The notes under the pieces are model-generated. The model was given only the letters and a program-made list of their open reading frames with translations. It had not been told where the DNA came from and did no database searches. A DNA stretch of 64,000 bases from NCBI GenBank assembly GCA_050178015.1, contig JBFXGM010000012.1, forward strand, positions 31,967-95,966, given 5' to 3'. The translations under genes and the position numbers were made by a program. Source of the stretch: Mangrovibacterium sp. Lineage in GTDB: Bacteria; Bacteroidota; Bacteroidia; Bacteroidales; Prolixibacteraceae. Positions within the stretch are counted from its first letter, which is position 1. The number at the start of each line of letters is the position of its first letter. Positions 1-64,000 of the stretch are shown here, piece by piece.

Positions 1-578
1 GGGCCAAAAGGCTTCATTACCGGCAAGGCCGTGGCAAAATCCACTTTCCACGATTGCTCCTTGGTAAAAGCGATCGCTCCCGCCAGATCAATTTCCTGCT
101 CGTCGAAATGATGAATAGCTTCGTGCCCGTCATCAAAAACCACCACCGCCGTTTCCAATTGATTTTGCTCAGCGCCTTTATCAATTTTAAATGAAAGCAG
201 TCCGGCGCCCGCTGCATCTGGCTGAAGGTTGAACTGATAAATACCTGGCTGCACCGGTTCACCCAAAGCTTCTGCAACTGTCTTGCCACCAACAAGCAAG
301 GTTGCTTGCACGGAAGCCCCTTCGAGCGGCTTAAAATCAGTCAGGCGGGTGAAGTGAGCCAAAACGGACGCTTGCTCACCAACCACAAACGGATCGGCTT
401 CGGCGAACAACTCGAAATATTCACTATATACAAGCAGGGTTTGCTTTACCTCTTCGTGTTCATGATCGTGATCATACGAGGTTTCTTTTTCGCGACCATG
501 AGGTTCTTGATGTGCATGTTGATGCGAGCAAGCCCACAAAGCCAGACTTGCCACCAATACGATAAATCTTGATTTCAT
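1..578 (-). CDS. Efflux RND transporter periplasmic adaptor subunit, CzcB/CusB-like lipoprotein, His-rich N-terminus (3' end runs off the window)
   Basis: Not in the ORF track; my manual translation from ATG at 578 gives MKSRFIVLVASLALWAC-SHQHAHQEPHG...YDHDHEHEEVKQTLLVYSEYFELFAEADPFVVG...HFTRLTDFKPL...PVQPGIYQF...IAFTKEQSWKVDFAT, open to the window edge. Lipobox, His/Asp-rich patch and FTKEQxWKxDF pattern fit Bacteroidota heavy-metal RND adaptors. Confidence 0.75.
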   Translation of the reverse strand, partial: MKSRFIVLVASLALWACSHQHAHQEPHGREKETSYDHDHEHEEVKQTLLVYSEYFELFAEADPFVVGEQASVLAHFTRLTDFKPLEGASVQATLLVGGKTVAEALGEPVQPGIYQFNLQPDAAGAGLLSFKIDKGAEQNQLETAVVVFDDGHEAIHHFDEQEIDLAGAIAFTKEQSWKVDFATALPVMKPFG

Positions 579-656
579 AATTCATACTGATTGAAATAAT
601 TGACAGGAAAAATCGCAAAACGATCGTTCCTAAAATCCGATAAAAAACAAATTGAA

Positions 657-1064
657 TTATGAAAAAGCAGGTGGGGCGCGCAATCCGGAAGGATGTTCGC
701 AAAATATTTTGGGAAGCAGAAACAGCGGTTCGGCATAGGTTTCCACAACAAAATCAGGCAGCAAAAAATCGTCAACGCAGGCTTGAAGCAGGTAACAGGA
801 AGTCAGAAAAATCACCTTCGAGGGGACCAGCTCAACCTGAAAGGAACAATGTCCGGCGGGTTCCTGATTGTGCGAACAATGGCACTGGGGCAGGCCTTCC
901 TGCAGAAAGACCTGGTCCGCAACGACAGGATCGTGCTGATGTTCGAGCTGACAACTTTCGGAAAATAAATCGGAATGGTGGTGGTGCGGAACCACATTAT
1001 GCGCCAGGATGATCAGGTAAACCGACATCAAAAGAAAGGACACTATTTTCCGACTTTTTCGCAT
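657..1064 (-). CDS. Small exported/membrane His-rich protein with C-terminal GLRAPP (DUF2946/CruR-like putative arrest-peptide leader)
   Basis: 135 aa: hydrophobic N-terminus, AHNVVPHHHH, His/Cys-rich middle, ends PSGLRAPPAFS; directly upstream of and co-oriented with the RND adaptor. Confidence 0.75.
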   Translation of the reverse strand: MRKSRKIVSFLLMSVYLIILAHNVVPHHHHSDLFSESCQLEHQHDPVVADQVFLQEGLPQCHCSHNQEPAGHCSFQVELVPSKVIFLTSCYLLQACVDDFLLPDFVVETYAEPLFLLPKIFCEHPSGLRAPPAFS

Positions 1065-1068
1065 GCGC

Positions 1069-1076
1069 CAAAGATA
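1069..1076 (-). promoter_or_regulatory. Bacteroidota -7 promoter box TATCTTTG for the RAPP leader (probably leaderless mRNA)
   Basis: Forward CAAAGATA = TATCTTTG on the minus strand, only 4 nt before the ATG at 1064. Confidence 0.65.
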
Positions 1077-1137
1077 GTTTTTTCTGTATAATAATATTTA
1101 ATAACTTCGTGGAGAAACGGCTTTACCCTGTATCCCT

Positions 1138-1800
1138 ATGCATAGAACAACAAAAATCTACCTGACCGGTTTATTCCTTATATTGCTGATCAGTGCTTTT
1201 GGACAAAGTAAAATTATCCGCAACCAAGGTTTTTATTATACGATAGAAGCCACCGGCGGAATCGGCTTAACCATGAGCACAGATTTCCCGCATGTGGATA
1301 TTGAATCCTTTTCCCCTGCCAACATGGGTATCCGGGCATCGGCCAACTGGTTTCAGAATTACCATCTTTCGTTAGGTACCAGTGTAGGCTACATGCGTTA
1401 CCAAAACCCGGACTTAAATACAACACCGGGGATCATTACGGTGGATCAGAGCAAAAGCATGACCACCTTACCGGTTATGGCCAATGTGAAATGGTTTACC
1501 GGGAAACCTGCCAAATCCTACTTTTTTTATGCCGAAGGCGGTTATGCCATCCGTCTGGAAAAAGACCGCGAGAATAAAGGGTTTGTTTACGAGGCAGGGA
1601 TCGGCTACCGGCACCAGTTACAGGCAAGAAAGAATTTTATCCTCTTTAAACTGGGGTACAACGGATTTAAAACCAACGAGTGGATTTGGGAACTAACCCC
1701 GCGCGGCCGGGAAGAACATATCAACGAATACCAGTGGTATTATCTCGATCGCCCGACCATCAACCTGACCATCGGGTTCTACCACTCAACCCGATATTAA
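1138..1800 (+). CDS. Outer-membrane beta-barrel protein, unknown function
   Basis: Signal peptide (SAFG-Q), alternating amphipathic strands, YFFYAEGGYAI, aromatic-rich C-terminal strand INLTIGFY. Confidence 0.65.
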   Translation: MHRTTKIYLTGLFLILLISAFGQSKIIRNQGFYYTIEATGGIGLTMSTDFPHVDIESFSPANMGIRASANWFQNYHLSLGTSVGYMRYQNPDLNTTPGIITVDQSKSMTTLPVMANVKWFTGKPAKSYFFYAEGGYAIRLEKDRENKGFVYEAGIGYRHQLQARKNFILFKLGYNGFKTNEWIWELTPRGREEHINEYQWYYLDRPTINLTIGFYHSTRY

Positions 1801-1806
1801 AAAGAA

Positions 1807-1825
1807 ACGGGGCCGGCAGCCCCGT
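1807..1825. terminator. Hairpin between convergent genes
   Basis: ACGGGGC-cggca-GCCCCGT, A-rich flanks. Confidence 0.6.
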
Positions 1826-1830
1826 CAAAA

Positions 1831-2742
1831 TTATTCGACAAATTTCATCGCTTTCATCCATTGCACAAACAAACCGGGCCATTGCTCCACGGGCTTGTTT
1901 ATTTTCTTCATGCCGAAACCATGACCTCCATGGCCGAAAATGTGCAACTCTGCCGGAACGCCAAACTTCTTCATTTCCATATAAAAACGGATCGAATTTT
2001 CGGGTACCACTCCCCTGTCGTCGTCGGCCAGCACAAAAAAGGTGGGCGGAGTTTGCTCATTCACATGTAGTTCGTTGGAATACTTCGACGCCAGTTTCCA
2101 GTCGTTGGTTTCGCCAATCAGGTTGATCCGCGAGCCCATGTGGCCGATTTTCTCGTCGAAACTGATAACCGGATACAACAGCAACATAAAATCGGGGCGG
2201 CTGCTCAATCGCGCCAACAGGTCGTTCGACTGCAGATCGCCTAAATCATAATGCGTTCCGGCAGTAGAGGCCAAATGGCCGCCAGCCGACGAACCGGCAA
2301 TGCCCACCTTTTGCGGATCAATCCCCCACTCGCCCGATTTTGACCTCACAAAACGCATGGCCTGCAGGGCATCAGTCAACGGGATTTCAGGATTTCCGTA
2401 TGGAAGACGGTACTTCAAGACGATCCCCGCAATTCCGTTTTCTTTCAGAAATTCGGCTATCTGGAATCCTTCGTGCTCGATCGCTTCCACCCGGTAACCT
2501 CCACCGGGGCAAATAACCACTGCCGCACCAGTATTTTTCTCCGTTTCAGGCAAATACACAAACAGTTCGGCCGTCGAAATATTATCGTAGCGCCCCGTGC
2601 CATTATCCACATAAAAACGTTCTTCCCCCGGAGGAGTATTCTGATTAGGGGCCCCATCGGGCCAAAGTTGCAAGCGGTAGTCCTGTGCCATTCCCTGAAA
2701 CAATAAAAACGTTAAAACGAAAAGAAGATTGATTTTTTTCAT
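1831..2742 (-). CDS. Exported alpha/beta hydrolase (esterase, BD-FAE/acetyl esterase-like)
   Basis: Signal peptide; CPGGGY oxyanion motif, GSSAGG nucleophile elbow, DDRGV and GGHGFG catalytic Asp/His regions. Confidence 0.85.
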   Translation of the reverse strand: MKKINLLFVLTFLLFQGMAQDYRLQLWPDGAPNQNTPPGEERFYVDNGTGRYDNISTAELFVYLPETEKNTGAAVVICPGGGYRVEAIEHEGFQIAEFLKENGIAGIVLKYRLPYGNPEIPLTDALQAMRFVRSKSGEWGIDPQKVGIAGSSAGGHLASTAGTHYDLGDLQSNDLLARLSSRPDFMLLLYPVISFDEKIGHMGSRINLIGETNDWKLASKYSNELHVNEQTPPTFFVLADDDRGVVPENSIRFYMEMKKFGVPAELHIFGHGGHGFGMKKINKPVEQWPGLFVQWMKAMKFVE

Positions 2743-2967
2743 CGCCAGAATATTTAGTTATTTGAAATTCAGTTGCTCTCTTACCCGGGAATTTTGACTG
2801 CCATTCATCGTCATTTGATTGTCATTCATTGTTCTTCACCACAAAATGACCATGAATGGCGCCCCTAAAAATACAAATATATCACCAGCAGCCGAAGTTT
2901 TCGCTAGAAATGAACAAACCTGGATTATGCAAAACCTTCAAAACAGGAAAACTGTTATTTTTGTCCT

Positions 2968-3606
2968 ATGTTTTTATCACTTTTCATCAAAGGAATTCTT
3001 ATTGGGTTGGCAGTTTCGGTCCCATTGGGACCAATTGGCCTACTAATTATCCAGCGGACAGTCAACAAAGACAGGACGGCGGGCATTTTGTCGGGGATGG
3101 GTGCCTCACTTTCCGACACCATTTATGCCCTTGTTGCCGGGTATAGCCTCACCTATATTATTGATTTCATTCAAGCGCACCAGATTACGTTCCAGCTTAT
3201 CGGCGCTCTGATCATCCTCCTCCTGGGTGTTCATATTTTCGTGAAAAATCCGGTTAAGGATTTGAAGCGATACCGCAAGCGGGGGAGCAACTATTTTCAG
3301 GACTTGGCTTCCACTTTTCTGATTACCTTTCCGAATCCAATGGTCGTATTTATTTTTCTGGCCGTTTTTGCCAGTTCGGGCATTGTTTTTCAACTGGACC
3401 AGCCCTATCAAACCATTCTAATTGTTTCGGGCGTTTTTATTGGCGCCAATAGTTGGTGGCTTTTGCTAACCGGAACGGTTAGCTTTTTCAGGCACAAATT
3501 TAACCTGCGGGTTTTGTGGTGGTTCAACAAAATTGCCGGGGCACTGATTATAGTGTTGGTTTTGGTAACCCTGGTCATCTCGTTGGTTGAAAACTTCAGG
3601 ATTTGA
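2968..3606 (+). CDS. LysE family translocator
   Basis: GILIGLAVSVPLGPIGLLIIQRT signature, multiple TM helices, TFPNP motif. Confidence 0.9.
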   Translation: MFLSLFIKGILIGLAVSVPLGPIGLLIIQRTVNKDRTAGILSGMGASLSDTIYALVAGYSLTYIIDFIQAHQITFQLIGALIILLLGVHIFVKNPVKDLKRYRKRGSNYFQDLASTFLITFPNPMVVFIFLAVFASSGIVFQLDQPYQTILIVSGVFIGANSWWLLLTGTVSFFRHKFNLRVLWWFNKIAGALIIVLVLVTLVISLVENFRI

Positions 3607-4006
3607 CGTATTTGCGAATGGCATCCAGAAAATATTCCGGGGCACGACACGGCTTATTTGTTTTTGCATCAAAAAAGGCCAGCACCACTTCCCCTTCGTT
3701 GATCAGCTCCCCGTTTGGGTTGTAGATTTCTGTTTTAATGGGGAATTTCACTTTCGGGACTTGGTCCACAATGGTCCGGATCGTAAGCAAATCGTCATAA
3801 TAAGCCGACTTCAGGTAATTCACCTTCAGGCTGCGGGCTGGCAACAGAATCCCCGATTCTTCCATATTCTTATAAGAAAGCCCAAGTTCACGGATCATTT
3901 CGGTACGGCCAATTTCGTAGTAACGGGCGTAAACGCCGTAATACACCACCCCCATCTTGTCCGTATCCTCGTAATACACCCGGACTTTTGTTTCGCAAAC
4001 CAACAT
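3596..4006 (-). CDS. Acyl-CoA thioesterase, YbgC/4HBT family
   Basis: RVYYEDTDKMGVVYYGVYARYYEIGRTE hotdog-fold signature. Confidence 0.9.
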   Translation of the reverse strand: MLVCETKVRVYYEDTDKMGVVYYGVYARYYEIGRTEMIRELGLSYKNMEESGILLPARSLKVNYLKSAYYDDLLTIRTIVDQVPKVKFPIKTEIYNPNGELINEGEVVLAFFDAKTNKPCRAPEYFLDAIRKYVKS

Positions 4007-4012
4007 TCTTTC

Positions 4013-4816
4013 TTATTTAAAGGGTGAATCCGGCTCTTTGGCCATGTGATTATAGGTAAGTTTATCCAACAATTTCGGGAAAAATTTACCCAGGAAAACG
4101 GTGAGCTTACCTTCCACAAACGTGAGAACCAATTCCCGCTTGCGTTTTTCCACCGCACAGACAATATGACGGGCACATTCTTCGGCGCTCATCATTTTTT
4201 CTTCCTTACGCGGTGTTTCGCCTTGTTTCTGCCCATCGGCAGTAAGGGCGGCTTTTCGTACTTCGGAGGCCGTAAAACCAGGTGCAGCCACCAACACGTG
4301 CAGTCCTTTTTTCATATTTTCGATTCGCAGGGTATCCAGGAACCCCCGAATGGCAAATTTGGAAGCCGCATAACCGGTACGCCCGGGAAGGCCAACAAAA
4401 CCGGCAATAGAAATCACGCCAACCACCGAGCCTTTTGTTTCCAACAAATGAGGCAGCGCGTATTTGGTGCAATAAACCGTTCCCCAGAAATTAACATCCA
4501 TCAACTGACGAATCACATCCAACTCAACCTCCTCAAAAATGGCCCGCATGGATATTCCTGCATTGTTGACTAAAACATCAATCCGCCCGAAGCGTTCCAT
4601 GGCAGCATCAATCAAGTTCCGGCAATCCGCCTCCACGCTAACATCAGCTTGTTGAATCAGCACTTCAGCAGGCGCCAGCGATTCTCTAAGATTTTGTAAC
4701 AAATCCATTCGGCGGGCACCCAAAACAAGCTTTGCCCCACGCGCCGCAAATTCAAAAGCCAGCGCTTTTCCAATGCCGGATGATGCTCCTGTGATGATGA
4801 CAATTTTATCCTTCAT
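4013..4816 (-). CDS. SDR family oxidoreductase
   Basis: TGASSGIG, NNAG, YAASK catalytic motif. Confidence 0.92.
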   Translation of the reverse strand: MKDKIVIITGASSGIGKALAFEFAARGAKLVLGARRMDLLQNLRESLAPAEVLIQQADVSVEADCRNLIDAAMERFGRIDVLVNNAGISMRAIFEEVELDVIRQLMDVNFWGTVYCTKYALPHLLETKGSVVGVISIAGFVGLPGRTGYAASKFAIRGFLDTLRIENMKKGLHVLVAAPGFTASEVRKAALTADGQKQGETPRKEEKMMSAEECARHIVCAVEKRKRELVLTFVEGKLTVFLGKFFPKLLDKLTYNHMAKEPDSPFK

Positions 4817-4958
4817 ATTTCTAAATCAACGAAAAACAAAAGTAGCTTTTTTTTGTTTTGGTGGCGAATCAAGCATCTAACAACTCACTGTTGATAACTA
4901 CAGTTCGCTTTTTTTTCATTTTTTGCAACCTAAAGCTTGCAATTAAACGTAGAGTTCT

Positions 4959-4966
4959 TACCTTTG
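4959..4966 (+). promoter_or_regulatory. -7 promoter box of tRNA-Lys
   Basis: TACCTTTG, with TTG about 19 nt upstream. Confidence 0.75.
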
Positions 4967-5004
4967 CAGCGCCTTTAAACAAAAAGGCTACACATAACGA
5001 GGAT

Positions 5005-5077
5005 GACTCAGTAGCTCAGCTGGTAGAGCACATCCCTTTTAAGGATGGGGTCCTGGGTTCGAATCCCAGCTGAGTCA
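5005..5077 (+). tRNA. tRNA-Lys (anticodon TTT)
   Basis: Acceptor GACTCAG/CTGAGTC-A, D-arm AGCTCAGCTGGTAGAGC, anticodon arm CATCC-ctTTTaa-GGATG, T-loop GGTTCGAATCC; CCA not encoded. Confidence 0.96.
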
Positions 5078-5091
5078 CACTTCAAAACAAC

Positions 5092-5127
5092 AAAAGCGCG
5101 TAAATCGAATGGTTTAGGCGCTTTTTT
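5092..5127 (+). terminator. Intrinsic terminator after tRNA-Lys
   Basis: AAAAGCGC..TAAA / TTTA..GCGCTTTT stem followed by a T-run. Confidence 0.7.
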
Positions 5128-5208
5128 ATTTTGCGGGAGACACCAAAATATTTCAGAAATCGGGGATCAATCGAAATTTTTTTGCGTTTTATTGTACCGC
5201 TTTGCATC

Positions 5209-5244
5209 AAAAAAAAGCCCGTAAGTGTTGACTTACAGGCTTTT
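5209..5244 (-). terminator. Intrinsic (bidirectional) terminator after tRNA-Ser
   Basis: AAAAGCC-c-GTAAGT-gttg-ACTTAC-a-GGCTTTT with A/T tails. Confidence 0.7.
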
Positions 5245-5268
5245 GCTTCTTTTTGCTTTGTTTTCCAG

Positions 5269-5353
5269 CGGAGAGAGAGGGATTCGAACCCCCGGACCCG
5301 TGAAGATCAACGGTTTTCAAGACCGCCGCATTCGACCACTCTGCCATCTCTCC
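5269..5353 (-). tRNA. tRNA-Ser (anticodon TGA)
   Basis: Reverse complement GGAGAGATGGCAGAGTGGTCGAATGCGGCGGTCT-TGA-AAACCGT, long variable arm, GGTTCGAATCCCTCTCTCTCCG; 85 nt. Confidence 0.96.
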
Positions 5354-5365
5354 CTGATGTGGCGG

Positions 5366-5373
5366 CAAAAGTA
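5366..5373 (-). promoter_or_regulatory. -7 promoter box of tRNA-Ser
   Basis: TACTTTTG on the minus strand, 12 nt upstream of the mature 5' end. Confidence 0.7.
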
Positions 5374-5627
5374 GATGAATTTTCCAAAACTCAAAAACAA
5401 TTGCAAGAAAAAAACTTCTGATTTCAAAAAAAAAAAAGCAAGCTAAGAGTTGCATTTTTAAATCTTATTTTAGAATTTTATAAAACTTAAAATTAGAGCG
5501 ACGGAAAGTGTTGATTTTACTGATGTTTTAAGAAAATTTGTCGCATCTTTGGCAATTAATAACGGTAACTATGTCAATAAACAAGTAATAATAATCAGTT
5601 TATTTTTAACCCTAAACATGTTTTCCT

Positions 5628-5897
5628 ATGAACAAAGCTCAATTAATTGATGCCATTGCTGAAAAAGCAGGTCTTACTAAAGCTGATGCCAAAAAAGCGC
5701 TCGACGCATTTGTTGAATCTACAACCGATGCATTGAAAAACGGCGACCGTGTTGCATTGATCGGATTCGGTTCTTTCGCAGTTTCTACTCGCAGTGCCAG
5801 AACTGGTAGAAATCCTCAGTCAGGAGCTCCTATTGAAATTCCTGAAAAGAAAGTGGTAAAATTCAAACCAGGTGCAGAACTTACTGATACAATCTAG
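5628..5897 (+). CDS. hup: DNA-binding protein HU
   Basis: MNKAQLIDAIAEKAGLTK...LIGFGSF...RTGRNPQSG...KFKPG. Confidence 0.97.
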   Translation: MNKAQLIDAIAEKAGLTKADAKKALDAFVESTTDALKNGDRVALIGFGSFAVSTRSARTGRNPQSGAPIEIPEKKVVKFKPGAELTDTI

Positions 5898-5919
5898 TAT
5901 TGTCCTGAAAGAAATTCTG

Positions 5920-5950
5920 AAAGGGTGGCCGCGAAAAAGCCACCCTTTCT
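5920..5950 (+). terminator. Intrinsic terminator after hup
   Basis: AAAGGGTGGC / GCCACCCTTT perfect 10-bp stem, T-rich tail; a TATTTTTG box (5951-5958) for trmH follows at once. Confidence 0.75.
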
Positions 5951-5983
5951 TATTTTTGTCCTTTCATCAAGCTGCAATTCAAC

Positions 5984-6667
5984 ATGGATCAACATTTAAT
6001 CAACTATCTTTCTGAATTCGTCACGCCAGAACGGCTCGACCTGTTTGAGCGGACATTGGCCCAGCGCACCCGTTACCTGACCATTGCCCTTGAAGATATT
6101 TACCAACCGCAAAATGCCAGCGCCGTTCTGCGCACGGTAGATTGTTTCGGACTGCAAGATGCCTACATCATCGAAAACAATAATAAATTTGAAGTTGACC
6201 GCGAAGTTGCCATGGGCGCGACAAAATGGCTAAACCTGAAAAAGTTCAACAAAAAAGAGAACAATAGCCTGGAAGCAATTAAGCATTTGCGGAAAAAAGG
6301 TTACCGTATTGTTGCCACCACGCCACACGAAGGCGACATCAACCTGGAAGATTTTGACCTGAGCAAAGGAAAAACAGCCCTGTTCTTTGGAACAGAACTA
6401 ACCGGAATTTCGGAAATAGTAAAAAACGAAGCCGATGAATTCCTGAAAATCCCCATGTACGGCTTTACCGAAAGTTTTAACATATCGGTATCAGCCGCCA
6501 TCACTTTACATCACCTCACTCACCAATTACGATATCACACCAACCTGGACTGGCACTTGACACCGCAAGAGCAGGCCGAAATAAAACTAAGCTGGTTGCG
6601 CCGGTCCATCAAAACGTCGGCGCTAATTGAAGAACAATATAAGCTAAAGCTAAAAGAAGGATTATGA
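5984..6667 (+). CDS. trmH: TrmH/SpoU family RNA 2'-O-methyltransferase (tRNA Gm18-type)
   Basis: LEDIYQPQNASAVLRT, FFGTELTG, IPMYGFTESFNISV SPOUT motifs. Confidence 0.85.
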   Translation: MDQHLINYLSEFVTPERLDLFERTLAQRTRYLTIALEDIYQPQNASAVLRTVDCFGLQDAYIIENNNKFEVDREVAMGATKWLNLKKFNKKENNSLEAIKHLRKKGYRIVATTPHEGDINLEDFDLSKGKTALFFGTELTGISEIVKNEADEFLKIPMYGFTESFNISVSAAITLHHLTHQLRYHTNLDWHLTPQEQAEIKLSWLRRSIKTSALIEEQYKLKLKEGL

Positions 6668-8595
6668 ATGAAGTATTTGTTGAGAAATTTGACGACATAA
6701 AAATTTTACGGTTTTGGCTAACCGGGTTCGATCAGTTGAGCCTCAGCCAAAAACAGTATATCTACTATTTGAGTGAAGCGGCCCGTTGCGGACGCGATAT
6801 TTTGTGGGATCAAAACAACCGCTACAATTTAAAGATCAGGAAACTTCTCGAAACTATTTACCTGTCCTATTCCGGAAAGCGTGACACAGCTGATTTTGAA
6901 GCATTTCACACCTACCTGAAAAAGATTTGGTTTGCCAATGGCATCCATCACCATTATTCAACCGATAAATTTCGCCCGGGCTTCAACCGATCAACACTCG
7001 AAACATGGATGCGGCAATCGGAATTAGGCGATTTGAAGCATGATCGTGATCTGGAAGACCTGTTGGATGTCATCTTCAATCCGGAACGGGAAAGCAAGCG
7101 GGTGAGCCTGGACAGCAACAAGGATCTGCTTGAAGCATCGGCCATGAATTATTACCAGGCTGTCTCACAACAGGATGCCGAGCTGTTTTATGACGAAAAA
7201 CGCAAGGCAGCCGGGCAGCAGGCTCCGTCGTTCGGGCTGAACAGTCAATTGGTGAAAAAGGACGGCCAATTGCAGGAAGTGATTTGGAAGGCGGACGGGA
7301 AATACGGCCCCGCCATCCGGGAAATTATCTGTTGGCTCGAAAAGGCCATTCCGTTTGCTGAAAATGAATTGCAGCAGGAGCTGATCCGAAAACTGATTGC
7401 TTATTACGAGACAGGCGATTTGAAACGATTTGACGAATACAGCATCTTGTGGGTGAAAGAAAATCAGGGGCAGGTGGACTTTGTGAACGGGTTCATCGAA
7501 GTGTACGGCGACCCGCTGGGAATAAAAGGCAGCTGGGAATCCATCGTCAATTATAAAGACATGAAAGGCAGCGAACGCGCCCGTATTTTATCGGAAAACG
7601 CTGCTTGGTTCGAAGCCAACTCACCGGTTGACGACGACTACAAAAAGAAAGAAGTTAAAGGTGTAAGCGCCAAGGTAATCCACGTGGCCATGCTGGGCGG
7701 CGATTGCTACCCGCACACGCCAATTGGGATCAACCTACCCAATGCCGACTGGATTCGGGAGATCTACGGTTCTAAATCGGTAACCATCGAAAACATTACA
7801 CACGCCTACTTTATCGACTCGCTGAGCAACGGTATGTTGGAAGAATTTGCCGCTTCATCCGCAGAGATTGAGCGGGCCCGGAATTTTGGCCAACTGGCCG
7901 GCAACCTGCACACCGATCTGCATGAATGTCTGGGTCACGGATCCGGACGGATGCAGCCAGGAGTAAGCCCCGAAGATCTGAAAAATTACTATTCCACCCT
8001 GGAAGAAACACGCGCCGATTTGTTTGCTCTCTATTACATCGCCGACAACAAGCTTCTCGAATTGAGACTGGTACCTTCCCCGGAAACCGGTATGGCCGAA
8101 TACGATGCCTACCTGCGCAATGGGCTGATCACTCAACTCACGCGCATTGAGCCAGGGAAAAACCTGGAAGAATCGCACATGCGCAACCGCCAGCTGATTG
8201 CCCGTTGGGCATACGAGCATGGTCAGGCCGAAAACATTGTTGAATTTATTTATCGGGACGAAAAAACGTACGTCCGGATTAATGATTATCTGAAATTGCG
8301 TGATCTGTTTGGCCAATTATTGAAAGAAGTGCAACGGATCAAATCGGAAGGCGATATCGGAGCAGCCAAAGCCTTGGTTGAAAGCTATGGTGTAAAGGTG
8401 GACGGGAAGTTGCATGACGAAGTGCTCGAAAGGTTTAAAAAGCTGAACATTGCCCCCTACGCCGGGTTTGTCAACCCCGAACTTGTGCTGGTAAAAAACG
8501 AAGCGGGCGAGGTGGTAGATGTGGATGTCGATTATTCGTCGGGATATACCGAACAAATGCTGGCCTATTCTGACAAATATGGCTTCCTGGCTTAA
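6664..8595 (+). CDS. Dipeptidyl-peptidase III (peptidase M49)
   Basis: HECLGHGSG zinc motif (Bacteroidota variant), EETRAD, EESHMRNR; ATGA overlap with trmH. Confidence 0.93.
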   Translation: MNEVFVEKFDDIKILRFWLTGFDQLSLSQKQYIYYLSEAARCGRDILWDQNNRYNLKIRKLLETIYLSYSGKRDTADFEAFHTYLKKIWFANGIHHHYSTDKFRPGFNRSTLETWMRQSELGDLKHDRDLEDLLDVIFNPERESKRVSLDSNKDLLEASAMNYYQAVSQQDAELFYDEKRKAAGQQAPSFGLNSQLVKKDGQLQEVIWKADGKYGPAIREIICWLEKAIPFAENELQQELIRKLIAYYETGDLKRFDEYSILWVKENQGQVDFVNGFIEVYGDPLGIKGSWESIVNYKDMKGSERARILSENAAWFEANSPVDDDYKKKEVKGVSAKVIHVAMLGGDCYPHTPIGINLPNADWIREIYGSKSVTIENITHAYFIDSLSNGMLEEFAASSAEIERARNFGQLAGNLHTDLHECLGHGSGRMQPGVSPEDLKNYYSTLEETRADLFALYYIADNKLLELRLVPSPETGMAEYDAYLRNGLITQLTRIEPGKNLEESHMRNRQLIARWAYEHGQAENIVEFIYRDEKTYVRINDYLKLRDLFGQLLKEVQRIKSEGDIGAAKALVESYGVKVDGKLHDEVLERFKKLNIAPYAGFVNPELVLVKNEAGEVVDVDVDYSSGYTEQMLAYSDKYGFLA

Positions 8596-8625
8596 GCCGC
8601 AATAATTGACATTACAATAGCCTGA

Positions 8626-10737
8626 CTAATTCAGTGAAGGAGAAGGAGCCTCAGCTTCTTCTCTTTTTTTCTTCTGCGAAAAATGGACTGCCGGATTGAA
8701 CAGCTGTACCGTGAAACAGAAGGTGCTGCCCGCCTCAGGTTCACTTTCAACCCGGAGTTGCCCACCCATCTTTTCGACAAACTCTTTGCAAACCGACAAG
8801 CCCAAGCCAGTACTTTTTTCACCTTCGGTACCATATTGAACCTCCTGGGCATTACCGTCAAACAAGGTCTTAAGCTTTTCCTCCGACATGCCTACGCCGG
8901 TATCGCGCACAAACACCCAAACTACCGGTCCGCGTAACTCAAACCAAACATCCACGCGGCCAAAACGCGGTGTAAACTTGATGGCATTGTTAATCAGATT
9001 TCGGCAAATCGTTTTTACCATGTTCCGGTCGGCCCACACGACACAATCTTCCTGTTCATTACAAATCAGCGTAATTTCCTTGTCGGCGGCCACCGGTTCA
9101 TACAGATGAAAACATTCATCCGTGATCTCGTTCAGGCTAACCATTTCCCAGAAAGGGTTCAAGCTGTTGGCCTGGCTTTTTGCCCAGCTGAGCAGATTAT
9201 CCGTCAACTCCAGCACATAGTCGTTTTTTCGGTCCATTTGCCTCGCCATATCATTTACCGCTTTAAAATCACCATCCTGCAAATAGAAATTAATCAGCTT
9301 CGAGAAATTCGAAATAGAGACCAGCGGACTTCTCAAATCGTGGGCAATAATACTGAACAGCTTGTTCTGGGTATTGACCGATTTCTGCAACTGCTCATTT
9401 TGCCGCTTAATTTGGATTTGTTGCTGGAAAATATGCTTGCTTTGGGCCTGCAACAGCCGGTTAATCCGCCGATAGTAATAATAGAAATAGACAAAAATAC
9501 CCAGAATGACCAGAATGAATGAGACAATAAAAATTAGCGAATTACGCTGAGCCCGTTGAATTTTAAGCTCATCTTCCTTAATCAGGTTTTCTTTTTCAAG
9601 TAAACCGATCTGGTTGTTCTTTTTCTCGGTTTCGTATTGCTTTTCCAGCTCCAGTACTTTCTCTGCCGTGGCAACCTGATACAGGCTGTCGTTCAGCACA
9701 TCCCATTTTCGAAAATAGTCCAGCCCCTTCGAAACCCGCTCCCGGCTACCGGTTTCTTCAGCAATCATAAGATTGTTAAAAAATAGGTTCCGGTAATTTC
9801 CCAGGATCGAGTTGGGGTTATTGGCCTCTTTGGCAATTGAAAGTGATTTAAAATAATATTTTTCAGCATTCAGATAATCACCCCGGTCATAGTTAATTGC
9901 TCCCAAAACCCGGTAACAACGTTCAATTTTAATCGGATCCCCCATCTTCTCACCATCAGTCAACGATTTTAGAATATACTCTTCGGCCTTTTCCAACCGG
10001 TTCTGCAGGTAGTAGAGTGTTCCCAGGTTATAGGTTATTGTTACCAGATTATCTAATTGATCGGTACCTTGTAATTCGTGATAGGCCTTGTGATAAAACT
10101 CTTCGGCTTTTGTGTATTCCTGAAGATTCCCATAAACATTCCCGATATTCATCGCCAGGAAAAAACGTTGCTCTTGGGTAAGTTGAAAGAAGTAATTCCG
10201 TTCCAGTATCCCAAAATATCTCAGCGCATTATCGTAATCTTTCATTTTCCGGTGAACAATTCCCAGATTAGTTACGATGAAAAACCGGAGATCAAATGAA
10301 TCTGAATCAGTTAATAGTTTTTCAGCCTGCACCAAATTCGCAACAGCCGAAGTAAAATCAAAACTCTTTTGCTGCGTTTTAGCCAATTCTGTAAGCGCTT
10401 TTATAGATAAGATACGATTTCCCGTCGATTGGGAATAATCCAATACCTTTTCCAGGATAAGCCTTGAAGAATCGGGATACCCGAGTTTGTAGTAGATTCT
10501 GCCCAGGTCAGTCATTACTTCCCAGGCCATCGCCTGATTGTTGGCCTCAATGGCTTGGCTATAAATTTGTCTGATTAAAACGAATGCACTATCCGGATTT
10601 AGTTCTATTAGCGGCTTCAATTCTTTTAATTGGCTGCTCATTTTTATGGAATCAGCTTCCGGGCTTGATGCTGAGCAACAGAGAGAAATTGATAGGACGA
10701 TTGAAAAAGTTAAGAAGACCTTGATTAATTCTCTCAT
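8626..10737 (-). CDS. TPR-repeat sensor histidine kinase (orphan, no receiver domain)
   Basis: N-terminal hydrophobic segment, several TPR helix pairs, TM SLIFIVSFILVILGIFVYF, HisKA AHDLRSP, N-box NLINNAIKFT, DTGVGM, GLGL. Start set at 10737 because a TATTTTTG box lies at 10765-10772. Confidence 0.9.
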   Translation of the reverse strand: MRELIKVFLTFSIVLSISLCCSASSPEADSIKMSSQLKELKPLIELNPDSAFVLIRQIYSQAIEANNQAMAWEVMTDLGRIYYKLGYPDSSRLILEKVLDYSQSTGNRILSIKALTELAKTQQKSFDFTSAVANLVQAEKLLTDSDSFDLRFFIVTNLGIVHRKMKDYDNALRYFGILERNYFFQLTQEQRFFLAMNIGNVYGNLQEYTKAEEFYHKAYHELQGTDQLDNLVTITYNLGTLYYLQNRLEKAEEYILKSLTDGEKMGDPIKIERCYRVLGAINYDRGDYLNAEKYYFKSLSIAKEANNPNSILGNYRNLFFNNLMIAEETGSRERVSKGLDYFRKWDVLNDSLYQVATAEKVLELEKQYETEKKNNQIGLLEKENLIKEDELKIQRAQRNSLIFIVSFILVILGIFVYFYYYYRRINRLLQAQSKHIFQQQIQIKRQNEQLQKSVNTQNKLFSIIAHDLRSPLVSISNFSKLINFYLQDGDFKAVNDMARQMDRKNDYVLELTDNLLSWAKSQANSLNPFWEMVSLNEITDECFHLYEPVAADKEITLICNEQEDCVVWADRNMVKTICRNLINNAIKFTPRFGRVDVWFELRGPVVWVFVRDTGVGMSEEKLKTLFDGNAQEVQYGTEGEKSTGLGLSVCKEFVEKMGGQLRVESEPEAGSTFCFTVQLFNPAVHFSQKKKREEAEAPSPSLN

Positions 10738-10832
10738 CGCAAAATAGACTTGAATAATTTTAAGCAAAAATAGTACATAAAAACCTTGACTTTGACGACA
10801 TCGTTACTCGCAGTTGGCATGAGAAGCTTTCC

Positions 10833-11180
10833 TTATTCTGCCCCATCGGTAAAGTCAACATGGGTGTCTTTTGGTTCTGCAGGAGCATAAGTTCCGGTCG
10901 CCGATTTTTGTTCAACAACGCATTTTATCGTTTTGTACGTTGCAGATTTGTCAAGATCAATAACAACTGACGTGGAAATAATCGGTTCGTCCGGTCCGTT
11001 TACAAGTTGGATTTGATCGGATACTGTGATGATAACTCCCCAATACTTTTTAACGCCTTGCTCAATTTCTTGCTGAACAATACGGGTGATACAATTATTT
11101 TTTGTCGTTTGGAGGACAATTTCAAGTAAATAACCTTGAGTTGTTTTAGTTAAACTTAAATACGGCTTGTGTAATTCCAT
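10833..11180 (-). CDS. Hypothetical 115-aa beta-rich protein
   Basis: Clean ATG-started ORF filling the intergenic gap; alternating hydrophobic patterns, no signal peptide, no recognisable family. Confidence 0.7.
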   Translation of the reverse strand: MELHKPYLSLTKTTQGYLLEIVLQTTKNNCITRIVQQEIEQGVKKYWGVIITVSDQIQLVNGPDEPIISTSVVIDLDKSATYKTIKCVVEQKSATGTYAPAEPKDTHVDFTDGAE

Positions 11181-11346
11181 CGATGCATGGGTTAATGGTT
11201 TATCGTGCCTAATTTAATTAATTATTTAGTCTCCAGACCAGACAAACGGTCTGAATTGTAAAAAATGCCTCCATCGGCAAACAAATAAGCGGTCACAGGC
11301 GTATCCGAATTGTACGATTTGAAAACGGTGATAAAAACCATTTGCC

Positions 11347-11958
11347 ATGAAGTTGGGTCACATCATATTTATATTAACTGTTTTCCTGCTATTATCCGGC
11401 TGCATGGTTTTTTCTTTTTATCCGCTTTACCGGCAGGAAGATTTATTTGCCAACGATTTACTGATTGGCGAATGGCTGGAAGAAGATTCAGCCAGCTGGC
11501 AGTTCGACTTTTATTATCGGGGAGAAGAACATTTACCGGAAAATCGCGACAGCACCTCCTTCCTACTTCATATCAAAGACCCGGACCATAAGGAAGCCCG
11601 GCAAGCAAGCTTCAGGGTGCATATCATCCGGTTGGCAGGCCACTATTTCCTCGATTTTTTTCTGGAAGAATACTTTTGCGATGAAGTTGACCTGTTTGAC
11701 CTGCACCTGATGCCCGTGCATAGTTTTGCCCGGCTCGATTTGCAGGATTCTTCAGCAGTCATTCGTTGGTTCGACCCGGATTGGCTGGAGGACCTGTTCA
11801 AAAAGAAGCGGGAGCAAATCTCTTTTCAGGACAATGGCGACAGTTTTTTACTGACTGCCAAAACCGAGGAACTGCAAAAATTTGTGATCAAACATGCGAA
11901 TAATCCCAAAGCCTTTTCCGGAGGCGTAGTGATGGAACTCCGGCGAATCACCCGATGA
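11347..11958 (+). CDS. Hypothetical lipoprotein
   Basis: Lipobox LLLSG-C; ORF fills the gap between divergent and convergent neighbours. Confidence 0.75.
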   Translation: MKLGHIIFILTVFLLLSGCMVFSFYPLYRQEDLFANDLLIGEWLEEDSASWQFDFYYRGEEHLPENRDSTSFLLHIKDPDHKEARQASFRVHIIRLAGHYFLDFFLEEYFCDEVDLFDLHLMPVHSFARLDLQDSSAVIRWFDPDWLEDLFKKKREQISFQDNGDSFLLTAKTEELQKFVIKHANNPKAFSGGVVMELRRITR

Positions 11959-11970
11959 GCTGGCCTTCTT

Positions 11971-13440
11971 TCATTCCAACACAAACCAGGCTGATACCTC
12001 CTGACGATAATCCTTTTCCTGCCGGTGACGAAAAGTATTCGTGCGCGGCACAGGAACATACTGCTCCCGGTAACTTTCCAGATTGACAACAATATCGCGC
12101 AGTGCTTCGATAAACAAGGACACCTCGGCATTGGTCATGGTGGGGTGCAACGACCAGCGCACCCAGCCCGGCTTGTCCGACAAGTCGCCATGGTTGATTT
12201 TATCGGTGATTTCGGAAGATTGCTCGTAGCTCACTTCGAGTAGGAAGTGGCCGTAGGTTCCGGCACAGGCGCAGCCCCCGCGTACCTGAATGCCATACAA
12301 ATCATTCAGTAAACGCACCAGCAGGTTGTAATGAATGCCCGGCACATAAAAAGAAATCACCCCCAGCCTGTCTCGCTGGTTGTTGGCCAGGATGACTACT
12401 TCGGGAATACTGTCGAGCCCGGCAAAAGCCAGCTGCAACAACTCTTCTTCGCGTTTGCGAATGTTTTCAATGCCCATCCGGTCTTTTAACTGAAAACAGA
12501 GTGCCGTGCGGATCGATTGCAAAAAACCGGGCGTTCCGCCATCTTCCCGCGCTTCAATATCGTCAACATACTTGTATTTGCCCCAGGGATTAGTCCAGTC
12601 CACCGTGCCGCCGCCCGGATGGTCAGGCACCGTGTTGTGGTACATCGACTTGTCGAACACCAACACACCCGATGAGCCCGGCCCGCCCAGGAACTTGTGC
12701 GGCGAAAACATCACGGCATCCAGCTTCATCATCGGGTCGTCGGGATGCATGTTAATCTCGTCGTAAGGCGCCGAAGCCGCAAAATCGATAAACGCCACTC
12801 CCCCGTATTCGTGCATGATTCTGGCCAGCTCGTCATACGGTGTGCGGATGCCGGTTACATTGGAACAGGCCGTGAACGACCCTATTTTAAACGGTCGGTC
12901 TTTATATTCTTCCAACTTTTTACGCAGGTTCCCGGGGTCAATCAGCAAATCGTCCCCCGGTTCAACAATCACCACATCGGCAATGGTTTCATACCAGCTG
13001 GTTTGATTGGAGTGGTGTTCCATGTGCGAAATAAAAACCACCGGCTTCTCACGTTCTTTGATACAGGTTTTTCCCGAAATCTTCCCGCATACTTTCAAAC
13101 CTAATATCCGCTGAAACTTGTTGATGACCGTCGTCATACCAAAACCGGCAGTGATGATCACATCGTTAGGGCCGGCATTCACATGCTGCTTGATAATTTG
13201 ATGCGAAAGATGATAAGCGCTGGTCATCAACGCCCCGGTTTCGCTGGTTTCGGTATGGGTGTTGGCCACAAACGGCCCAAACTCTTGCTGGATCTTCTCC
13301 TCGATCGGACGGTACAAGCGGCCGCTGGCAATCCAATCGGCATACAAAATCTGCTGCTGTCCAAACGGGCTTTCAAACGTTTGGTCAATTCCGATGATCT
13401 GCTCCCGAAAGGAGCTGAAATAATTCTCGAGTGTTTCCAT
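11971..13440 (-). CDS. PLP-dependent class V aminotransferase (cysteine desulfurase/selenocysteine lyase-like)
   Basis: YADWIASG, HMEHHSN, DFAASAPY, SPHKFLGGPG (PLP Lys), RGGCACAG; start set at METLE. Confidence 0.88.
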   Translation of the reverse strand: METLENYFSSFREQIIGIDQTFESPFGQQQILYADWIASGRLYRPIEEKIQQEFGPFVANTHTETSETGALMTSAYHLSHQIIKQHVNAGPNDVIITAGFGMTTVINKFQRILGLKVCGKISGKTCIKEREKPVVFISHMEHHSNQTSWYETIADVVIVEPGDDLLIDPGNLRKKLEEYKDRPFKIGSFTACSNVTGIRTPYDELARIMHEYGGVAFIDFAASAPYDEINMHPDDPMMKLDAVMFSPHKFLGGPGSSGVLVFDKSMYHNTVPDHPGGGTVDWTNPWGKYKYVDDIEAREDGGTPGFLQSIRTALCFQLKDRMGIENIRKREEELLQLAFAGLDSIPEVVILANNQRDRLGVISFYVPGIHYNLLVRLLNDLYGIQVRGGCACAGTYGHFLLEVSYEQSSEITDKINHGDLSDKPGWVRWSLHPTMTNAEVSLFIEALRDIVVNLESYREQYVPVPRTNTFRHRQEKDYRQEVSAWFVLE

Positions 13441-13550
13441 GGTCAACCGTGCTGGCGAATTGAGCACAAAATAAAGCCATTCGCCTGACATAAAAACAGA
13501 AAAAAATCACCTTTCGCGGCGCAACTTTCCGATGAAGTTACGAATCAGGG

Positions 13551-13589
13551 TGACAATTCGTCATTTTTCACGACTGGCACACGCTTTGA
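13551..13589 (+). promoter_or_regulatory. Palindrome TGAC-N5-GTCA plus sigma54-like -24/-12 element upstream of htpG
   Basis: TGACAATTCGTCA at 13551-13563; TGGCACACGCTTTGA at 13575-13589 (consensus TGGCACR-N4-TTGC, one mismatch). Confidence 0.45.
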
Positions 13590-13639
13590 AAAAAAGACCT
13601 TCGTTAAATCAGATGTTGAACTCAAAAAATAAGATAACC

Positions 13640-15697
13640 ATGCAAAAAGGTAAAATTGGCGTATCAAGCGACAACTTATTTCCGATCATTAAAAAATTCC
13701 TGTATTCCGATCATGATATTTTTCTGCGCGAGATTGTATCGAACGCGGTAGATGCGACCCAAAAACTGAAAACGTTGGCCGCACGCGGCGAAACCAGCGT
13801 TTCGGTTGAAAATGCCGCCGTGCGCATTTCGCTGGACGAAGACAAGAAAACCATCACCGTATCGGACAACGGCATCGGGATGACTGCCGAAGAAGTGGAA
13901 AAGTACATCAACCAGATTGCCTTTTCGGGCGCCAACGAATTCCTCGATAAATACAAGAACGACGCGAATGCCATCATCGGCCATTTCGGGTTAGGCTTCT
14001 ACTCGTCGTTTATGGTTTCGCACAAGGTTGAAATCATCAGTAAATCGTACAAAGAAGGCGCCCAGGCCATCCGCTGGGAGTGCGACGGCAGCCCCGAATA
14101 TATTTTGGAAGATGCCGACCGCACGGACGTGGGCACCGACATCATCATGTACATCAACGAAGAGTCGGAAGAGTTTGTAAACAAAGCGCGTGTTTCCGAA
14201 ATCCTGAACAAATACTGCAAGTTTCTGCCGGTGCCCGTCGTTTTCGGAAAGAAAACCACCTGGAAAGACGGCAAAGAGGTGGATACCGAAGAGGATAACC
14301 AAATCAACGATATTGCACCGGCCTGGACCAAAAAACCGGTTGACCTGAAAGACGAGGATTACGCTTCGTTCTACCAGCAATTGTACCCGTACAGCGAAGA
14401 ACCGCTGTTCAACATTCACCTGAACGTGGATTACCCCTTCAACCTGACCGGTATTTTGTATTTTCCGAAACTGAAAAATACGATCGAGGTGCAGAAGAAC
14501 AAGATCCAGCTGTACAGCAACCAGGTTTTTGTGACCGACTCGGTGGAAGGCATTGTGCCCGAATTCCTGACCCTGCTGCACGGGGTGATCGACTCGCCCG
14601 ACATTCCGCTGAACGTGTCGCGCTCGTACCTGCAAAGCGACTCGAACGTGAAAAAGATCAGCACACACATCACCAAAAAAGTGGCCGACCGCCTCAGCCA
14701 GCTCTTTAAAGACAACCGCGAAGAGTTCGAGAAAAAATGGGACGACCTGAAGATTTTCATCGAATACGGCATGCTCACCGACGAAAAATTTGCCGAAAAA
14801 GCGATGAGCTTCTTCCTGTTCAAAAATACCGACGGTAAGTATTTCACCTTCGAAGAGTACGAAAAGCTGATCAAAGACAGCCAGACTGACAAGGACAACA
14901 ACCTGATTTATTTGTACACCAGCCACCAGGAAGACCAGTACAGCTTCATCCAGGACGCCAAGAACAAAGGCTACGATGTGCTGGTGATGGACGATGTGCT
15001 GTCAACGCACCTGATCAACCAGTTTGAGCAAAAACATACCGATAAACGTTTTGTGCGCATCGACTCCGATGTGGTGGACCACCTAATCCGCAAGGAAGAC
15101 CCGGCCGACCACCTGAGCTTTGAAGAACGCCAGGAGCTGAGCCCCGTGTTCCAGTCGGTTTGCCCCGACACGAACGGCGTGAATTACGTCATCGACTTCA
15201 AAAACATGGGCGAGCAGGCCCAACCGATGGTGATTACCCGCAACGAGTTTATGCGCCGCATGAAGGACATGAGCAAGCTGCAAGGCAATGGCGGCATGAA
15301 CTTTTACGGCGACCTGCCCGAAAGCCTCAACCTGGTGGTGAACACTGATCATCCGCTGGTGAAAAAAGTGCTGGCCGAAAAAGACGAAGTACTGAGCGCT
15401 GACTTGACCCAACTGAACGATCAACTGGCCGCTTTAAAAGGCGAACAGGAAGGGCTGGAAAAAGCCAAAGAAGGCAAAAAAGAGGAAGAAGTGCCCCAAG
15501 CCGACAACGAAAAACTGGAAGATGTGCGCACTAAAATTTCCGGTCTGGAAGATACGAAACGCGACAAGCTGAAAGCCTTTGGCAAGGACAACAAACTGGC
15601 CAAACAGTTGGTTGACCTGGCCCTGCTGGCCAACGGACTGCTGAAAGGCGAAGACCTCGACAAATTTGTACGCCGCAGCGTGGAACTGATCAAGTAA
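13640..15697 (+). CDS. htpG: Molecular chaperone HtpG (Hsp90)
   Basis: MQKGKIGV...LYSDHDIFLREIVSNAVDA, DNGIGM, IGHFGLGFYS, NVSRSYLQSD. Confidence 0.97.
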   Translation: MQKGKIGVSSDNLFPIIKKFLYSDHDIFLREIVSNAVDATQKLKTLAARGETSVSVENAAVRISLDEDKKTITVSDNGIGMTAEEVEKYINQIAFSGANEFLDKYKNDANAIIGHFGLGFYSSFMVSHKVEIISKSYKEGAQAIRWECDGSPEYILEDADRTDVGTDIIMYINEESEEFVNKARVSEILNKYCKFLPVPVVFGKKTTWKDGKEVDTEEDNQINDIAPAWTKKPVDLKDEDYASFYQQLYPYSEEPLFNIHLNVDYPFNLTGILYFPKLKNTIEVQKNKIQLYSNQVFVTDSVEGIVPEFLTLLHGVIDSPDIPLNVSRSYLQSDSNVKKISTHITKKVADRLSQLFKDNREEFEKKWDDLKIFIEYGMLTDEKFAEKAMSFFLFKNTDGKYFTFEEYEKLIKDSQTDKDNNLIYLYTSHQEDQYSFIQDAKNKGYDVLVMDDVLSTHLINQFEQKHTDKRFVRIDSDVVDHLIRKEDPADHLSFEERQELSPVFQSVCPDTNGVNYVIDFKNMGEQAQPMVITRNEFMRRMKDMSKLQGNGGMNFYGDLPESLNLVVNTDHPLVKKVLAEKDEVLSADLTQLNDQLAALKGEQEGLEKAKEGKKEEEVPQADNEKLEDVRTKISGLEDTKRDKLKAFGKDNKLAKQLVDLALLANGLLKGEDLDKFVRRSVELIK

Positions 15698-15720
15698 ATC
15701 AGTCATCACCATAAAAGCGA

Positions 15721-15753
15721 AAAGCCATCAGTAAAAACACTGGTGGCTTTTTT
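15721..15753 (+). terminator. Intrinsic terminator after htpG
   Basis: AAAGCCATCAGT-aaaaac-ACTGGTGGCTTT followed by a T-run. Confidence 0.8.
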
Positions 15754-15775
15754 GTTTGAAGACCCGACCAAAAAT

Positions 15776-15943
15776 CGTCAGGAATACGAGATGTGCCTCA
15801 AGGAATCCGCCAACAGCGTTAAGGAACAGACGATGCACGCTAAGGAACAGGAAAAACATGTTAAGGAACAGGAGAAGAACGTTAAGGAATGGACGAAACG
15901 CATTAAGGAACCGACAAAACATGTTAAGGAACAGCTGACGAAA
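15776..15943. repeat. Degenerate 21-bp tandem repeat, 8 units, core (T)AAGGAA
   Basis: Units begin at 15776, 15797, 15818, 15839, 15860, 15881, 15902, 15923 (e.g. GTTAAGGAACAGGAGAAGAAC); the plus-strand frame reads as xKEQxxx heptads. Confidence 0.85.
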
Positions 15944-15972
15944 ACCAAGTGACCCCCAATTCCCTTGAAATT

Positions 15973-16800
15973 CTAGTTCAATCCCCGTTCTTTCAAAATG
16001 CGCAGGGTCAAGTCGAAAGCGGGGGCAGCCATTCCACCATGATCGAAACCGTCCAGCTCGTACAAATAGGTCTGCTGGTGACCGGCCACTTTCATCATGC
16101 GGTACATATACGCATTCTCTTCGTAGCGCCCCAGCATTTCCAGCTCGCGGCCGCCGGTAATCAGGTACAGGGGCGGAGCGTCGGGACGAACGTGAAACAG
16201 CGGCGCCAGGGCATCAACAACCGGCTGTGTTCCCGGGATGCCACGTTCGTCGCGGATGGTAAAGTGGGTAATGGTATGGCCGCTAAAGGGAACAAGTGCG
16301 GCAATCCGGTCGGCATCAACACCAAAAGCAGCCAAATACTGTTTATCCAGGCCCACCATGCTGGCCAGATAGCCTCCGGCGGAATGCCCTGAGACCACAA
16401 TCTTATCGGCCGAACCGCCAAATTCTTCGATATGCCGGAACACCCAGGCCACAGCAGCCGCGGCATCTTCAATATATTCGGGGCTTTTCACTTTCGGGCT
16501 CAACCGGTAGTTTACGGCCACCACTGCAAAACCTTTTTCTTTCCAGCGATCAGGAATGAATTTCTCTCCGCCGGTGATGCCCCCGCCATGAAACCAAACG
16601 ATGGTGGCAAAGTCCTTCTTGCCAACCGGATAGTAAACATCCAGGCGGCAACGCTCGTTCATGTAATCGGTCATATCGTCCCCTTCGCGGTACAACAGGT
16701 TGGTTTCAGTTTTATAAGAACTCGTTTCCTGTGCCTGCAAAGAGCAAGACAGCAGAAAAAACAGCACAAAAATCGAGGGGAATAATCGAATGGAATTCAT
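15973..16800 (-). CDS. Exported alpha/beta hydrolase (esterase/lipase)
   Basis: Signal peptide; WFHGGG, SGHSAGG, GFDHGGM. Confidence 0.88.
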   Translation of the reverse strand: MNSIRLFPSIFVLFFLLSCSLQAQETSSYKTETNLLYREGDDMTDYMNERCRLDVYYPVGKKDFATIVWFHGGGITGGEKFIPDRWKEKGFAVVAVNYRLSPKVKSPEYIEDAAAAVAWVFRHIEEFGGSADKIVVSGHSAGGYLASMVGLDKQYLAAFGVDADRIAALVPFSGHTITHFTIRDERGIPGTQPVVDALAPLFHVRPDAPPLYLITGGRELEMLGRYEENAYMYRMMKVAGHQQTYLYELDGFDHGGMAAPAFDLTLRILKERGLN

Positions 16801-16864
16801 GGTCTGAAATATTGGTTTAGACGGATAAAGATAGCAGAAAAAGAAAAAATCTGAAGCCTATTTC

Positions 16865-16877
16865 GTCCCTACGGGAC
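16865..16877. repeat. Single REP-like mini-hairpin GTCCC-TAC-GGGAC
   Basis: Perfect 5-bp inverted repeat with a CTAC/GTAG core, just downstream of the ABC gene stop; only one copy seen. Confidence 0.35.
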
Positions 16878-16890
16878 TTAGATGCCTTTC

Positions 16891-18714
16891 CTAAAAAACC
16901 TGCATCTTATGCAGCTTGAAATAGTGGCCTTCCCGGGCGATCAGCTCATCGTGGGTGCCTGTCTCAACAATTTTTCCGTCAAGCAGCACGCAAATCACAT
17001 CGGCATTTTTGATGGTTGACAGGCGGTGGGCAATCACCAGCGAGGTGCGGTTTTTCATCAGGTTTTCGAGCGCCTGCTGCACCAGTTTTTCAGATTCGGT
17101 ATCCAAGGCCGAAGTGGCTTCATCGAGAATCAGGATGGGCGGGTTTTTCAGGATGGCCCGCGCAATGGAAATGCGCTGTTTTTGCCCCCCCGAGAGTTTG
17201 TCGCCGCGGTCGCCGATATTGGTTTGGTAGCCATTTTCAGTGGCCATGATAAATTCGTGCGCATTGGCAATTTTGGCAGCGTTGATCACATCCTCTTCCG
17301 TGGCGCCTTCCACGCCAAAGGCTATGTTATTGTAAAAAGTTTCGTTGAACAGGATCGGTTCCTGGTTTACATTGCCCATCAGGTTGCGCAGGTCGTGCAG
17401 TTTCAGGTCGCGGATGTCGGTCCCGTCAATAAAAATACCGCCCTCTGTCACGTCCCAGAAACGCGGCATAAGATCCACCAACGTGGTTTTTCCCGAGCCC
17501 GATTTCCCGACAAACGCAATTGTCTGTCCTTTCTTAATCGTCAGGTTGATATCGTCGAGCACTTTCTCCGAAACATAGCTGAAACCGACATGCCGGTATT
17601 CGATCGAATCGGTGAAGGCAGCTTTTGCGATGGCGTTTGGCTTGTCCTTGATGGTATTCTCCTGGCTCAGGATGCGGTCGATACGCTCCATCGAAGCCAA
17701 TCCTTTTTCGACAGCATACAGGGCCGTGGAAAAAGCTTTGGCCGGGTTGATGATGTTGTAGAAGAAAACCAGGTAAACGATAAACTGCTGCGGGGTGAGC
17801 GATCCGGCCTCGTTGGAGAGGATCAGGTTGCCGCCGTACCACAACACGATAACGATGACCGCGGTTCCCAGGAATTCGCTCATCGGGTGAGCCAAAAAGT
17901 AGCGGCTCATCAGCTTGTTCATGATAAGCCGGTAGTTTTCGTTTTCCCGCTCAAAGCGTTCGGTCGCTTTCTTCTCGGCCGTAAATGCCTTGATCACCCG
18001 CAAGCCGGAAATATCTTCATCAATAATCGACAAGATTTCGCCCTGCTTGTTTTGTCCGCGGCGCGACTGCTTTTTCAGGCTCTTCCCCACCCTTCCGATC
18101 AGCAAACCGGCCACCGGGAGCATGATAAACACGAAGATGGTGAGCGACCAGCTGGTATAGACCATGTAGGACAGCGAAATCAAAATCAGCATCGGGTTTT
18201 TGAACAGCATGTCCAGCGAGTTCATCACCGAGTTTTCGATTTCCTGCACATCGCCGGTCATGCGGGCCATGATGTCGCCTTTGCGCTCGTCGCTAAAAAA
18301 GCCCAGCGGCAACGACAGCATTTTGCGGTATATTTTACTGCGGATATCGCGCACCACGCCATTGCGGATGGCAATCATCATGTAGCTGGCCAGGTAAGTG
18401 AAGCCCACCTTCAGCATCACCATAAAAATGATGAACAGGCCAATGTAAATGAGCGCGGACGACTCGCCGTACGTATCAATAATCCACGTAATAAAATACG
18501 ACAGGTTGTTTTCGATGACATTCAGGTTAAACTCGAAAGGCATCAACTCGCGAACGTACTCCTTCGTTTGGAACAGGATCCCCAACACGGGTGATAACAA
18601 GCCAAACGAAAAGGCGCCAAAAATCGCAGCAAACAGGTTAAACACGAAGTTCAACACTACTTTGCTTTTATAGGGCGGCAAAAACCGCCTCAAGAGGTGG
18701 ATTAAATCTTTCAT
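16891..18714 (-). CDS. ABC transporter, fused permease/ATP-binding exporter (MsbA-like)
   Basis: Six-TM N-domain; Walker A GKSGSGKT, LSGGQKQR, ILILDEATSALD. Confidence 0.93.
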   Translation of the reverse strand: MKDLIHLLRRFLPPYKSKVVLNFVFNLFAAIFGAFSFGLLSPVLGILFQTKEYVRELMPFEFNLNVIENNLSYFITWIIDTYGESSALIYIGLFIIFMVMLKVGFTYLASYMMIAIRNGVVRDIRSKIYRKMLSLPLGFFSDERKGDIMARMTGDVQEIENSVMNSLDMLFKNPMLILISLSYMVYTSWSLTIFVFIMLPVAGLLIGRVGKSLKKQSRRGQNKQGEILSIIDEDISGLRVIKAFTAEKKATERFERENENYRLIMNKLMSRYFLAHPMSEFLGTAVIVIVLWYGGNLILSNEAGSLTPQQFIVYLVFFYNIINPAKAFSTALYAVEKGLASMERIDRILSQENTIKDKPNAIAKAAFTDSIEYRHVGFSYVSEKVLDDINLTIKKGQTIAFVGKSGSGKTTLVDLMPRFWDVTEGGIFIDGTDIRDLKLHDLRNLMGNVNQEPILFNETFYNNIAFGVEGATEEDVINAAKIANAHEFIMATENGYQTNIGDRGDKLSGGQKQRISIARAILKNPPILILDEATSALDTESEKLVQQALENLMKNRTSLVIAHRLSTIKNADVICVLLDGKIVETGTHDELIAREGHYFKLHKMQVF

Positions 18715-18736
18715 TTACATGCGTTCGGAGCCGGGA

Positions 18737-20083
18737 CTAAAAAATCCCGGTATAATTCTGAGGGGTAATTTTCTTCAGTTCAGCTTTCAGTTCATCACTA
18801 ATTTCGAGCGTATCGATAAACTCGTGAATGGCCTGCTGGTCGATCTTGCGATTCACGCGGGTGAGGTTGCGCAAAGCCTCGTACGGGTTCGGATACCCTT
18901 CGCGGCGCAGGATCGTTTGGATAGCCTCGGCCACTACCGGCCAGTTATTGTCCAGATCGGCATCAATGGCGTCCTTGTTCAGCAACAGTTTATCCAACCC
19001 GCGCATGGTCGAGCTCACGGCGATGAGGGTGTGGGCCAGCGGCATACCGATTGTGCGCAACACGGTGGAGTCGGTCAGGTCGCGTTGCAGGCGAGAAACC
19101 GGCAACTTGGCGGCCAGGTGCTCAAACAAAGCATTGGCAATGCCCAGGTTGCCTTCCGAATTTTCAAAGTCGATCGGGTTCACTTTGTGCGGCATGGCCG
19201 ACGAACCAACTTCCCCGGCCTTAATTTTTTGCTTGAAGTATTCCATCGAAATGTACGTCCACATATCGCGGTCAAGATCGAGGATGATGGTGTTCACCCG
19301 TTTCAGGGCATCAAAAATGGCGGCGTGGTTGTCGTAGTTGGCAATTTGTGTGGTGTATTGCGCCCGTTCCAACCCCAGGTATTTCTTCAGGAAATGGTTG
19401 CCAAAAGCTTTCCAACTGATTTCGGGATAGGCAATGTGGTGGGCATTGAAATTGCCCGTTGCCCCGCCAAACTTGGCATCGCAATTAATGGAGCGCAGTT
19501 GTTCCAGTTGCTTTTTGATGCGTTCGGAGAATACCCTGATTTCTTTTCCCAGATTGGTGGGCGATGCCGGCTGCCCGTGGGTTTTGGCCAGCATGGAAAT
19601 GTTTTTCCACTCTTCAGCCAGCTCATCCAGCCTGTCAACCAAGTCGTTCACCGCAGGAAAATATTCCATGTCCAGTGCATCGTGAATGGATTTGGGCACG
19701 GCGGTATTGTTGATATCCTGCGAAGTCAAACCAAAGTGGATGAATTCTTTGTATGCTTGAATACCGAGCTTGTCAAATTCTTCTTTCAGGAAATACTCCA
19801 CCGCTTTCACATCGTGGTTGGTCACTTTTTCGATGTCTTTCACCCGTTGGGCATCGTCCACCGAGAAGTCGGCCACCACCTGCCGGAGATTGGCAAACAG
19901 GTTGTGATCGAACCCAGCCAGCTGCGGCAAAGGCAGTTCGCAAAGCGCGATAAAATATTCAACCTCAACCAATACACGGTATTTGATCAGCGCATACTCC
20001 GAGAAGTACAGTTGCAGGTTTTCAACTTTCGATCGGTAACGACCATCTATGGGGGTGATTGCAGTGAGTAAATTCAGTTCCAT
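18737..20083 (-). CDS. purB: Adenylosuccinate lyase
   Basis: MELNLLTAITPIDGRY, TNHDVKAVEY, KTHGQPA, GSSAMPHKVNPIDFENSEGN; own promoter-like TACCTTTA at 20104-20111. Confidence 0.97.
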   Translation of the reverse strand: MELNLLTAITPIDGRYRSKVENLQLYFSEYALIKYRVLVEVEYFIALCELPLPQLAGFDHNLFANLRQVVADFSVDDAQRVKDIEKVTNHDVKAVEYFLKEEFDKLGIQAYKEFIHFGLTSQDINNTAVPKSIHDALDMEYFPAVNDLVDRLDELAEEWKNISMLAKTHGQPASPTNLGKEIRVFSERIKKQLEQLRSINCDAKFGGATGNFNAHHIAYPEISWKAFGNHFLKKYLGLERAQYTTQIANYDNHAAIFDALKRVNTIILDLDRDMWTYISMEYFKQKIKAGEVGSSAMPHKVNPIDFENSEGNLGIANALFEHLAAKLPVSRLQRDLTDSTVLRTIGMPLAHTLIAVSSTMRGLDKLLLNKDAIDADLDNNWPVVAEAIQTILRREGYPNPYEALRNLTRVNRKIDQQAIHEFIDTLEISDELKAELKKITPQNYTGIF

Positions 20084-20184
20084 GATTTTTATTTTTGGCG
20101 GCGTAAAGGTAACATTTTTTGCCTTTCGGTTAAAGCCGGGCATGAGCGACAGAGAAATCGCTTTTAGGAATTTGAAAGCTATTC

Positions 20185-20360
20185 TTTCTGATTAAGGATG
20201 TTACACTGCCCTTTCAGTGTCATTACCTTCCGCCCGGCCAAGGCATACCGTACCTCTACGCGCCTTGCACAACCCAAAACGCCGCAAACGGAAAAGCCAG
20301 GTACGGTCACGCCCCATCGTGACCAACATGCCATACCCCTGTGATGCGGCATATCAGAAA
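20185..20360 (-). ncRNA. Candidate ~176-nt structured non-coding RNA of unknown family
   Basis: Ends are complementary (TTTCTGAT / ATCAGAAA); nested stems GGCAT/ATGCC, ACCGTACCT/AGGTACGGT, GGTCACG/CGTGACC, ACACTG/CAGTGT; one 8-bp stem closes fully only on the minus strand (two G-U pairs); TATTTTTG box at 20370-20377 just upstream. Confidence 0.55.
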
Positions 20361-20388
20361 AAAACCGGACAAAAATAGTTGCCCGGTT
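20358..20388 (-). terminator. Intrinsic terminator of folE, overlapping a TAnnTTTG box
   Basis: Minus strand CCGGGCAA-loop-UUGUCCGG followed by a U-run. Confidence 0.7.
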
Positions 20389-20442
20389 GAAAGTCTGTAA
20401 GATTTCAATATAATCCCGATCCTCCTTCTTTGACATTTCAAA

Positions 20443-21174
20443 TCAATCCAGCGTCACATATTTCAGGAACTCTTCGCGTCGTTCTTTTTCTTTGAAGATG
20501 CCGCCATACTCGGCCGTTACTGTGGAGCTGCTTTCATCCTCGATACCGCGCGACGAAACGCACATGTGCCTGGCATCGATCACCACAGCTACATCTTCGG
20601 TTTTCAAAATACGCTTCAGCTCGTTGGCAACCTGAACGGTCAATCGTTCCTGCACCTGCGGACGGCGCGCGTAATAATCCACAATGCGGTTAATTTTCGA
20701 AAGGCCGATCACCTGTCCGCTCGAAACGTAGGCCACGTGCGCCTTCCCGACAATTGGCAGGAAATGGTGCTCGCAGGTTGAATTCAGGCTGATGTTGCGT
20801 TCCACCAGCATTTCGCCGTATTTAAACTTGTTATCGAACACCGAAATTTTGGGTTTGTTGGCCGGGTTCAATCCGTTAAATATTTCCTGGACAAACATTT
20901 TGGCCACGCGGTGAGGCGTTCCACTCAAGCTGTCGTCGGTAAGATCAAGTCCCAGCGTTTCCATGATGTCGCGAAATTTATCTTCGATGATGGCCATTTT
21001 TTCCTCGTCCGATGCCACGAAAGCATCGTCGCGCATGGGTGTTTCAATCGAAGTGGCTATATGGTTGTCCCCGATCAGGTCGTAATTCGCCGAATTATTC
21101 ACCCGGGGCAGGGCACAGTTTCCATTCACTTTAGTGGCAGGATGATCCGTCTTTACAAAACCGTTCACTTTCAT
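20443..21174 (-). CDS. folE: GTP cyclohydrolase I
   Basis: GTPHRVAKMF, STCEHHFLP, GLSKINR, RPQVQERLT, HMCVSSRG; start set at MKVNGF. Confidence 0.96.
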   Translation of the reverse strand: MKVNGFVKTDHPATKVNGNCALPRVNNSANYDLIGDNHIATSIETPMRDDAFVASDEEKMAIIEDKFRDIMETLGLDLTDDSLSGTPHRVAKMFVQEIFNGLNPANKPKISVFDNKFKYGEMLVERNISLNSTCEHHFLPIVGKAHVAYVSSGQVIGLSKINRIVDYYARRPQVQERLTVQVANELKRILKTEDVAVVIDARHMCVSSRGIEDESSSTVTAEYGGIFKEKERREEFLKYVTLD

Positions 21175-21226
21175 ACTCGTTCCTCCTTGTTTTAGGGATT
21201 CAGATTCAATAAACAAGAAAACGGTG

Positions 21227-21265
21227 GATTTGTTTAAAGACGCCAAATGAAAGTTTAAACAAATC
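21227..21265. promoter_or_regulatory. Perfect 12-bp inverted repeat upstream of folE (putative operator)
   Basis: GATTTGTTTAAA-N15-TTTAAACAAATC; the spacer holds a -7-like TTCATTTG on the minus strand. Confidence 0.5.
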
Positions 21266-21458
21266 ACCTGATTCCCGTCAGGAACAGGCCACCACCTTTT
21301 CTAAATAAGCCTTCGGTTTTGCTCCGGTGAATTTATTCCCACACCTTTGCCAGGAATATCGTCACGCAAACAAATCGGGAATTGAAACGTTATTTTGGGA
21401 AGCAATAAAAGCAGATTCGAAATTGAAACGATTGACCGGAAATCTCAAAAAAAGAAGC

Positions 21459-23879
21459 ATGTACCAGGAAAAAACCGAACTTTTTGAAACAGCAGATAAT
21501 ATAGCAACTTCAGCTTTAGATGATTATTACCTGGCCCACCTGAGTCGTCAGTTAAGCCTGCTGGGCCGCCGCGAAGTGCATAACGGCCGGGCTCATTTTG
21601 GCATATTTGGCGACGGGAAAGAACTGGCGCAGATTGCCTATGCAAAAGCCTTCCAAAAAGGTGACTGGCGTTCGGGCTACTACCGCGACCAAACCTTCAT
21701 GCTGGCCCTGGGGCTGTTGCAGCCCGAGGAGTTTTTTGCCATGATTTACGGCGACACCGACTTTCATTACAACCCCTCCACCGGCGGACGCAACTTCAAC
21801 AACCATTTCAGCACGCAAAATATCGACGAAAACGGCGAAATCAAAAACCTGGCCGACCGGTACAATTCGGCGTCCGATATTTCGTCAACTGCCGGACAAA
21901 TGCCCCGCTTGCTCGGGCTGGCACAAGCCTCAAAATTGGTGCGCCAAAAGCCCGAACTGAAAAAGCACCTCAAAAATAATGTTACCGGCAACGAAGTAGC
22001 CTTTGGCTCCATTGGCGACGCCAGCACATCGGAAGGCATGTTTTTCGAAACCATCAATGCAGCCGGTGTCATGCAAGTCCCCCTGGCGGTGGCCATTTAT
22101 GACGATGGCTTCGGCATCAGCGTGCCCATTGAACTGCAAACGACCAAGGCCAGCATTTCGGAATCGTTGAAAGGATTTCAACGAGAAGAAGGCACGAACG
22201 GCATTTCGATATACACCTGCAAAGGCTGGGATTATCCGGCCCTGTTGAATACTTTTTCCGAAGGAATTGCCCGTTGCCGCGACACACAAACGCCGGTATT
22301 GTTCCACATTCAGGAAGTGACCCAGCCCTTGGGGCATTCCACTTCGGGTTCGCATGAGCGCTACAAATCGAAAGAGCGACTGGAGTGGGAAAACGAATTT
22401 GATTGTCTTGTCCGGTTTAAAAACTGGCTGCTCAGCACTGGTGAAACCGACAACGAAACCCTCACGAAGATTGAGAAACAGGCGGCAAAAGCTGCCCGCG
22501 AGGCACGCGATAACGCCTGGAACCATTACGCCGACAGCTTCGCGGAGGAAACCGAAAGCCTTTCGCGCATCCTGTACCACCTGAAAAATCATTCGAACAA
22601 CCAGCTCGACCATACTCCCGAACTGGAAAGCGTCCGGCTGAAGGTGTTCCCCACCCGCCGGGCCTTGTTTAGCCTGGCCAAACGAGTCACTTTTGAGTTA
22701 CACGGTTTTTCTGAATTTCAGCCCGAAAAAGAAGAACTGCGGGTATGGGTTGAAAACTTTCAGAAACGAACCAAGCGCTTTTACAACAGTCAGCTTCACC
22801 GCGAAGGCAACGACTCGGCCTTGAAGGTGGGAGCCATTCCGGCGCAATACCAGGAGCATCCGGCCGAACTGAACGGCTCCGACATCCTGAACAAAAACTT
22901 CGATGTACTATTCAGCAAACACCCCACCCTGGTGACTTTTGGCGAAGATACCGGCAAGCTGGGCGGGGTGAACCAGGGCATGAAAGGGATGCAGGAGAAA
23001 TATGGCATCGAACGCGTGTCGGACACCGGCATCCGCGAAGCCACCATCATCGGACAAGGTATTGGCCTGGCCCTTCGCGGGTTCAGGCCCATTGCCGAAA
23101 TCCAATACCTCGACTACCTGATTTACGCGCAATCGCCCCTGAGTGACGATTTGGCTTGTATGCAATACCGCACCATGGGCAAGCAGGCCGCCCCGCTGAT
23201 TATCCGCACGCGCGGCCACCAGTTGCAGGGCATCTGGCATGCCGGATCGCCCATGCAAATGATACTGGGCTCCATGCGCGGCGTTTACCTGTGCGTGCCC
23301 CGCAACATGACCCAAGCAGCTGGTTTTTACAACACCCTGCTCCAGTCCAACGACCCGGCGCTGGTAATCGAACCGCTGAAAGGCTACAACGTGAAAGAGC
23401 CGTTACCTTCAAACCTGGGCGAATTCCGTGTTCCCCTCGGTGTTCCCGAAATTTTGCACGAAGGAACCGATGTTACGCTGGTAACTTACGGCTGGAATGC
23501 CCATCACGCCGAAAAAGCCGCCCACCTGTTGCAGGAAGTGAAAAATATTTCGGTGGAGGTAATCGACGTGCAAACGCTGATGCCCTTCGATGTCAACCAC
23601 CTGATCCTGAAATCCATCAAAAAAACAAACAAAGTAATTTTTGTGGATGAAGATGTTCCGGGAGGAGGAACAGCCTACATGATGCAAAAGGTGCTGGAAG
23701 AACAACAGGCCTTCAACTACCTGGACACGGCGCCCCGCACCCTGCCGGCCATGGAACACCGCCCGGCCTACGGCATCGACGGCGAATATTTCTCGAAACC
23801 CAACGTGGAACGCATTTTCGAAACCGTTTATCAAATGATGCACGAAACCGATGTGAAACGGTTCCCGGAACTCATGTAA
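21459..23879 (+). CDS. 2-oxoacid dehydrogenase E1, fused alpha/beta subunits (branched-chain type likely)
   Basis: WRSGYYRD, TPP motif GDASTSEG, GHSTSG, beta-domain GEDTG...DTGIREATIIGQGIG, AEIQYLDY; start set at MYQEK. Confidence 0.92.
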   Translation: MYQEKTELFETADNIATSALDDYYLAHLSRQLSLLGRREVHNGRAHFGIFGDGKELAQIAYAKAFQKGDWRSGYYRDQTFMLALGLLQPEEFFAMIYGDTDFHYNPSTGGRNFNNHFSTQNIDENGEIKNLADRYNSASDISSTAGQMPRLLGLAQASKLVRQKPELKKHLKNNVTGNEVAFGSIGDASTSEGMFFETINAAGVMQVPLAVAIYDDGFGISVPIELQTTKASISESLKGFQREEGTNGISIYTCKGWDYPALLNTFSEGIARCRDTQTPVLFHIQEVTQPLGHSTSGSHERYKSKERLEWENEFDCLVRFKNWLLSTGETDNETLTKIEKQAAKAAREARDNAWNHYADSFAEETESLSRILYHLKNHSNNQLDHTPELESVRLKVFPTRRALFSLAKRVTFELHGFSEFQPEKEELRVWVENFQKRTKRFYNSQLHREGNDSALKVGAIPAQYQEHPAELNGSDILNKNFDVLFSKHPTLVTFGEDTGKLGGVNQGMKGMQEKYGIERVSDTGIREATIIGQGIGLALRGFRPIAEIQYLDYLIYAQSPLSDDLACMQYRTMGKQAAPLIIRTRGHQLQGIWHAGSPMQMILGSMRGVYLCVPRNMTQAAGFYNTLLQSNDPALVIEPLKGYNVKEPLPSNLGEFRVPLGVPEILHEGTDVTLVTYGWNAHHAEKAAHLLQEVKNISVEVIDVQTLMPFDVNHLILKSIKKTNKVIFVDEDVPGGGTAYMMQKVLEEQQAFNYLDTAPRTLPAMEHRPAYGIDGEYFSKPNVERIFETVYQMMHETDVKRFPELM

Positions 23880-23939
23880 AGAAAAAGGTAAAATTGAAGT
23901 TCCGTTGGCTCTCCAAGCGCGGGATCTTCACTGTCATTA

Positions 23940-24374
23940 TCACAGATAGAACACGGCAATGGCGATGATTGTCAACGAGGAAATCCCAATGGGCAACCAA
24001 ACCGGGGCAATCCACGGCCGGGGAATCAGGAACAGCACATCCATGGTTGTGAGTTTCGGCGGCCATTTGATCACCAGGTACAGCGACAGGTAATAAAACA
24101 GGTCCCAAAAGGCGAAAGTCCACAGAAATACCATGAGTACATCCCGCCAGCCGTTGCCAACCAGCAAGGCCAACATAACAAGCATTACAATGGTTGCCAC
24201 CTCCCTGGTCATCTCGATTTTAACGTAACGCTCCGGGATTTTTTCCAACAAGCCGGTGCTGTCCTTATCGGCATCGATCAGCCCGAGCGCTTTTCGCAGA
24301 TAAACTACCACAACGCCTTCCACATGCGCCATAGCGATTCCGAAAACGGCCAATAACAGATACGTGGAAATCAT
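23940..24374 (-). CDS. Hypothetical integral membrane protein
   Basis: About four TM segments; conserved-looking motifs EGVVVVYLR, REVATIVML, WDLFYY, DVLFLIPRPWIAPVW. Confidence 0.75.
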   Translation of the reverse strand: MISTYLLLAVFGIAMAHVEGVVVVYLRKALGLIDADKDSTGLLEKIPERYVKIEMTREVATIVMLVMLALLVGNGWRDVLMVFLWTFAFWDLFYYLSLYLVIKWPPKLTTMDVLFLIPRPWIAPVWLPIGISSLTIIAIAVFYL

Positions 24375-24454
24375 CCTTTTTTACCTTGAAATCATACACA
24401 ACCTTACGATGCAAAAAGGATGAACGTTGCAAAGCGGTTCAACGCAAAAAAGTT

Positions 24455-25843
24455 TTACTTCCAACCCGGGAAAAGCGATTTCAAAGCGTCGAGTCCATGA
24501 ATGGCATGGGTCGGTAACTTCGCGCCGTCGAGTCCGAAAACCAACATGTCTTCTCTGGACTGCATTTTGACCGACGATTCGTCAATCTGCCCTGCTTTAT
24601 TTTGGGCTGTGGCCAGATCGAGCCCCAGTTTCCGGGCAAAGAATTGATAAACTGCCGCCCGCTTGGAAGGCCCGTAATCATGCCCCTCATCGGGCAAATG
24701 GACATTTTGCAGCCGATCAGTTTGGTTATATAAAGCGTACCGTGCCTGCAAATACGGGAATTCGATTTCGGGAACGTTTGCCGTCCAATCGCCACCATCG
24801 GAAACAACCAACAAAGGGCGCGGCGAGGCCATTGCGGCAATTTCCACGTTGTTCGTTCCCCGGGGGCCACACATGTGGATCGGCATGCCGCTTTCGCAGG
24901 GGCAACCACCAAAAAACCACGACGACACCATCACGACGGGAGCGCTCACCGCAATGCGATCATCCAGGGCCGTCAGCAAAAACGTTTGGGTTCCACCACC
25001 TGAGGCGCCGGTCATGCCGATTTTCGAGGCATCCACTTCGGGCAGTGATGAGAGAAAATCGAGCACCCGTATGCTGCTCCAGGTTTGCATGGTTTGGGCC
25101 ATCCCGGTACGATGGTCTTCAAAGGCAAATTGCAGGGCCGACTCGCCCTTGGCAAACATATCATAGCTAAACACTACCGCCCCCATCCGGGCCAGGGTGC
25201 CAGCCAGTTTCTGCGAGCTCTCGCCGTAATGCTGGATTTCGCCATGCCCCTGGGCCAGCAAAACCGCCGGATGCTTACCTTTCATTCGCAATGGGCGGTA
25301 CAATGTTCCTGAAACATACACCCCGGGTAAGCTTTCCAGCGCCACATGCTGAACAGTGTATCCGTCCATTTTTGAAACAGGCGTTGAAACCGGGTTCAGC
25401 GGCATTTTCTCCGGCATAGGATTCAGTCCCAATTTATTCAGGATGCAGTTTTTCAGCTCCACTTTCCTGCTTTCCCACGAAACCAGGTCCGGGTAAAGCT
25501 TTGCCAGACGTTCCAAATGTTTGCGGCCTTCGTCAACCGGCCGGATATGATAGCGAAAACGTTCTATTTTGTAATTCCCTTCCTCCTGTTTTTCAAAAAC
25601 CAACCCGGTAGTCCCCAGCACCAGGTGAAGCGTTTCTTCCGCATCGTCGCGAAACCGCCACTGCGCAAATTCAACCTGTAGGGGCTGAATGACTTTTTCG
25701 TCATAACTCAATTGTATCTGAAAACGTTGTTCCACCTCCTTCAAAACATCTTCCAACGGCTTGGCGAAGTTGGTATCGATGTTCTGCGCGTGGCACAATC
25801 CGGCCAGCACTACCAGTACAAAAAACAGGTTAATTCGTTTCAT
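24455..25843 (-). CDS. Exported carbohydrate (acetyl) esterase-like alpha/beta hydrolase with N-terminal STN/DUF4974-like domain
   Basis: Signal peptide; N-domain PLEDVLKEVEQRFQIQLSY...TGLVF; catalytic domain TGASGGGTQT, DGGDW, GHDYG. Confidence 0.78.
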   Translation of the reverse strand: MKRINLFFVLVVLAGLCHAQNIDTNFAKPLEDVLKEVEQRFQIQLSYDEKVIQPLQVEFAQWRFRDDAEETLHLVLGTTGLVFEKQEEGNYKIERFRYHIRPVDEGRKHLERLAKLYPDLVSWESRKVELKNCILNKLGLNPMPEKMPLNPVSTPVSKMDGYTVQHVALESLPGVYVSGTLYRPLRMKGKHPAVLLAQGHGEIQHYGESSQKLAGTLARMGAVVFSYDMFAKGESALQFAFEDHRTGMAQTMQTWSSIRVLDFLSSLPEVDASKIGMTGASGGGTQTFLLTALDDRIAVSAPVVMVSSWFFGGCPCESGMPIHMCGPRGTNNVEIAAMASPRPLLVVSDGGDWTANVPEIEFPYLQARYALYNQTDRLQNVHLPDEGHDYGPSKRAAVYQFFARKLGLDLATAQNKAGQIDESSVKMQSREDMLVFGLDGAKLPTHAIHGLDALKSLFPGWK

Positions 25844-25850
25844 CTTGATT

Positions 25851-27635
25851 TTATTGAATAATGTTGACTTCTTTCGGGGCATCCCATTCGGTTTTGATGG
25901 AACCATCAGGCAGTTTGGTATGACTTACCGTAATTAGGCCAAAAGGAGTCGGGAAAGTACCTTTTGCCCATTGCAAATCGGCCAGATGGGGTTCGATACG
26001 AACGGCTCGGCAGCCCGGTTCCAGCACGCGGATGCCCAGCACATGCTCCGACAACCAGGCTGTTGGGCCCGATGCCCATCCATGGCACAAACTGTGGCGA
26101 TAACCAATATAGCAATAATCACCGTAGGCGGCATGAATGTCCACTTTGCCCTCGGGGATCATTTCGTCGATGCGGGCGGCATTAACGGTCCAGTCAAGGT
26201 TAAAATCTTCCCAAAACGTCGTGGCGCCCAAGTCGAGCATGGCGCCCCAAAAGCTACGGATGTTATCGATGGCTGTTTGATAGTCGCCGGCTTTGGCCTG
26301 GGCCTGCAACATGTAGTAGCCATAGAAGGTGGAGAAGTTTTTCGCCCCATCCACTGCAATCACTTCAGCATTGGCCTTTTCTGCAGGCATCAGGTTGGCC
26401 AGGGCCAGCAAAGCTGCTGCCTGCTTGCTGTGGTTCGGGTCAGGCAGGTACGTTTTCATCCTGTCTACCATTTTTTCACAAGCTTCTGCCCGTGACGGGT
26501 CACCCAACACGCGGCACAGTTCGGCTCCCCGCGTAAAAGTCATTACCATGAGGGCCTGTAAACCGGCATGAACTCCCTGCTCGTTGGTACTCGACGGCCA
26601 ATCCAGGAACCGCATTCCTTCTCCGTGCAAGTTCTCGCGCCCCAGCGAATCCACCTTCGTCAGGAATAAATCGAGCAGTCCGCTCAAATACGTTTGCTGT
26701 CCACGCAAATAGTCGAGGTTGCCATGGTGCAGATACCAGTCGCATTGAATATTCACCCACCACATCGAGTAAGCGCTGATGCCGTTCATCCAGCGCGGGA
26801 GCGGGGTTTGGTCGCGCACAAAATCGAGGCTTTTGGGCACCACGGGATTAGCGCCAAACACGGCGCTGATGGTCATCACTTCGGGGTGCATGTCGCCTAA
26901 CCACACCATCCGGTCTCGCTTAATGCCATCCCACAGGTATTCCTGCATATTCACGTGCACCGTATAGGCGCCGGTTTTCCAGATACCGTTCAGGCGGGGG
27001 TCGCTGCACTCGAACGAGCCCAGGTAAGGAATATCGCGAAACGTGGCATAGGCCCGAACTTCCAATAAATTGAGACTCGTCTCGTAATCGAGCAGATCAA
27101 TACGAACAAAACGAAAGCCCGATTCGCCAAACTCTTTGGTGCCATAACCCGGCAGCTCGGTCACAAAATCGCGCATGGCATGGTGGTTGGTTGCCCCGCC
27201 GGCAAGTCCGGTAGTACCATCGCCCACTACCTTGCTGCAAGTTTCGGCCACCGACTCGCCAAACCGTACCCGAATACGATGGGTTACCCGGTTGCTGGTG
27301 CAAGTGGTCATTTGGATTCCTCCCTGGATTTCTTTGCCAAAGTCGAGAATAAAGCCTGTGGTATCGCCGGCTGCATTCGTCAAGGTAGCAAAAGCTTCCT
27401 TTTTCAAACCAAATGCGGCCTGTCCTGTTCCAGGATTCAACAAAACGCCAAGGTTTCGTATTTTTTCTTCAGATTCGGCAGATTGCCAAACCACCCGTTG
27501 CGGGGCCAGATAATAGCGGGTCAGTTCATCTTTTTGCACCGAGTTGGCAGGAAGTTCGGACAAAACAGGCGGCAATTGAGCCGACAGTTGCAAGAATATT
27601 CCGAGAAGAACCACCAAGGAATAGAAAGGTTTCAT
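25851..27635 (-). CDS. Alpha-L-rhamnosidase (GH78)
   Basis: ILDFGKE, RVRFGESV, WDGIKRDRMVWLGD, GATTFWED, SLCHGWASGP. Confidence 0.88.
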   Translation of the reverse strand: MKPFYSLVVLLGIFLQLSAQLPPVLSELPANSVQKDELTRYYLAPQRVVWQSAESEEKIRNLGVLLNPGTGQAAFGLKKEAFATLTNAAGDTTGFILDFGKEIQGGIQMTTCTSNRVTHRIRVRFGESVAETCSKVVGDGTTGLAGGATNHHAMRDFVTELPGYGTKEFGESGFRFVRIDLLDYETSLNLLEVRAYATFRDIPYLGSFECSDPRLNGIWKTGAYTVHVNMQEYLWDGIKRDRMVWLGDMHPEVMTISAVFGANPVVPKSLDFVRDQTPLPRWMNGISAYSMWWVNIQCDWYLHHGNLDYLRGQQTYLSGLLDLFLTKVDSLGRENLHGEGMRFLDWPSSTNEQGVHAGLQALMVMTFTRGAELCRVLGDPSRAEACEKMVDRMKTYLPDPNHSKQAAALLALANLMPAEKANAEVIAVDGAKNFSTFYGYYMLQAQAKAGDYQTAIDNIRSFWGAMLDLGATTFWEDFNLDWTVNAARIDEMIPEGKVDIHAAYGDYCYIGYRHSLCHGWASGPTAWLSEHVLGIRVLEPGCRAVRIEPHLADLQWAKGTFPTPFGLITVSHTKLPDGSIKTEWDAPKEVNIIQ

Positions 27636-27682
27636 CGTTATTATTTTAGGTTCGTTATGCCATTTGTTTGTTTTCAGAAATG

Positions 27683-27711
27683 ACCTGCCTGACAACCTGG
27701 CTCAGGCAGGT
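27683..27711. other. Intra-operonic stem-loop without U-tract
   Basis: ACCTGCCTGA-caacctggc-TCAGGCAGGT, perfect 10-bp stem between the PKD and GH78 genes. Confidence 0.6.
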
Positions 27712-27726
27712 TCCCCGGAAAATGGT

Positions 27727-28800
27727 TCATTTCACGGCCACATCCCACACTTTGGCCATGCGCGATTTTCCTTCGGAGCCTTCCACCCAAAGCACCACCA
27801 CATATTTCCCGGGCTGACCGTACAAATGCACCGGATGTTGCTCGGTTGAACTGTTCCCGTCGCCAAAATCCCATTTCCAGGAGGTGATGTTTCCATAAGA
27901 TTCGTCGGTAAAAGCCACCAGACGACGGTCTGCATCCATAACCCGAAACGACCACTGCGCCTCCACCGGGCGGCGAAACTGTTTTTCGAGCGGCATCAGC
28001 TCAAACACCAGGCTGTACGAGGCATTGCCGTACATGGTGTGTTCTTTGGAAAGGTTCCAGAATCCGTTGTTGCTTTCCTTGTCCACATCGTCGTAGTCGA
28101 TGACAGCCCAGCACAGGCCAATTTTTTTGTGTTCGTATAAAACCGATTCAACAGCCCGCACCGGATCGTTCCCGGCGTAATCAAACGGGGTCACCCAAAA
28201 TTCGAGCGTGAGTTTACCCGCTTCTCCTGGTTCAAAGTCATAGCTGTAAGCCGCATTGGCATAAGGTAGTTCTTTGATCCAGGGCTGGCTGCCCCACACC
28301 AGCGTCCAGTCCTTTCCCTCGGCCGGAGTGAAAATGTGGTAATTTTGCGCATGTACCCCATGAAACGAAAACCAGGCCTCCATCGGGTCCATTTCCTTGT
28401 TGGGATGAAAGCGGTCGATAAACGGCCCGCCCGAGAGGTCGCCGTCAACAATCAGCTCGAAGGTGTCATTATGCAAATCGGGGCGTGAGAAGTCCCAGTA
28501 ATCGTCGTAGGCTTCGTACAGAAAGTAAAGCCGGTTCATGCCTTTCACCCAGCCAACTTTCACACTTACTTCCAGATTGGCGGGATTGGCAGTTTCATGC
28601 TTGCGGCTATCGTCCCAAAGCTGATCCATGCCCAGGGTATAATCATCCGGCACTATTTCCCAGTCGTCTGTATTTCCGTCGATACGCGGAATGTGGTCGG
28701 CTGGAAACTGAAAGACCTTGTATCCGCGGTTTTCCTGCGCCTGAATCACCAGCGTCAACAGCAGGCCGAGCGTCAGAAGGCAAAAAATTCTCATACGCAT
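27727..28800 (-). CDS. Exported protein, CBM9/DOMON-like N-domain plus C-terminal PKD domain
   Basis: Signal peptide; PRIDGNTDDW...RLYFLYEAYDD pattern; PKD FTDES...WKWDFGDG...HPVHLY..PGKYVVVL. Confidence 0.75.
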   Translation of the reverse strand: MRMRIFCLLTLGLLLTLVIQAQENRGYKVFQFPADHIPRIDGNTDDWEIVPDDYTLGMDQLWDDSRKHETANPANLEVSVKVGWVKGMNRLYFLYEAYDDYWDFSRPDLHNDTFELIVDGDLSGGPFIDRFHPNKEMDPMEAWFSFHGVHAQNYHIFTPAEGKDWTLVWGSQPWIKELPYANAAYSYDFEPGEAGKLTLEFWVTPFDYAGNDPVRAVESVLYEHKKIGLCWAVIDYDDVDKESNNGFWNLSKEHTMYGNASYSLVFELMPLEKQFRRPVEAQWSFRVMDADRRLVAFTDESYGNITSWKWDFGDGNSSTEQHPVHLYGQPGKYVVVLWVEGSEGKSRMAKVWDVAVK

Positions 28801-28828
28801 ATGGTTTGGTTGAGGTACATCAGTGCCT

Positions 28829-28900
28829 AAGTTCAATAAGTACATAAGTTGGCATAGAGTGGCTGCATCGCTTCGATGAAACTTATGTACTTATGAACTT
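28829..28900. repeat. 72-bp AT-rich inverted repeat (22/21-bp arms)
   Basis: AAGTTCAATAAGTACATAAGTT (28829-28850) versus AACTTATGTACTTATGAACTT (28880-28900), one indel; inner hairpin CATCG-ctt-CGATG. Confidence 0.85.
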
Positions 28901-28921
28901 TGTACCCATGCACTTCCCCGC

Positions 28922-30331
28922 TTATTCCACACTAAAAATCGGTTTGTCCGTCTTTATTTCTTCGGGATAAAACATGACGGCGCTGTCGTTCATTTTGAGG
29001 AATGAATTTTTCAGCAGGCTGATGATTTCGGCTCCAGCCAGCAATACCGGCCCGTAACCGTGGGCCGCATAAGGGTTAACCGGCCGATAATAATAAAACG
29101 CCGGGTCGAAAGCCATGCCGGTGCCCACGCAGGTGCCCAATACCTGTCCTTTATCGCTTACCTGGGTCGAAACCGCATTCCAGGCCAGCAGCACCATGCC
29201 CGAGTAAGCTTGTTTATCAATGTAGCCGCGATTGATGGCCCGTGCAATGGAATAAGCATAAATAGCTGTGGCCGAAGTTTCCAGGTAGGTCTCGTTGCGG
29301 TCAATCAGCTGGTGCCAAAAACCGGTACCGTCCTGATAAGCAGCCAGCCCGGCGATGTGGGCCTGCAGTTGGGCCAGCACCTCGGCATAGCCGGGATGCG
29401 ATTCGGGGAGTACTTCCAGCAATTCCACCATCGTCATGACGGCCCAGCCATTGGCCCGACCCCAGTGAAACTGCGGGTGGTGGGCCATTCCCTGTACCCA
29501 ACCGTGCATATACAGGCCTTTTCCGGCATTAAACATCCGGCGCGAAAACTGGAGCACCTGTTTCACCGCGTCGTCGTAGTATTGTTGTTCACCAGTCAGT
29601 TTTCCCATTTGGGCCAGCGCCGGAACGCTCATAAACAAGTCGTCGAGCCACAAAGTATTCAGATGAGGGCGGTTTCGGGCCAGCGTCCCGTCTTCCAGCC
29701 GAAACTCTTTGGTATGGATGTAATCGATAAAGTTCTCAATCATCGGAAGCAGGCTGCCGTCCTGTTTGGCGCGTTCAGCCTTGATCATGGCGGCACACAT
29801 GGCTCCGGCATCGTCGAGAGCATGCGGGTGCAGCACCGAGTGCACGGGCGAACTGCGGTCCACATCCAGATCGGGGTTTTGCCGGTAGAAGGCGGTAAGG
29901 TCGGCCAGCAACTTCAGGCGCGTATCGGTGTAGTCGGTGTAACGTTTATCGCCGGTAACCTCGCCAACCAAGGTCATGCCGGCATAGGTGACGCCCCATT
30001 CGTAACTGGTCAGGCGGAAGTCGCCCTGTTCCAGCATGGCATCGCGGGTAATCTGGCTGAAGTCATGAACTTCTTTGCCGGTTTTACGGTCAACCACTTT
30101 GGCCGGGGTCACCTCGTTCAGGTAATCGAAAACCCGATCGAGAACCGCTTTCACTTCGGCTTCCTGCGGAATACCATAAGGAATCGGGTAGTCTGGCTTC
30201 ATCAGGTGAAGCGGAGTGGTCACGTCGGTTGCTGGTTTTTCCTGGGCCTGAGCTCCCGTGATGTAGAGCCCGAGCACAACCAATGCCAGCTTTTTGAACC
30301 AGTTTTTAAACGAAAAGAATCTCATATTCAT
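28922..30331 (-). CDS. Unsaturated rhamnogalacturonyl/glucuronyl hydrolase (GH105/GH88)
   Basis: SYEWGV, HALDDAG, LWLDDLFM, FHWGRANGW, YLETSATA; signal peptide. Confidence 0.88.
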   Translation of the reverse strand: MNMRFFSFKNWFKKLALVVLGLYITGAQAQEKPATDVTTPLHLMKPDYPIPYGIPQEAEVKAVLDRVFDYLNEVTPAKVVDRKTGKEVHDFSQITRDAMLEQGDFRLTSYEWGVTYAGMTLVGEVTGDKRYTDYTDTRLKLLADLTAFYRQNPDLDVDRSSPVHSVLHPHALDDAGAMCAAMIKAERAKQDGSLLPMIENFIDYIHTKEFRLEDGTLARNRPHLNTLWLDDLFMSVPALAQMGKLTGEQQYYDDAVKQVLQFSRRMFNAGKGLYMHGWVQGMAHHPQFHWGRANGWAVMTMVELLEVLPESHPGYAEVLAQLQAHIAGLAAYQDGTGFWHQLIDRNETYLETSATAIYAYSIARAINRGYIDKQAYSGMVLLAWNAVSTQVSDKGQVLGTCVGTGMAFDPAFYYYRPVNPYAAHGYGPVLLAGAEIISLLKNSFLKMNDSAVMFYPEEIKTDKPIFSVE

Positions 30332-30372
30332 ACATTTATATTTATCAGAGTTACTATTCCAGACTTTCCAAA

Positions 30373-31803
30373 TCATTTTATTTCAACGGCTTTTAACCGG
30401 TCGGGATGGGCAGCTTCGCCTTTAAATCCGTCAAGCGCCAAGGCGGTAACATCGTGTGCCTCCAAGGCATGAGTATAATATTCAGGCCGGTTTTCGCCCC
30501 AGGAAACGGAGCTGTTGCTGATTATTACCTGATCGGCAAAACGGATGTAGAAACCCGGATTGGTGCGCATCTCGATACCCGGATACGCTTTTGTGGGTCG
30601 GTTATCCAGCAAGTTTCCCCGATACTCCGTCCAACGATTGAAGGTAACATGGACGTTTTCGAACTCGATATTTTCAATGCGGCTTTCTTTGGTTCCGTTT
30701 ATCCGGATGCTGTTTTCAGCCAGTCCGGTTACATTTTCAACCCGAACATTGCGGATCTGCCCAATCTTGCTTTCGGGAAGCCGCGGGATGGCAGTAAACG
30801 AGATCGCCTCTCCCCGTCCCCACCACGGGTCGGAGTGGTAACGCGATGAAAAAGTGATGTCGCGGAACGTAATATTTTCCACGTTGCCTTCGTCGCGCAG
30901 CTGGATGGTGAGGCCTCGACAGCTGGTTTTGATTTCGCAGCGTTCAAACAACACATTGAAAATGTCCTGAGTAGTTTCAGTCCCGATTTTTACGCCCGAG
31001 TCCTGCGTTTCGAGCACACAGTCGTGCACCCAAATATTGGCCGAAGGACCGTAGTCTTTATCCTGCCGGGTGGCCTTCACAACAATGGCATCATCGCCGC
31101 AAACAATGTGGCAGTGCCGGATTTCCACATTTCGGCAGTGGTCAGGATCTATTCCGTCGCAATTGGGCACATCCAGGTTATTGTGAATATTCATATTTTC
31201 AACCAACACATTTTCGCATCCCAACATGTGCAGGCTCCAGCTGGGCGCTTTTTCGATGGTAATATCCCGGACAACCAGCTGGGTACAACCAGTCAGGATG
31301 AACAATTTCGGACGCCAGCTTTTGGGTATCCACCATTCATTTTCAGTTTCATAATGGTCCATAAATTCCAGTGCCCGCCCGTTAATACTGCCTGTTCCGG
31401 ATATGGTGAGCTTGTTTGCCCCGTACGCCACAATAGCTGCTTCGCCCGAATAATCTTCCTGCTGCGTACTTACCAGCAGTTGAGCATCTCCTTCCAGGTG
31501 AAAGTCGATATCGCTTTTCAGCACCAGCGTTCCTATCAGGTATTTTTGTCCGGCCGGCACCAATACTTGTGCCTGGTTACCAACCGCAGCTGCTGCATCG
31601 ATAGCCTTTTGAATGGCCTCGGTATCCAGGGTCAGACTGTCGCCCTTCGCCCCAAAATCCATCACGTTGAAAACCATTCTCCCGGAATTTGGTTGGCAGC
31701 TGGCAGCCATGAGAAGAACCAGCATCAAGAGGAAAAATCCTGTTGCATGGCTTCTTTTAAAAAAAAGGAGAAAGTAGTAGGTAGTTCTTTTGTTTTGTTT
31801 CAT
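30373..31803 (-). CDS. GH28 family glycoside hydrolase (polygalacturonase/rhamnogalacturonase-like) lipoprotein
   Basis: FGAKGD, PNCDGIDP, GDDAIVVK, VKIGTE beta-helix motifs; lipobox MAAS-C. Confidence 0.9.
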   Translation of the reverse strand: MKQNKRTTYYFLLFFKRSHATGFFLLMLVLLMAASCQPNSGRMVFNVMDFGAKGDSLTLDTEAIQKAIDAAAAVGNQAQVLVPAGQKYLIGTLVLKSDIDFHLEGDAQLLVSTQQEDYSGEAAIVAYGANKLTISGTGSINGRALEFMDHYETENEWWIPKSWRPKLFILTGCTQLVVRDITIEKAPSWSLHMLGCENVLVENMNIHNNLDVPNCDGIDPDHCRNVEIRHCHIVCGDDAIVVKATRQDKDYGPSANIWVHDCVLETQDSGVKIGTETTQDIFNVLFERCEIKTSCRGLTIQLRDEGNVENITFRDITFSSRYHSDPWWGRGEAISFTAIPRLPESKIGQIRNVRVENVTGLAENSIRINGTKESRIENIEFENVHVTFNRWTEYRGNLLDNRPTKAYPGIEMRTNPGFYIRFADQVIISNSSVSWGENRPEYYTHALEAHDVTALALDGFKGEAAHPDRLKAVEIK

Positions 31804-31826
31804 TGCGTTAGGTTTTTGGGATTGGT

Positions 31827-32558
31827 TTATTTCAGTCGATAAACTTCCACATCATCAATCTCGTGGCGCGACCAAGTGGTGCGGATACCGAAATAGCCGC
31901 GGGTAAGCGGATTGTCATCCATGAAACTGAAAAATTCCTCCTCATCCACCCATACGCTGGTCTCCCCGTCTTTCACCACAATTTCGATCAGATACGTGTG
32001 GTTTGGTTTAAGCAGGTGGGCTTGGTCGGTCAGGTCGTGAACCAACACCCGGTTGCCATCGCCGGTGTATTTCCGGAAACGGGTGGTTTCGTTGTAGTTA
32101 CCGCCAATGCCGGCATAATACATCAGCAGCGAATCGTATTCCGCAAAGGCGCCGCTGCGGGTGAACAAGTCCGGGTTACGTGGGTCGCTGGCCATCCAAA
32201 ACTGGTTCATGTCCGAGAGCCGGTCGTTGGGGCCGTCTTCCGTTACCACCCGGCGTTTGTAGCGAATCAGTATGTTGCCCGACAGCTCCCGGTTCAGCCA
32301 AACAGTGGCCCCGCGGTCGGTGTCGATCACCAGCTTTTCCTGCTGAATGCCAATGTGAACCGTGGAATCCGGAGCTACTTCTACGAGCCAGTTGTTCATC
32401 CCCGAGTCAAATTTATCCTCAAAAAGCCGCTCGTCAATCCGCAATTTCTCATCGAATACCGAATTCTTCTTTTTCGGTTGGCAGCCTGAAATCCCAACGA
32501 CGACGATGGTCAAACCGAGCAAAATGATTGAAAGTCGGTGGTGAAGGTTTTGTTGCAT
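31827..32558 (-). CDS. DUF6250/YesU-like lectin-fold lipoprotein
   Basis: Lipobox ISG-C; GATVW, SDMNQFWMASDP, YYAGIGGNYNETTRFRKY, GYFGIRT. Confidence 0.7.
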   Translation of the reverse strand: MQQNLHHRLSIILLGLTIVVVGISGCQPKKKNSVFDEKLRIDERLFEDKFDSGMNNWLVEVAPDSTVHIGIQQEKLVIDTDRGATVWLNRELSGNILIRYKRRVVTEDGPNDRLSDMNQFWMASDPRNPDLFTRSGAFAEYDSLLMYYAGIGGNYNETTRFRKYTGDGNRVLVHDLTDQAHLLKPNHTYLIEIVVKDGETSVWVDEEEFFSFMDDNPLTRGYFGIRTTWSRHEIDDVEVYRLK

Positions 32559-32593
32559 GAGTAATTGTTTGTCGGTTCTTATTTTTGCAGTTC

Positions 32594-34753
32594 TTAAGGC
32601 AATTTCTGAAGGTTTTCCACCCGTACATTCCAGCTTCCGTCATCGGGGAAACCGGGGGCATTTTTATCCGGTGCATCATCCCAACCCCCAGCCATTAAAC
32701 CCACGGCAGCCAGGAAAGAGCCATTAACCGGCAGATAAGCCGGGTTTTTAATGCCTTCCTTGGGGCGACACACAAAGCCCGTTTTATGAAATTGTGCTTT
32801 TGGCACATCGTTGCAAACAATATCAATGGCTGTTCGCGTTTCACCTAAACGGGCAGCGGTTAGCGCCCCTTTTCCCAGGCTCCAGCTGACAAAACTTTCC
32901 AGGCCGTTTCGCTCAAAAATCGTTTGAAAAGTTTGATGCATGATGGCCTCATCGATTAGGGGTGTTTTTGGCAAATAGCCCAGTGCCATCAGCATGGCCG
33001 AAGAGAATCCCCCTTCGCGGTCATACATGTCATGGTCCGATTCCAGTTCGACGTATTTCCCGTCCTGAATGGTCGGTCGGGCCAGCTTGTTCAGGATATC
33101 GTCCCAATGCGGGTCCCGTTCCACCCCAAGCCGTTCACGCCAGTCCTGCGCCACTTTCAACCCGTAATACCATTGAGCAAGCTCAAAAGTGGGGTTCATG
33201 GTGGTGTTTTCCTCGGTGCTTTCGTTCACACTTTTAATGGGCGGTCCCAGAATGTATCGGTCGGTATTGGAATCAAACCAGGCGTATGAAGCCAGAAACC
33301 GTGCCGATTCGAACACGATGTCCTTGTATCGATGCAGGGTGGATGAATCGGGATGGGCACGATAAACAAGCTCGGACAAATAGATGGGATTGGGATGGTT
33401 CCAGATAATGAAAGGATTGATTTCCCCCGGACTGACCCGTCCGTCGATTCCTGCCATTTTCGGCCAGCGTGCCCCTTCAAATCCTTTGCTTTTGGCATCA
33501 GCCAGGGCAACCGGAAGTATTTTCTGATACCACGCTAGCCCTTTCTCCAGCAGTTCGGTGTGATTCCACTGGTAAAACTGTGCTGCATGAATCCAGTAAA
33601 CTTCCGAATTGTGTTTTCCATACCAGCTGAGATGGGCCAAGCCCGATTCCTGCGGCGGAAACGAACCGGCGTAGTGGACTTTCATCAGGTAAAGCGATAA
33701 CACAATGCCCCTTTCCAACTCCTGTGCCCTCGGATCGGTACTGCCGCTGAGGTCAACGGCGCCACCCTTTGTCCAGTAGTCCTGCCACGACCGGGCGCTG
33801 GCTTGCATGGTTTCGTCAAACGAAGGAAGGGCATCGGCCCCCCGTGAAGGCGAGAATTTGCACACCAGCGTCAAACTTTCCGAGCCCGTGCAGTCGAGCG
33901 AAAATTCGTGTTTGCTTGTCTGCTCCCATTGGGCTTTTCCCTGCCACTGAATCTCCACCACATAGCTGCTGGTATCGACGCTTCGCTGTAACACGATGCT
34001 GTTGGCGTCCTGTTCCAGTATGGCCGTATCGTGCTGCCCCGGCTTACTCCAGTCCAGCGGAGGTTTATTTTTAACCGACAAATCGTACGAATAGGGAAAC
34101 CGGAAGGCTGGTTTCAATTTTCCTGAGTTTAATCGTTCAGATTTGATTTTGAAGGCCACTGCGCTCGATTCCGGGTGGCTGACAGTTTCTACCGTTACCG
34201 GTTGGCCGTCGATTTTATATTTGCTGACAATCAGCCCTTGCCATAAATCCATCGTCTGATGAATGTCCTCAAGCATTTCCGGGGTCAGCGGCTCGCTATT
34301 TTCGCCCATCAAACTGATTTGCCCCATGGGAACGGGGTGCGGGTTTTTGCGGAAATAATCGCCTGCCGGACTGTTTTGGACACTGGCATAAAAAACCGGA
34401 CGTCCATGAAAATCGCTGGATTTCGAGGCATCTTTCAATTCAAAACCTTCGGTATTCGGGAACGAATGCCAAGCCCAGGTGGTGCGGGTTTCCAACGGGA
34501 TGCCATGTTGGAAATAGTAATTTTCGAATGATTGCATGCCGGTCACATCAGCTGTAAACGCAAAGTCACCGTTTCCGACAGTCACCGGTGCAAGCGGATC
34601 CAGCTCGTTCAAAATCACGTTGTGCCGGTTCACCCAGTCAAAACGATCAATCGTTGTTTCGGTACCCGAACCGCTTGTTTTTTGCCGGCAGCCCCCAAAG
34701 AGCAAAATGCCGGCAAGCAAAACGATAGGTACGATTTTAGTTTGGTGTTTCAT
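32594..34753 (-). CDS. Uncharacterised six-hairpin glycosidase-like lipoprotein (loosely GH65-like)
   Basis: Lipobox FGG-C; VNRHNV, GNGDFAFTADVTG, PPQESGL, WYGKHNSE, GARWPKM, IWNHP, NPTFELAQW, NGSFLAAVGLM. I recognise no characterised homolog. Confidence 0.6.
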   Translation of the reverse strand: MKHQTKIVPIVLLAGILLFGGCRQKTSGSGTETTIDRFDWVNRHNVILNELDPLAPVTVGNGDFAFTADVTGMQSFENYYFQHGIPLETRTTWAWHSFPNTEGFELKDASKSSDFHGRPVFYASVQNSPAGDYFRKNPHPVPMGQISLMGENSEPLTPEMLEDIHQTMDLWQGLIVSKYKIDGQPVTVETVSHPESSAVAFKIKSERLNSGKLKPAFRFPYSYDLSVKNKPPLDWSKPGQHDTAILEQDANSIVLQRSVDTSSYVVEIQWQGKAQWEQTSKHEFSLDCTGSESLTLVCKFSPSRGADALPSFDETMQASARSWQDYWTKGGAVDLSGSTDPRAQELERGIVLSLYLMKVHYAGSFPPQESGLAHLSWYGKHNSEVYWIHAAQFYQWNHTELLEKGLAWYQKILPVALADAKSKGFEGARWPKMAGIDGRVSPGEINPFIIWNHPNPIYLSELVYRAHPDSSTLHRYKDIVFESARFLASYAWFDSNTDRYILGPPIKSVNESTEENTTMNPTFELAQWYYGLKVAQDWRERLGVERDPHWDDILNKLARPTIQDGKYVELESDHDMYDREGGFSSAMLMALGYLPKTPLIDEAIMHQTFQTIFERNGLESFVSWSLGKGALTAARLGETRTAIDIVCNDVPKAQFHKTGFVCRPKEGIKNPAYLPVNGSFLAAVGLMAGGWDDAPDKNAPGFPDDGSWNVRVENLQKLP

Positions 34754-34803
34754 CAGTTTCAGTTTTGCAGGTAAAATTCCCGACTAAGTTAAAACAGAAC
34801 CGT

Positions 34804-37515
34804 TTATTGGGCATCCTGTGCTTTCGGGTGGTCTTCCGGGAAATATTCACCAACCAGCTCAAGCAGCTGAATGGCATTCAATCCCCACTGAGCGGTATTG
34901 TTTGTCGAAACGCCTTCCACCTCATACACCGGCTCCAGGGTTTTGGCGCTGTCAAACAGTTTCGTATTGAAGTGGGTCCCACTTCGCAGGAATTCGTCCC
35001 AAGCCCGTTCGGCCCAGGCCTTTTCTCCGCTTCGGTTGGCATAATAGGCCGGCAAGCGGGAATACCAATGTCCTGGATTCCCGAGTTGCTCTGCCAGGCC
35101 AAACTCCGTTTCTACGCTATCTTTCGGGGCACCGTAAAGCCGGGTAAACTGGTCCCACAGGCGGGTCCATTCGGGTTCGTCCAATAGTTCGGTCAGCTCG
35201 TAAGCCACCTCGGGGCCTCCCATCAGCACCGAAAGATGGGAGAAACCGATATCTTCTTTATTCAGTTGAAAAAGTTCGTGTGATGTTGGATCGTAGCCCA
35301 TCGCGGCGCCTTTCCCGGAGAAAAGCCCGTAGGGCATGTTCGCCAGACTTTTCACACCCATCATGATTTTATCGCGCCATTTGTTATCCCCGGTTCGTTC
35401 CCATTCGGTCATCCAGTTGCCGGCCAAAGCCAGCCAGTCGGGCCCCATCCGGGCATGAGTGGGATATTCACTTTTATCGAGAATCAACCGCAGTGGGTCA
35501 AGTTCGCCAATGGCCCGGTTGGATGCTTCGGCAGAGGCGCGCATCAGGTCGCCGGTTCGTTCGTCGGTGGTCAGGTAATAATAGAAGCGCCCCAAGGCAG
35601 CCTGAGCAATACGCACTTCTTTGGAGCCGCAGCCCCAGTGCCGCACATTATGGCGGGAACCCAGTCCTTCAAACTGCCCCAAGTGATACACATCCACTTC
35701 GCCGGTGTGGCGGGTCATGGCTTCGGCCATGCGGAAAATGTCTTCACGGCCGCTGCGCAAAAAGCTGTACCACAGCCAGAGGTTGGGCATCAACTCGGTA
35801 TTGTCCCAGGCATAGCCGCCAATATCGTATCGCCAAACGTGCCGTTCGGGATCGTAAGCGTGCATCACATCGCCAAAATCCCAGAAGCCATACCAACGCC
35901 GTTGTTCCACTTCCAATTGGTAGTAGCTGAAGGCTTTATCAAGTTGGTCTTCCAGCCAACGTTTTCCGGGTGTACTTCGGTCGGGTAAGCTCCAGATGCC
36001 AAAGGCCGACACCTGGTGCAGATATTCCGGGCTGGCTGTCAGCAAAGGCGGATGGTTGGCCTGGCGGGCAACTTCATTCAGTGTTTCGGATGAAGGAACC
36101 TCCGGGCTTGCAAACAGCAACAGCTCGGTTGTTCGCCCAACACCGGTAGCCGTGCTGAAACCCGGCTGCACATCCTCGTAACTGGCGTCCAGGTTGTGTC
36201 CCCAGGGGATGGTGTCGTAATGGCGCATATCCATGGCCGGAGCATCGGGCGACCACATCCAGGCCAGTATTTTCGCCGTATCGCTGCGGGCATTTTTCAC
36301 TTCGAGGGATGAGGGGTACGATTGCCAGAAATCGCGCATGCAAACAGCCAACCCACCCGATACATCACCCGCGAAAGCCAACCCCTGAGAACGTTTCCCG
36401 GCGCCTGCATCAATCCAGACACTTTGCGGGTTGGTGCGTTTTTGAACGGTAAAACCGTCCGAGTTCAGCTGGTTAAGTTTGAAATCGGCCCACGACGCCC
36501 AGTGATGCAGCAGGAATTGCTGATTTTCGACAAAGGATTCCTTTTCCGGGATACGTTCACCCCGAAGCTGTTTTTCGTAATAATTCTCGGCACGTGACAA
36601 GGGAACTCGCCCGGTGAGCGGCTGTACCGGCTCATCCCACAAACGGTTTTCTTCGCCCGAGAAACGAATGTGCCGGTTATACAGTTGTTCATCCATCGGA
36701 ACATCAAAACTTACTCCGAGACCGCGAATAAAATCCTGCTCCTGATCGCCGTCATAGATGATCGTATGGATCATTTTTACGGTTGGCTGGCCGGCATAAA
36801 AATACAGGCGCACCACAAAAGGCAGCCAGCTCCGCTTGCCCGACACTGATTGGTGGCACCCTTCCACTTTAATAACAGCCCGAACCGGCCCGGATTGTTC
36901 AACGGTCAGCTTGTCGATATTTCCCAAAAACTTTTCAATAAAAGGTTGTTGCCCATCATCCGCAGCAGGACCCTGTTGCAGCAGGCACACCAATTCGCCA
37001 CCTGTAGATACCTCCTTCCCGGCCATACGCAATGAGCCAATCAGTTTATTTCCGGAACGCGGAAGGACGCAATCCAACCCAGCGGTATTCACCCGAACAA
37101 ATTCATCTTTTTCCTCTACCACAAGCGTTTTGCCTGCGACAATTGGCTGAGCTTTTTCCACAACTTCCAGTGCGAAGTCATTGGCCGAACCGGCATCAAC
37201 CACCGTACTGAGCCCGACCCACTTCAACGATCCGTCGGGCCAGTAGGCCAAAGGCCAGCTTTGCAGTGGCAAAGATTCTCCGATACTATCGCGCAGAAGA
37301 AAGAATTGTGATGGTTGAACTTCTCCTTCAGCAAAAGGTACCCCCCAGCTTATCCCCGCAGAAATTTGAGGAGCATGATTCCCCATCCAATTAAGCTGAA
37401 TGGATTGGCCTTGAGCCATGACTGATGAAATAGCCAGCAGCGTAAACAACAAAATGACCGGCATGCTGTGCCAGCAATCATGTGATCCGGAAGAATGTTC
37501 TGTGGAATCGTTCAT
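34804..37515 (-). CDS. Exo-rhamnogalacturonan lyase family protein (PL26/YetA-like)
   Basis: GISWGVPF, WPLAYWPDGSLKW, WYGFWDFGDVMH, WRYDIGGYAWDNTE, AMTRHTGEVD, GSRHNVRHWG. Confidence 0.8.
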   Translation of the reverse strand: MNDSTEHSSGSHDCWHSMPVILLFTLLAISSVMAQGQSIQLNWMGNHAPQISAGISWGVPFAEGEVQPSQFFLLRDSIGESLPLQSWPLAYWPDGSLKWVGLSTVVDAGSANDFALEVVEKAQPIVAGKTLVVEEKDEFVRVNTAGLDCVLPRSGNKLIGSLRMAGKEVSTGGELVCLLQQGPAADDGQQPFIEKFLGNIDKLTVEQSGPVRAVIKVEGCHQSVSGKRSWLPFVVRLYFYAGQPTVKMIHTIIYDGDQEQDFIRGLGVSFDVPMDEQLYNRHIRFSGEENRLWDEPVQPLTGRVPLSRAENYYEKQLRGERIPEKESFVENQQFLLHHWASWADFKLNQLNSDGFTVQKRTNPQSVWIDAGAGKRSQGLAFAGDVSGGLAVCMRDFWQSYPSSLEVKNARSDTAKILAWMWSPDAPAMDMRHYDTIPWGHNLDASYEDVQPGFSTATGVGRTTELLLFASPEVPSSETLNEVARQANHPPLLTASPEYLHQVSAFGIWSLPDRSTPGKRWLEDQLDKAFSYYQLEVEQRRWYGFWDFGDVMHAYDPERHVWRYDIGGYAWDNTELMPNLWLWYSFLRSGREDIFRMAEAMTRHTGEVDVYHLGQFEGLGSRHNVRHWGCGSKEVRIAQAALGRFYYYLTTDERTGDLMRASAEASNRAIGELDPLRLILDKSEYPTHARMGPDWLALAGNWMTEWERTGDNKWRDKIMMGVKSLANMPYGLFSGKGAAMGYDPTSHELFQLNKEDIGFSHLSVLMGGPEVAYELTELLDEPEWTRLWDQFTRLYGAPKDSVETEFGLAEQLGNPGHWYSRLPAYYANRSGEKAWAERAWDEFLRSGTHFNTKLFDSAKTLEPVYEVEGVSTNNTAQWGLNAIQLLELVGEYFPEDHPKAQDAQ

Positions 37516-37567
37516 TTTATTGGTTTTTTAGTAAGTGAGTCAAGAAAAGTAAAAATAACATTTCCAG

Positions 37568-38866
37568 CTAGGGCAGCAAAGGAATCAGCATGATATCGCT
37601 ATCGGTCAGCAAGCTCGAGTTAATCAACACCCACTTTCCATCGGGGCTGATTGAAGGGTGCAAATGCGCTTCTTTGGTAAACGGACTGATGCTTTGCAGC
37701 CGGTGTCCTTGCGTGAGCAAAACCACCTCTTCGGGATTGGTCGCGCTGATGCGGTAGAGTTTGCCGTCGAAGGTATCGGCAACAATGTATTTCTGATCTG
37801 GCGAAGCATTGCAGTGCCAGTACCCGCCACCTCCGGTTTGCCCGTGAAAGGTCAATTCGTTGGTTCGTACATTCAGCGAATACAAACCGGTTTGATTGAC
37901 TTGCAAGCGGTCGAGATGTCCCATCAGATGAAAAAGAATCCGGTCGGGGCCCATAAACACTTCGTGGGTTACCCAGTCATTATCGCGCTCCTGATAAACC
38001 GGACGGTTGGTGACCGTCCCATCGGCATTAACCGAAAGGTACCACATCCGTTGCGGCGAATCGCCACCCGTTTCCCAGCAATACATCATCTCGCCCGACA
38101 CATACGGATTGGCTTGCAAATGGCCAATCCAAACGGGGACTTCCAGTAATTGGGTTGTTTTACCGGTTTCGAAGTCGAAACTGTAAATAGCCGATAAATC
38201 TTTTTCCAGCCGGGACGAGAAGAAAACACGTTTCTCATTGGCATCCAGGCCCAAACCGGAAGGACGTATCGAGTCCGGAATGTTCCCCAAAATCACCTCA
38301 TAATCATCCGGCTCGCCTACTTTCCCCTGTTCACTGTCGCGAAGCAGCTCATCGAGCTTCAATTCCACGACCTGATTCTCCCGCAGCAGATAAGCCGAAT
38401 TCTTATGCCATCCCAGATGAAGGTTGTGTCCGCGATCGCCGGTCGTAATCTGGACAATCTCGAAATTTTCCATCGACAGCGCGTAGGCCTGTCCGCCACC
38501 GCGTTCTTGCCGCGCGGTACGATTGGAGGTAAAAACAACATATCTCCCATCCGGGGTCCATTGCGGATGAGTTTGGTACATTTTGGAACTACTGTGCCGC
38601 GAAGTGGTCAGCGCATTCACCGTCACTCCCGTAACCGGATCAACAAAAGTGTAATTCTCGGCCGGGAAACGCTGCCCGAACACATCTTCACCAGCCATGT
38701 CAAAGGTGTGATACACCTGCCGTAAATGACTGTAATCCACTCCTTCGAGGATTTGGGCAAAGCCCATCGAACTACCCAACGAAAAAGCAATCATTAGCAG
38801 AAAAAAACGCTTGAAAAACGAAAGGTTTAGAGGAAACGCAAGGCGGTATTTGAAATTGTAATTCAT
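37568..38866 (-). CDS. Oligogalacturonate lyase-like beta-propeller (PL22-like), exported
   Basis: YQTHPQWTPDG, WIGHLQ, VTHEVF, YWHCN, HLHPSISPDG; signal peptide ending GFA-Q. Confidence 0.75.
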   Translation of the reverse strand: MNYNFKYRLAFPLNLSFFKRFFLLMIAFSLGSSMGFAQILEGVDYSHLRQVYHTFDMAGEDVFGQRFPAENYTFVDPVTGVTVNALTTSRHSSSKMYQTHPQWTPDGRYVVFTSNRTARQERGGGQAYALSMENFEIVQITTGDRGHNLHLGWHKNSAYLLRENQVVELKLDELLRDSEQGKVGEPDDYEVILGNIPDSIRPSGLGLDANEKRVFFSSRLEKDLSAIYSFDFETGKTTQLLEVPVWIGHLQANPYVSGEMMYCWETGGDSPQRMWYLSVNADGTVTNRPVYQERDNDWVTHEVFMGPDRILFHLMGHLDRLQVNQTGLYSLNVRTNELTFHGQTGGGGYWHCNASPDQKYIVADTFDGKLYRISATNPEEVVLLTQGHRLQSISPFTKEAHLHPSISPDGKWVLINSSLLTDSDIMLIPLLP

Positions 38867-38973
38867 AAGAAATTGGTTTAAGTTAGGGAAAGATAACAAA
38901 CTAAAAAGAGGTAACCAATCCGGCCGTTCAAAAGAACAGTCGGATTGGAATACCAATAATAAAAATGCGCTGA

Positions 38974-40548
38974 TTAATTATAACCCGTGTTTTGAGTCAG
39001 GTTCGGATTGGCATCCAGTGCTGTTTGCGGAATGGGATACAGGTTACGGAAGCTTTCCGAAACGGCTTTAAACTCCCAGGCCGAGGTGAACTTACCAAAG
39101 CGAATCAAGTCGCGGCGGCGCGACATTTCGAAAGTCAGCTCCCGGCCACGTTCGTCCAAAATGTCCTCCAATGTAACGGCACTAAGCGTACTGGCATTGC
39201 TGCGTTCGCGAATAAGGTTGACCAGTGGCAAAGCCAAGTCGAACTGTCCTTTGCGGGCATAAGCTTCGGCCTTCAACAAAAATATTTCAGCATAGCGCAG
39301 GAAGGCGATGTCGTTGCCGGCATTTCCCCCATTGGTATTTGGGTCAATACCCCATTTGATCCATTTGATACCGGCATTCATCGGTTGACTGCGAATACCG
39401 GTTGCCGGAATGATTTCGTACGGCACCGGACCTTGCGTAGATTTTCCTTCAACATACAGGGCCGAGTTTCCATCCGGCACCACCCGTTCTACCATCACCA
39501 CCTGTCCGTTGCGAGGATCAATCAACGGTCCGTGCCCAAAGAACATTTTCTTCCGGAGATCCTGATCTTCAAACAAATTCATAACCGATTCGCGGGTCTG
39601 GAAGCCGTTTTGAGGCGTGTAGGGCAAACCGAACAAGCCGCCACTGATACCCGGCAGCACTTTCTGCACCAGCGGATGCCCCACTCCACCGGCAATGGTT
39701 GGGGTGTAAACTCCGCCAAAAATGAATTCGGCATTCCCTTCATTATTGTACACAAAGTTGTCGAAGTAATTATCCAGCAATTCAAAAGCTCCGGAAGCAA
39801 TTACCTGATCGCAATACGAGATTACTTCGTCATGATAAGCCGTTCCGGTGTAAACTTCGGCATTTATGTAAACCGTTGCCAGCAACCCATAGACAGCTTC
39901 GCGAGTAATACGACCGTAATACTCGTTTCCGACATTTGCCTGCGACGGTAGGTCCGGTGCAGCTGCTTCCAATTCTGCGACAATGAAATCGAAGACTTCA
40001 GCCCGCGTACTTTGCTGCGGCAAATCGTTGGCATCCACTTTCGCACCGGTGAAAACCGGTACATTGCCAAACAAGTCCATCAAGAAAAAATAGGCATACG
40101 CACGCAGAGCACGCAATTCGGCTTTTGGGCCTTCCAGGCCCTCAATACCTGAGTTTTCCAATGAAGCCAACAACGCATTGGTCCGCCCGACGGTCCCAAA
40201 AAACGAGTTCCAGGCTGAGGACAAATAAGAGTGGTCGGCATCCCATTTGTGCTCGGTAATTTGCTCAAAGGCATCGCCCGACCACCAGCCCTGGATTTTT
40301 CCGGTCACCAACACCTGGTCGGCCGACATTTCCATAATCCGGTATTCAGTCCCCATGCCGGTAATGGTCGCAAAGTTCCGGTAAATCCCCGACAGGGAAG
40401 AAAGTACCTGGGCCTCGCCCTGGTAATACGTTTCGGCCACATACTCCGAATAGACATCTTCATCCAGCGTACAACCGGGCATCAGGTTTATCGACAAAGC
40501 CAATAAAAGCGCCAGATATGTTTTATATGTTTTGATCATTCTCTTCAT
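38974..40548 (-). CDS. susD: SusD/RagB family lipoprotein (cassette 1)
   Basis: Lipobox MPG-C; ELRALRAYAYF, LRYAEIFLLKAEA, ERGRELTFE..RRRDLIRFG, NPNLTQNTGY. Confidence 0.93.
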   Translation of the reverse strand: MKRMIKTYKTYLALLLALSINLMPGCTLDEDVYSEYVAETYYQGEAQVLSSLSGIYRNFATITGMGTEYRIMEMSADQVLVTGKIQGWWSGDAFEQITEHKWDADHSYLSSAWNSFFGTVGRTNALLASLENSGIEGLEGPKAELRALRAYAYFFLMDLFGNVPVFTGAKVDANDLPQQSTRAEVFDFIVAELEAAAPDLPSQANVGNEYYGRITREAVYGLLATVYINAEVYTGTAYHDEVISYCDQVIASGAFELLDNYFDNFVYNNEGNAEFIFGGVYTPTIAGGVGHPLVQKVLPGISGGLFGLPYTPQNGFQTRESVMNLFEDQDLRKKMFFGHGPLIDPRNGQVVMVERVVPDGNSALYVEGKSTQGPVPYEIIPATGIRSQPMNAGIKWIKWGIDPNTNGGNAGNDIAFLRYAEIFLLKAEAYARKGQFDLALPLVNLIRERSNASTLSAVTLEDILDERGRELTFEMSRRRDLIRFGKFTSAWEFKAVSESFRNLYPIPQTALDANPNLTQNTGYN

Positions 40549-40579
40549 ATCGTATTATTGTTAAAAGTTGACATCTTAT

Positions 40580-43500
40580 CTAAAACGTAATATTTGCGCC
40601 CAGCATGAATACTTGTGGCCGTGGATACACCAGGTAATCAATCCCGATTGGGGCTGTTCCGCCACGGTTGGTATTGGTGCGCACTTCCGGGTCAAAGCCG
40701 GAATAATTGGAAATGACAAACAGATTCTGTCCGGAAACATATACACGGGCTTTGGATAAGAAAGAGACCTTATTGGTATTAAACGTATAACCAACACTCA
40801 GATTATCGAGGCGCAGGTAGCTACCGTCTTCAATCCACCGGGATGAGTACTGTGCACCTTGTTCGTGAGAAACGCCACTCTCAACGGCATATTTTAATAC
40901 ATTGACACCCGGGGTGGGTTTGGTGTATGAAAATTCGGCAGCAGTATTGTTAAAAATATCATTGCCAACTACACCACGAAATGAAACAGAAGCATCAAAA
41001 CGTTTCCAAAATACCGAACTTGAAAAGCCGAAAGTGAAGTCAGGATTAGCGTTGCCGATCACCACATCGTCCGGCCCGGCAACACCGTCTTCGTCCATCA
41101 ATATTTCCATACCGTTTTCATCCAAGCCTAAGAATTTAGGACCGTAGAATGTGCCAATAGGCAGTCCTGGTTTAATAATTTGCGCGCTGCCGTCGTGATT
41201 CAGCAAGCCGGAAGCCGGAGCCGTATCGATCACCTCTCTCGAGAATTGAGAATTGGATAATGAGATGACTTCGTTAACGTTCCGTGCAAAGTTTAGGCTC
41301 GCCTTCCACTGAAAATCATTCTTGCTGATTAACGTACCATTCAGCGCAAACTCAAAGCCTTTATTTTCAACTTCACCCACATTGGCCCACTGGCTGTTCA
41401 CCACCGATGGTGCGACAGTGGAGAATTGCAGCAACAAATCATTGGTATTTTTCTTATACAGATCGATGGTACCCGAGAAACGGCCATCAAGCAACTCCCA
41501 ATCTAACCCCAAATTAAGCTGGGTCGTTTCTTCCCATTTCAAATCGGGGTTGGCATAATTACTGGGCAGAACACTCGGAATGGCGACGCCCCCCAATACA
41601 TAAACCGACGAACCGCTAACGGTTAATTGCTCACGGTACAGGTTATTCGGGATTTCCTGGTTACCGGTAACCCCAAATCCCAAACGCAATTTCAGGTTGG
41701 TCACTTTCGTGTTGTTGAAGAATGGCTCATCAGCAATATTCCAGGCAAAAGCTCCCGAGGGGAACAAACCCCAGCGATAATTATCGCCAAACCGGCTCGA
41801 TCCGTCATTCCTCAAGGTGAAGGTAAACAGGTAGCGATCTTTCAGTTTCAGGTTCATCCTTCCATAAACCGAACTTAGCCGGTTTGCACTTTTATAAGAT
41901 GTGTTGGACAGAATATTTCCCGATTGCATCAGGTTCCAGGTAGTAGCATCCGAAACAAATTTGTTGGCCAGAGTGAAGGTATTTTGGGTTACATACCGGT
42001 AGAACGAGTACCCCACCAACGCGCTGAAACTGGTATTTTCGTTAAAGTCTTTCGCATAATTCAAGTTGGTTTCCATCGTCGAGCTGTAGTTTTTCAGCTT
42101 ACTGATGGAAGCCCGTCCTTTTTCGGCGGCAGCTACCGGATGGGTAGATGGGATATGGATGTACCGTTCCATCGCTTCATCGGTGTGCCCAACATTGACC
42201 GATACGCTCAGCGGATCGATAATCTTGTACGAGAAAGAAGCGCTTCCAATAAAGTTGTCGGTATGGCTCTCATCGGTCACCTCTTTCCACGAAACCGGGT
42301 TTACCCGCAGTTCGCCCAACTGGTAATAACTGCCATCGGCATTATATACCGGCAATGTTGGCGCCCAGCGCAAAGCATCTTTCAAAATATTACCCCCTTC
42401 GTTGGCTACGTTCGACGACACAGGAACATCATCATTGTCAATCTTCGCATAAGTCAGGTTAACGGCTATGTTCAGTTTTCCATCGAAAGCCTTATGGTTG
42501 GCATTCAGGCGGGTGGTGTATTTTTCCAGTTTCGACGAAAGAATAATACCTTCCTGGCTACTGTAGCCCATCGAAGCACGATAGTTGCTGTTGGCCGATC
42601 CGCCACCAAAAGCCAGGTTGTGGTTCTGGCTGAGTGCCGAACGGAAAATAGCATCCTGCCAATCGGTATTGGCGCCTTCATCCGGATAAGGATAGCTATT
42701 GTCTTCGGCATAATCGCGGTATTCGTCAGCTGTCAGAAAATCCATCTTTTTCCGTATAGAAGACAAGCCGAAATAGGTGTCATACGAGATCGACTCGCCA
42801 AATTCTTTTTTACTTTTGGTGGTAATCAGGATTACCCCGTTGGCGCCACGCGAACCATAGATAGCTGTGGCCGAAGCATCCTTCAAAATGTCGATCGACT
42901 CGATATCCGCCGGGTTCAACGTACTTAAGGGGTTCGAACCCTCCGATGAGAATGGTGATGTTCCGCTTTCACCCGACACATTCACGTACAGGTTGGCCGA
43001 GTTAAATTGCATCGGAATGCCATCAATCACATACAGGGGATCGTTTCCGGCAGAAATGGAGCTGGTACCCCGAATGCGCACGGTAGAGGTTGCCCCCGGG
43101 CGACCGCTGCTTTGTACAATATCCACACCGGCAATCTTACCCTGAATCAGCTGTTCCGGGGCTGCTGTAATTGCAAGGTTAAAATCTTCACTTTTGATGG
43201 ACGACATGGCACCGGTTACATCGCGTTTTTTCACGACACCATAACCAATCGCCACCACTTCATCCAAACCAATCGTTTCCTCCTCCAGGACAACATCAAT
43301 GGTGGTTTTGCCGGCCACAAAATTTTCCTGCAATTTCATGCCCACAAAACTGAAAACAAGCGTGCCATCCCCGGGAACATTGGTCAGGTTGTACCGGCCT
43401 TCCGAATCGGTAATGGTACCGATGGTTGTGCCCTTCACGACAACCGTAACTCCCGGTAACGGGAAGCCTGTAGCATCAGTTACCTTACCCGACACGGTTT

Positions 43501-43894
43501 GCTGTTGCTGAACCTGGCGTACCGCATTTTTTTCGGTGATCACCACATTCTTGCCCACAAATTCAAATTCATATCCATTAGGGATCAACACTTGCTGGAG
43601 AATGTTTTCGACAGTGGCATTGGTAACCGACAGAGTGATATTCCGACGGTCGGTCAACAAATTACTGGGGACTAAAAAACCTATATTCATTTGCTTTTCA
43701 ATCACCTCGAACACTTCAGTCAAGCTGGCATTCTGGAACGACAGGGATAGTTTTGCCGATTGGGAACTCACGGTTTTTGCGTTTGTCACAAACGCAGAGA
43801 CCAACATCAGGAATAAGATTAATCGCATCATAAGACCGAGTTTTTTCAAGTAATAACGGGCTAGAAACCCGCTGGATACAGATTTTTTTTTCAT
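40580..43894 (-). CDS. susC: SusC/RagA TonB-dependent transporter with N-terminal STN signalling domain (cassette 1)
   Basis: STN domain, CarboxypepD_reg-like domain, plug NDPLYVIDG, DIESIDILKDASATAIYGSRGANGVI, C-terminal F. Confidence 0.95.
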   Translation of the reverse strand: MKKKSVSSGFLARYYLKKLGLMMRLILFLMLVSAFVTNAKTVSSQSAKLSLSFQNASLTEVFEVIEKQMNIGFLVPSNLLTDRRNITLSVTNATVENILQQVLIPNGYEFEFVGKNVVITEKNAVRQVQQQQTVSGKVTDATGFPLPGVTVVVKGTTIGTITDSEGRYNLTNVPGDGTLVFSFVGMKLQENFVAGKTTIDVVLEEETIGLDEVVAIGYGVVKKRDVTGAMSSIKSEDFNLAITAAPEQLIQGKIAGVDIVQSSGRPGATSTVRIRGTSSISAGNDPLYVIDGIPMQFNSANLYVNVSGESGTSPFSSEGSNPLSTLNPADIESIDILKDASATAIYGSRGANGVILITTKSKKEFGESISYDTYFGLSSIRKKMDFLTADEYRDYAEDNSYPYPDEGANTDWQDAIFRSALSQNHNLAFGGGSANSNYRASMGYSSQEGIILSSKLEKYTTRLNANHKAFDGKLNIAVNLTYAKIDNDDVPVSSNVANEGGNILKDALRWAPTLPVYNADGSYYQLGELRVNPVSWKEVTDESHTDNFIGSASFSYKIIDPLSVSVNVGHTDEAMERYIHIPSTHPVAAAEKGRASISKLKNYSSTMETNLNYAKDFNENTSFSALVGYSFYRYVTQNTFTLANKFVSDATTWNLMQSGNILSNTSYKSANRLSSVYGRMNLKLKDRYLFTFTLRNDGSSRFGDNYRWGLFPSGAFAWNIADEPFFNNTKVTNLKLRLGFGVTGNQEIPNNLYREQLTVSGSSVYVLGGVAIPSVLPSNYANPDLKWEETTQLNLGLDWELLDGRFSGTIDLYKKNTNDLLLQFSTVAPSVVNSQWANVGEVENKGFEFALNGTLISKNDFQWKASLNFARNVNEVISLSNSQFSREVIDTAPASGLLNHDGSAQIIKPGLPIGTFYGPKFLGLDENGMEILMDEDGVAGPDDVVIGNANPDFTFGFSSSVFWKRFDASVSFRGVVGNDIFNNTAAEFSYTKPTPGVNVLKYAVESGVSHEQGAQYSSRWIEDGSYLRLDNLSVGYTFNTNKVSFLSKARVYVSGQNLFVISNYSGFDPEVRTNTNRGGTAPIGIDYLVYPRPQVFMLGANITF

Positions 43895-43980
43895 AAGTTT
43901 GTACTGTTATTATTATTACTATTTGGGATTGGTAGTCCCTTATATTCGCGGGCAATATTGGTAGTATTGCCCGTTTTTTA
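43894..43980 (+). ncRNA. Putative antisense sRNA unit 1 (DonS-like): promoter plus ~70-nt RNA plus terminator
   Basis: TAAGTTTG at 43894-43901 overlaps the susC ATG; hairpin CGGGCAATA/TATTGCCCG (43949-43973) then T6 ending at the fecR stop. Confidence 0.65.
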
Positions 43981-44973
43981 TTCCAAATAAATCAGATCCG
44001 GCTCGGGGAAACGTTCAAGTCGTTCCACCTTCATCGGGATCGAAATTTTCAACATGGTAATCACATCTCCTATCGAAGTTTCATAGTGAAAAGTCCCGGA
44101 AAACCGGAAATTGTCCACCAACACCTGATTTTTGTAAATGAATTTCACATGGTAAATTTCCTCCAGCCTCCGGGTAATCTCGCCCAGGGTGGCGTTGCGG
44201 AAGATTACTTTCCCATCTTTCCATGCCGTATATAAGTCAGTATTGACCTGGGTCACCTTCACCTTACTGGTTTCGGAATTCAGTTCCAGCATCTGATCAG
44301 GCTCGAGCAGGTATTTCTCTCCGGCTCGGGTTGTAAACTCCACTTTCCCTTCCACCAATGTTGTTTGGGTAATTGCAGAAAGTTGCTTTGCACACACATT
44401 AAAGCTAGTTCCCAGCACCTTAATTTCTGCCTCACGGGTAAGTACGGTAAACGGGCTGTTAGCATCGCGGGTGACCTCGAAGTAAGCCTCGCCATCCAGG
44501 GTGACCTGCCGGTGTTTTTTGTTGAAACGCGAATCGTATTGCAGGTTTGTTCCCGGGCGAAGGTACACCAGGGTTTGGTCGGGCAAGGTAACCAGCGAAT
44601 TATTCAGCCGGTTGGCCGATACGCTGAATACTTCGCCTTCCGGATTCATCGTTCCTTGGTAATAAGCGCGGGCTCCCCACCAGCCAACATTCAACAAGAT
44701 GATAATAGCCGCGGCGTAACGTAAAAATGCTTTCATGTTTAATCTCCTGGCTTTTCCAACCGTCTGCCGTTCATGGATCCGGTTCCAGGTGTCTTCCAGT
44801 TTGATGCCGGGCTGCTTTTGTTCCAGCTGTCCGGTCCACAGCCAGATTTTCAGGTAATCGGTAAGTGTTTGCTTGTTGGGCGCTTCTGCCATCCAGTCAT
44901 CCAGTTCCCTGAGTTCATCGGCACTGGCCTTTTGATGGAAGTAGCGGTTTATGAGTTGTTCAATGCGGTTCAT
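43978..44973 (-). CDS. FecR family anti-sigma factor (cassette 1)
   Basis: VTLPDQTLVYL, VTLDGEAYFEV, IKVLGTSFNV, WKDG; start set at MNRIEQ. Confidence 0.92.
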   Translation of the reverse strand: MNRIEQLINRYFHQKASADELRELDDWMAEAPNKQTLTDYLKIWLWTGQLEQKQPGIKLEDTWNRIHERQTVGKARRLNMKAFLRYAAAIIILLNVGWWGARAYYQGTMNPEGEVFSVSANRLNNSLVTLPDQTLVYLRPGTNLQYDSRFNKKHRQVTLDGEAYFEVTRDANSPFTVLTREAEIKVLGTSFNVCAKQLSAITQTTLVEGKVEFTTRAGEKYLLEPDQMLELNSETSKVKVTQVNTDLYTAWKDGKVIFRNATLGEITRRLEEIYHVKFIYKNQVLVDNFRFSGTFHYETSIGDVITMLKISIPMKVERLERFPEPDLIYLE

Positions 44974-44990
44974 GTTATCCGTGTTTGTGC

Positions 44991-45022
44991 ATAAAAACAC
45001 ACAAACCGAACAAAACCCTATA
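44991..45022 (-). promoter_or_regulatory. Putative ECF-sigma promoter upstream of fecR1
   Basis: ATAGG-N18-GTTTTTAT on the minus strand; same geometry as elements before fecR2 and fecR3. Confidence 0.35.
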
Positions 45023-45045
45023 TCCAAGTTGAAAAAAAAATGAAA

Positions 45046-45645
45046 TCACATAAAAGAAAGCAAGACCGAACGAACCAACAGGCTCTTGCCGGACATCTTT
45101 TCTCCGTCCAGATAAGGCGCCAAGTCTTCCCGCAATTTCCTGAGCGCCCGGGTGATATTCGCCTCAACAGCTTTCACCGAGATGGCCAACTTATCAGCAA
45201 TTTCCTTGTTCGTCAGGTCTTCGAACCGGCTCAGGCTGAATACTTCGCGACACTGGGGAGGCAAATTTGAAATCGACGTTTGGATTTTTTCGGATAGTTC
45301 GTGAAACAGCATGACATCCTCGCCGGTTTCGCTCAGTAAACGGTAATTAATGGAGGCCAACAAATGATCGGGCTCAGCAGTCATAGCCGACATTTTCTTC
45401 CGGTCGCGCAGCAGGTTCAGGCAGCGGTTACGGATCACGATGAACAGGTAATTCTTCACCTCCGCCTCCGATTCGAGGTTAACATCTCCTTCCCACAACT
45501 TAATAAAGGCCTCCTGTACAACCTGTTGCGCATCATCCTGCCGGTGCAAAAAATGGAACGCAACCACATAAAAGGCATGAAAATGCCTGTTATACATTGT
45601 CTCAAAGGCTTTTTTTCGAATCATCCGGGCTTGACTGACAACCAT
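45046..45645 (-). CDS. ECF RNA polymerase sigma-70 factor (cassette 1)
   Basis: DAQQVVQEAFIKLW, LPPQCREVFSLSR, NKEIADKLAISVKAVE; promoter TAGCTTTG at 45665-45672. Confidence 0.92.
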   Translation of the reverse strand: MVVSQARMIRKKAFETMYNRHFHAFYVVAFHFLHRQDDAQQVVQEAFIKLWEGDVNLESEAEVKNYLFIVIRNRCLNLLRDRKKMSAMTAEPDHLLASINYRLLSETGEDVMLFHELSEKIQTSISNLPPQCREVFSLSRFEDLTNKEIADKLAISVKAVEANITRALRKLREDLAPYLDGEKMSGKSLLVRSVLLSFM

Positions 45646-45865
45646 TTTTTGGATCTATTACCGGCAAAGCTATGAAAAATATCAAAGTCAACAGCGTGCA
45701 CATAAACCCAATGCCATTCAATCTTGAAACGATGAATTCTAAAAAAATAAAGTCTTCAGGAAGTGGCTGCACCTTTCCCTTTGCCCTGTTTTTACCATCT
45801 TGATAAAAATCCTCTTTTCGGGACTGCCCCGCTAGCTCTCCCTGATTTGTCCGGACCAACTTCAG

Positions 45866-45932
45866 ATCTTCTGTGTATCTTCTGTATATCTTCTGTGTAT
45901 CTTCTGTATTCAAATACACAGAATAGATACAG
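45866..45932. repeat. 11-bp tandem repeat ATCTTCTGT(G/A)T x4 followed by inverted partial copies
   Basis: Units at 45866, 45877, 45888, 45899 alternate G/A (22-bp higher-order repeat); ATACACAGAA and ATACAG downstream are reverse complements of the unit. Confidence 0.85.
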
Positions 45933-46053
45933 TATAAACATTGAATAAACGACTTGGATATGGAGCAGGTATGAGCCAACTAGCAGGAAGAATATTGGGA
46001 AAAAAATTTCAGGGAGGGAGGGCCAATATGCATCGAATCATCCAGCCACTCCT

Positions 46054-47046
46054 CTAATTGGTTTCAACGATTTCAGTCATAAAATCAACCATATAATTTA
46101 CCGTTTCATCCACCCAGGGATGAAATAACCAAAACGGGTGGATTTGCACATCAAATTTGTGCAATTCGTGGTAAATCCCCCAGCGCTCCATCATCGACAT
46201 CATTTCGTACTGACCGGCCGTAAAACGTGGAAAGCCACTATTCAGAAACAGCACCGGGACCGAATTTTCATTCAGCCAGAAAATCGGTGAAGCTTCTTTC
46301 CAGCGGTCGGGACGGTTGTAAAAGTCGCCTTCGAGCCATTGCACATCGGGCGAGTCGGGCCGGCGATCCAAGCTCAATGACAGTGGGGCCATAAAATCCA
46401 GTACACCATCAACATCAATTACCGCCTGCACCGCACTCGATTGGTCGTTGTTGCCCATGCTGCCTTCAAACTGCTCAACACCATTCGTCATGCCCACCAA
46501 CGCAGCCAACTGTCCGCCTGCCGAACAGCCCGAAATGGCAATAAAATCGGGATCAATGTTGAATTGATCAGCATTGGTCCGCAGCCAACGAATGGCCGCT
46601 TTGATATTATGAACGGCTGCCGGGTATTTGGCTTCGAGCGACAACTGGTATTCCACCGCCACCGTAACGAAACCCTGCCGGGCAATCATCTGGGCCATGG
46701 GCACCTGCAACGATTTGTCGCCGGCACGCCAGCCCCCGCCGTGAACCAATACCAGTGCCGGATATTTACCTGCCTTTTCGGGACGAAACAAATCGACATG
46801 CAAATCGCGCGGACCAAACGGGGTTTCGGGCAAATGGGCATACACCAAATCGCGCTCGGCAATCACGCCCGCCGGAACACTGTCCTTCGCAGGAACAGCT
46901 TGGGGATAGTTGTTTTTTATTTGGCGGTGTACCCGCGGGACATTGAAGGTGGTGTCGGTCGGGATAGTGGTACCTTGTATGAACTGGGCGTTGACGCCCG
47001 AATAAAAACAAATTGCGATAAGCAAGCTGAAAAAATGTACTTTCAT
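46054..47046 (-). CDS. Exported alpha/beta hydrolase (putative pectin/RG acetyl esterase)
   Basis: LVHGGGW, SGCSAGG, DVDG, HPFWLFHPW; signal peptide from MKVHFF; promoter TAATTTTG at 47083-47090. Confidence 0.82.
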   Translation of the reverse strand: MKVHFFSLLIAICFYSGVNAQFIQGTTIPTDTTFNVPRVHRQIKNNYPQAVPAKDSVPAGVIAERDLVYAHLPETPFGPRDLHVDLFRPEKAGKYPALVLVHGGGWRAGDKSLQVPMAQMIARQGFVTVAVEYQLSLEAKYPAAVHNIKAAIRWLRTNADQFNIDPDFIAISGCSAGGQLAALVGMTNGVEQFEGSMGNNDQSSAVQAVIDVDGVLDFMAPLSLSLDRRPDSPDVQWLEGDFYNRPDRWKEASPIFWLNENSVPVLFLNSGFPRFTAGQYEMMSMMERWGIYHELHKFDVQIHPFWLFHPWVDETVNYMVDFMTEIVETN

Positions 47047-47151
47047 GGGTTTCGATTGATTCGTCAGGTTAAACTTGAGTGTCAAAATTAGAGGTTATAA
47101 ATTTTGAAGCGGGGTAAAAATCACCGCAATGCCGGGGGTGAATTATCAAAT

Positions 47152-47191
47152 AAAACAGAGGGCCACTTATTACAAGACAGCCCTCCGTTTT
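47152..47191 (-). terminator. Bidirectional terminator after susD2
   Basis: AAAAC-a-GAGGGC / GCCCTC-c-GTTTT. Confidence 0.65.
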
Positions 47192-47201
47192 ATGAATTGA
47201 A

Positions 47202-48752
47202 TTAATTTGAATATCCCGGATTTTGATCCAAGTTTGGGTTGTTTGTTATTTGAATGGCGGGGATTGGATAAAGACCTCTCCATCCATCTGCTATCGGATC
47301 TTCGACCTGTTGTTTATAAAACCAGGTACTTGTAAAATAAGTTCCAAAACGGATCATGTCAGACCGACGTTTTCCTTCCCAAATAAATTCGCGGGCTCGT
47401 TCCTTGTCAATGTCTTCTAATGTCAAACTTGTTAAGTCAGCACAATTGCTTCTTTTCCGAACCTGATTAACCAGGCCTAATGCAATAGCGGCGTCCTGCC
47501 CCAGGCGGGTCAGGGCCTCGGCTTTCATCAGCAAAACGTTCGCATAGCGATCAACGACATAGTCATTATTCGCGTTGTAGCTTGTAAAGGTGGCACCGAC
47601 CGGCGAATACTTCAACACTTTATAACCTTCATTATCAGCAATTGCCATACGGGTAGGCTCAACCAAGGTGATTAAATTCAATTGAACGCCTTTAGAGTCA
47701 ACAAGTGGTGTTACCCCATCTAAGTAGAATTGCGGTCCATATTCCAATAACTTCAGCCGGTCATCCCCTTCTTCATAGCGTTCCAGGGCCGTATCATCAA
47801 AGCAATACCCGTTTGCAGGGCCGAAGCCTAAGCCATATTTTTTCTGGTCGAGGGCGGGCTGGGCATACAAGATAAACTGGTTACCGCCCACCCCTTTGGC
47901 CGGGTCAACTGAAATGGCCGTAATCACTTCCGAATTATTCTCGTTAGTAGCCAGGAAACAATCTCCGACACTTGGCTGCAACGCAAAGGCGCCAGTGTTA
48001 ATAACATTGTTGCACATCGTAACGCATTCGCTATATTGCTCGGTCCCCGAATAAACTTTAGCATTCAAATAGACTTCAGCCAATGCTGTATAGACAGATT
48101 CTTTTGTCAAACGAGGGTAATACGAAGCCCGTTGTGCCTGAGTGAACGTTGTGACAGATGGAAGTTCGGCGGCAGCTGCATTAAATTCGTCAACGACAAA
48201 TTGATATACTTCGGCACGCGAATTTGTGCTGGGAAGATTGGTTGCTTCAACTCTGGCACCGGTAAAAACAGGCACGTTGCCCCACCAATCCATGGCCCGA
48301 TAATATCCAAAAGCTCTCAAAGCACGCACTTCAGCAATCATTGCCTTGAAGTCATCGGCATTCGGTGACGATTCCAAACTTGCCAAAACAGCATTTGCCG
48401 CTCCAATTTCCTGAAAAATAGTGGCCCATGCGGTTACCATTCGCCCGTTGCTTGGAGTACATTTGTGAGTCATTACCTCATCAACACCCTGATCATACCA
48501 GCCACCACTTGCCTTGCCCGGGCAGAAGAATTCATCCGTTCCGTACTCGGTGAAACGCCAACCATCGCCACCAGCTGAATGGAAGTTGCCGAAAAGGCTA
48601 TATACACCGACCACTGAAGAAAGAGCTTCCGTTTCATTCTGATAGAAAGTCGTTGGCGAGAGTTTGCCGTAAGTGACTTCATCCAGATCTGTACATGAAG
48701 TGTAAAACATGCCCGCACAAACCAAGGCTGTTAATATTTTATTAGTTTTCAT
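47202..48752 (-). CDS. susD: SusD/RagB family lipoprotein (cassette 2)
   Basis: Lipobox YTS-C; EVRALRAFGYY, RYANVLLMKAEA, ERAREFIWEGKRRSDMIRFG, NPNLDQNPGY. Confidence 0.93.
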   Translation of the reverse strand: MKTNKILTALVCAGMFYTSCTDLDEVTYGKLSPTTFYQNETEALSSVVGVYSLFGNFHSAGGDGWRFTEYGTDEFFCPGKASGGWYDQGVDEVMTHKCTPSNGRMVTAWATIFQEIGAANAVLASLESSPNADDFKAMIAEVRALRAFGYYRAMDWWGNVPVFTGARVEATNLPSTNSRAEVYQFVVDEFNAAAAELPSVTTFTQAQRASYYPRLTKESVYTALAEVYLNAKVYSGTEQYSECVTMCNNVINTGAFALQPSVGDCFLATNENNSEVITAISVDPAKGVGGNQFILYAQPALDQKKYGLGFGPANGYCFDDTALERYEEGDDRLKLLEYGPQFYLDGVTPLVDSKGVQLNLITLVEPTRMAIADNEGYKVLKYSPVGATFTSYNANNDYVVDRYANVLLMKAEALTRLGQDAAIALGLVNQVRKRSNCADLTSLTLEDIDKERAREFIWEGKRRSDMIRFGTYFTSTWFYKQQVEDPIADGWRGLYPIPAIQITNNPNLDQNPGYSN

Positions 48753-48766
48753 TTTTCAATAATTGT

Positions 48767-51700
48767 TTAGAATGACACATTAATTCCAAGAGTATATGTT
48801 CTTGCTTTGGGATAACTCAAATAATCGACGCCCAGAGGTGCTGTTCCGGTACTTGATATCTCAGAGTTCACTTCCGGGTCGAGTCCGGAGTATCCGGTCA
48901 AAACAAACAGGTTCTGTCCGGATACATAAATTCTTGCATTTGACAGGAAAGTGTTCGTTGTATTGAAATTATAGCCTAAAGTCAGGTTATCCAGCCGCAG
49001 GAATGATCCATCTTCGATAAAGCGTGATGAATAGACTTTTGCCTGGCTACGACTTACACCACTTGTGACCGCTTCACGAAATACATTACGTCCCGGCAAA
49101 TTGCTCAGGTAGGCCTGATTGTTACGCGTTCCATTGTAGATGTCGTTGCCTACAATTCCGTGGAGATTTACGGCCAGCGACCAATTTTTGTAGCTAAAAT
49201 TGGATCCCAAACCAAAACTCAAATCGGGTTGTGCGCAACCAATAACTTCACTGGCGCCATCATTGGCATATTGTTCTAATCCATTGGCATCGAAACCGAT
49301 AAATCGTTTGCCGTAGAATGTCCCCAAAGGTTGTCCAGGCGTAATTAATTGAGCATAAGTTCCCGACAAACCTTGTCCTTGAGCAGGAGCGGTCTGCATA
49401 TCCTTACCGATCCATTTGTCGTTACTCAAGCTAAGTACCTTATTCGCGTTGTGGCTAACGTTGACATTAGCAGACCACTTGACCTTTTCGGTCCGAATCA
49501 AATCAGCATTAAAGGTTAATTCGACTCCTGAATTGCGAACTGCACCAACATTTGCAATTTGTTTTGAAATATAGGACGGAGAGGGAACGTCGATGGAGAG
49601 CAACAGGTCGGAAGTCTTTTTGTAGTACCAGTCTAGGCTACCCTGAACGCGGCCTTTAAAAACCGTAAAGTCGAGACCTAAATCGGTCTGGGCAGTTTCT
49701 TCCCATTTCAAATCCGGGTTAGCATACTGCGAGGGCATAACGATTGTGACTTTATTACCACCGACAATATAACCACTACTGCTAGCACTGAGCGTACTTA
49801 ATGCATTGTAGTTTCCAATTTCCTGACTACCGGTTACGCCATAACTGGCGCGGAATTTCAGATCGGAAACAAAATTGCTACTATAGAATTTTTCCTTTGA
49901 AATACGCCATGAAAAAGCAGCCGACGGGAATAGACCCCATTTGTGAGCACTACCAAAGCGGCTCGAACCATCGCGACGAAGCGTTGCTGTGAACAGGTAC
50001 CTGTCATCAAAATTATAATTGATGCGACCATACATCGAAATCAGTTTGTTGGACTGAGCGTAGCTTGTCGGAATTTCAATTGAAGTCGCTGCCTGAATGC
50101 TGTACCACTTGAATACATCTGAAAGAAAACCTGATGCACTTTGACGACTGCCCTCGTCGAAAAAGTATTGATAGGAATATCCCGCCATGGCATCAACCCC
50201 ATGTTTCCCGAACTGCTCGTTGTATTTCAAAATCGTCTCGAGCAACTTGTTATAGTCGTCCAATTTCTGCATACTCACATACCCATTATTGCCATTTCCG
50301 AGCAAATTGCTTTTTGAAATGTATGAATTACGGTCAAGCCGGTTGACATTATAGCCGCCATTGACCTGGAAAGTAAGCGGTTCGATGAAATTATACGAAG
50401 CACTGATGTTTCCTAGAAACTTGGTACTTTTCCGCTCGTCGAGCAGGTCGGTTGTGTACGAAACCGGGTTAACACGATAAGGCGGTACATTGTAATAAGC
50501 TCCGTTTTCATCGAAAACCGGATAGGTCGGATTAAATACGTAAGCTTCATAAAGAATGCTACTTCCCATTTCGCTGCCAACCGTATTTGACACAGGAGCC
50601 TGGTTGGTAGTTTGTTGACCGTAACTCATGTTCACATCGAATTTCAATTTGCCGTCAAGTTCGGTATGAGTAAGATTAATACGGCTGTTAAAGTTCTTCA
50701 CGTCAGAAGCTTTTATAATGCCTTGCTGATCGCTGTAACCTAACGAAACGCGGTAGTTGCTTTTTTCAACACCACCTGTCAACGAGAGAAAATTGCTTGT
50801 CGCCATCGCCGTACGCTCAATACGGTCTTGCCAATTGGCATTATCACCTTTATCGTCTATTGTTAATCCAAGAGTATTTACAATGGATCGGTATTCGTCA
50901 CCTGTTAGCACATCGAGCTGTTTTGACGCATTTGAGAACCCGGTATTAAAAGCGTAATCAAGTTGCGTTCTGCCTGCTTTGCCCCGTTTAGTGGTTATCA
51001 TGATGACACCATTTGCACCCCGTGAACCGTAAATCGCAGTAGCTGAAGCATCCTTCAGAATATTTATCGATTCAATATCATTGGGGTTAATACTTGACAA
51101 GGGGTCTACTGCTTCCTGGTCGAAATAGTCATATGTGCTGCTCAATTTGGTCGAGCTCACTCCAGCAGAAGTTGAAATTGGAACGCCGTCGATAACATAA
51201 AGAGGTTCGTTGGAAGCAGTAATCGATGTACCACCCCGAACACGGATCGTGTTGGTACCCCCGGGTTTACCCGAATTCTGGCTAATACTGACACCGGAAA
51301 TCGACCCTTTCATAATCGCCTGAGGAGTTAAACCTGATCCTACCTGGAAGCGGTCACTACTTATAGAAGAAACTGAACCTGTCAAATCACTTTTTTTCAT
51401 GGTACCGTACCCAATAGCAACCACTTCTTCCAAGCCAATGGCTTCTTCTTTTAAAACCACATTGATCTGCCTTTGACCGGCCACCATCATCTCAACCGAC
51501 TGCATCCCCACAAACGAAAAGAGCAAAGTGGCATCAGCAGGGATATTGCTCAACGAGTATCTTCCTTCGAAGTCAGAAACCGTCCCGTTGGTTGTACCTT
51601 TCAGGAGGATGGTCACCCCGGGAAGCGGCGCTCCCGACGAGTCGGTCACTTTTCCGGAAACCGGTATTTGCTGTTGGGCAGATGACAAATTTGCAGCCGC

Positions 51701-52069
51701 ACTGCCCGATAAAATAATCTGACGCCCGTCAATCTTATAACTGATTCCTGTCTCTTCAAACAGATCGTCCAGCAAAACGGCGATTTTTACGTCCTTCACC
51801 TGCACATCCACTTTCCGGTTCACGTCAACCATACTCCGGCTGTACAGAAAATAAAAATCCGTTTGCTCTTCAATGGACTGAAGCACCGTTTCCACGGAAG
51901 CATTTTTTACATTCATCGAAATGTTCGCGTTTTGTGCCTGGCTTTTGCCGGCAAAACTGTGGATTACTCCCAGTAAAATGATCAAGCAAGTGAGCTTCAT
52001 GTACCGTAGCATTTTAATTATTCGGGGATACAACACGCCCTGAATAATTGGGTTACACTTTTTTTTCAT
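48767..52069 (-). CDS. susC: SusC/RagA TonB-dependent transporter with STN domain (cassette 2)
   Basis: STN, plug NEPLYVIDG, KDASATAIYGSRGANGVI, C-terminal F. Confidence 0.95.
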   Translation of the reverse strand: MKKKCNPIIQGVLYPRIIKMLRYMKLTCLIILLGVIHSFAGKSQAQNANISMNVKNASVETVLQSIEEQTDFYFLYSRSMVDVNRKVDVQVKDVKIAVLLDDLFEETGISYKIDGRQIILSGSAAANLSSAQQQIPVSGKVTDSSGAPLPGVTILLKGTTNGTVSDFEGRYSLSNIPADATLLFSFVGMQSVEMMVAGQRQINVVLKEEAIGLEEVVAIGYGTMKKSDLTGSVSSISSDRFQVGSGLTPQAIMKGSISGVSISQNSGKPGGTNTIRVRGGTSITASNEPLYVIDGVPISTSAGVSSTKLSSTYDYFDQEAVDPLSSINPNDIESINILKDASATAIYGSRGANGVIMITTKRGKAGRTQLDYAFNTGFSNASKQLDVLTGDEYRSIVNTLGLTIDDKGDNANWQDRIERTAMATSNFLSLTGGVEKSNYRVSLGYSDQQGIIKASDVKNFNSRINLTHTELDGKLKFDVNMSYGQQTTNQAPVSNTVGSEMGSSILYEAYVFNPTYPVFDENGAYYNVPPYRVNPVSYTTDLLDERKSTKFLGNISASYNFIEPLTFQVNGGYNVNRLDRNSYISKSNLLGNGNNGYVSMQKLDDYNKLLETILKYNEQFGKHGVDAMAGYSYQYFFDEGSRQSASGFLSDVFKWYSIQAATSIEIPTSYAQSNKLISMYGRINYNFDDRYLFTATLRRDGSSRFGSAHKWGLFPSAAFSWRISKEKFYSSNFVSDLKFRASYGVTGSQEIGNYNALSTLSASSSGYIVGGNKVTIVMPSQYANPDLKWEETAQTDLGLDFTVFKGRVQGSLDWYYKKTSDLLLSIDVPSPSYISKQIANVGAVRNSGVELTFNADLIRTEKVKWSANVNVSHNANKVLSLSNDKWIGKDMQTAPAQGQGLSGTYAQLITPGQPLGTFYGKRFIGFDANGLEQYANDGASEVIGCAQPDLSFGLGSNFSYKNWSLAVNLHGIVGNDIYNGTRNNQAYLSNLPGRNVFREAVTSGVSRSQAKVYSSRFIEDGSFLRLDNLTLGYNFNTTNTFLSNARIYVSGQNLFVLTGYSGLDPEVNSEISSTGTAPLGVDYLSYPKARTYTLGINVSF

Positions 52070-52149
52070 AAATTTGACTTGTTTTTATTTTTGAATAAAG
52101 CATGATAGGCCTGCCGTGAATGTGCAAGATTCCGACAGGCTTTTTTCTA
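52069..52149 (+). ncRNA. Putative antisense sRNA unit 2 (DonS-like)
   Basis: TAAATTTG at 52069-52076 overlaps the susC ATG; hairpin GCCTG..CG..GAAT / ATTC..CG..CAGGC (52109-52140) then T6 abutting the fecR stop. Confidence 0.6.
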
Positions 52150-53199
52150 ATTCCTCATAAACTGTACTTTTTGACGGATTTGTCCCTGTACTTTTTCTTC
52201 AACCAATTGATACCGGATGGGCAAGGCCTGAGAAATCAAATTCATACATTGATCTAGTTTTTCATTTTCCAGCGTACAGGTTAATTCCAGTGTGTTCAAT
52301 TCATGGTCGGTTATGACCATTTCCACATTATACCAACGGCTCAGCTTTTTGACAGCCAAATCCAGTCGTTCATTCTGAATCATCAATTTACCGTCAATCC
52401 AGGCTGCTGAATTGGTTGATTTTACTTCCTTCTTTTCCACTGAATTGGTTTTGGCGTCAAACTGCAACTGTTGCCCCGGATCCAGCTCAATATTTCCCGC
52501 CAGCCCTTCCAAATGAATTTTCCCCTCCAATAGGGTGGCTTCAAAGAATTTATCGGTTGAGTACGCATGAAGGTTAAATTGGGTGCCGGTGACCACGGTT
52601 GTCATCAGCGGATTTTCCACCACAAACGGATGCTTCGGATCGGATTTCACGTCGAAATAGGCTTCACCGTCCACAAACACAGTGCGGTTGGATGCGGTAA
52701 ACTGTTCGGGATATTTTAAAAGCGTGCCGTCATTCAGCCATACGTTAGTCCCGTCGGCCAGTGTCAGACTAGTCCGCGTGCCGGGCTTGGTGTATATTTC
52801 GCGCATGGCGAGTTCTCCCTCCGACAACCAACCGGTTGGTGAACTGAAATACAAATACGCAGTGAAAATTATTAACGGAATGATGAGAATGGCAGCGGCC
52901 CGGGCAAACAACAGGTACATCCGGCCAATCGCTTTTGTATTGGATGGTGAGGCTGTTGAACTGCCATGCTGCGTTTGAATTCGGGAGTGAACCCGGGAAA
53001 GCAATTGGTCGAAATCGGGTTTGCTTCCTGACAACTTAATTTGGGAGTTCGTCCAAATCTCACCCAATAACTGTCGAACCTGGGTTTCGTTTTTCGGGTC
53101 GATCAACCATTCCCGGATTTGCTCCGATTGCAACTGATCGGCTTTTCCTTCGAGGTAATTCTTTATATCATGCTGATTTAATTTCATCCGCCATTTCAT
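52147..53199 (-). CDS. FecR family anti-sigma factor (cassette 2)
   Basis: TM helix, LTLADGTNVWLN, VDGEAYFDV, GTQFNL, WIDG. Confidence 0.92.
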   Translation of the reverse strand: MKWRMKLNQHDIKNYLEGKADQLQSEQIREWLIDPKNETQVRQLLGEIWTNSQIKLSGSKPDFDQLLSRVHSRIQTQHGSSTASPSNTKAIGRMYLLFARAAAILIIPLIIFTAYLYFSSPTGWLSEGELAMREIYTKPGTRTSLTLADGTNVWLNDGTLLKYPEQFTASNRTVFVDGEAYFDVKSDPKHPFVVENPLMTTVVTGTQFNLHAYSTDKFFEATLLEGKIHLEGLAGNIELDPGQQLQFDAKTNSVEKKEVKSTNSAAWIDGKLMIQNERLDLAVKKLSRWYNVEMVITDHELNTLELTCTLENEKLDQCMNLISQALPIRYQLVEEKVQGQIRQKVQFMRN

Positions 53200-53205
53200 T
53201 TTCTC

Positions 53206-53238
53206 CTATACTACGAAACGAAGTGCCGGTTACCCCTA
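53206..53238 (-). promoter_or_regulatory. Putative ECF-sigma promoter upstream of fecR2
   Basis: AGGGG-N18-GTAGTAT on the minus strand, just before the fecR start. Confidence 0.4.
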
Positions 53239-53256
53239 GTCAACCCGAGATTTTTT

Positions 53257-53838
53257 TTACTGAAAAGTGATGAAATAAAAAAGCATGCCCAAAATCCCGC
53301 TCTGGCCAAGCTGTTCGCGTAAGGTTTTCAGCGCGGCAGAGATTTGGTTTTCAACTGTTTTCACCGATACGTTCAGTTGCGCTGCAATTTCTTTGTTGGA
53401 ATATCCCTGTTCCCGGCTCAGTTTAAAAATTTCCTTCCTCTTTTCGGGCAAGGTCTCGATAACCTGGTTTGCGAGCTCCTGAATATTGTTGAATTCAATC
53501 GTGTAATTGGTTTCGTTTGAAGAAAAGGAAGCCACATTTCCCCAAAGCTCCATTTTTCGTTTCTCTGATTTTTCTTTCCGAAGCCAGGAAATGGTTTCGG
53601 AATAAGTAATCGAAAAAACGAATGACTTGAAAGAAAGGTGTTCCTCGATCCGGGCCCTCTTCTCCCATATTTTCAGGAAAACCAGCTGCGTAATTTCTTC
53701 GGCAATGTAGGGTTCCCGGGTGATACTGAGGGCGAAGGCATACAAACTCTCGGCATATTTTTTAAACAAGGCATTGAAGGCAGAAAAATCATCCTGTTTC
53801 AAAAGTTCAACATATGGCCGGTCGTTATTGGTTTGCAT
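53257..53838 (-). CDS. ECF RNA polymerase sigma-70 factor (cassette 2)
   Basis: AEEITQLVFLKIWE, LPEKRKEIFKLSR, NKEIAAQLNVSVKTVENQI; promoter TAGCTTTG at 53861-53868. Confidence 0.92.
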   Translation of the reverse strand: MQTNNDRPYVELLKQDDFSAFNALFKKYAESLYAFALSITREPYIAEEITQLVFLKIWEKRARIEEHLSFKSFVFSITYSETISWLRKEKSEKRKMELWGNVASFSSNETNYTIEFNNIQELANQVIETLPEKRKEIFKLSREQGYSNKEIAAQLNVSVKTVENQISAALKTLREQLGQSGILGMLFYFITFQ

Positions 53839-53965
53839 ACCATTTTATTCGGAAGAAGAACAAAGCTAGGAAAATATTTCCACTCTCAATTCCCATTGTC
53901 AGGATCTTGATTCTTCCTGCAACAGCAAACCTAATGGAAATGGTCAAGCCGGATACGCATAAGAA

Positions 53966-53993
53966 AATACCCCGAAGTTTCCTCCGGGGTATT
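53966..53993. terminator. Terminator-like hairpin after susD3
   Basis: AATACCCCG / CGGGGTATT 9-bp stem. Confidence 0.65.
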
Positions 53994-54039
53994 AAAAAAA
54001 TATGACAAATCTAGAATCACAAAAATACTCTGTATCAGA

Positions 54040-56064
54040 TTAGTTATAACCATCATTTTGCCAGAATCCTTGTCCTGGTGAAGCACTGAGGTTAGTAACC
54101 GCATCCATTTGGGCTTGTGGAATTGGACGCAACAAATGATAATCTTTCACATTTGCAGCCCCCTGCGCATTGTATGCTTTTACACGACTCACAAGTGTTT
54201 TGGTCCGTTTCAGGTCGAACCAGCGCTGCTGTTCGCCGCAAAGTTCAATGGCGCGTTCTTCCAGAATGGTTTCCAAAGTTGCTACGCCGCTGAGGGAATT
54301 ATCCATTCCCGGCTTGGCACGTTCCTGACGCAATTCGTTAATAGTTGCCATCGCTGCTGCTCCACTTTCGGTATTCAACTGACATTCAGCTTCAATCAGG
54401 TACATTTCGGCCAAACGAATAACAATTGCATCGCGCGGCGAAATATCATGCGTTGGATAGGCCGGATCGTACACATTGTTCAAGAATTTTTTGATACCCG
54501 GGTAGGAGCACCATCCGCCAATTTTATATGTATTGAAACGATCGTCGCCATATACATCAGATACTGGTTTGGCAGCTTCGGTTGGCAAGGCTTTGGACAG
54601 ATCTGTCGATGTATAAATTGGCACATCACCACCTGTCATAAACTGAATGCGGTACCTGTCTTTTGCCCAAGCCTGCATAGCCTGACCTTCGGGCGAATTT
54701 CCATCCAAACCACAATAATAAATCGCCGTATCGGCAATCATTGGGTATTTTTTAGCGCTTCCTTCCAATCCGGGAGCAATAGTATAAGCATCCAGCAAAG
54801 TAGCTTCGGTACGTTGATCTGTTGCCCGATGTTGCTCCAACAACTGCCACAAGTACATAGAAGGCAAATAGCGGGTAAAACCACGGCTGTAGGGCGAATA
54901 TTTTTCTGCCACGTAAACCTTCTCTCCGGTTTTGGTATTGGTAATGTACTGGGTACTTTCAGAAGACAAAGCGCGAACGAAAATTTCCTTACCGTTACCA
55001 CCCAAATCAGAAGCACCGTTGTTCCATAATCCAACGAACTGGAGCAACATGGCGCTTCCGCCGCGACTATAACCGGTACGGGTTATCAGAGAGTTATAAT
55101 CCAACTTAGTACCAGACTTATTTGTTTTGTAACGGCGAGGGATACAATTTACCGGTGAAGCAATATCCGATGAATAGGTTACACCAAAAATAGCTTCCTG
55201 ATTATCCGCATAGTTCTCATTATTCATCGACCAAACATCTTCATAGTTTGAATAGAAAGATGCAATACCACTACCGATCACAGCTTGTGCTTCAGTTTGG
55301 GCCAGCGAGTACAGATTTTTACCGGAATAGGCCGAATTGGTTGAAATACTGGATTCTCCCAACCAGGATGCAGCATAAAGAAGAACGCGGGCTTTGAAAG
55401 CACGGGCAGCCCAGTAATTGGCGCGTCCGTCAGCCTTGGTTGTATAACCGGCATCTTCAAACGCCTTAATCGACAAGTCCAGGTCGGCTAAAATATTGCT
55501 GTACACTTCTTCTTCAGGCATACGCCCCGGTTCGGTGGTGATCGAAGTTACCGGTTCACTGTTGTAAGGAATCGGTCCCCAGATGTTCACCATATGAAAA
55601 TAGTAGAACGCCCGCAAAAAATAAGCCTCTCCCATGTACTGGGTTTTAACAGTCTCATTGATTGCCGTATTTTCCGGGATGTATTTCAGGGCATTGTTAC
55701 ACACATCCGTGGCGGCATAAAACATTTCCCAATAGTGGTCCAAACTGGCATTATCGCTGGTGTTATTGTCCAAACTAACCGGAGTGATGTTATAAGAAGT
55801 CAACGACTTTTGCTTATTGTCGTAACCATAATAAAACAAGTCTGTTCCCATTTCAGACAAGCCCAAGCCAGCTTCCTTTCCATACCAACCACGGGCAAAT
55901 GAGTAACATGAAGCAACCAATCCTTCAATCCCGGTTTTGGATGAATAAGTCAGGTCGGCAGTTTCACCGGTTTTATTGTCTTCTTCCAGAAAGTCCTGAC
56001 AGGAAGTAAAACTTCCCAAAAGTGCCGTTCCTGCTAAAAGGTATATAAATAATTTCTTTTTCAT
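54040..56064 (-). CDS. susD: SusD/RagB family lipoprotein, long form (cassette 3)
   Basis: Lipobox FTS-C; GEAYFLRAFYYF, IRLAEMYLIEAEC, ERAIELCGEQQRWFDLKRT. Confidence 0.92.
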   Translation of the reverse strand: MKKKLFIYLLAGTALLGSFTSCQDFLEEDNKTGETADLTYSSKTGIEGLVASCYSFARGWYGKEAGLGLSEMGTDLFYYGYDNKQKSLTSYNITPVSLDNNTSDNASLDHYWEMFYAATDVCNNALKYIPENTAINETVKTQYMGEAYFLRAFYYFHMVNIWGPIPYNSEPVTSITTEPGRMPEEEVYSNILADLDLSIKAFEDAGYTTKADGRANYWAARAFKARVLLYAASWLGESSISTNSAYSGKNLYSLAQTEAQAVIGSGIASFYSNYEDVWSMNNENYADNQEAIFGVTYSSDIASPVNCIPRRYKTNKSGTKLDYNSLITRTGYSRGGSAMLLQFVGLWNNGASDLGGNGKEIFVRALSSESTQYITNTKTGEKVYVAEKYSPYSRGFTRYLPSMYLWQLLEQHRATDQRTEATLLDAYTIAPGLEGSAKKYPMIADTAIYYCGLDGNSPEGQAMQAWAKDRYRIQFMTGGDVPIYTSTDLSKALPTEAAKPVSDVYGDDRFNTYKIGGWCSYPGIKKFLNNVYDPAYPTHDISPRDAIVIRLAEMYLIEAECQLNTESGAAAMATINELRQERAKPGMDNSLSGVATLETILEERAIELCGEQQRWFDLKRTKTLVSRVKAYNAQGAANVKDYHLLRPIPQAQMDAVTNLSASPGQGFWQNDGYN

Positions 56065-56085
56065 TTGAATATGCATTTTGTTAGG

Positions 56086-59000
56086 TTAAAATTCAATATT
56101 AGCTCCAAACACTACTTGTTTCGCTAACGGGAAGCTGACTGAACCACCACGTTCCGGGTCGTAATTATCAATACTACTGAATGTCAGGAAGTTCTTCAAT
56201 GAACCATAAACTTTCACCGATCCCAAACCAACCTGACCGATTAAGCTTTTTGGAAGATTATAGGCCAGAGTGATATCCTTTACTTTCACATAGTTAGCTT
56301 TCTCATAGCGCAAAGCGCCGCCGTAATTGGTATGAGGTGTACTCACTGAACCCGGGTTCGGAAATTTTCCGCCTGGATTGTTCACGGTCCAGTAATCCAA
56401 ATCAGCCCAGTTGGCCGATTCAAAGTTCAGCTGGGTGTTCAAGTCATAAGCAATATAACCACCTGTGCGGGCAAAAAGCAGAACGGATAATGAAAAATCT
56501 TTGTAACTGATGGAGTTGTTCATACCCAAAATATGCTTTGGACTCCGGTTATAAACAATTTTATCTTCATCATCAATGGCCCCGTCATCATTCTGATCAA
56601 CCACCTTAATGGTTCCGGGGGTACCATAGCTCGAAATATAATTGGCAGTTTCTCCCGGGTGACGGGCTTCCCATGCGGCTTTATACTCGGCAAATTCACC
56701 TACATTCCAGTTGCCATCGGCTTTGTAGTCGTAAAATGCGCTTACCGGTTCACCCACGATGTAGGCAATATTTCCGTTGATGTCTTTATCAACACCTTCG
56801 TATAGTTTGTCCACTTCATCTTTAAAGGTCGCATAAGACCAGTTGATATCCCATTTAAAATCGTTTGACCGGGCAACAGAAGTATTTAAAGCAATTTCCA
56901 ACCCCTGGCCTTTTGTTTCACCAATATTGGCGATAACAGTCGGGAACACGGAAGAAGCCGGGGCCGAACGATAGAGCAACAAATCAGACGTGTTACTGAT
57001 GAAGTAATCAATGCTACCAGAAACACGGTTCTCCCAGATTCCAAAATCCAAACCGATGTTTATGGCGTTGGTTGTTTCCCATTTCAATTCCTTATTTCCC
57101 AACTGATCGGGTATATTACCGGCAATATCCTTTGCTCCCAGATAATAATATACCGGGTACGAACTCAATACTTGCAGGGTTTGGTATGGGTCAACAGCAG
57201 CATTACCCGAGATCCCCCAACTGGTGCGCAATTTCAAATTATCCAGCCAATTTACATCCATCAGGAAAGGTTCTTCGCTCATACGCCAGGCTACAGCGGT
57301 TGACGGGAAGTACCCCCATTTATTACCTTCGGCCAGGGTAGAGGAACCGTCGGCACGAACCGAAGCCGTCAACAAATATTTATCCTTGAATTTGTAGTTT
57401 ACACGGCTGAAATACGACATGATCGCCTGCTTCACAAAGCTGGTCCTGGTGGTGGCCGTACTTATTTTCGACAAATCGTAGAAGGCGCTTGTGTAGTAAT
57501 GTTCAGCGCCAGCATCGCCATACGTGGAGGTATTTTCACTAACACTCTGGTTCATACTGTGCCCTAACAGCAAAGTCACTCCATGATCTGTTCCACCAAA
57601 ATCGGTGTTGTACGTGAGCGTGTTCTCCCAGGTATATTTTGTGTAAGCATTCCAGGTAGAAGAGATATACGTTGTTCCCGGAGATTGATGGCGGGCAACA
57701 CTCTTAAAGTCCTGATACAGACCGTCACGGGCATTGGAACGGTCAACGGCGAAGGTTGACTTCAACACCATGTCTTTCAATGGTTTTACTTCCAGATAAC
57801 CGTTGGCAAATACACGGGTTGTTTCGATGTTTCGCTGATAATTGCCTGGCAATTCATCCATCAAGGGGTTCACGTGTGCAGCATAACGCGGGTTCGGGTT
57901 CTCGTTAATCGTACCATCCGAAAGGTAGGGATGCGTGATGGAGGTCATTTTCAGCGATTGACCGAAAACACTGGAATTGCGGGAGTCATGGCTTTTATAG
58001 GTCAACAACGCATTCATCCCCACTTTGACGTGGTCGCTTATAACATGGTCCACTACGGTTTTCACGTTGTAACGATCCAGGGCGTCATCTTTCATTAAGC
58101 CTTCTTCGAACATGGTCCCCAGCGAAAGGTTAAAGTTTGTTTTCTCGCTACCACCCGAAACGGCCAGCTCATAGTTCTGGGTTAACCCGCTTTGCAGGAT
58201 GATATCCAGCCAGTCTGTATAAGAACCATTGTTGTAAATTTCAAGTTCGGTTGTTCCGTCATCGAGGCTTTCAGTCAGGATATCATTGATGGTCAGATTA
58301 CTTCCACCCCAGTTCCCCGAAGCCACATCAGCCTGATAATTAGCCTTGTCAATCAATCGCTGAACCTCTTTTTTGCCGTACATTACCTTGGGAACATTGG
58401 TTGGCGAGTTTGATGAAACAAACGTATTCAGGTTAATTTTCGTTTTACCAGCTTTACCGCGTTTGGTGGTAATGATGATAACACCGTTAGCACCTTTTGT
58501 ACCGTAAATAGCAGTAGAAGAGGCATCTTTCAGCACATCCATCGATTCGATATCCGATGGGTTGATGTCCAGGGTTGAGCCGTATTCGATACCATCCACC
58601 AGGATGAGCGGGCTGTTTGAAGCAGAAATAGAACGGTTGCCACGCAACGTGATGCTCAGCCCGGCGCCAGCCTGACCACTACTCTGCTGAATATCCAAAC
58701 CCGGAACCTGTGCCTGCATGGCCTGCATGGCATTACTGGAGGAAGTACGGGCAATATCTTCGGCTTTCACCGAAGCAACCGAACCGGTTAAATCCTTTTT
58801 CTTGACAACACCATAACCAACTGCAACAACCTCCTCAATACCAATGGTTTCTTCTTCCAGATAAACCGAAATGTTGGTTTTACCGGCTACAGGAACTTCC
58901 TGAGATTGCATCCCCACAAACGAGAATACCAATACACCATCAGCCGGAATGTTGGACAAGGAGTAATTTCCGTCGAAATCGGTGATAGTCCCGTTGGTGG

Positions 59001-59472
59001 TCCCTTTCAAAACCACAGTAACACCGGGAAGCGGGGCACCGGCCGCGTCTGTCACCTTTCCGGTAACAGTTTGTGGCTGAGAAGCCATCATCACATTTTC
59101 AACAGCCTGTTGTTTGTGGATGATGATCAACTTGTTATTGATCGTATAGGTTAAACCAGTTCCGTCCATCAAAAAGTTCAGAACTTCTTCAACCGTCTGG
59201 TCTTGCAGGTTGATGTTCATCACTTTCGACAAATCCACTTCTTGTGCATTGTAAAAGAAGGAAAATTCGGACTGGTCTTCAATGCGGCCCAGCACCTGTT
59301 CGATCGACAGGTTTTGACCGATGAGGCTCAATTTCGTGTTTTGCGAATAGGTTGAAGCTGATACTTGCATCAGCGCCACCAACATAAACAAACAGATAAG
59401 TTTCATAATTCGAATGATTTTGGGAAGACGGAGCCGTCGGGCATAATCCTCCTCATTACTCTTTTTTTTCAT
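56086..59472 (-). CDS. susC: SusC/RagA TonB-dependent transporter with STN domain (cassette 3)
   Basis: STN, plug SPLILVDG, KDASSTAIYGTKGANGVI, C-terminal F; start set at MKKK. Confidence 0.95.
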   Translation of the reverse strand: MKKKSNEEDYARRLRLPKIIRIMKLICLFMLVALMQVSASTYSQNTKLSLIGQNLSIEQVLGRIEDQSEFSFFYNAQEVDLSKVMNINLQDQTVEEVLNFLMDGTGLTYTINNKLIIIHKQQAVENVMMASQPQTVTGKVTDAAGAPLPGVTVVLKGTTNGTITDFDGNYSLSNIPADGVLVFSFVGMQSQEVPVAGKTNISVYLEEETIGIEEVVAVGYGVVKKKDLTGSVASVKAEDIARTSSSNAMQAMQAQVPGLDIQQSSGQAGAGLSITLRGNRSISASNSPLILVDGIEYGSTLDINPSDIESMDVLKDASSTAIYGTKGANGVIIITTKRGKAGKTKINLNTFVSSNSPTNVPKVMYGKKEVQRLIDKANYQADVASGNWGGSNLTINDILTESLDDGTTELEIYNNGSYTDWLDIILQSGLTQNYELAVSGGSEKTNFNLSLGTMFEEGLMKDDALDRYNVKTVVDHVISDHVKVGMNALLTYKSHDSRNSSVFGQSLKMTSITHPYLSDGTINENPNPRYAAHVNPLMDELPGNYQRNIETTRVFANGYLEVKPLKDMVLKSTFAVDRSNARDGLYQDFKSVARHQSPGTTYISSTWNAYTKYTWENTLTYNTDFGGTDHGVTLLLGHSMNQSVSENTSTYGDAGAEHYYTSAFYDLSKISTATTRTSFVKQAIMSYFSRVNYKFKDKYLLTASVRADGSSTLAEGNKWGYFPSTAVAWRMSEEPFLMDVNWLDNLKLRTSWGISGNAAVDPYQTLQVLSSYPVYYYLGAKDIAGNIPDQLGNKELKWETTNAINIGLDFGIWENRVSGSIDYFISNTSDLLLYRSAPASSVFPTVIANIGETKGQGLEIALNTSVARSNDFKWDINWSYATFKDEVDKLYEGVDKDINGNIAYIVGEPVSAFYDYKADGNWNVGEFAEYKAAWEARHPGETANYISSYGTPGTIKVVDQNDDGAIDDEDKIVYNRSPKHILGMNNSISYKDFSLSVLLFARTGGYIAYDLNTQLNFESANWADLDYWTVNNPGGKFPNPGSVSTPHTNYGGALRYEKANYVKVKDITLAYNLPKSLIGQVGLGSVKVYGSLKNFLTFSSIDNYDPERGGSVSFPLAKQVVFGANIEF

Positions 59473-59556
59473 AGATTTGTACTGTTTAGACAATTAATAA
59501 ATGATTGTTTTTCGTTTAAGGCGGGATGTTGTGGCGACAACCCGCCTTTCTTTTTA
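59472..59556 (+). ncRNA. Putative antisense sRNA unit 3 (DonS-like)
   Basis: TAGATTTG at 59472-59479 overlaps the susC ATG; hairpin AAGGCGGG..TTGT / ACAA-CCCGCCTT (59518-59548) then a T-rich tail overlapping the fecR stop. Confidence 0.65.
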
Positions 59557-60540
59557 CGACATAGGCTTATACTTTAGTTCAAATTTTCTGAAGTTAATTT
59601 TCTTATAATCAATTGGACTGGTGAGTTTCAAGGCATCCAGTACTTGCCAGATGGTTTCCTGGTTCCTGAAACTTCCGGTATATTTCATACCCGTAAATTC
59701 ATTCCCGTTATATTCGATTTTCACGTCGTACCAGCGTTCGAGCCGCCGAACTAAATCGGGAAAAGGAATTTCCTTAAAGACAAAATTGTTATTAACCCAT
59801 GCCAGTTCGGTGCCCACCTCTGCCTTCTCCAATATAGGAGACATCGTTTGCTGATCAAAGCTAATTTTCTCGCCAGGCTGAAGCAAAACGGGCTGCTGGT
59901 TTTGGGCCAGCAAACGGATTCGCCCCTCAGCCAGGGTCGCGCTGATCTTTTGGTCGTCGGCATAGCTGCTGACATTGAATTTCGTACCGGTAACCAACAC
60001 ATCGAATTTTTCAGTCTTCACGGTGAACGGATGGCTTTCGTCGGATTTCACTTCGAAATAACCTTCACCCGACAGGGAAACTGTCCGGTTTCGGGCTGAA
60101 AAGTCGTTAGCAAGTTCGAGGCGACTGTCGGAGTTCAGGTGGACATGGGTGCCGTCGGCCAGGATAAGTTGTGAACGGGAGCCCATAGGCACATAAAACG
60201 CTTCGACCTGACTGATCAGTACCGGGGTATCGAAACGCAATAAGTTACCAATCAGTAAGCCAACCAGCAATACTGCAGCAACCGCAACTCCCGATAGCCA
60301 CGAGGGCAGGGTGCGACGTTTGGCTTGGGCTGCCTGTCGTTTGTAAAAATGAAGAAGTTGTTCGGTTTCGGTAAAGGATACAGGCTTGGCGGCATCCCAA
60401 ACATCTTTCAGCTCGATAAACCATTTTTTATTTTCGCTGTAAGATTGAATCCATGACAGCAATTCCTCAGCATCGCTCTCCGAAAGTTCCCCGTTCAGAT
60501 ATCGGGCAATCAGACGTTCTTTTTCCTCTGTTGTGCTCAT
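59554..60540 (-). CDS. FecR family anti-sigma factor (cassette 3)
   Basis: LILADGTHVHLN, LSGEGYFEV, VTGTKFNV, LERWYDV. Confidence 0.92.
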   Translation of the reverse strand: MSTTEEKERLIARYLNGELSESDAEELLSWIQSYSENKKWFIELKDVWDAAKPVSFTETEQLLHFYKRQAAQAKRRTLPSWLSGVAVAAVLLVGLLIGNLLRFDTPVLISQVEAFYVPMGSRSQLILADGTHVHLNSDSRLELANDFSARNRTVSLSGEGYFEVKSDESHPFTVKTEKFDVLVTGTKFNVSSYADDQKISATLAEGRIRLLAQNQQPVLLQPGEKISFDQQTMSPILEKAEVGTELAWVNNNFVFKEIPFPDLVRRLERWYDVKIEYNGNEFTGMKYTGSFRNQETIWQVLDALKLTSPIDYKKINFRKFELKYKPMS

Positions 60541-60561
60541 CTGCAGTTTTTAAGCTTACAA

Positions 60562-60592
60562 ATACAACACAACTCAGTTTTAAAAACTACGT
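60562..60592 (-). promoter_or_regulatory. Putative ECF-sigma promoter upstream of fecR3
   Basis: CGTAG-N18-GTTGTAT on the minus strand. Confidence 0.35.
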
Positions 60593-60612
60593 CAAAAAAA
60601 ACATAAAAAATT

Positions 60613-61158
60613 CTACCGATTTTTCATCCAACACAAATTCAGCAAGATATGAAGCATTTTTTTGGAAAGTTTTTCCTTCAATTCGTTCAATGCCCGAAAA
60701 AGACGAGTTTCAACCGTTCGTACCGGGATATTGAGCCGATCGGCAATTTCCTTGTTCCTCAGGCCTTCCAAACGACTAAGCTCAATCACCTCGCGGTGGA
60801 CTGGTGATAACGAGTTGATTTCCTGAAATATTCGCTCCATACTTTCCTTCTCAATCAGCGATTTTTCGCCACTCTGATAATGCATAATCTCCAACCGTGA
60901 CAACTCAAACAGCTGATGATTTTGGTGGTCGTGAACCACCTTCTCATGTTTCAGGTAATTTAGGCAGGCATTTCGTACCGAGGCGAACAGGTAGGCTTTC
61001 AAATGTTCATCATCCAGGTGCAACTTTTTTCTCTCCCAAACCAAGGCGAATACATCCTGGACCAAGTCGAGGGCTACCGTTTCGGAAACCACAAATTTCT
61101 GGGCATACAACACCAACGGATGATGGTATTTTCGGAATACGTGATCAAAATCGGACAT
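60613..61158 (-). CDS. ECF RNA polymerase sigma-70 factor (cassette 3)
   Basis: DLVQDVFALVWE, SVRNACLNYLKH, NKEIADRLNIPVRTVE. Confidence 0.92.
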   Translation of the reverse strand: MSDFDHVFRKYHHPLVLYAQKFVVSETVALDLVQDVFALVWERKKLHLDDEHLKAYLFASVRNACLNYLKHEKVVHDHQNHQLFELSRLEIMHYQSGEKSLIEKESMERIFQEINSLSPVHREVIELSRLEGLRNKEIADRLNIPVRTVETRLFRALNELKEKLSKKMLHILLNLCWMKNR

Positions 61159-61231
61159 GCAGGTGGCTTTTCGCGCTGCAAAGTACCAAAATTCATTTAA
61201 ATCCGAAATGCGAAATCGAGCCTTTTGAACA

Positions 61232-61268
61232 AAAAAATCCCGGAAGTCGACTGCTCCCGGGATTTTTT
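61232..61268. terminator. Bidirectional terminator after the GH3 gene
   Basis: AAAAAATCCCGG / CCGGGATTTTTT 12-bp inverted repeat. Confidence 0.75.
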
Positions 61269-61284
61269 ACAGTAAATGTTTTCA

Positions 61285-63924
61285 CTATTCTATCATCGTT
61301 ATTTTCCCGGTAACCTGAAACCGACCTGAAACCGTAGTTGTAGTTTCGGCATCGGTACGACCTGCAAATCCGGGTTGTTCGCCGCCCACAACGATGGTAA
61401 ACCAGCCGGGTTCGACAACTCGTTGATCCTTTTTGTTAATCATTGACAGTTGACGTGGTTCCAGGGCAAAGCTCACCGTTTTGGTTTCGCCTTTCTTCAG
61501 GTGGATTCGTTTAAATCCTTCCAACTGACGGATGGGACGCGGTGTGGAAGCTTTTTCGTCGGTGAGGTAGAGCTGCACCACTTCATCGCCATCGCGGTCG
61601 CCGGTGTTGGTTACATCCACCGAAATGGTAACCGGTCCGTTCATATTGACTTTGGCCGGTACTTTTAAATTACCATAGCTAAATGTCGTGTAACTCAGCC
61701 CAAAGCCAAACGGATACAGTGGTTCCTGGCGGAAATAACGATAAGTGCGCCCTTCCATGTCATAATTCTCGAAATCGGGCAACTGCTCAACCGATTGGTA
61801 ATAAGTTACCGGCAAGCGTCCGGCAGGATTGTAATCGCCAAAAATCACATCGGCAATGGCATTTCCCCCCTGCTGACCGGGATAACCGGCTGTCAGAATG
61901 GCCGGAACGTTTTCGGCGGCCCAATTGATAGAAAGCGCACTGCCATTGATGAGTACCAGCACCACCGGTTTTCCGGTAGCGGCAATGGCCTGCATCAGCT
62001 CGGCCTGGGTTTTGGGCAGATCCAAACTGGTACGGTCGCCACCCGAAAAACCTTCCACTTCAACTTTCATTTCCTCCCCTTCCAGCCGTTCGTTCAGGCC
62101 CAGCACCAGCACCACCGCATCGGCTTTCTCTGCGGTTTTTACGGCTTTCTCCAACATGTTTTCCTGCGGAACCGACCACAGCAATTTAGCTGTGGCATCG
62201 CCGTAATAGTTTCGGTATTCCACTTCAACCAGATACTTTTCGCCAGCCACCAAATCTGCCATTTTGGGGTTGATGGTGCCGTGATGCTCCCGATTTCCGC
62301 CCATCTTGCTCGATTCGTGAAAAGTAACTCTCATAAACGGCTTGGCCCAATCACTAAAATAGTAGGTTCCGGTTTTGGGCGCTACCAAATACCCGGTCCA
62401 GCGAATGCTGAAGTTTCCGGTTTCCAGTCGCGGGTCGGGAGTGCCGATGTCCCACACAAAATCAATATTGTCGTCAATCTGGCTAAAAAGCGGCTCACCT
62501 TCGAAATTGTTATTGGCAAAATATTCACCACGGATGCCTTGCTTGCCGTCCGGTGTTTCCATATAGATCGATGGAATTGCGGTCATGGCGGGAATCCCTT
62601 CGGCCAAATCGCTTCCCTGGGCGTATAGCACCTTCGTGTTCGGTTCCACTTTGTTTTTAATGCCTTGCAACACGGTAACCGGGTTGGTGGGAATACCATT
62701 GTAATTTCCCCACAACGACTGAACTTCATCGGCATTGGGGCCAATCACGGCAATGCTTTTCAAGCTTTTTGAAAGTGGCAGGGTTTGCCCGGCATTTTTC
62801 AGCAGCACAATACTCTCGCGGGCAGCTTCACGGGCCAACTTATCGTGGGCCGGGTTATTATTAACAGAATACGGAATCTGCGCATAGGGCACCCGCTCCT
62901 CCGGATCGAACATACCCAGTTTGAAACGGGCAAGGAACAGGCGCTTTACAGCGACATCCAACTCGGCCTCATTAATCAGTCCTTTTTCCATGGCTTCGCC
63001 CAATGCCGGATAGGTATCGCCGCAATTCAGGTCGCAACCGGCTTTTACAGCCATTGCAGCCGCCGAAGCAGCATCGGGTACAATTTTGTGGTATTTCCAG
63101 AAATCGGAAATGGCCCCGCAATCGGAAACGATGTAGCCATCAAACTTCCATTTATTCCGAAGAATGTCGAACAGTTCGGTGCTGGCACAGGCCGGCTCGC
63201 CACGGAATCGGTTGTAGGCGCCCATCACGGAATAAGCTCCGCCATCGACCACCAGGGTGCGGAAGGCCGGCAGATAGGTTTCGTGCAGGTCGCGCTCGCT
63301 GACATCTACGTCAAACTCGTGCCGCAAAGGCTCCGGCCCCGAATGCACGGCATAGTGCTTGGCCGTGGCCACCAATTTCAGGTAGTCCGAATCACCGCCC
63401 TGCAACCCCAACACGAATTCTTTCCCTAACTGGCCGGTCAGGTATGGATCTTCGCCATATGTTTCGTGGCCGCGTCCCCAGCGCGGATCGCGGAAAATGT
63501 TGATGTTGGGCGACCAGAAGGTCAGCCCCTGGTAGATGCCCCGCTCGCCGCGACGGACAAAATCGTGGTGTTTGGCGCGGGCTTCATCGGAAATGACAGT
63601 AGCCACGCGATTTACCAGGTCAGCATTCCACGAAGCGGCAATCGAAATCGACTGCGGGAAGACCGTGGCATAACCGGCACGTGCAACCCCGTGCAAACAT
63701 TCGTTCCACCAATTGTATTTGGGGATAGCCAACCGATCGATAGCCGGAGAATTATACACTGTTTGAGCGATCTTTTCCTCCAGGGTAAGCCGCGATACAA
63801 GATCTTCTACACGTTGCTCAACCGGAAGGTCCGGGTTTTGGAAAGGATATTCATACTGGGCCCATGTCTTGAGTCCCATCGCTGCCACAAAGGCAAAAAT
63901 CAAAAATAGGTTTTTCATATTCAT
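61285..63924 (-). CDS. GH3 beta-glycosidase (beta-xylosidase/glucosidase-like) with PA14 insert and Fn3-like tail
   Basis: WWNECLHG, WSPNINIFRDPRWGRGHETYGEDP, KHYAVH, VSDCGA nucleophile, PA14 FSIRWTGYL, YPFGFGLSY; promoter TATATTTG at 63952-63959. Confidence 0.93.
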   Translation of the reverse strand: MNMKNLFLIFAFVAAMGLKTWAQYEYPFQNPDLPVEQRVEDLVSRLTLEEKIAQTVYNSPAIDRLAIPKYNWWNECLHGVARAGYATVFPQSISIAASWNADLVNRVATVISDEARAKHHDFVRRGERGIYQGLTFWSPNINIFRDPRWGRGHETYGEDPYLTGQLGKEFVLGLQGGDSDYLKLVATAKHYAVHSGPEPLRHEFDVDVSERDLHETYLPAFRTLVVDGGAYSVMGAYNRFRGEPACASTELFDILRNKWKFDGYIVSDCGAISDFWKYHKIVPDAASAAAMAVKAGCDLNCGDTYPALGEAMEKGLINEAELDVAVKRLFLARFKLGMFDPEERVPYAQIPYSVNNNPAHDKLAREAARESIVLLKNAGQTLPLSKSLKSIAVIGPNADEVQSLWGNYNGIPTNPVTVLQGIKNKVEPNTKVLYAQGSDLAEGIPAMTAIPSIYMETPDGKQGIRGEYFANNNFEGEPLFSQIDDNIDFVWDIGTPDPRLETGNFSIRWTGYLVAPKTGTYYFSDWAKPFMRVTFHESSKMGGNREHHGTINPKMADLVAGEKYLVEVEYRNYYGDATAKLLWSVPQENMLEKAVKTAEKADAVVLVLGLNERLEGEEMKVEVEGFSGGDRTSLDLPKTQAELMQAIAATGKPVVLVLINGSALSINWAAENVPAILTAGYPGQQGGNAIADVIFGDYNPAGRLPVTYYQSVEQLPDFENYDMEGRTYRYFRQEPLYPFGFGLSYTTFSYGNLKVPAKVNMNGPVTISVDVTNTGDRDGDEVVQLYLTDEKASTPRPIRQLEGFKRIHLKKGETKTVSFALEPRQLSMINKKDQRVVEPGWFTIVVGGEQPGFAGRTDAETTTTVSGRFQVTGKITMIE

Positions 63925-64000
63925 CGGTTTTGTCTGTTCTGTTCTGGTATGCAAATATACGCGATTTTCAAGATTTATACCAAAAAAAAATGAAGAGCTA

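Follow-up and report, generated by a model that had tools for sequence, protein, structure and literature searches.

We find that the leader ORF in front of a heavy-metal efflux operon in Mangrovibacterium sp. ends in an RNA element that pairs with the start region of the next gene, and that equivalent stop-to-start helices occur across the family to which this leader belongs. This family-wide helix in a Shine-Dalgarno-blind phylum, shown computationally and comparatively, is the new piece of the present analysis. On this basis we consider it probable, with real room for doubt, that the leader is a cis-acting arrest peptide controlling a CzcCBA-like operon for RND-type efflux of heavy metals and that it follows the logic of CutF, in which metal brings about a stall, the stall melts a stem, and the downstream gene is turned on (PMC9973294; 10.1101/2025.02.05.636593).

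The window (G000:C12:31967-95966) is the whole stretch of DNA analysed, 64,000 nucleotides long. The minus strand of positions 579-1076 carries a box resembling a promoter, followed by an ORF of 135 aa and a spacer of 78 nt. These and the adjoining features are, in the direction of transcription:

1069..1076, minus strand, Bacteroidota -7-type promoter box TATCTTTG, ending 4 nt before the leader ATG
657..1064, minus strand, leader ORF of 135 aa, a divergent DUF6769 (PF20558) member
996..1058, minus strand, N-terminal signal peptide or TM helix, residues 3-23 (from AF2 and hydropathy)
975..989, minus strand, PHHHH, residues 26-30, directly behind the hydrophobic helix (from the sequence)
669..686, minus strand, GLRAPP arrest motif, residues 127-132, 3 residues ahead of the UAA (657-659)
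653..666, minus strand, 5' arm of the long-range helix, or anti-start-region element, UUUUUCAUAAUUCA (from folding)
604..632, minus strand, inner spacer hairpin AGGAA../..TTCCT, -11.1 kcal/mol, lying inside the long-range helix
573..584, minus strand, 3' arm UGAAUUAUGAAA, the adaptor start region including the AUG (from folding)
576-578, minus strand, adaptor AUG, within the start region 573-584
1..578, minus strand, 5' part of a lipoprotein RND adaptor of 510 aa with His-rich N- and C-termini (TIGR01730)

The leader protein, MRKSRKIVSFLLMSVYLIILAHNVVPHHHH...EHPSGLRAPPAFS, contains 7 Cys and 11 His and has the C-terminal end PSGLRAPPAFS, which places RAPP (R129-P132) near the C-terminus of a small protein. 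All of the elements from which the preliminary description had built its case, i.e. a signal or TM segment, PHHHH, further His and Cys, and GLRAPP three residues before the stop of a 135-aa ORF, are present on the minus strand. Specifically, a basic MRKSRK stands in front of a hydrophobic helix with a hydropathy of 2.1-2.3, and this succession of a basic n-region and a hydrophobic helix is that of an export or membrane-insertion signal, as judged from AF2 and hydropathy. The AF2 model, built from a 69-sequence alignment, is confident for helix 3-23 only (block pLDDT 82-96); the rest is disordered, and the mean pLDDT is 53.7.

The -7 box ends so close to the leader ATG that a leaderless or nearly leaderless mRNA is predicted, as had been proposed for this locus, and the identical 4-nt gap recurs in three other loci (L011, L012, and L016). 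More generally, 24/29 loci have a TAnnTTTG within the 120 nt that precede the leader ATG, 22 of them at a distance of 4-30 nt, while the spacer between leader and adaptor contains this box in only 1 of the 29. A separate promoter driving the efflux genes on their own, which would have spoken against the preliminary description, is thus not what the loci suggest. A scan of the window for sigma-70 promoters and terminators returned nothing, and for the promoters this is the expected result because those of Bacteroidota are of another type. The leader shares its strand with the adaptor and is separated from it by the 78-nt spacer (579-656), so that cotranscription is predicted from sequence; we infer that the operon is expressed from the promoter of the leader, and the evidence for this is added by the present analysis.

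A Pfam scan gives the leader 26.7 bits against PF20558, 0.3 bit short of the gathering threshold of 27.0, with a match that spans the full length of the model (1-129 of 130). Its nearest relative, a Gaoshiqia sediminis protein that is 92% identical, carries the NCBI name 'DUF6769 family protein', and the family profile A2, all 61 members of which match PF20558, scores the leader at E = 3.3e-11. The homology is thus full length, with PHHHH, HxHD, and GLRAPP common to the leader and the family; NCBIfam has no model for the leader. A word-based homologue search with the single leader protein found one only, and alignment queries were needed for more. A literature search for 'DUF6769' returned unrelated work only.

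A profile search of 1.84 billion representative proteins led to 1723 clusters, from which 151 representative homologues were examined. R[AG]PP is kept in 147 of these (RAPP in 137 and RGPP in 10), exactly 2 aa before the stop in 125; GLRAPP is present in 122/151 and PHHHH in 140/151. Retention of RAPP at the C-terminus of homologues, a check that the preliminary description had proposed, is therefore confirmed. In the alignments A1, A2, and A3, H27-H30 are invariant or nearly so, and the other members are only 20-32% identical to the leader with PHHHH and GLRAPP nearly invariant nonetheless. The distances from other motifs to RAPP vary by about 2 residues: 111-113 for HHH, 82-83 for HxHDG, and 70-72 for CxLKQ. 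This pattern of conservation is typical of arrest leaders. The window protein is a divergent member, which lacks two of the three near-invariant Cys and has an HHH-to-RAPP distance of 102 vs 111-113; together with its subthreshold Pfam score, this divergence suggests that its sensor part may work differently. Among 401 genomes sampled from the same order, 96 contain the family, spread over 65/237 genera, vs only about 2% of a phylum-wide sample; Bacteroides thetaiotaomicron also has a PF20558 copy.

The leader heads a four-gene operon that continues with a His-rich adaptor, a CusA/CzcA-type RND pump, and an outer-membrane factor. The part beyond the window lies in G000:C12:26724-31966; on L003, the operon comprises the adaptor (13013-14545), the RND pump (9887-13000), and the OEP gene (8725-9906). 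The adaptor matches TIGR01730 with 148 bits, the 1037-aa pump matches TIGR00914 (CusA/CzcA) with 810.7 bits against a cut-off of 701.45, and the 393-aa outer-membrane factor matches PF02321 with 98 bits, which makes this an HME-RND efflux operon of the CzcCBA/CusCBA type. Among solved structures, the closest to the pump are CusA (489 bits) and ZneA (466 bits). The Met triad of CusA (M573/M623/M672) is absent from the pump, where the aligned residues are S, S, and H, and the tails of the adaptor are His-rich, not Met-rich. The alignment narrows the metal of the pump only to 'not CusA-type Met triad', and we infer from the His ligands, the His-rich adaptor, and the missing triad that divalent metals are handled rather than Cu(I). 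The earlier suggestion of a leader tuned to a divalent metal through His ligands fits these same features.

The association of leader and pump is general. The next gene encodes a lipoprotein with a His-rich N-terminus in all 29 loci analysed, and a homologous lipoprotein adaptor stands behind the leader in 28/28 other loci, so that the proposed link between a conserved RAPP leader and a metal efflux operon holds wherever it was examined. In 27 of the 28, the directly adjoining gene is itself homologous to the window adaptor (E <= 4e-42); in the remaining one (L023), a small His-rich lipoprotein ORF lies between the leader and the adaptor. We find no regulator gene near the operon in the several kb examined. 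A riboswitch was also considered and dropped, as Rfam gave only a chance match (E = 0.98).

Folding of the window mRNA pairs the end of the leader with the start of the adaptor. Specifically, UUUCAUAAUUCA (653-664) pairs with UGAAUUAUGAAA (573-584) in a 12-bp perfect Watson-Crick helix of -11.5 kcal/mol, and a perfect complement of 12 nt is reached by only 2 of 20,000 shuffles. The 5' arm (653-666) comprises the last two codons of the leader (134-135), UAA, and the 4 nt that follow, which corresponds to +9 to +22 from the P-site codon of the predicted stall. The helix thus hides the downstream start with one arm within reach of the stalled ribosome, and the adaptor AUG is predicted to be fully paired when the mRNA is free (unpaired probability 0.00). 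The weak hairpin that the preliminary description had placed in the spacer is real (604-632, -11.1 kcal/mol) but is only the inner part of this larger structure; it has no U run after it, and the terminator scan found nothing there. Intrinsic-terminator attenuation was considered as a general mechanism and rejected, such a hairpin being found in 2/29 spacers only.

Equivalent helices, specific to each locus and differing in sequence, are found in about half of the 29 loci. For example, L028 has a 21-bp helix that includes the AUG, and a similar arrangement is also seen in L029, L007, L004, L006, L011/12, L015, L023, L030, and L040. When the stall footprint (P-9 to P+16) is compared with the start region (-18 to +9), 18/29 loci have at least 4 expected base pairs, vs 0.1-2.6 in shuffles (Fisher p = 1.7e-7). 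Stop and start regions from the same locus form duplexes that average -9.4 kcal/mol, vs -5.7 kcal/mol for mismatched locus pairs, and none of 20,000 permutations gives an own-locus advantage as good (p about 5e-5).

The position of the ribosome also matters. With the leading edge of the ribosome placed at -74, -44, or -14, it takes 8.0 kcal/mol to open the start region, and a lower cost, 5.5 kcal/mol, is obtained only when the ribosome stands at the RAPP stall (Wilcoxon p = 2e-5); the corresponding costs for the window are 11.7 and 8.7 kcal/mol. The predicted energy gain is moderate (about 2.5-3 kcal/mol), and about 40% of the loci have no clear stop/start pairing under the definitions used. 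If the long helix of the window is taken away, its AUG becomes partly paired again in another, local hairpin, and the mean unpaired probability of the start region in the window is barely altered by the stall (0.41 to 0.39); opening energies with positional controls were used in place of this mean. A Shine-Dalgarno-like sequence is found in only 1 of the 29 adaptor start regions, which fits the report that initiation in Bacteroidetes is tuned by mRNA structure (PMC6847099). With an anti-start element lying under the stalled ribosome, a stall should expose the adaptor start codon.

These observations can be assembled into a model. The operon would be transcribed from the -7 box just upstream of the leader ATG, as the conservation of this motif suggests, and the signal or anchor at the N-terminus would direct the nascent leader to the Sec translocon. 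In the free mRNA, pairing of 653-666 with 573-584, including the AUG, would block initiation at the adaptor, because Shine-Dalgarno-blind Bacteroidota need an unstructured start region. The ribosome is predicted to arrest at R129-A130-P131-P132, with Pro131 (672-674) in the P site and Pro132 (669-671) in the A site, an assignment taken from the toeprint of the CruR RAPP (PMC12992588). For ApdA/ApdP (PMC10951233) and for CruR (PMC12992588), RAPP is known to arrest the ribosome in this way, one Pro codon in each of the two sites, and these precedents come from other bacteria, not from Bacteroidota ribosomes; in Bacteroidota proteomes, RAPP is depleted to an observed/expected ratio of 0.14 (PMC12992588). 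A ribosome held at RAPP would cover the mRNA to about +16, i.e. about half of the 5' arm, which would free the start codon and turn the pump on.

At the stall, PHHHH, EHQHD, and the Cys/His cluster are 58-105 residues from the peptidyl-transferase centre, a distance that puts these ligands outside the ribosome tunnel and probably outside the translocon. The duration of the stall may then be set by the exported part of the nascent chain. By analogy with CutF, where periplasmic ligands of the nascent chain bind metal and the releasing pulling or folding force is lost, metal binding would cancel the force that releases the arrest, and excess metal would prolong the stall; the metal sensed is probably divalent (Zn, Co, Ni, or Cd). 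Upon release, three more codons would be translated, termination would follow, and the helix would re-form and switch the pump off. For an efflux pump that is switched on by stalling, metal would be expected to lengthen the arrest; which way metal acts is drawn only from this need of the pump and from the CutF analogy, and the opposite metal response exists in CruR (PMC9426467).

The preliminary description had favored that opposite direction, with metal promoting read-through. In this reading, or in a sensor logic of the CruR type, metal would relieve the arrest, and either read-through would turn the pump on or the stall itself would repress (e.g. by mRNA cleavage or decay). The RAPP arrest of CruR is indeed relieved by metal (PMC9426467), and metal-induced folding of an exported domain is expected to give a pulling force. 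However, the conserved helix puts the anti-start element under the stalled ribosome, where a stall exposes the start and does not hide it, so that with this wiring high metal would turn the efflux pump off; the 78-nt spacer also makes coupling by termination and reinitiation unlikely. The RNA architecture, with a stall that unmasks the adaptor start, is better fitted by the logic of CutF (PMC9973294), and we consider relief by metal quite unlikely. It is also unlikely, if slightly less so, that the leader arrests without sensing metal at all, and instead monitors export or insertion capacity or envelope stress in the manner of SecM, MifM, or VemP, or sets a fixed constitutive level of adaptor, its His and Cys serving something else. 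A signal peptide, a C-terminal RAPP, and a masked start are what monitoring substrates have (PMC12992588, PMC10987492), and the window protein is without two of the near-invariant Cys of its family. Yet the family is seen only before His-rich adaptors of metal pumps, PHHHH and the other His and Cys are conserved at fixed distances from RAPP, and the locus shows no further metal regulator and no riboswitch.

The two remaining readings leave the RNA helix with a lesser part. In one, stall and polarity are the same and the output is mainly transcriptional: the stalled ribosome would block Rho, in the manner of CruR, or an attenuator, with a secondary role for the RNA helix. CruR does operate via Rho (PMC9426467), the last 78 nt of the leader have a weak rut-like skew (C 0.27 vs G 0.14), and a terminator-like hairpin is found in two of the 29 spacers, but A+T make up 72% of the spacers, in which C and G are about equally frequent, no terminator-like site is found in the window, and the locus-specific complementarity of stop and start would be left unexplained. 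Such an output appears very unlikely as the main one, though the skew at the end of the leader leaves room for a Rho-blocking component like that of CruR, which would have the same polarity. In the other, DUF6769 would be a stable metal-binding accessory of the pump in the periplasm or membrane (a chaperone or a buffer), with a RAPP tail that causes no regulatory stall. His/Cys motifs, length, and spacing that are all conserved would suit such a protein, and small periplasmic metal-binding partners of RND pumps exist, with CusF being among the neighbour classes of CutF-like proteins. Against this, the AF2 model has no folded domain, proteomes strongly avoid RAPP unless it is used for arrest (PMC12992588), the motif is found here 2-3 codons before the stop in nearly all members, and the mRNA pairing would have no role; an accessory function is equally improbable.

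If the arrest-leader reading with stall-induced unmasking is confirmed, metal resistance in many Bacteroidales would be turned on without a transcription factor, by a nascent peptide that senses metal outside the cytoplasm. This would include environmental genera of the Prolixibacteraceae type; B. thetaiotaomicron also has its own copy. Arrest-peptide control would then reach ribosomes that ignore Shine-Dalgarno sequences, where masking of the start codon is the only lever. More tentatively, and with a chance that we put slightly below even, about a quarter of Bacteroidales genomes may rely on DUF6769 leaders as the main metal switch, free of any regulator, of their HME-RND pumps, an exported His-based sensor of divalent metal prolonging an EF-P-refractory RAPP arrest and thereby unmasking a start codon (not a Shine-Dalgarno sequence) on a perhaps leaderless mRNA. 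If true, a Shine-Dalgarno-blind phylum would have its first demonstrated arrest peptide, and the principle of CutF would have arisen independently of DUF2946. The comparative RNA evidence also offers annotators a functional label for PF20558.

The principle itself is already established by CutF, CruR, and two published surveys; what is added here is the stop-to-start helix, the promoter evidence, and the missing homology to DUF2946. The preliminary description knew of no such case in Bacteroidota, a claim that does not stand, as 19% of the 5334 CutF-like proteins surveyed by Ozturk et al. (2023; PMC9973294) are from this phylum, with OEP, ACR_tran, and HlyD_D23 among their neighbours, and the source table of the 2025 RAPP survey (Fujiwara et al.; PMC12992588) names DUF6769 proteins upstream of adaptors. 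The source data for Fig. 4B of the latter list 'CusA/CzcA family' at 50 vs 7, while its main text never mentions efflux. A literature search for CzcI together with RAPP returned nothing relevant.

Among other arrest leaders, ApdA, ApdP, ApcA, and the set from S. lividans (PMC10951233, PMC7897499, PMC12992588) share with DUF6769 a RAPP or RGPP at the C-terminus of a small protein that is secreted or membrane-bound and whose gene precedes the regulated one. They differ in that the tested examples regulate Sec/YidC or Streptomyces genes, and in the texts of these three papers no efflux-linked or Bacteroidota member is tested or discussed. SecM-secA and MifM-yidC2 share with the model proposed here the use of a ribosome stalled at the 3' end of the leader to disrupt a helix that hides the downstream start. 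By contrast, what these two sense is the activity of export or insertion, and the element that they mask is a Shine-Dalgarno sequence, whereas here the target is a metal pump and the host makes no use of Shine-Dalgarno sequences.

CruR (Bp2923, DUF2946) of Bordetella pertussis (PMC9426467) has several traits in common with the window leader: it is exported, has RAPP 3 residues before the stop and a fixed spacing between ligands and RAPP, heads a metal-homeostasis operon, and its stall turns the downstream gene on. It differs in controlling an uptake receptor and in being relieved of its stall by Cu (Roy et al. 2022), in relying on Rho-dependent termination within a GC-rich spacer of 162 nt, in having its CxxC 45 residues from RAPP, and in belonging to another protein family and another phylum. 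Specifically, DUF2946 (PF11162) has no match in the leader at E <= 1, and among the relatives of the leader only 4/61 have one, all with E >= 0.13. An hhalign comparison of A2 with 7 DUF2946 proteins gives a probability of 7.5% over only 23 residues around RAPP, and a CxxC or CxxxC about 45 aa from the stall motif is absent from the leader, the ligands of the family being 70-113 residues from RAPP. With no detectable DUF2946 homology, the leader is CutF-like in its predicted working and not a member of the CutF family.

The closest parallel in predicted working is CutF of Rhodobacter capsulatus (cutFOG). Both are small leaders with metal ligands, a C-terminal proline stall motif, and Sec export (here predicted); in both, a stem formed in part by the intergenic region masks the next start and is opened by the stalled ribosome, with metal giving a longer stall and an ON state (here likewise predicted), and the target has a metal-detoxifying function. 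The components differ: CutF stalls at PPP, and the present leader is predicted to stall at the EF-P-refractory RAPP; the ligands are CxxxC in the former and mainly His (PHHHH, HxHD) in the latter; a Shine-Dalgarno sequence is masked in one and the AUG with its A/U-rich leader in the other; and the regulated product is a multicopper oxidase in R. capsulatus vs an RND adaptor and pump here, where the metal is probably not Cu(I).

The promoter of the DUF6769 leader lies in a 73-nt intergenic region that is shared with a divergently transcribed gene, and this gene pair is conserved in Gaoshiqia sediminis (L041:3184-3846). Further along the operon, the RND pump of the source genome lacks the Met triad of CusA, and its TM4 motif is without the first Asp of the CzcA-type motif, DFG..DGA..VEN. 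The coordinates of both genes are as follows:

Window 1138-1800, plus strand: outer-membrane beta-barrel-like protein, 220 aa (weak match to PF13505, E = 2e-4).
L003:9887-13000 (contig G000:C12, just outside the window), minus strand: RND pump gene, with TM4 motif AIGSLVDDAIIDVEN.

Among the 29 leader loci compared, individual loci carry variants of the spacer and of the adaptor start region. For example, the spacer of L004 (G299:C2) contains, 7 nt past the leader's stop, a hairpin (GACUCCUUUAAAGGGAGUC) that resembles an intrinsic terminator and has a U run after it; this locus also has the helix that pairs the stop region with the next start region. Because such a hairpin is found in only 2 of the 29 loci, it may represent an attenuation variant. 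A Shine-Dalgarno-like AGGAG is present in the adaptor start region of L038 (G667:C1) only; here, the RAPP proline codons themselves (CCCCUCCUGUU) are paired with AACAGGAG. At another locus, an additional gene is placed between leader and adaptor:

L023 (G527:C71), about 82 nt past the leader's stop: separate lipoprotein ORF, about 85 aa, C-terminus ...HNHDHHDHDHDHHH and stop.

This small ORF resembles the His-rich N-terminal tail of the adaptor as a split-off gene, and it is at its start that the anti-start helix is directed.

A protein that may be a distant relative or represent a parallel leader family is encoded at L009:

L009:1372-1767 (G083:C1), minus strand: small Bacteroidota protein, HYC_CC_PP family (NCBIfam NF047658, 43.6 bits).

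Its match to DUF6769 is weak and covers the N-terminal two thirds only (E = 1.2e-4); RAPP is absent from its sequence, and its PP lies about 18 residues ahead of the stop.

The source genome also encodes a second putative arrest-type leader, outside the window:

G000:C9:94631-94996 (L042:3132-3497), minus strand: second leader ORF, 121 aa, His-rich, containing HVHVLSNGMVVRHAHPFGHDHDQEHDHEPHSH, C-terminus LRGPPTC and stop.

This ORF has no family match in Pfam or NCBIfam. A TATATTTG box is located 11 nt 5' of its ATG, and a 783-aa TonB-dependent receptor lies 201 nt downstream, i.e. the candidate leader and receptor together form an arrangement like that of CruR, the RAPP leader ahead of an uptake receptor in Bordetella pertussis.

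Follow-up and report, generated by a model that had tools for sequence, protein, structure and literature searches.

Predicted DonS-type antisense RNA genes in the fecR-susC spacers of an environmental Bacteroidia genome

Judging from its sequence, each fecR-susC spacer of the genome studied here is likely to contain a small opposite-strand gene for a DonS-type cis-antisense RNA. This was proposed in the first-pass annotation for three junctions in a 64,000-nucleotide stretch of DNA (the window), where the pattern is exact and far beyond chance. The proposal now has six independent lines behind it: the identity of the promoter, the pattern of its box, selection on the antisense strand, covariation, the distance between terminator and box, and the layout found in Bacteroides thetaiotaomicron. 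The design is known from DonS of gut Bacteroides; what is new is an environmental lineage, a rhamnogalacturonan/pectin locus and the occupation of all 26 fecR-susC gaps.

The host is a Bacteroidia metagenome-assembled genome (MAG) from landfill, wastewater and sediment, and the organism is seen solely in metagenomic DNA runs, a search of RNA runs having matched neither the window nor its congener; the non-gut lineage that had been supposed is thus borne out by its habitat. Pfam confirms an ECF sigma factor, FecR, an STN-bearing SusC and SusD at the junction genes. The locus headed by unit 1 includes a rhamnogalacturonan lyase of the PcRGLX type together with GH28, GH88/105, esterases and a rhamnosidase-like protein, which agrees with the claimed extension of the mechanism to plant pectin. 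The conserved start of susC3 is the ATG at 59470-59472, not the upstream TTG at 59493 given by the list of open reading frames. The features of the three units are as follows.

Unit 1
43892-43894, minus strand: susC1 ATG
43894-43901, plus strand: predicted antisense -7 box TAAGTTTG, overlapping the susC1 ATG
43898-43908, plus strand: TTTGTACTGTT, common to units 1 and 3
43906-43979, plus strand: predicted antisense sRNA, 74 nt, starting at the G five bases past the box
43920-43944, plus strand: stem-loop SL1
43948-43974, plus strand: terminator stem-loop, then a T tail at 43975-43979
43978-43980, minus strand: fecR1 stop codon (TAA), into which the antisense T-tract runs

Unit 2
52067-52069, minus strand: susC2 ATG
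52069-52076, plus strand: predicted antisense -7 box TAAATTTG, overlapping the susC2 ATG
52081-52146, plus strand: predicted antisense sRNA, 66 nt
52107-52142, plus strand: terminator stem-loop, with a U tail to 52146
52147-52149, minus strand: fecR2 stop codon, adjoining the end of the U tail (52146)

Unit 3
59470-59472, minus strand: susC3 ATG
59472-59479, plus strand: predicted antisense -7 box TAGATTTG, overlapping the susC3 ATG
59476-59486, plus strand: second copy of TTTGTACTGTT
59484-59555, plus strand: predicted antisense sRNA, 72 nt
59488-59510, plus strand: stem-loop SL1
59518-59548, plus strand: terminator stem-loop, with a U-rich tail to 59555
59554-59556, minus strand: fecR3 stop codon, abutted by the tail that ends at 59555
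59560-59565, minus strand: CCTATG box within the last codons of fecR3; this box recurs just upstream of the hairpin

At all three junctions the first T of a plus-strand TAnnTTTG box lies opposite the A of the susC start codon. The box coordinates, the similar start region of units 1 and 3 and the strong hairpin with a plus-strand T-tail reaching the fecR stop were all found as first annotated, and the proposed overlap of start codon and antisense promoter holds in that the first two bases of the box are also part of the susC start region. The annotation had also suggested counting CAAAnnTATG at ECF-linked and other susC genes, and the two groups are far from equal: the exact box lies on the ATG in 22/26 fecR-linked susC genes and in 0/15 other susC-like genes (Fisher 6e-8), the remaining 4/26 fecR-linked boxes having at least one mismatch. 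Elsewhere in the genome CAAAnnTATG is close to chance (215 matches genome-wide). A position matrix of the 26 junctions gives CAT in 26/26, followed by A (24), n (A in 20), n (A in 15), T (25), T (25), T (24) and G (23). Thus TA and TTTG are kept nearly throughout the 26 boxes and the two middle bases are free to vary, as in the promoter consensus; in several unit 2 orthologues the box ends in TTTA, not TTTG.

It can be asked which polymerase would use this box. Of the 46 tRNA genes, 26 have TAnnTTTG in the sense direction, 10-17 nt ahead of the mature 5' terminus, and 2 have it in antisense; because of this bias we read it as the housekeeping promoter box of this organism. In Flavobacterium, dRNA-seq puts the TAnnTTTG box at -12 to -5. 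An own housekeeping promoter (sigma-ABfr type, TAnnTTTG or PM1), which marks membership of the DonS family, is therefore present in sequence, with predicted activity. A TTTG at -33 is not apparent in the matrix of the 26 junctions; what precedes the boxes there is a T-run from Lys codons. The box also persists where the ATG is lost or heads a 4-codon mini-ORF (B. thetaiotaomicron, junctions L177-L179; genome G047, junction L224).

The starts of the predicted RNAs were set by placing the box at -12 to -5, and the fifth base past the box is a G in 17/26 junctions. This shifts the 5' ends first expected near 43907, 52082 and 59485 to 43906, 52081 and 59484. The predicted lengths lie within the 65-75 nt that had been foreseen, but the RNAs span -12 and upstream of the susC ATG, and the start codon itself, which they had been thought to cover, is outside them. 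The unit 1 RNA folds with an MFE of -24.0 (z -4.1), while its sense strand reaches just -17.6, and unit 3 gives -24.2 (z -4.4) as compared to -17.2 in sense; in these two units the plus strand folds 6-7 kcal/mol better than the minus strand. The unit 2 RNA has an MFE of -15.8 and a z of only -1.9, its plus strand being no better than the sense strand.

Genome-wide, a strict antisense terminator is found in 21/26 spacers and in 7% of random 118-nt segments (p 2e-20), and on a relaxed reading all 26 spacers have a hairpin with a T-rich tail on the antisense strand. The predicted RNAs are 70-102 nt long, though the spacers measure 77-168 nt: the distance from terminator to fecR stop ranges from 2 to 62 nt among the 26 junctions, and it is the distance to the box that the terminator holds constant. 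When units were defined as a box with a strong terminator 45-125 nt downstream, 17 of the 51 units in the genome (one third) fell at fecR-susC junctions.

Another question is which strand the hairpins serve. The hairpins contain 32 G·U pairs when read in antisense and 4 when read in sense (binomial 2e-6), and this imbalance supports selection of the hairpins on the antisense strand. Alignments of orthologues give 15-27 vs 3 and 14 vs 3, again antisense vs sense. Orthologues show covariation in the stems and fixed apical loops: compensatory changes occur at 5 stem pairs among 12 unit 2 orthologues and at 4 stem pairs among unit 3 orthologues, in which the loop is invariant. The unit 1 spacer is 99, 96, 76 and 87% identical where FecR is 88, 67, 54 and 50% identical. 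A contig from a 93%-identical strain has 48 counted differences over 688 nt, and just one of the 44 listed falls in 43764-44001.

One possible option is that the spacer works in the sense direction only, as a leader or intercistronic hairpin (a stabiliser, a processing site or a protein-binding site), with no antisense RNA and with CAAAnnTATGAAAAAA as a particular setting for translation initiation at ECF-linked susC genes. The minus-strand hairpins do fold (z about -4), their apical loops are conserved in paralogues and orthologues although a plain terminator needs no such conservation, and the conserved CCTATG box upstream could set a sense start right before the hairpin. Yet the excess of wobble pairs favours the antisense strand, a T-tract follows the hairpin in 26/26 spacers in antisense and in 3/26 in sense, and the box keeps the promoter pattern TA..TTTG even where the ATG is gone. 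The T at -3 to -1 is also unlike the A-rich context before the start codon that Bacteroidota ribosomes reportedly favour, and antisense RNAs have been seen experimentally at such loci in Bacteroides. We therefore regard a purely sense-strand feature as improbable. A second, sense-strand role alongside the antisense RNA may exist, as the hairpins can form in the mRNA too. We infer that the CCTATG box could be a candidate part of an ECF-dependent susC promoter; AAC-containing hexamers are present as possible -35 partners, but their spacings of 10-20 nt give no fixed promoter model. Hairpins at codons 8-20 have a mean z of -1.35 in ECF-linked susC and -0.35 at random ORF starts, and are not specific to the former because other susC genes give -1.13.

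The start region could also be no promoter but a shared target, with which trans-acting sRNAs akin to FopS/GibS of B. thetaiotaomicron would pair through a seed complementary to CAAAUUUAUGAAAAA. [quoted passage not shown] However, this genome has no copy of it (0 matches to the 19-mer; 2 to a 12-mer, in unrelated contexts) and Rfam gives no sRNA family over 38-64 kb, and such a target would neither free two internal positions exactly as in TAnnTTTG nor explain the antisense terminators; we give this option very little weight. Equally improbable is that these are elements of the DNA itself, with the inverted repeat acting as an operator or belonging to the ECF promoter, and with the likeness a result of cassette duplication. 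The shared ancestry of the 26 paralogous cassettes is clear and the candidate ECF promoter box adjoins the hairpin, but stems that vary and yet keep pairing, G·U pairs included, are the signature of an RNA and not of a protein-binding palindrome, and drift after duplication would not leave the spacer more conserved than the flanking protein.

A close known system is DonS. As described in papers that cite the original account (Cao, Förstner, Vogel and Smith 2016, J Bacteriol 198:2410), DonS of B. fragilis is a cis-antisense RNA in the anti-sigma/susC gap of an ECF-regulated polysaccharide utilization locus (PUL), divergent to susC, with its own housekeeping promoter and terminator and a length of roughly 100 nt; it reportedly represses this PUL. 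A size of 78-128 nt is quoted for the family, and such RNAs have been presented as a device of gut Bacteroides for host-glycan (mucosal or N-glycan) PULs. The units described here are alike in lying on the opposite strand of the anti-sigma (FecR)/susC gap, at three units in the window and 26/26 junctions genome-wide, and in their link to ECF/anti-sigma PULs, as the 22/26 fecR-linked and 0/15 other susC-like genes indicate. They differ in that the genome is an environmental Bacteroidia MAG and the locus concerns rhamnogalacturonan/pectin, not host glycans; in that the RNAs are shorter, 66-74 nt (70-102 nt genome-wide), at or below the lower end of the family range; and in their presence at all 26 ECF-linked susC genes, here known from DNA alone. 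The host-glycan association originally described for DonS is absent at unit 1. We take the pectin setting as a widening of the range of the DonS family, in which the host-glycan link is not defining.

In B. thetaiotaomicron, 10 to 32 PUL-associated antisense RNAs of 76-140 nt are annotated, several of them confirmed by Northern blot, and PM1, the canonical promoter motif, precedes the published ones (Ryan et al. 2020, 2024). In these two reports BTnc009, 077, 123, 136, 210 and 249 are described as 'type A', and BTnc055 and 252 as 'TSS overlaps start codon'. For the present comparison a B. thetaiotaomicron genome other than the reference strain was used, in which about 10 of about 24 junctions have CATAnnTTTG on the ATG together with an antisense terminator. 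The order is the same in both organisms: fecR stop, A-run, GC hairpin with an RTG-loop-CAY apex, AT-rich spacer and CAAAnnTATG; the spacers of B. thetaiotaomicron are longer (about 120-260 nt). The likeness lies in the order of elements and in the hairpin apex, as the primary sequence is not alignable and there is no Rfam family. Predicted and published lengths in B. thetaiotaomicron (82-128 vs 76-140 nt) include five pairs within 2 nt, which we discount because 12 predictions in a 47-nt range yield such pairs by chance. RNA-seq contigs of B. thetaiotaomicron cover a homologous junction, with strand and sharp ends not resolved. Among 11 junctions sampled in other Bacteroidia families, 8-9 show the layout.

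Such direct sampling of FecR loci outperformed an exact 16-mer pattern as a detector. Phylum-wide, the 16-mer gave 22 matches in its own genome, with 0 for the control, and at most 8 in other genomes, where among the matches listed first most were not fecR-susC junctions; it is thus a poor detector outside this lineage. Rfam at a permissive threshold over 38-64 kb gave chance matches only and no sRNA family.

FopS/GibS of B. thetaiotaomicron are trans-acting, multicopy RNAs of about 65-70 nt; base-pairing close to the start codon lets them repress the translation of susC (Nat Commun 2025;16:208). They share with the predicted RNAs a single-stranded 5' end, a terminator hairpin and a canonical promoter, but their genes are mostly intergenic elsewhere and have a common 5' seed with an anti-start codon, whereas each RNA predicted here is specific to its locus and matches its own leader with perfect complementarity. 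Plasmid copy-number RNAs such as RNAI and CopA, and convergent-promoter control by transcriptional interference, are alike in the use of a short structured antisense RNA fully complementary to the leader, with hairpin loops open for first contact and a promoter facing the regulated transcript; there, replication or toxin genes are regulated, and here an outer-membrane transporter operon driven by an ECF sigma factor.

A mechanism that fits these data is that the housekeeping sigma factor would bind the -7 box TAnnTTTG on the susC start codon region and that transcription would begin at the conserved G, traverse the whole susC leader and end at the intrinsic terminator, whose U-tract reaches the fecR stop. 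In the product, a short unpaired 5' end would be followed by a first hairpin that varies and by the terminator hairpin, whose apex is conserved. Since only 3/26 spacers have a sense terminator, basal sigma/anti-sigma transcription could read into susC, and the antisense unit would hold susC off by default. The RNA may pair with the susC leader from -12 upstream, leading to a block of translation and/or to decay, and a convergent polymerase would be positioned on the susC start codon; strong ECF-driven sense transcription would override the antisense unit. We infer that the antisense RNA is made here and represses susC.

A wider reading, which we offer tentatively and consider rather doubtful, is that this is an ancestral, class-wide and near-obligatory module of ECF/anti-sigma SusC systems, built as a convergent promoter pair with shared apex recognition. 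Sense transcription would start immediately ahead of the hairpin, from the ECF-dependent promoter (CCTATG plus an AAC element upstream of it), and would face the housekeeping promoter on the start codon. The susC leader and the antisense RNA would then complement each other almost exactly, and the hairpin that terminates the antisense RNA would also serve, in the mRNA, as its 5' hairpin. The apex RTG-yTGCrAa-CAY could be a site for a shared RNA-binding protein or for loop-loop contact. If true, dozens of PULs would have one common off-switch or insulator, which would not be a gut adaptation.

Besides, counting wobble pairs is a cheap means to tell which strand a conserved hairpin serves, and the rule of CAAAnnTATG at the start with an A-run and hairpin after fecR may make such genes predictable from DNA alone. 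The layout at 26 gaps and in several Bacteroidia families argues that antisense control is a basic part of the ECF/anti-sigma/SusC cassette, and such antisense genes should be annotated and considered whenever ECF-linked PULs are studied or engineered.

The window holds three tandem minus-strand cassettes, each with an ECF sigma factor, a FecR anti-sigma factor, an STN-bearing SusC and a SusD (all members confirmed by Pfam), in which fecR and susC are separated by 83 nt (unit 1), 77 nt (unit 2) and 81 nt (unit 3). On the plus strand each spacer opens with CAT, which pairs with the susC ATG, and the T of this CAT is the first base of an exact Bacteroidota -7 box, TAnnTTTG; the first-pass annotation had placed all three boxes correctly:

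43894, plus strand: -7 box of unit 1, TAAGTTTG
52069, plus strand: -7 box of unit 2, TAAATTTG
59472, plus strand: -7 box of unit 3, TAGATTTG

At all three junctions the spacer ends, as had been described, in a GC-rich hairpin followed by a plus-strand T-tract as far as the fecR stop codon, and the start regions of units 1 and 3, noted earlier as similar, have TTTGTACTGTT in common. Flavobacterium dRNA-seq puts the box at -12 to -5, and antisense starts are therefore predicted at G 43906, G 52081 and G 59484. The predicted RNAs are 74, 66 and 72 nt long; all fold as two hairpins, the second being the terminator, with free energies of -24.0, -15.8 and -24.2 kcal/mol for units 1, 2 and 3 (sense strand: -17.6, -16.5 and -17.2). 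The predicted lengths agree with the proposed 65-75 nt, but the proposed cover of the susC initiation region has to be narrowed, as the leader would be covered from -12 upstream with the start codon outside. In the sense direction unit 3 is parted from unit 2 by a strong 12-bp intrinsic terminator that directly follows susD3 and precedes the ECF2 gene (53966-53993, minus strand); the fecR-susC gaps, by contrast, are terminator-free.

We surveyed the whole 4.49-Mb genome, comparing 26 co-directional fecR-susC junctions with 15 SusC-like genes without FecR. Exact CAAAnnTATG, whose count at ECF-linked and other susC genes had been proposed as a check, was found at 22/26 junctions and at 0/15 of the other genes (Fisher 6e-8), while the 10-mer occurs 215 times genome-wide, near its composition-based expectation. 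The position matrix of the 26 junctions reads CAT in all 26, then A24, A20, A15, T25, T25, T24 and G23; TA and TTTG are thus fixed and the two middle bases freer, like a promoter consensus. G is the fifth base past the box at 17 of the 26. In the 80 nt ahead of host tRNA genes, TAnnTTTG was also found in sense orientation at 26/46 versus 2/46 in antisense, the box mostly ending 10-17 nt ahead of the mature 5' end. On this genomic evidence the box is a promoter in the host organism.

An antisense terminator was detected under strict criteria in 21/26 spacers versus 7% of random 118-nt segments, and relaxed criteria or RNAfold reveal an antisense-strand hairpin with a T-rich tail behind it in all 26; only 3/26 are terminator-like in the sense direction. 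The spacers span 77-168 nt, yet the predicted RNAs only ~70-102 nt, and the distance from terminator to fecR stop varies between 2 and 62 nt. It is thus the box that the terminator tracks, as expected for one transcription unit. Genome-wide, 51 sites have a box and a strong terminator 45-125 nt downstream, and 17 of them are fecR-susC junctions.

One question is which strand folds, since the hairpin and start context might serve the sense strand only. The orientation of the T-tail and the information pattern of the box contradict this explanation, as does wobble asymmetry. When hairpins were scored symmetrically, with equal penalty for G·U and A·C, the 26 stems in antisense reading held 32 G·U versus 4 A·C, the latter being G·U when read in sense (binomial 2e-6), and orthologue alignments gave the same asymmetry (unit 3, 15-27 versus 3; unit 2, 14 versus 3), so the structure is selected in the predicted plus-strand transcript. 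The box is, moreover, intact at three B. thetaiotaomicron junctions and one from another family where the ATG carries a mutation or gives no more than a mini-ORF of four codons, which argues for its retention as a promoter. For example, in L178 and L179 of B. thetaiotaomicron (CAAATTTATGAATTTATAG) an ORF of four codons begins at the box-linked ATG, while susC itself starts ~60-90 nt further on; in this variant layout the predicted antisense RNA would start well upstream of the real start codon.

Another option is that the start region is the target of a trans-acting sRNA of the FopS type, which is unlikely because the FopS seed is absent from the host genome. A DNA operator formed by the inverted repeat is also unlikely, because the stems conserve pairing and not sequence. 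Box, first hairpin and terminator are retained in the orthologues of units 2 and 3 (twelve for each unit, FecR 44-62% identical), with double compensatory changes at four to five stem pairs and a fixed apical part, GAAUGUGCAAGAUUC in unit 2 (some orthologues differ slightly) and UGUUGUGGCGACA in unit 3. In the unit 1 orthologues of four relatives, FecR is 88, 67, 54 and 50% identical but the spacers 99, 96, 76 and 87%. In a metagenomic contig of a ~93% identical strain, 48 differences were counted over 688 nt (4 unlisted) and, among those listed, 1 falls in 43764-44001, an interval made up of the spacer, 43 codons from the susC start and the final fecR codons. These data show a predicted promoter-to-terminator unit, strand-specific and conserved, opposite the susC leader and specific to ECF-coupled susC genes, and so support the earlier reading of a DonS-type cis-antisense module.

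Both hairpin loops of the predicted unit 1 RNA carry ATTGGTAGT (43928-43936 and 43957-43965, plus strand). Orthologues with as little as 50% FecR identity retain both copies; a single relative differs, in the terminator loop only. Unrelated paralogues among the 26 junctions and B. thetaiotaomicron loci L166-L189 share a terminator-hairpin apex, RTG-[y]TGC[r]A[a]-CAY, on basal stems that vary; a plain terminator has no need of such an apex, and it may be a recognition site. In the closest relative the fecR2 orthologue (L194) has an in-frame TGA and is possibly a pseudogene; the antisense module downstream is intact.

On the sense strand a box, (T/A)GCCTATG(A/T)A, is repeatedly found 11-50 nt ahead of the A-run/hairpin, past the fecR stop or within the last fecR codons, and ECF-linked SusC proteins have an N-terminal extension:

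59560-59565 and 52156-52161, minus strand: boxes of this type in the window
Host junctions o241, o3434, o526, o5629, o5663, o6973, o7026, o7107, o9158: boxes of this type
Loci L007, L012, L041, L167, L169, L174, L189, L230: boxes of this type
43764-43894, 52000-52069 and 59400-59472, minus strand: SusC extension DNA

CTATG occurs in 9/25 junctions versus 0.67 expected from shuffles. TTAACC or TGAAC often stands ahead of the box, at inconsistent spacing from the AAC element, and the box often opens a mini-ORF of 1-4 codons (such as ATG TAG or ATG AAG TAA). It may be the ECF-dependent susC promoter; according to Ryan et al. (2020), B. thetaiotaomicron has no known ECF motif. The extension (26 host genes) reads MKKK, ~20 residues, then a second Met opening the hydrophobic signal-peptide core, and the reading frame is kept in 25/26. 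The DNA of the extension is almost invariant between strains and in most cases forms a 5-12-bp hairpin at codons 8-20, with fold z-scores below those of random ORF starts and not clearly below other susC genes.

With no sense terminator in 23/26 spacers, sigma/anti-sigma transcription can run into susC. Antisense RNA paired to the leader, at -12 and further upstream, would silence this leak, polymerase on the start codon would add head-on interference, and ECF activation would override the silencing. The earlier idea that housekeeping polymerase competes with ECF read-through is compatible with this model.

The locus headed by unit 1 encodes a PcRGLX-type rhamnogalacturonan lyase, GH28, GH88/105, rhamnosidase-like and oligogalacturonate-lyase-like proteins and esterases, which bears out its description as a plant-pectin locus. 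A non-gut lineage is confirmed for habitat, as the metagenomes in which the window's DNA was found come from landfill, wastewater, sediment, freshwater, sludge and digesters. The gap that separates the ECF1 gene from the esterase gene upstream contains a long AT-rich inverted repeat (45868-45946) of TATCTTCTGT-like repeats, the source of spurious microRNA matches in Rfam.

In the part of the literature consulted, cis-antisense RNAs of 78-128 nt that are divergent to susC homologues and lower their expression are described with DonS of B. fragilis as their prototype. In B. thetaiotaomicron 10, later 32, PUL-associated antisense RNAs of 76-140 nt were annotated with a canonical promoter motif, several confirmed by Northern blot and some marked "TSS overlaps start codon". 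Among 30 FecR loci of one B. thetaiotaomicron genome, ~10 junctions have CATAnnTTTG on the start codon and an antisense terminator, a string of elements identical to that of the host's junctions. Sampling of junctions in other Bacteroidia families gave the layout in 8-9/11, and within the window's own family it is present in a further seven genera. These comparisons support the view that the predicted RNAs join the known DonS-type kind, whose host range, substrate range and penetrance would thereby be widened.
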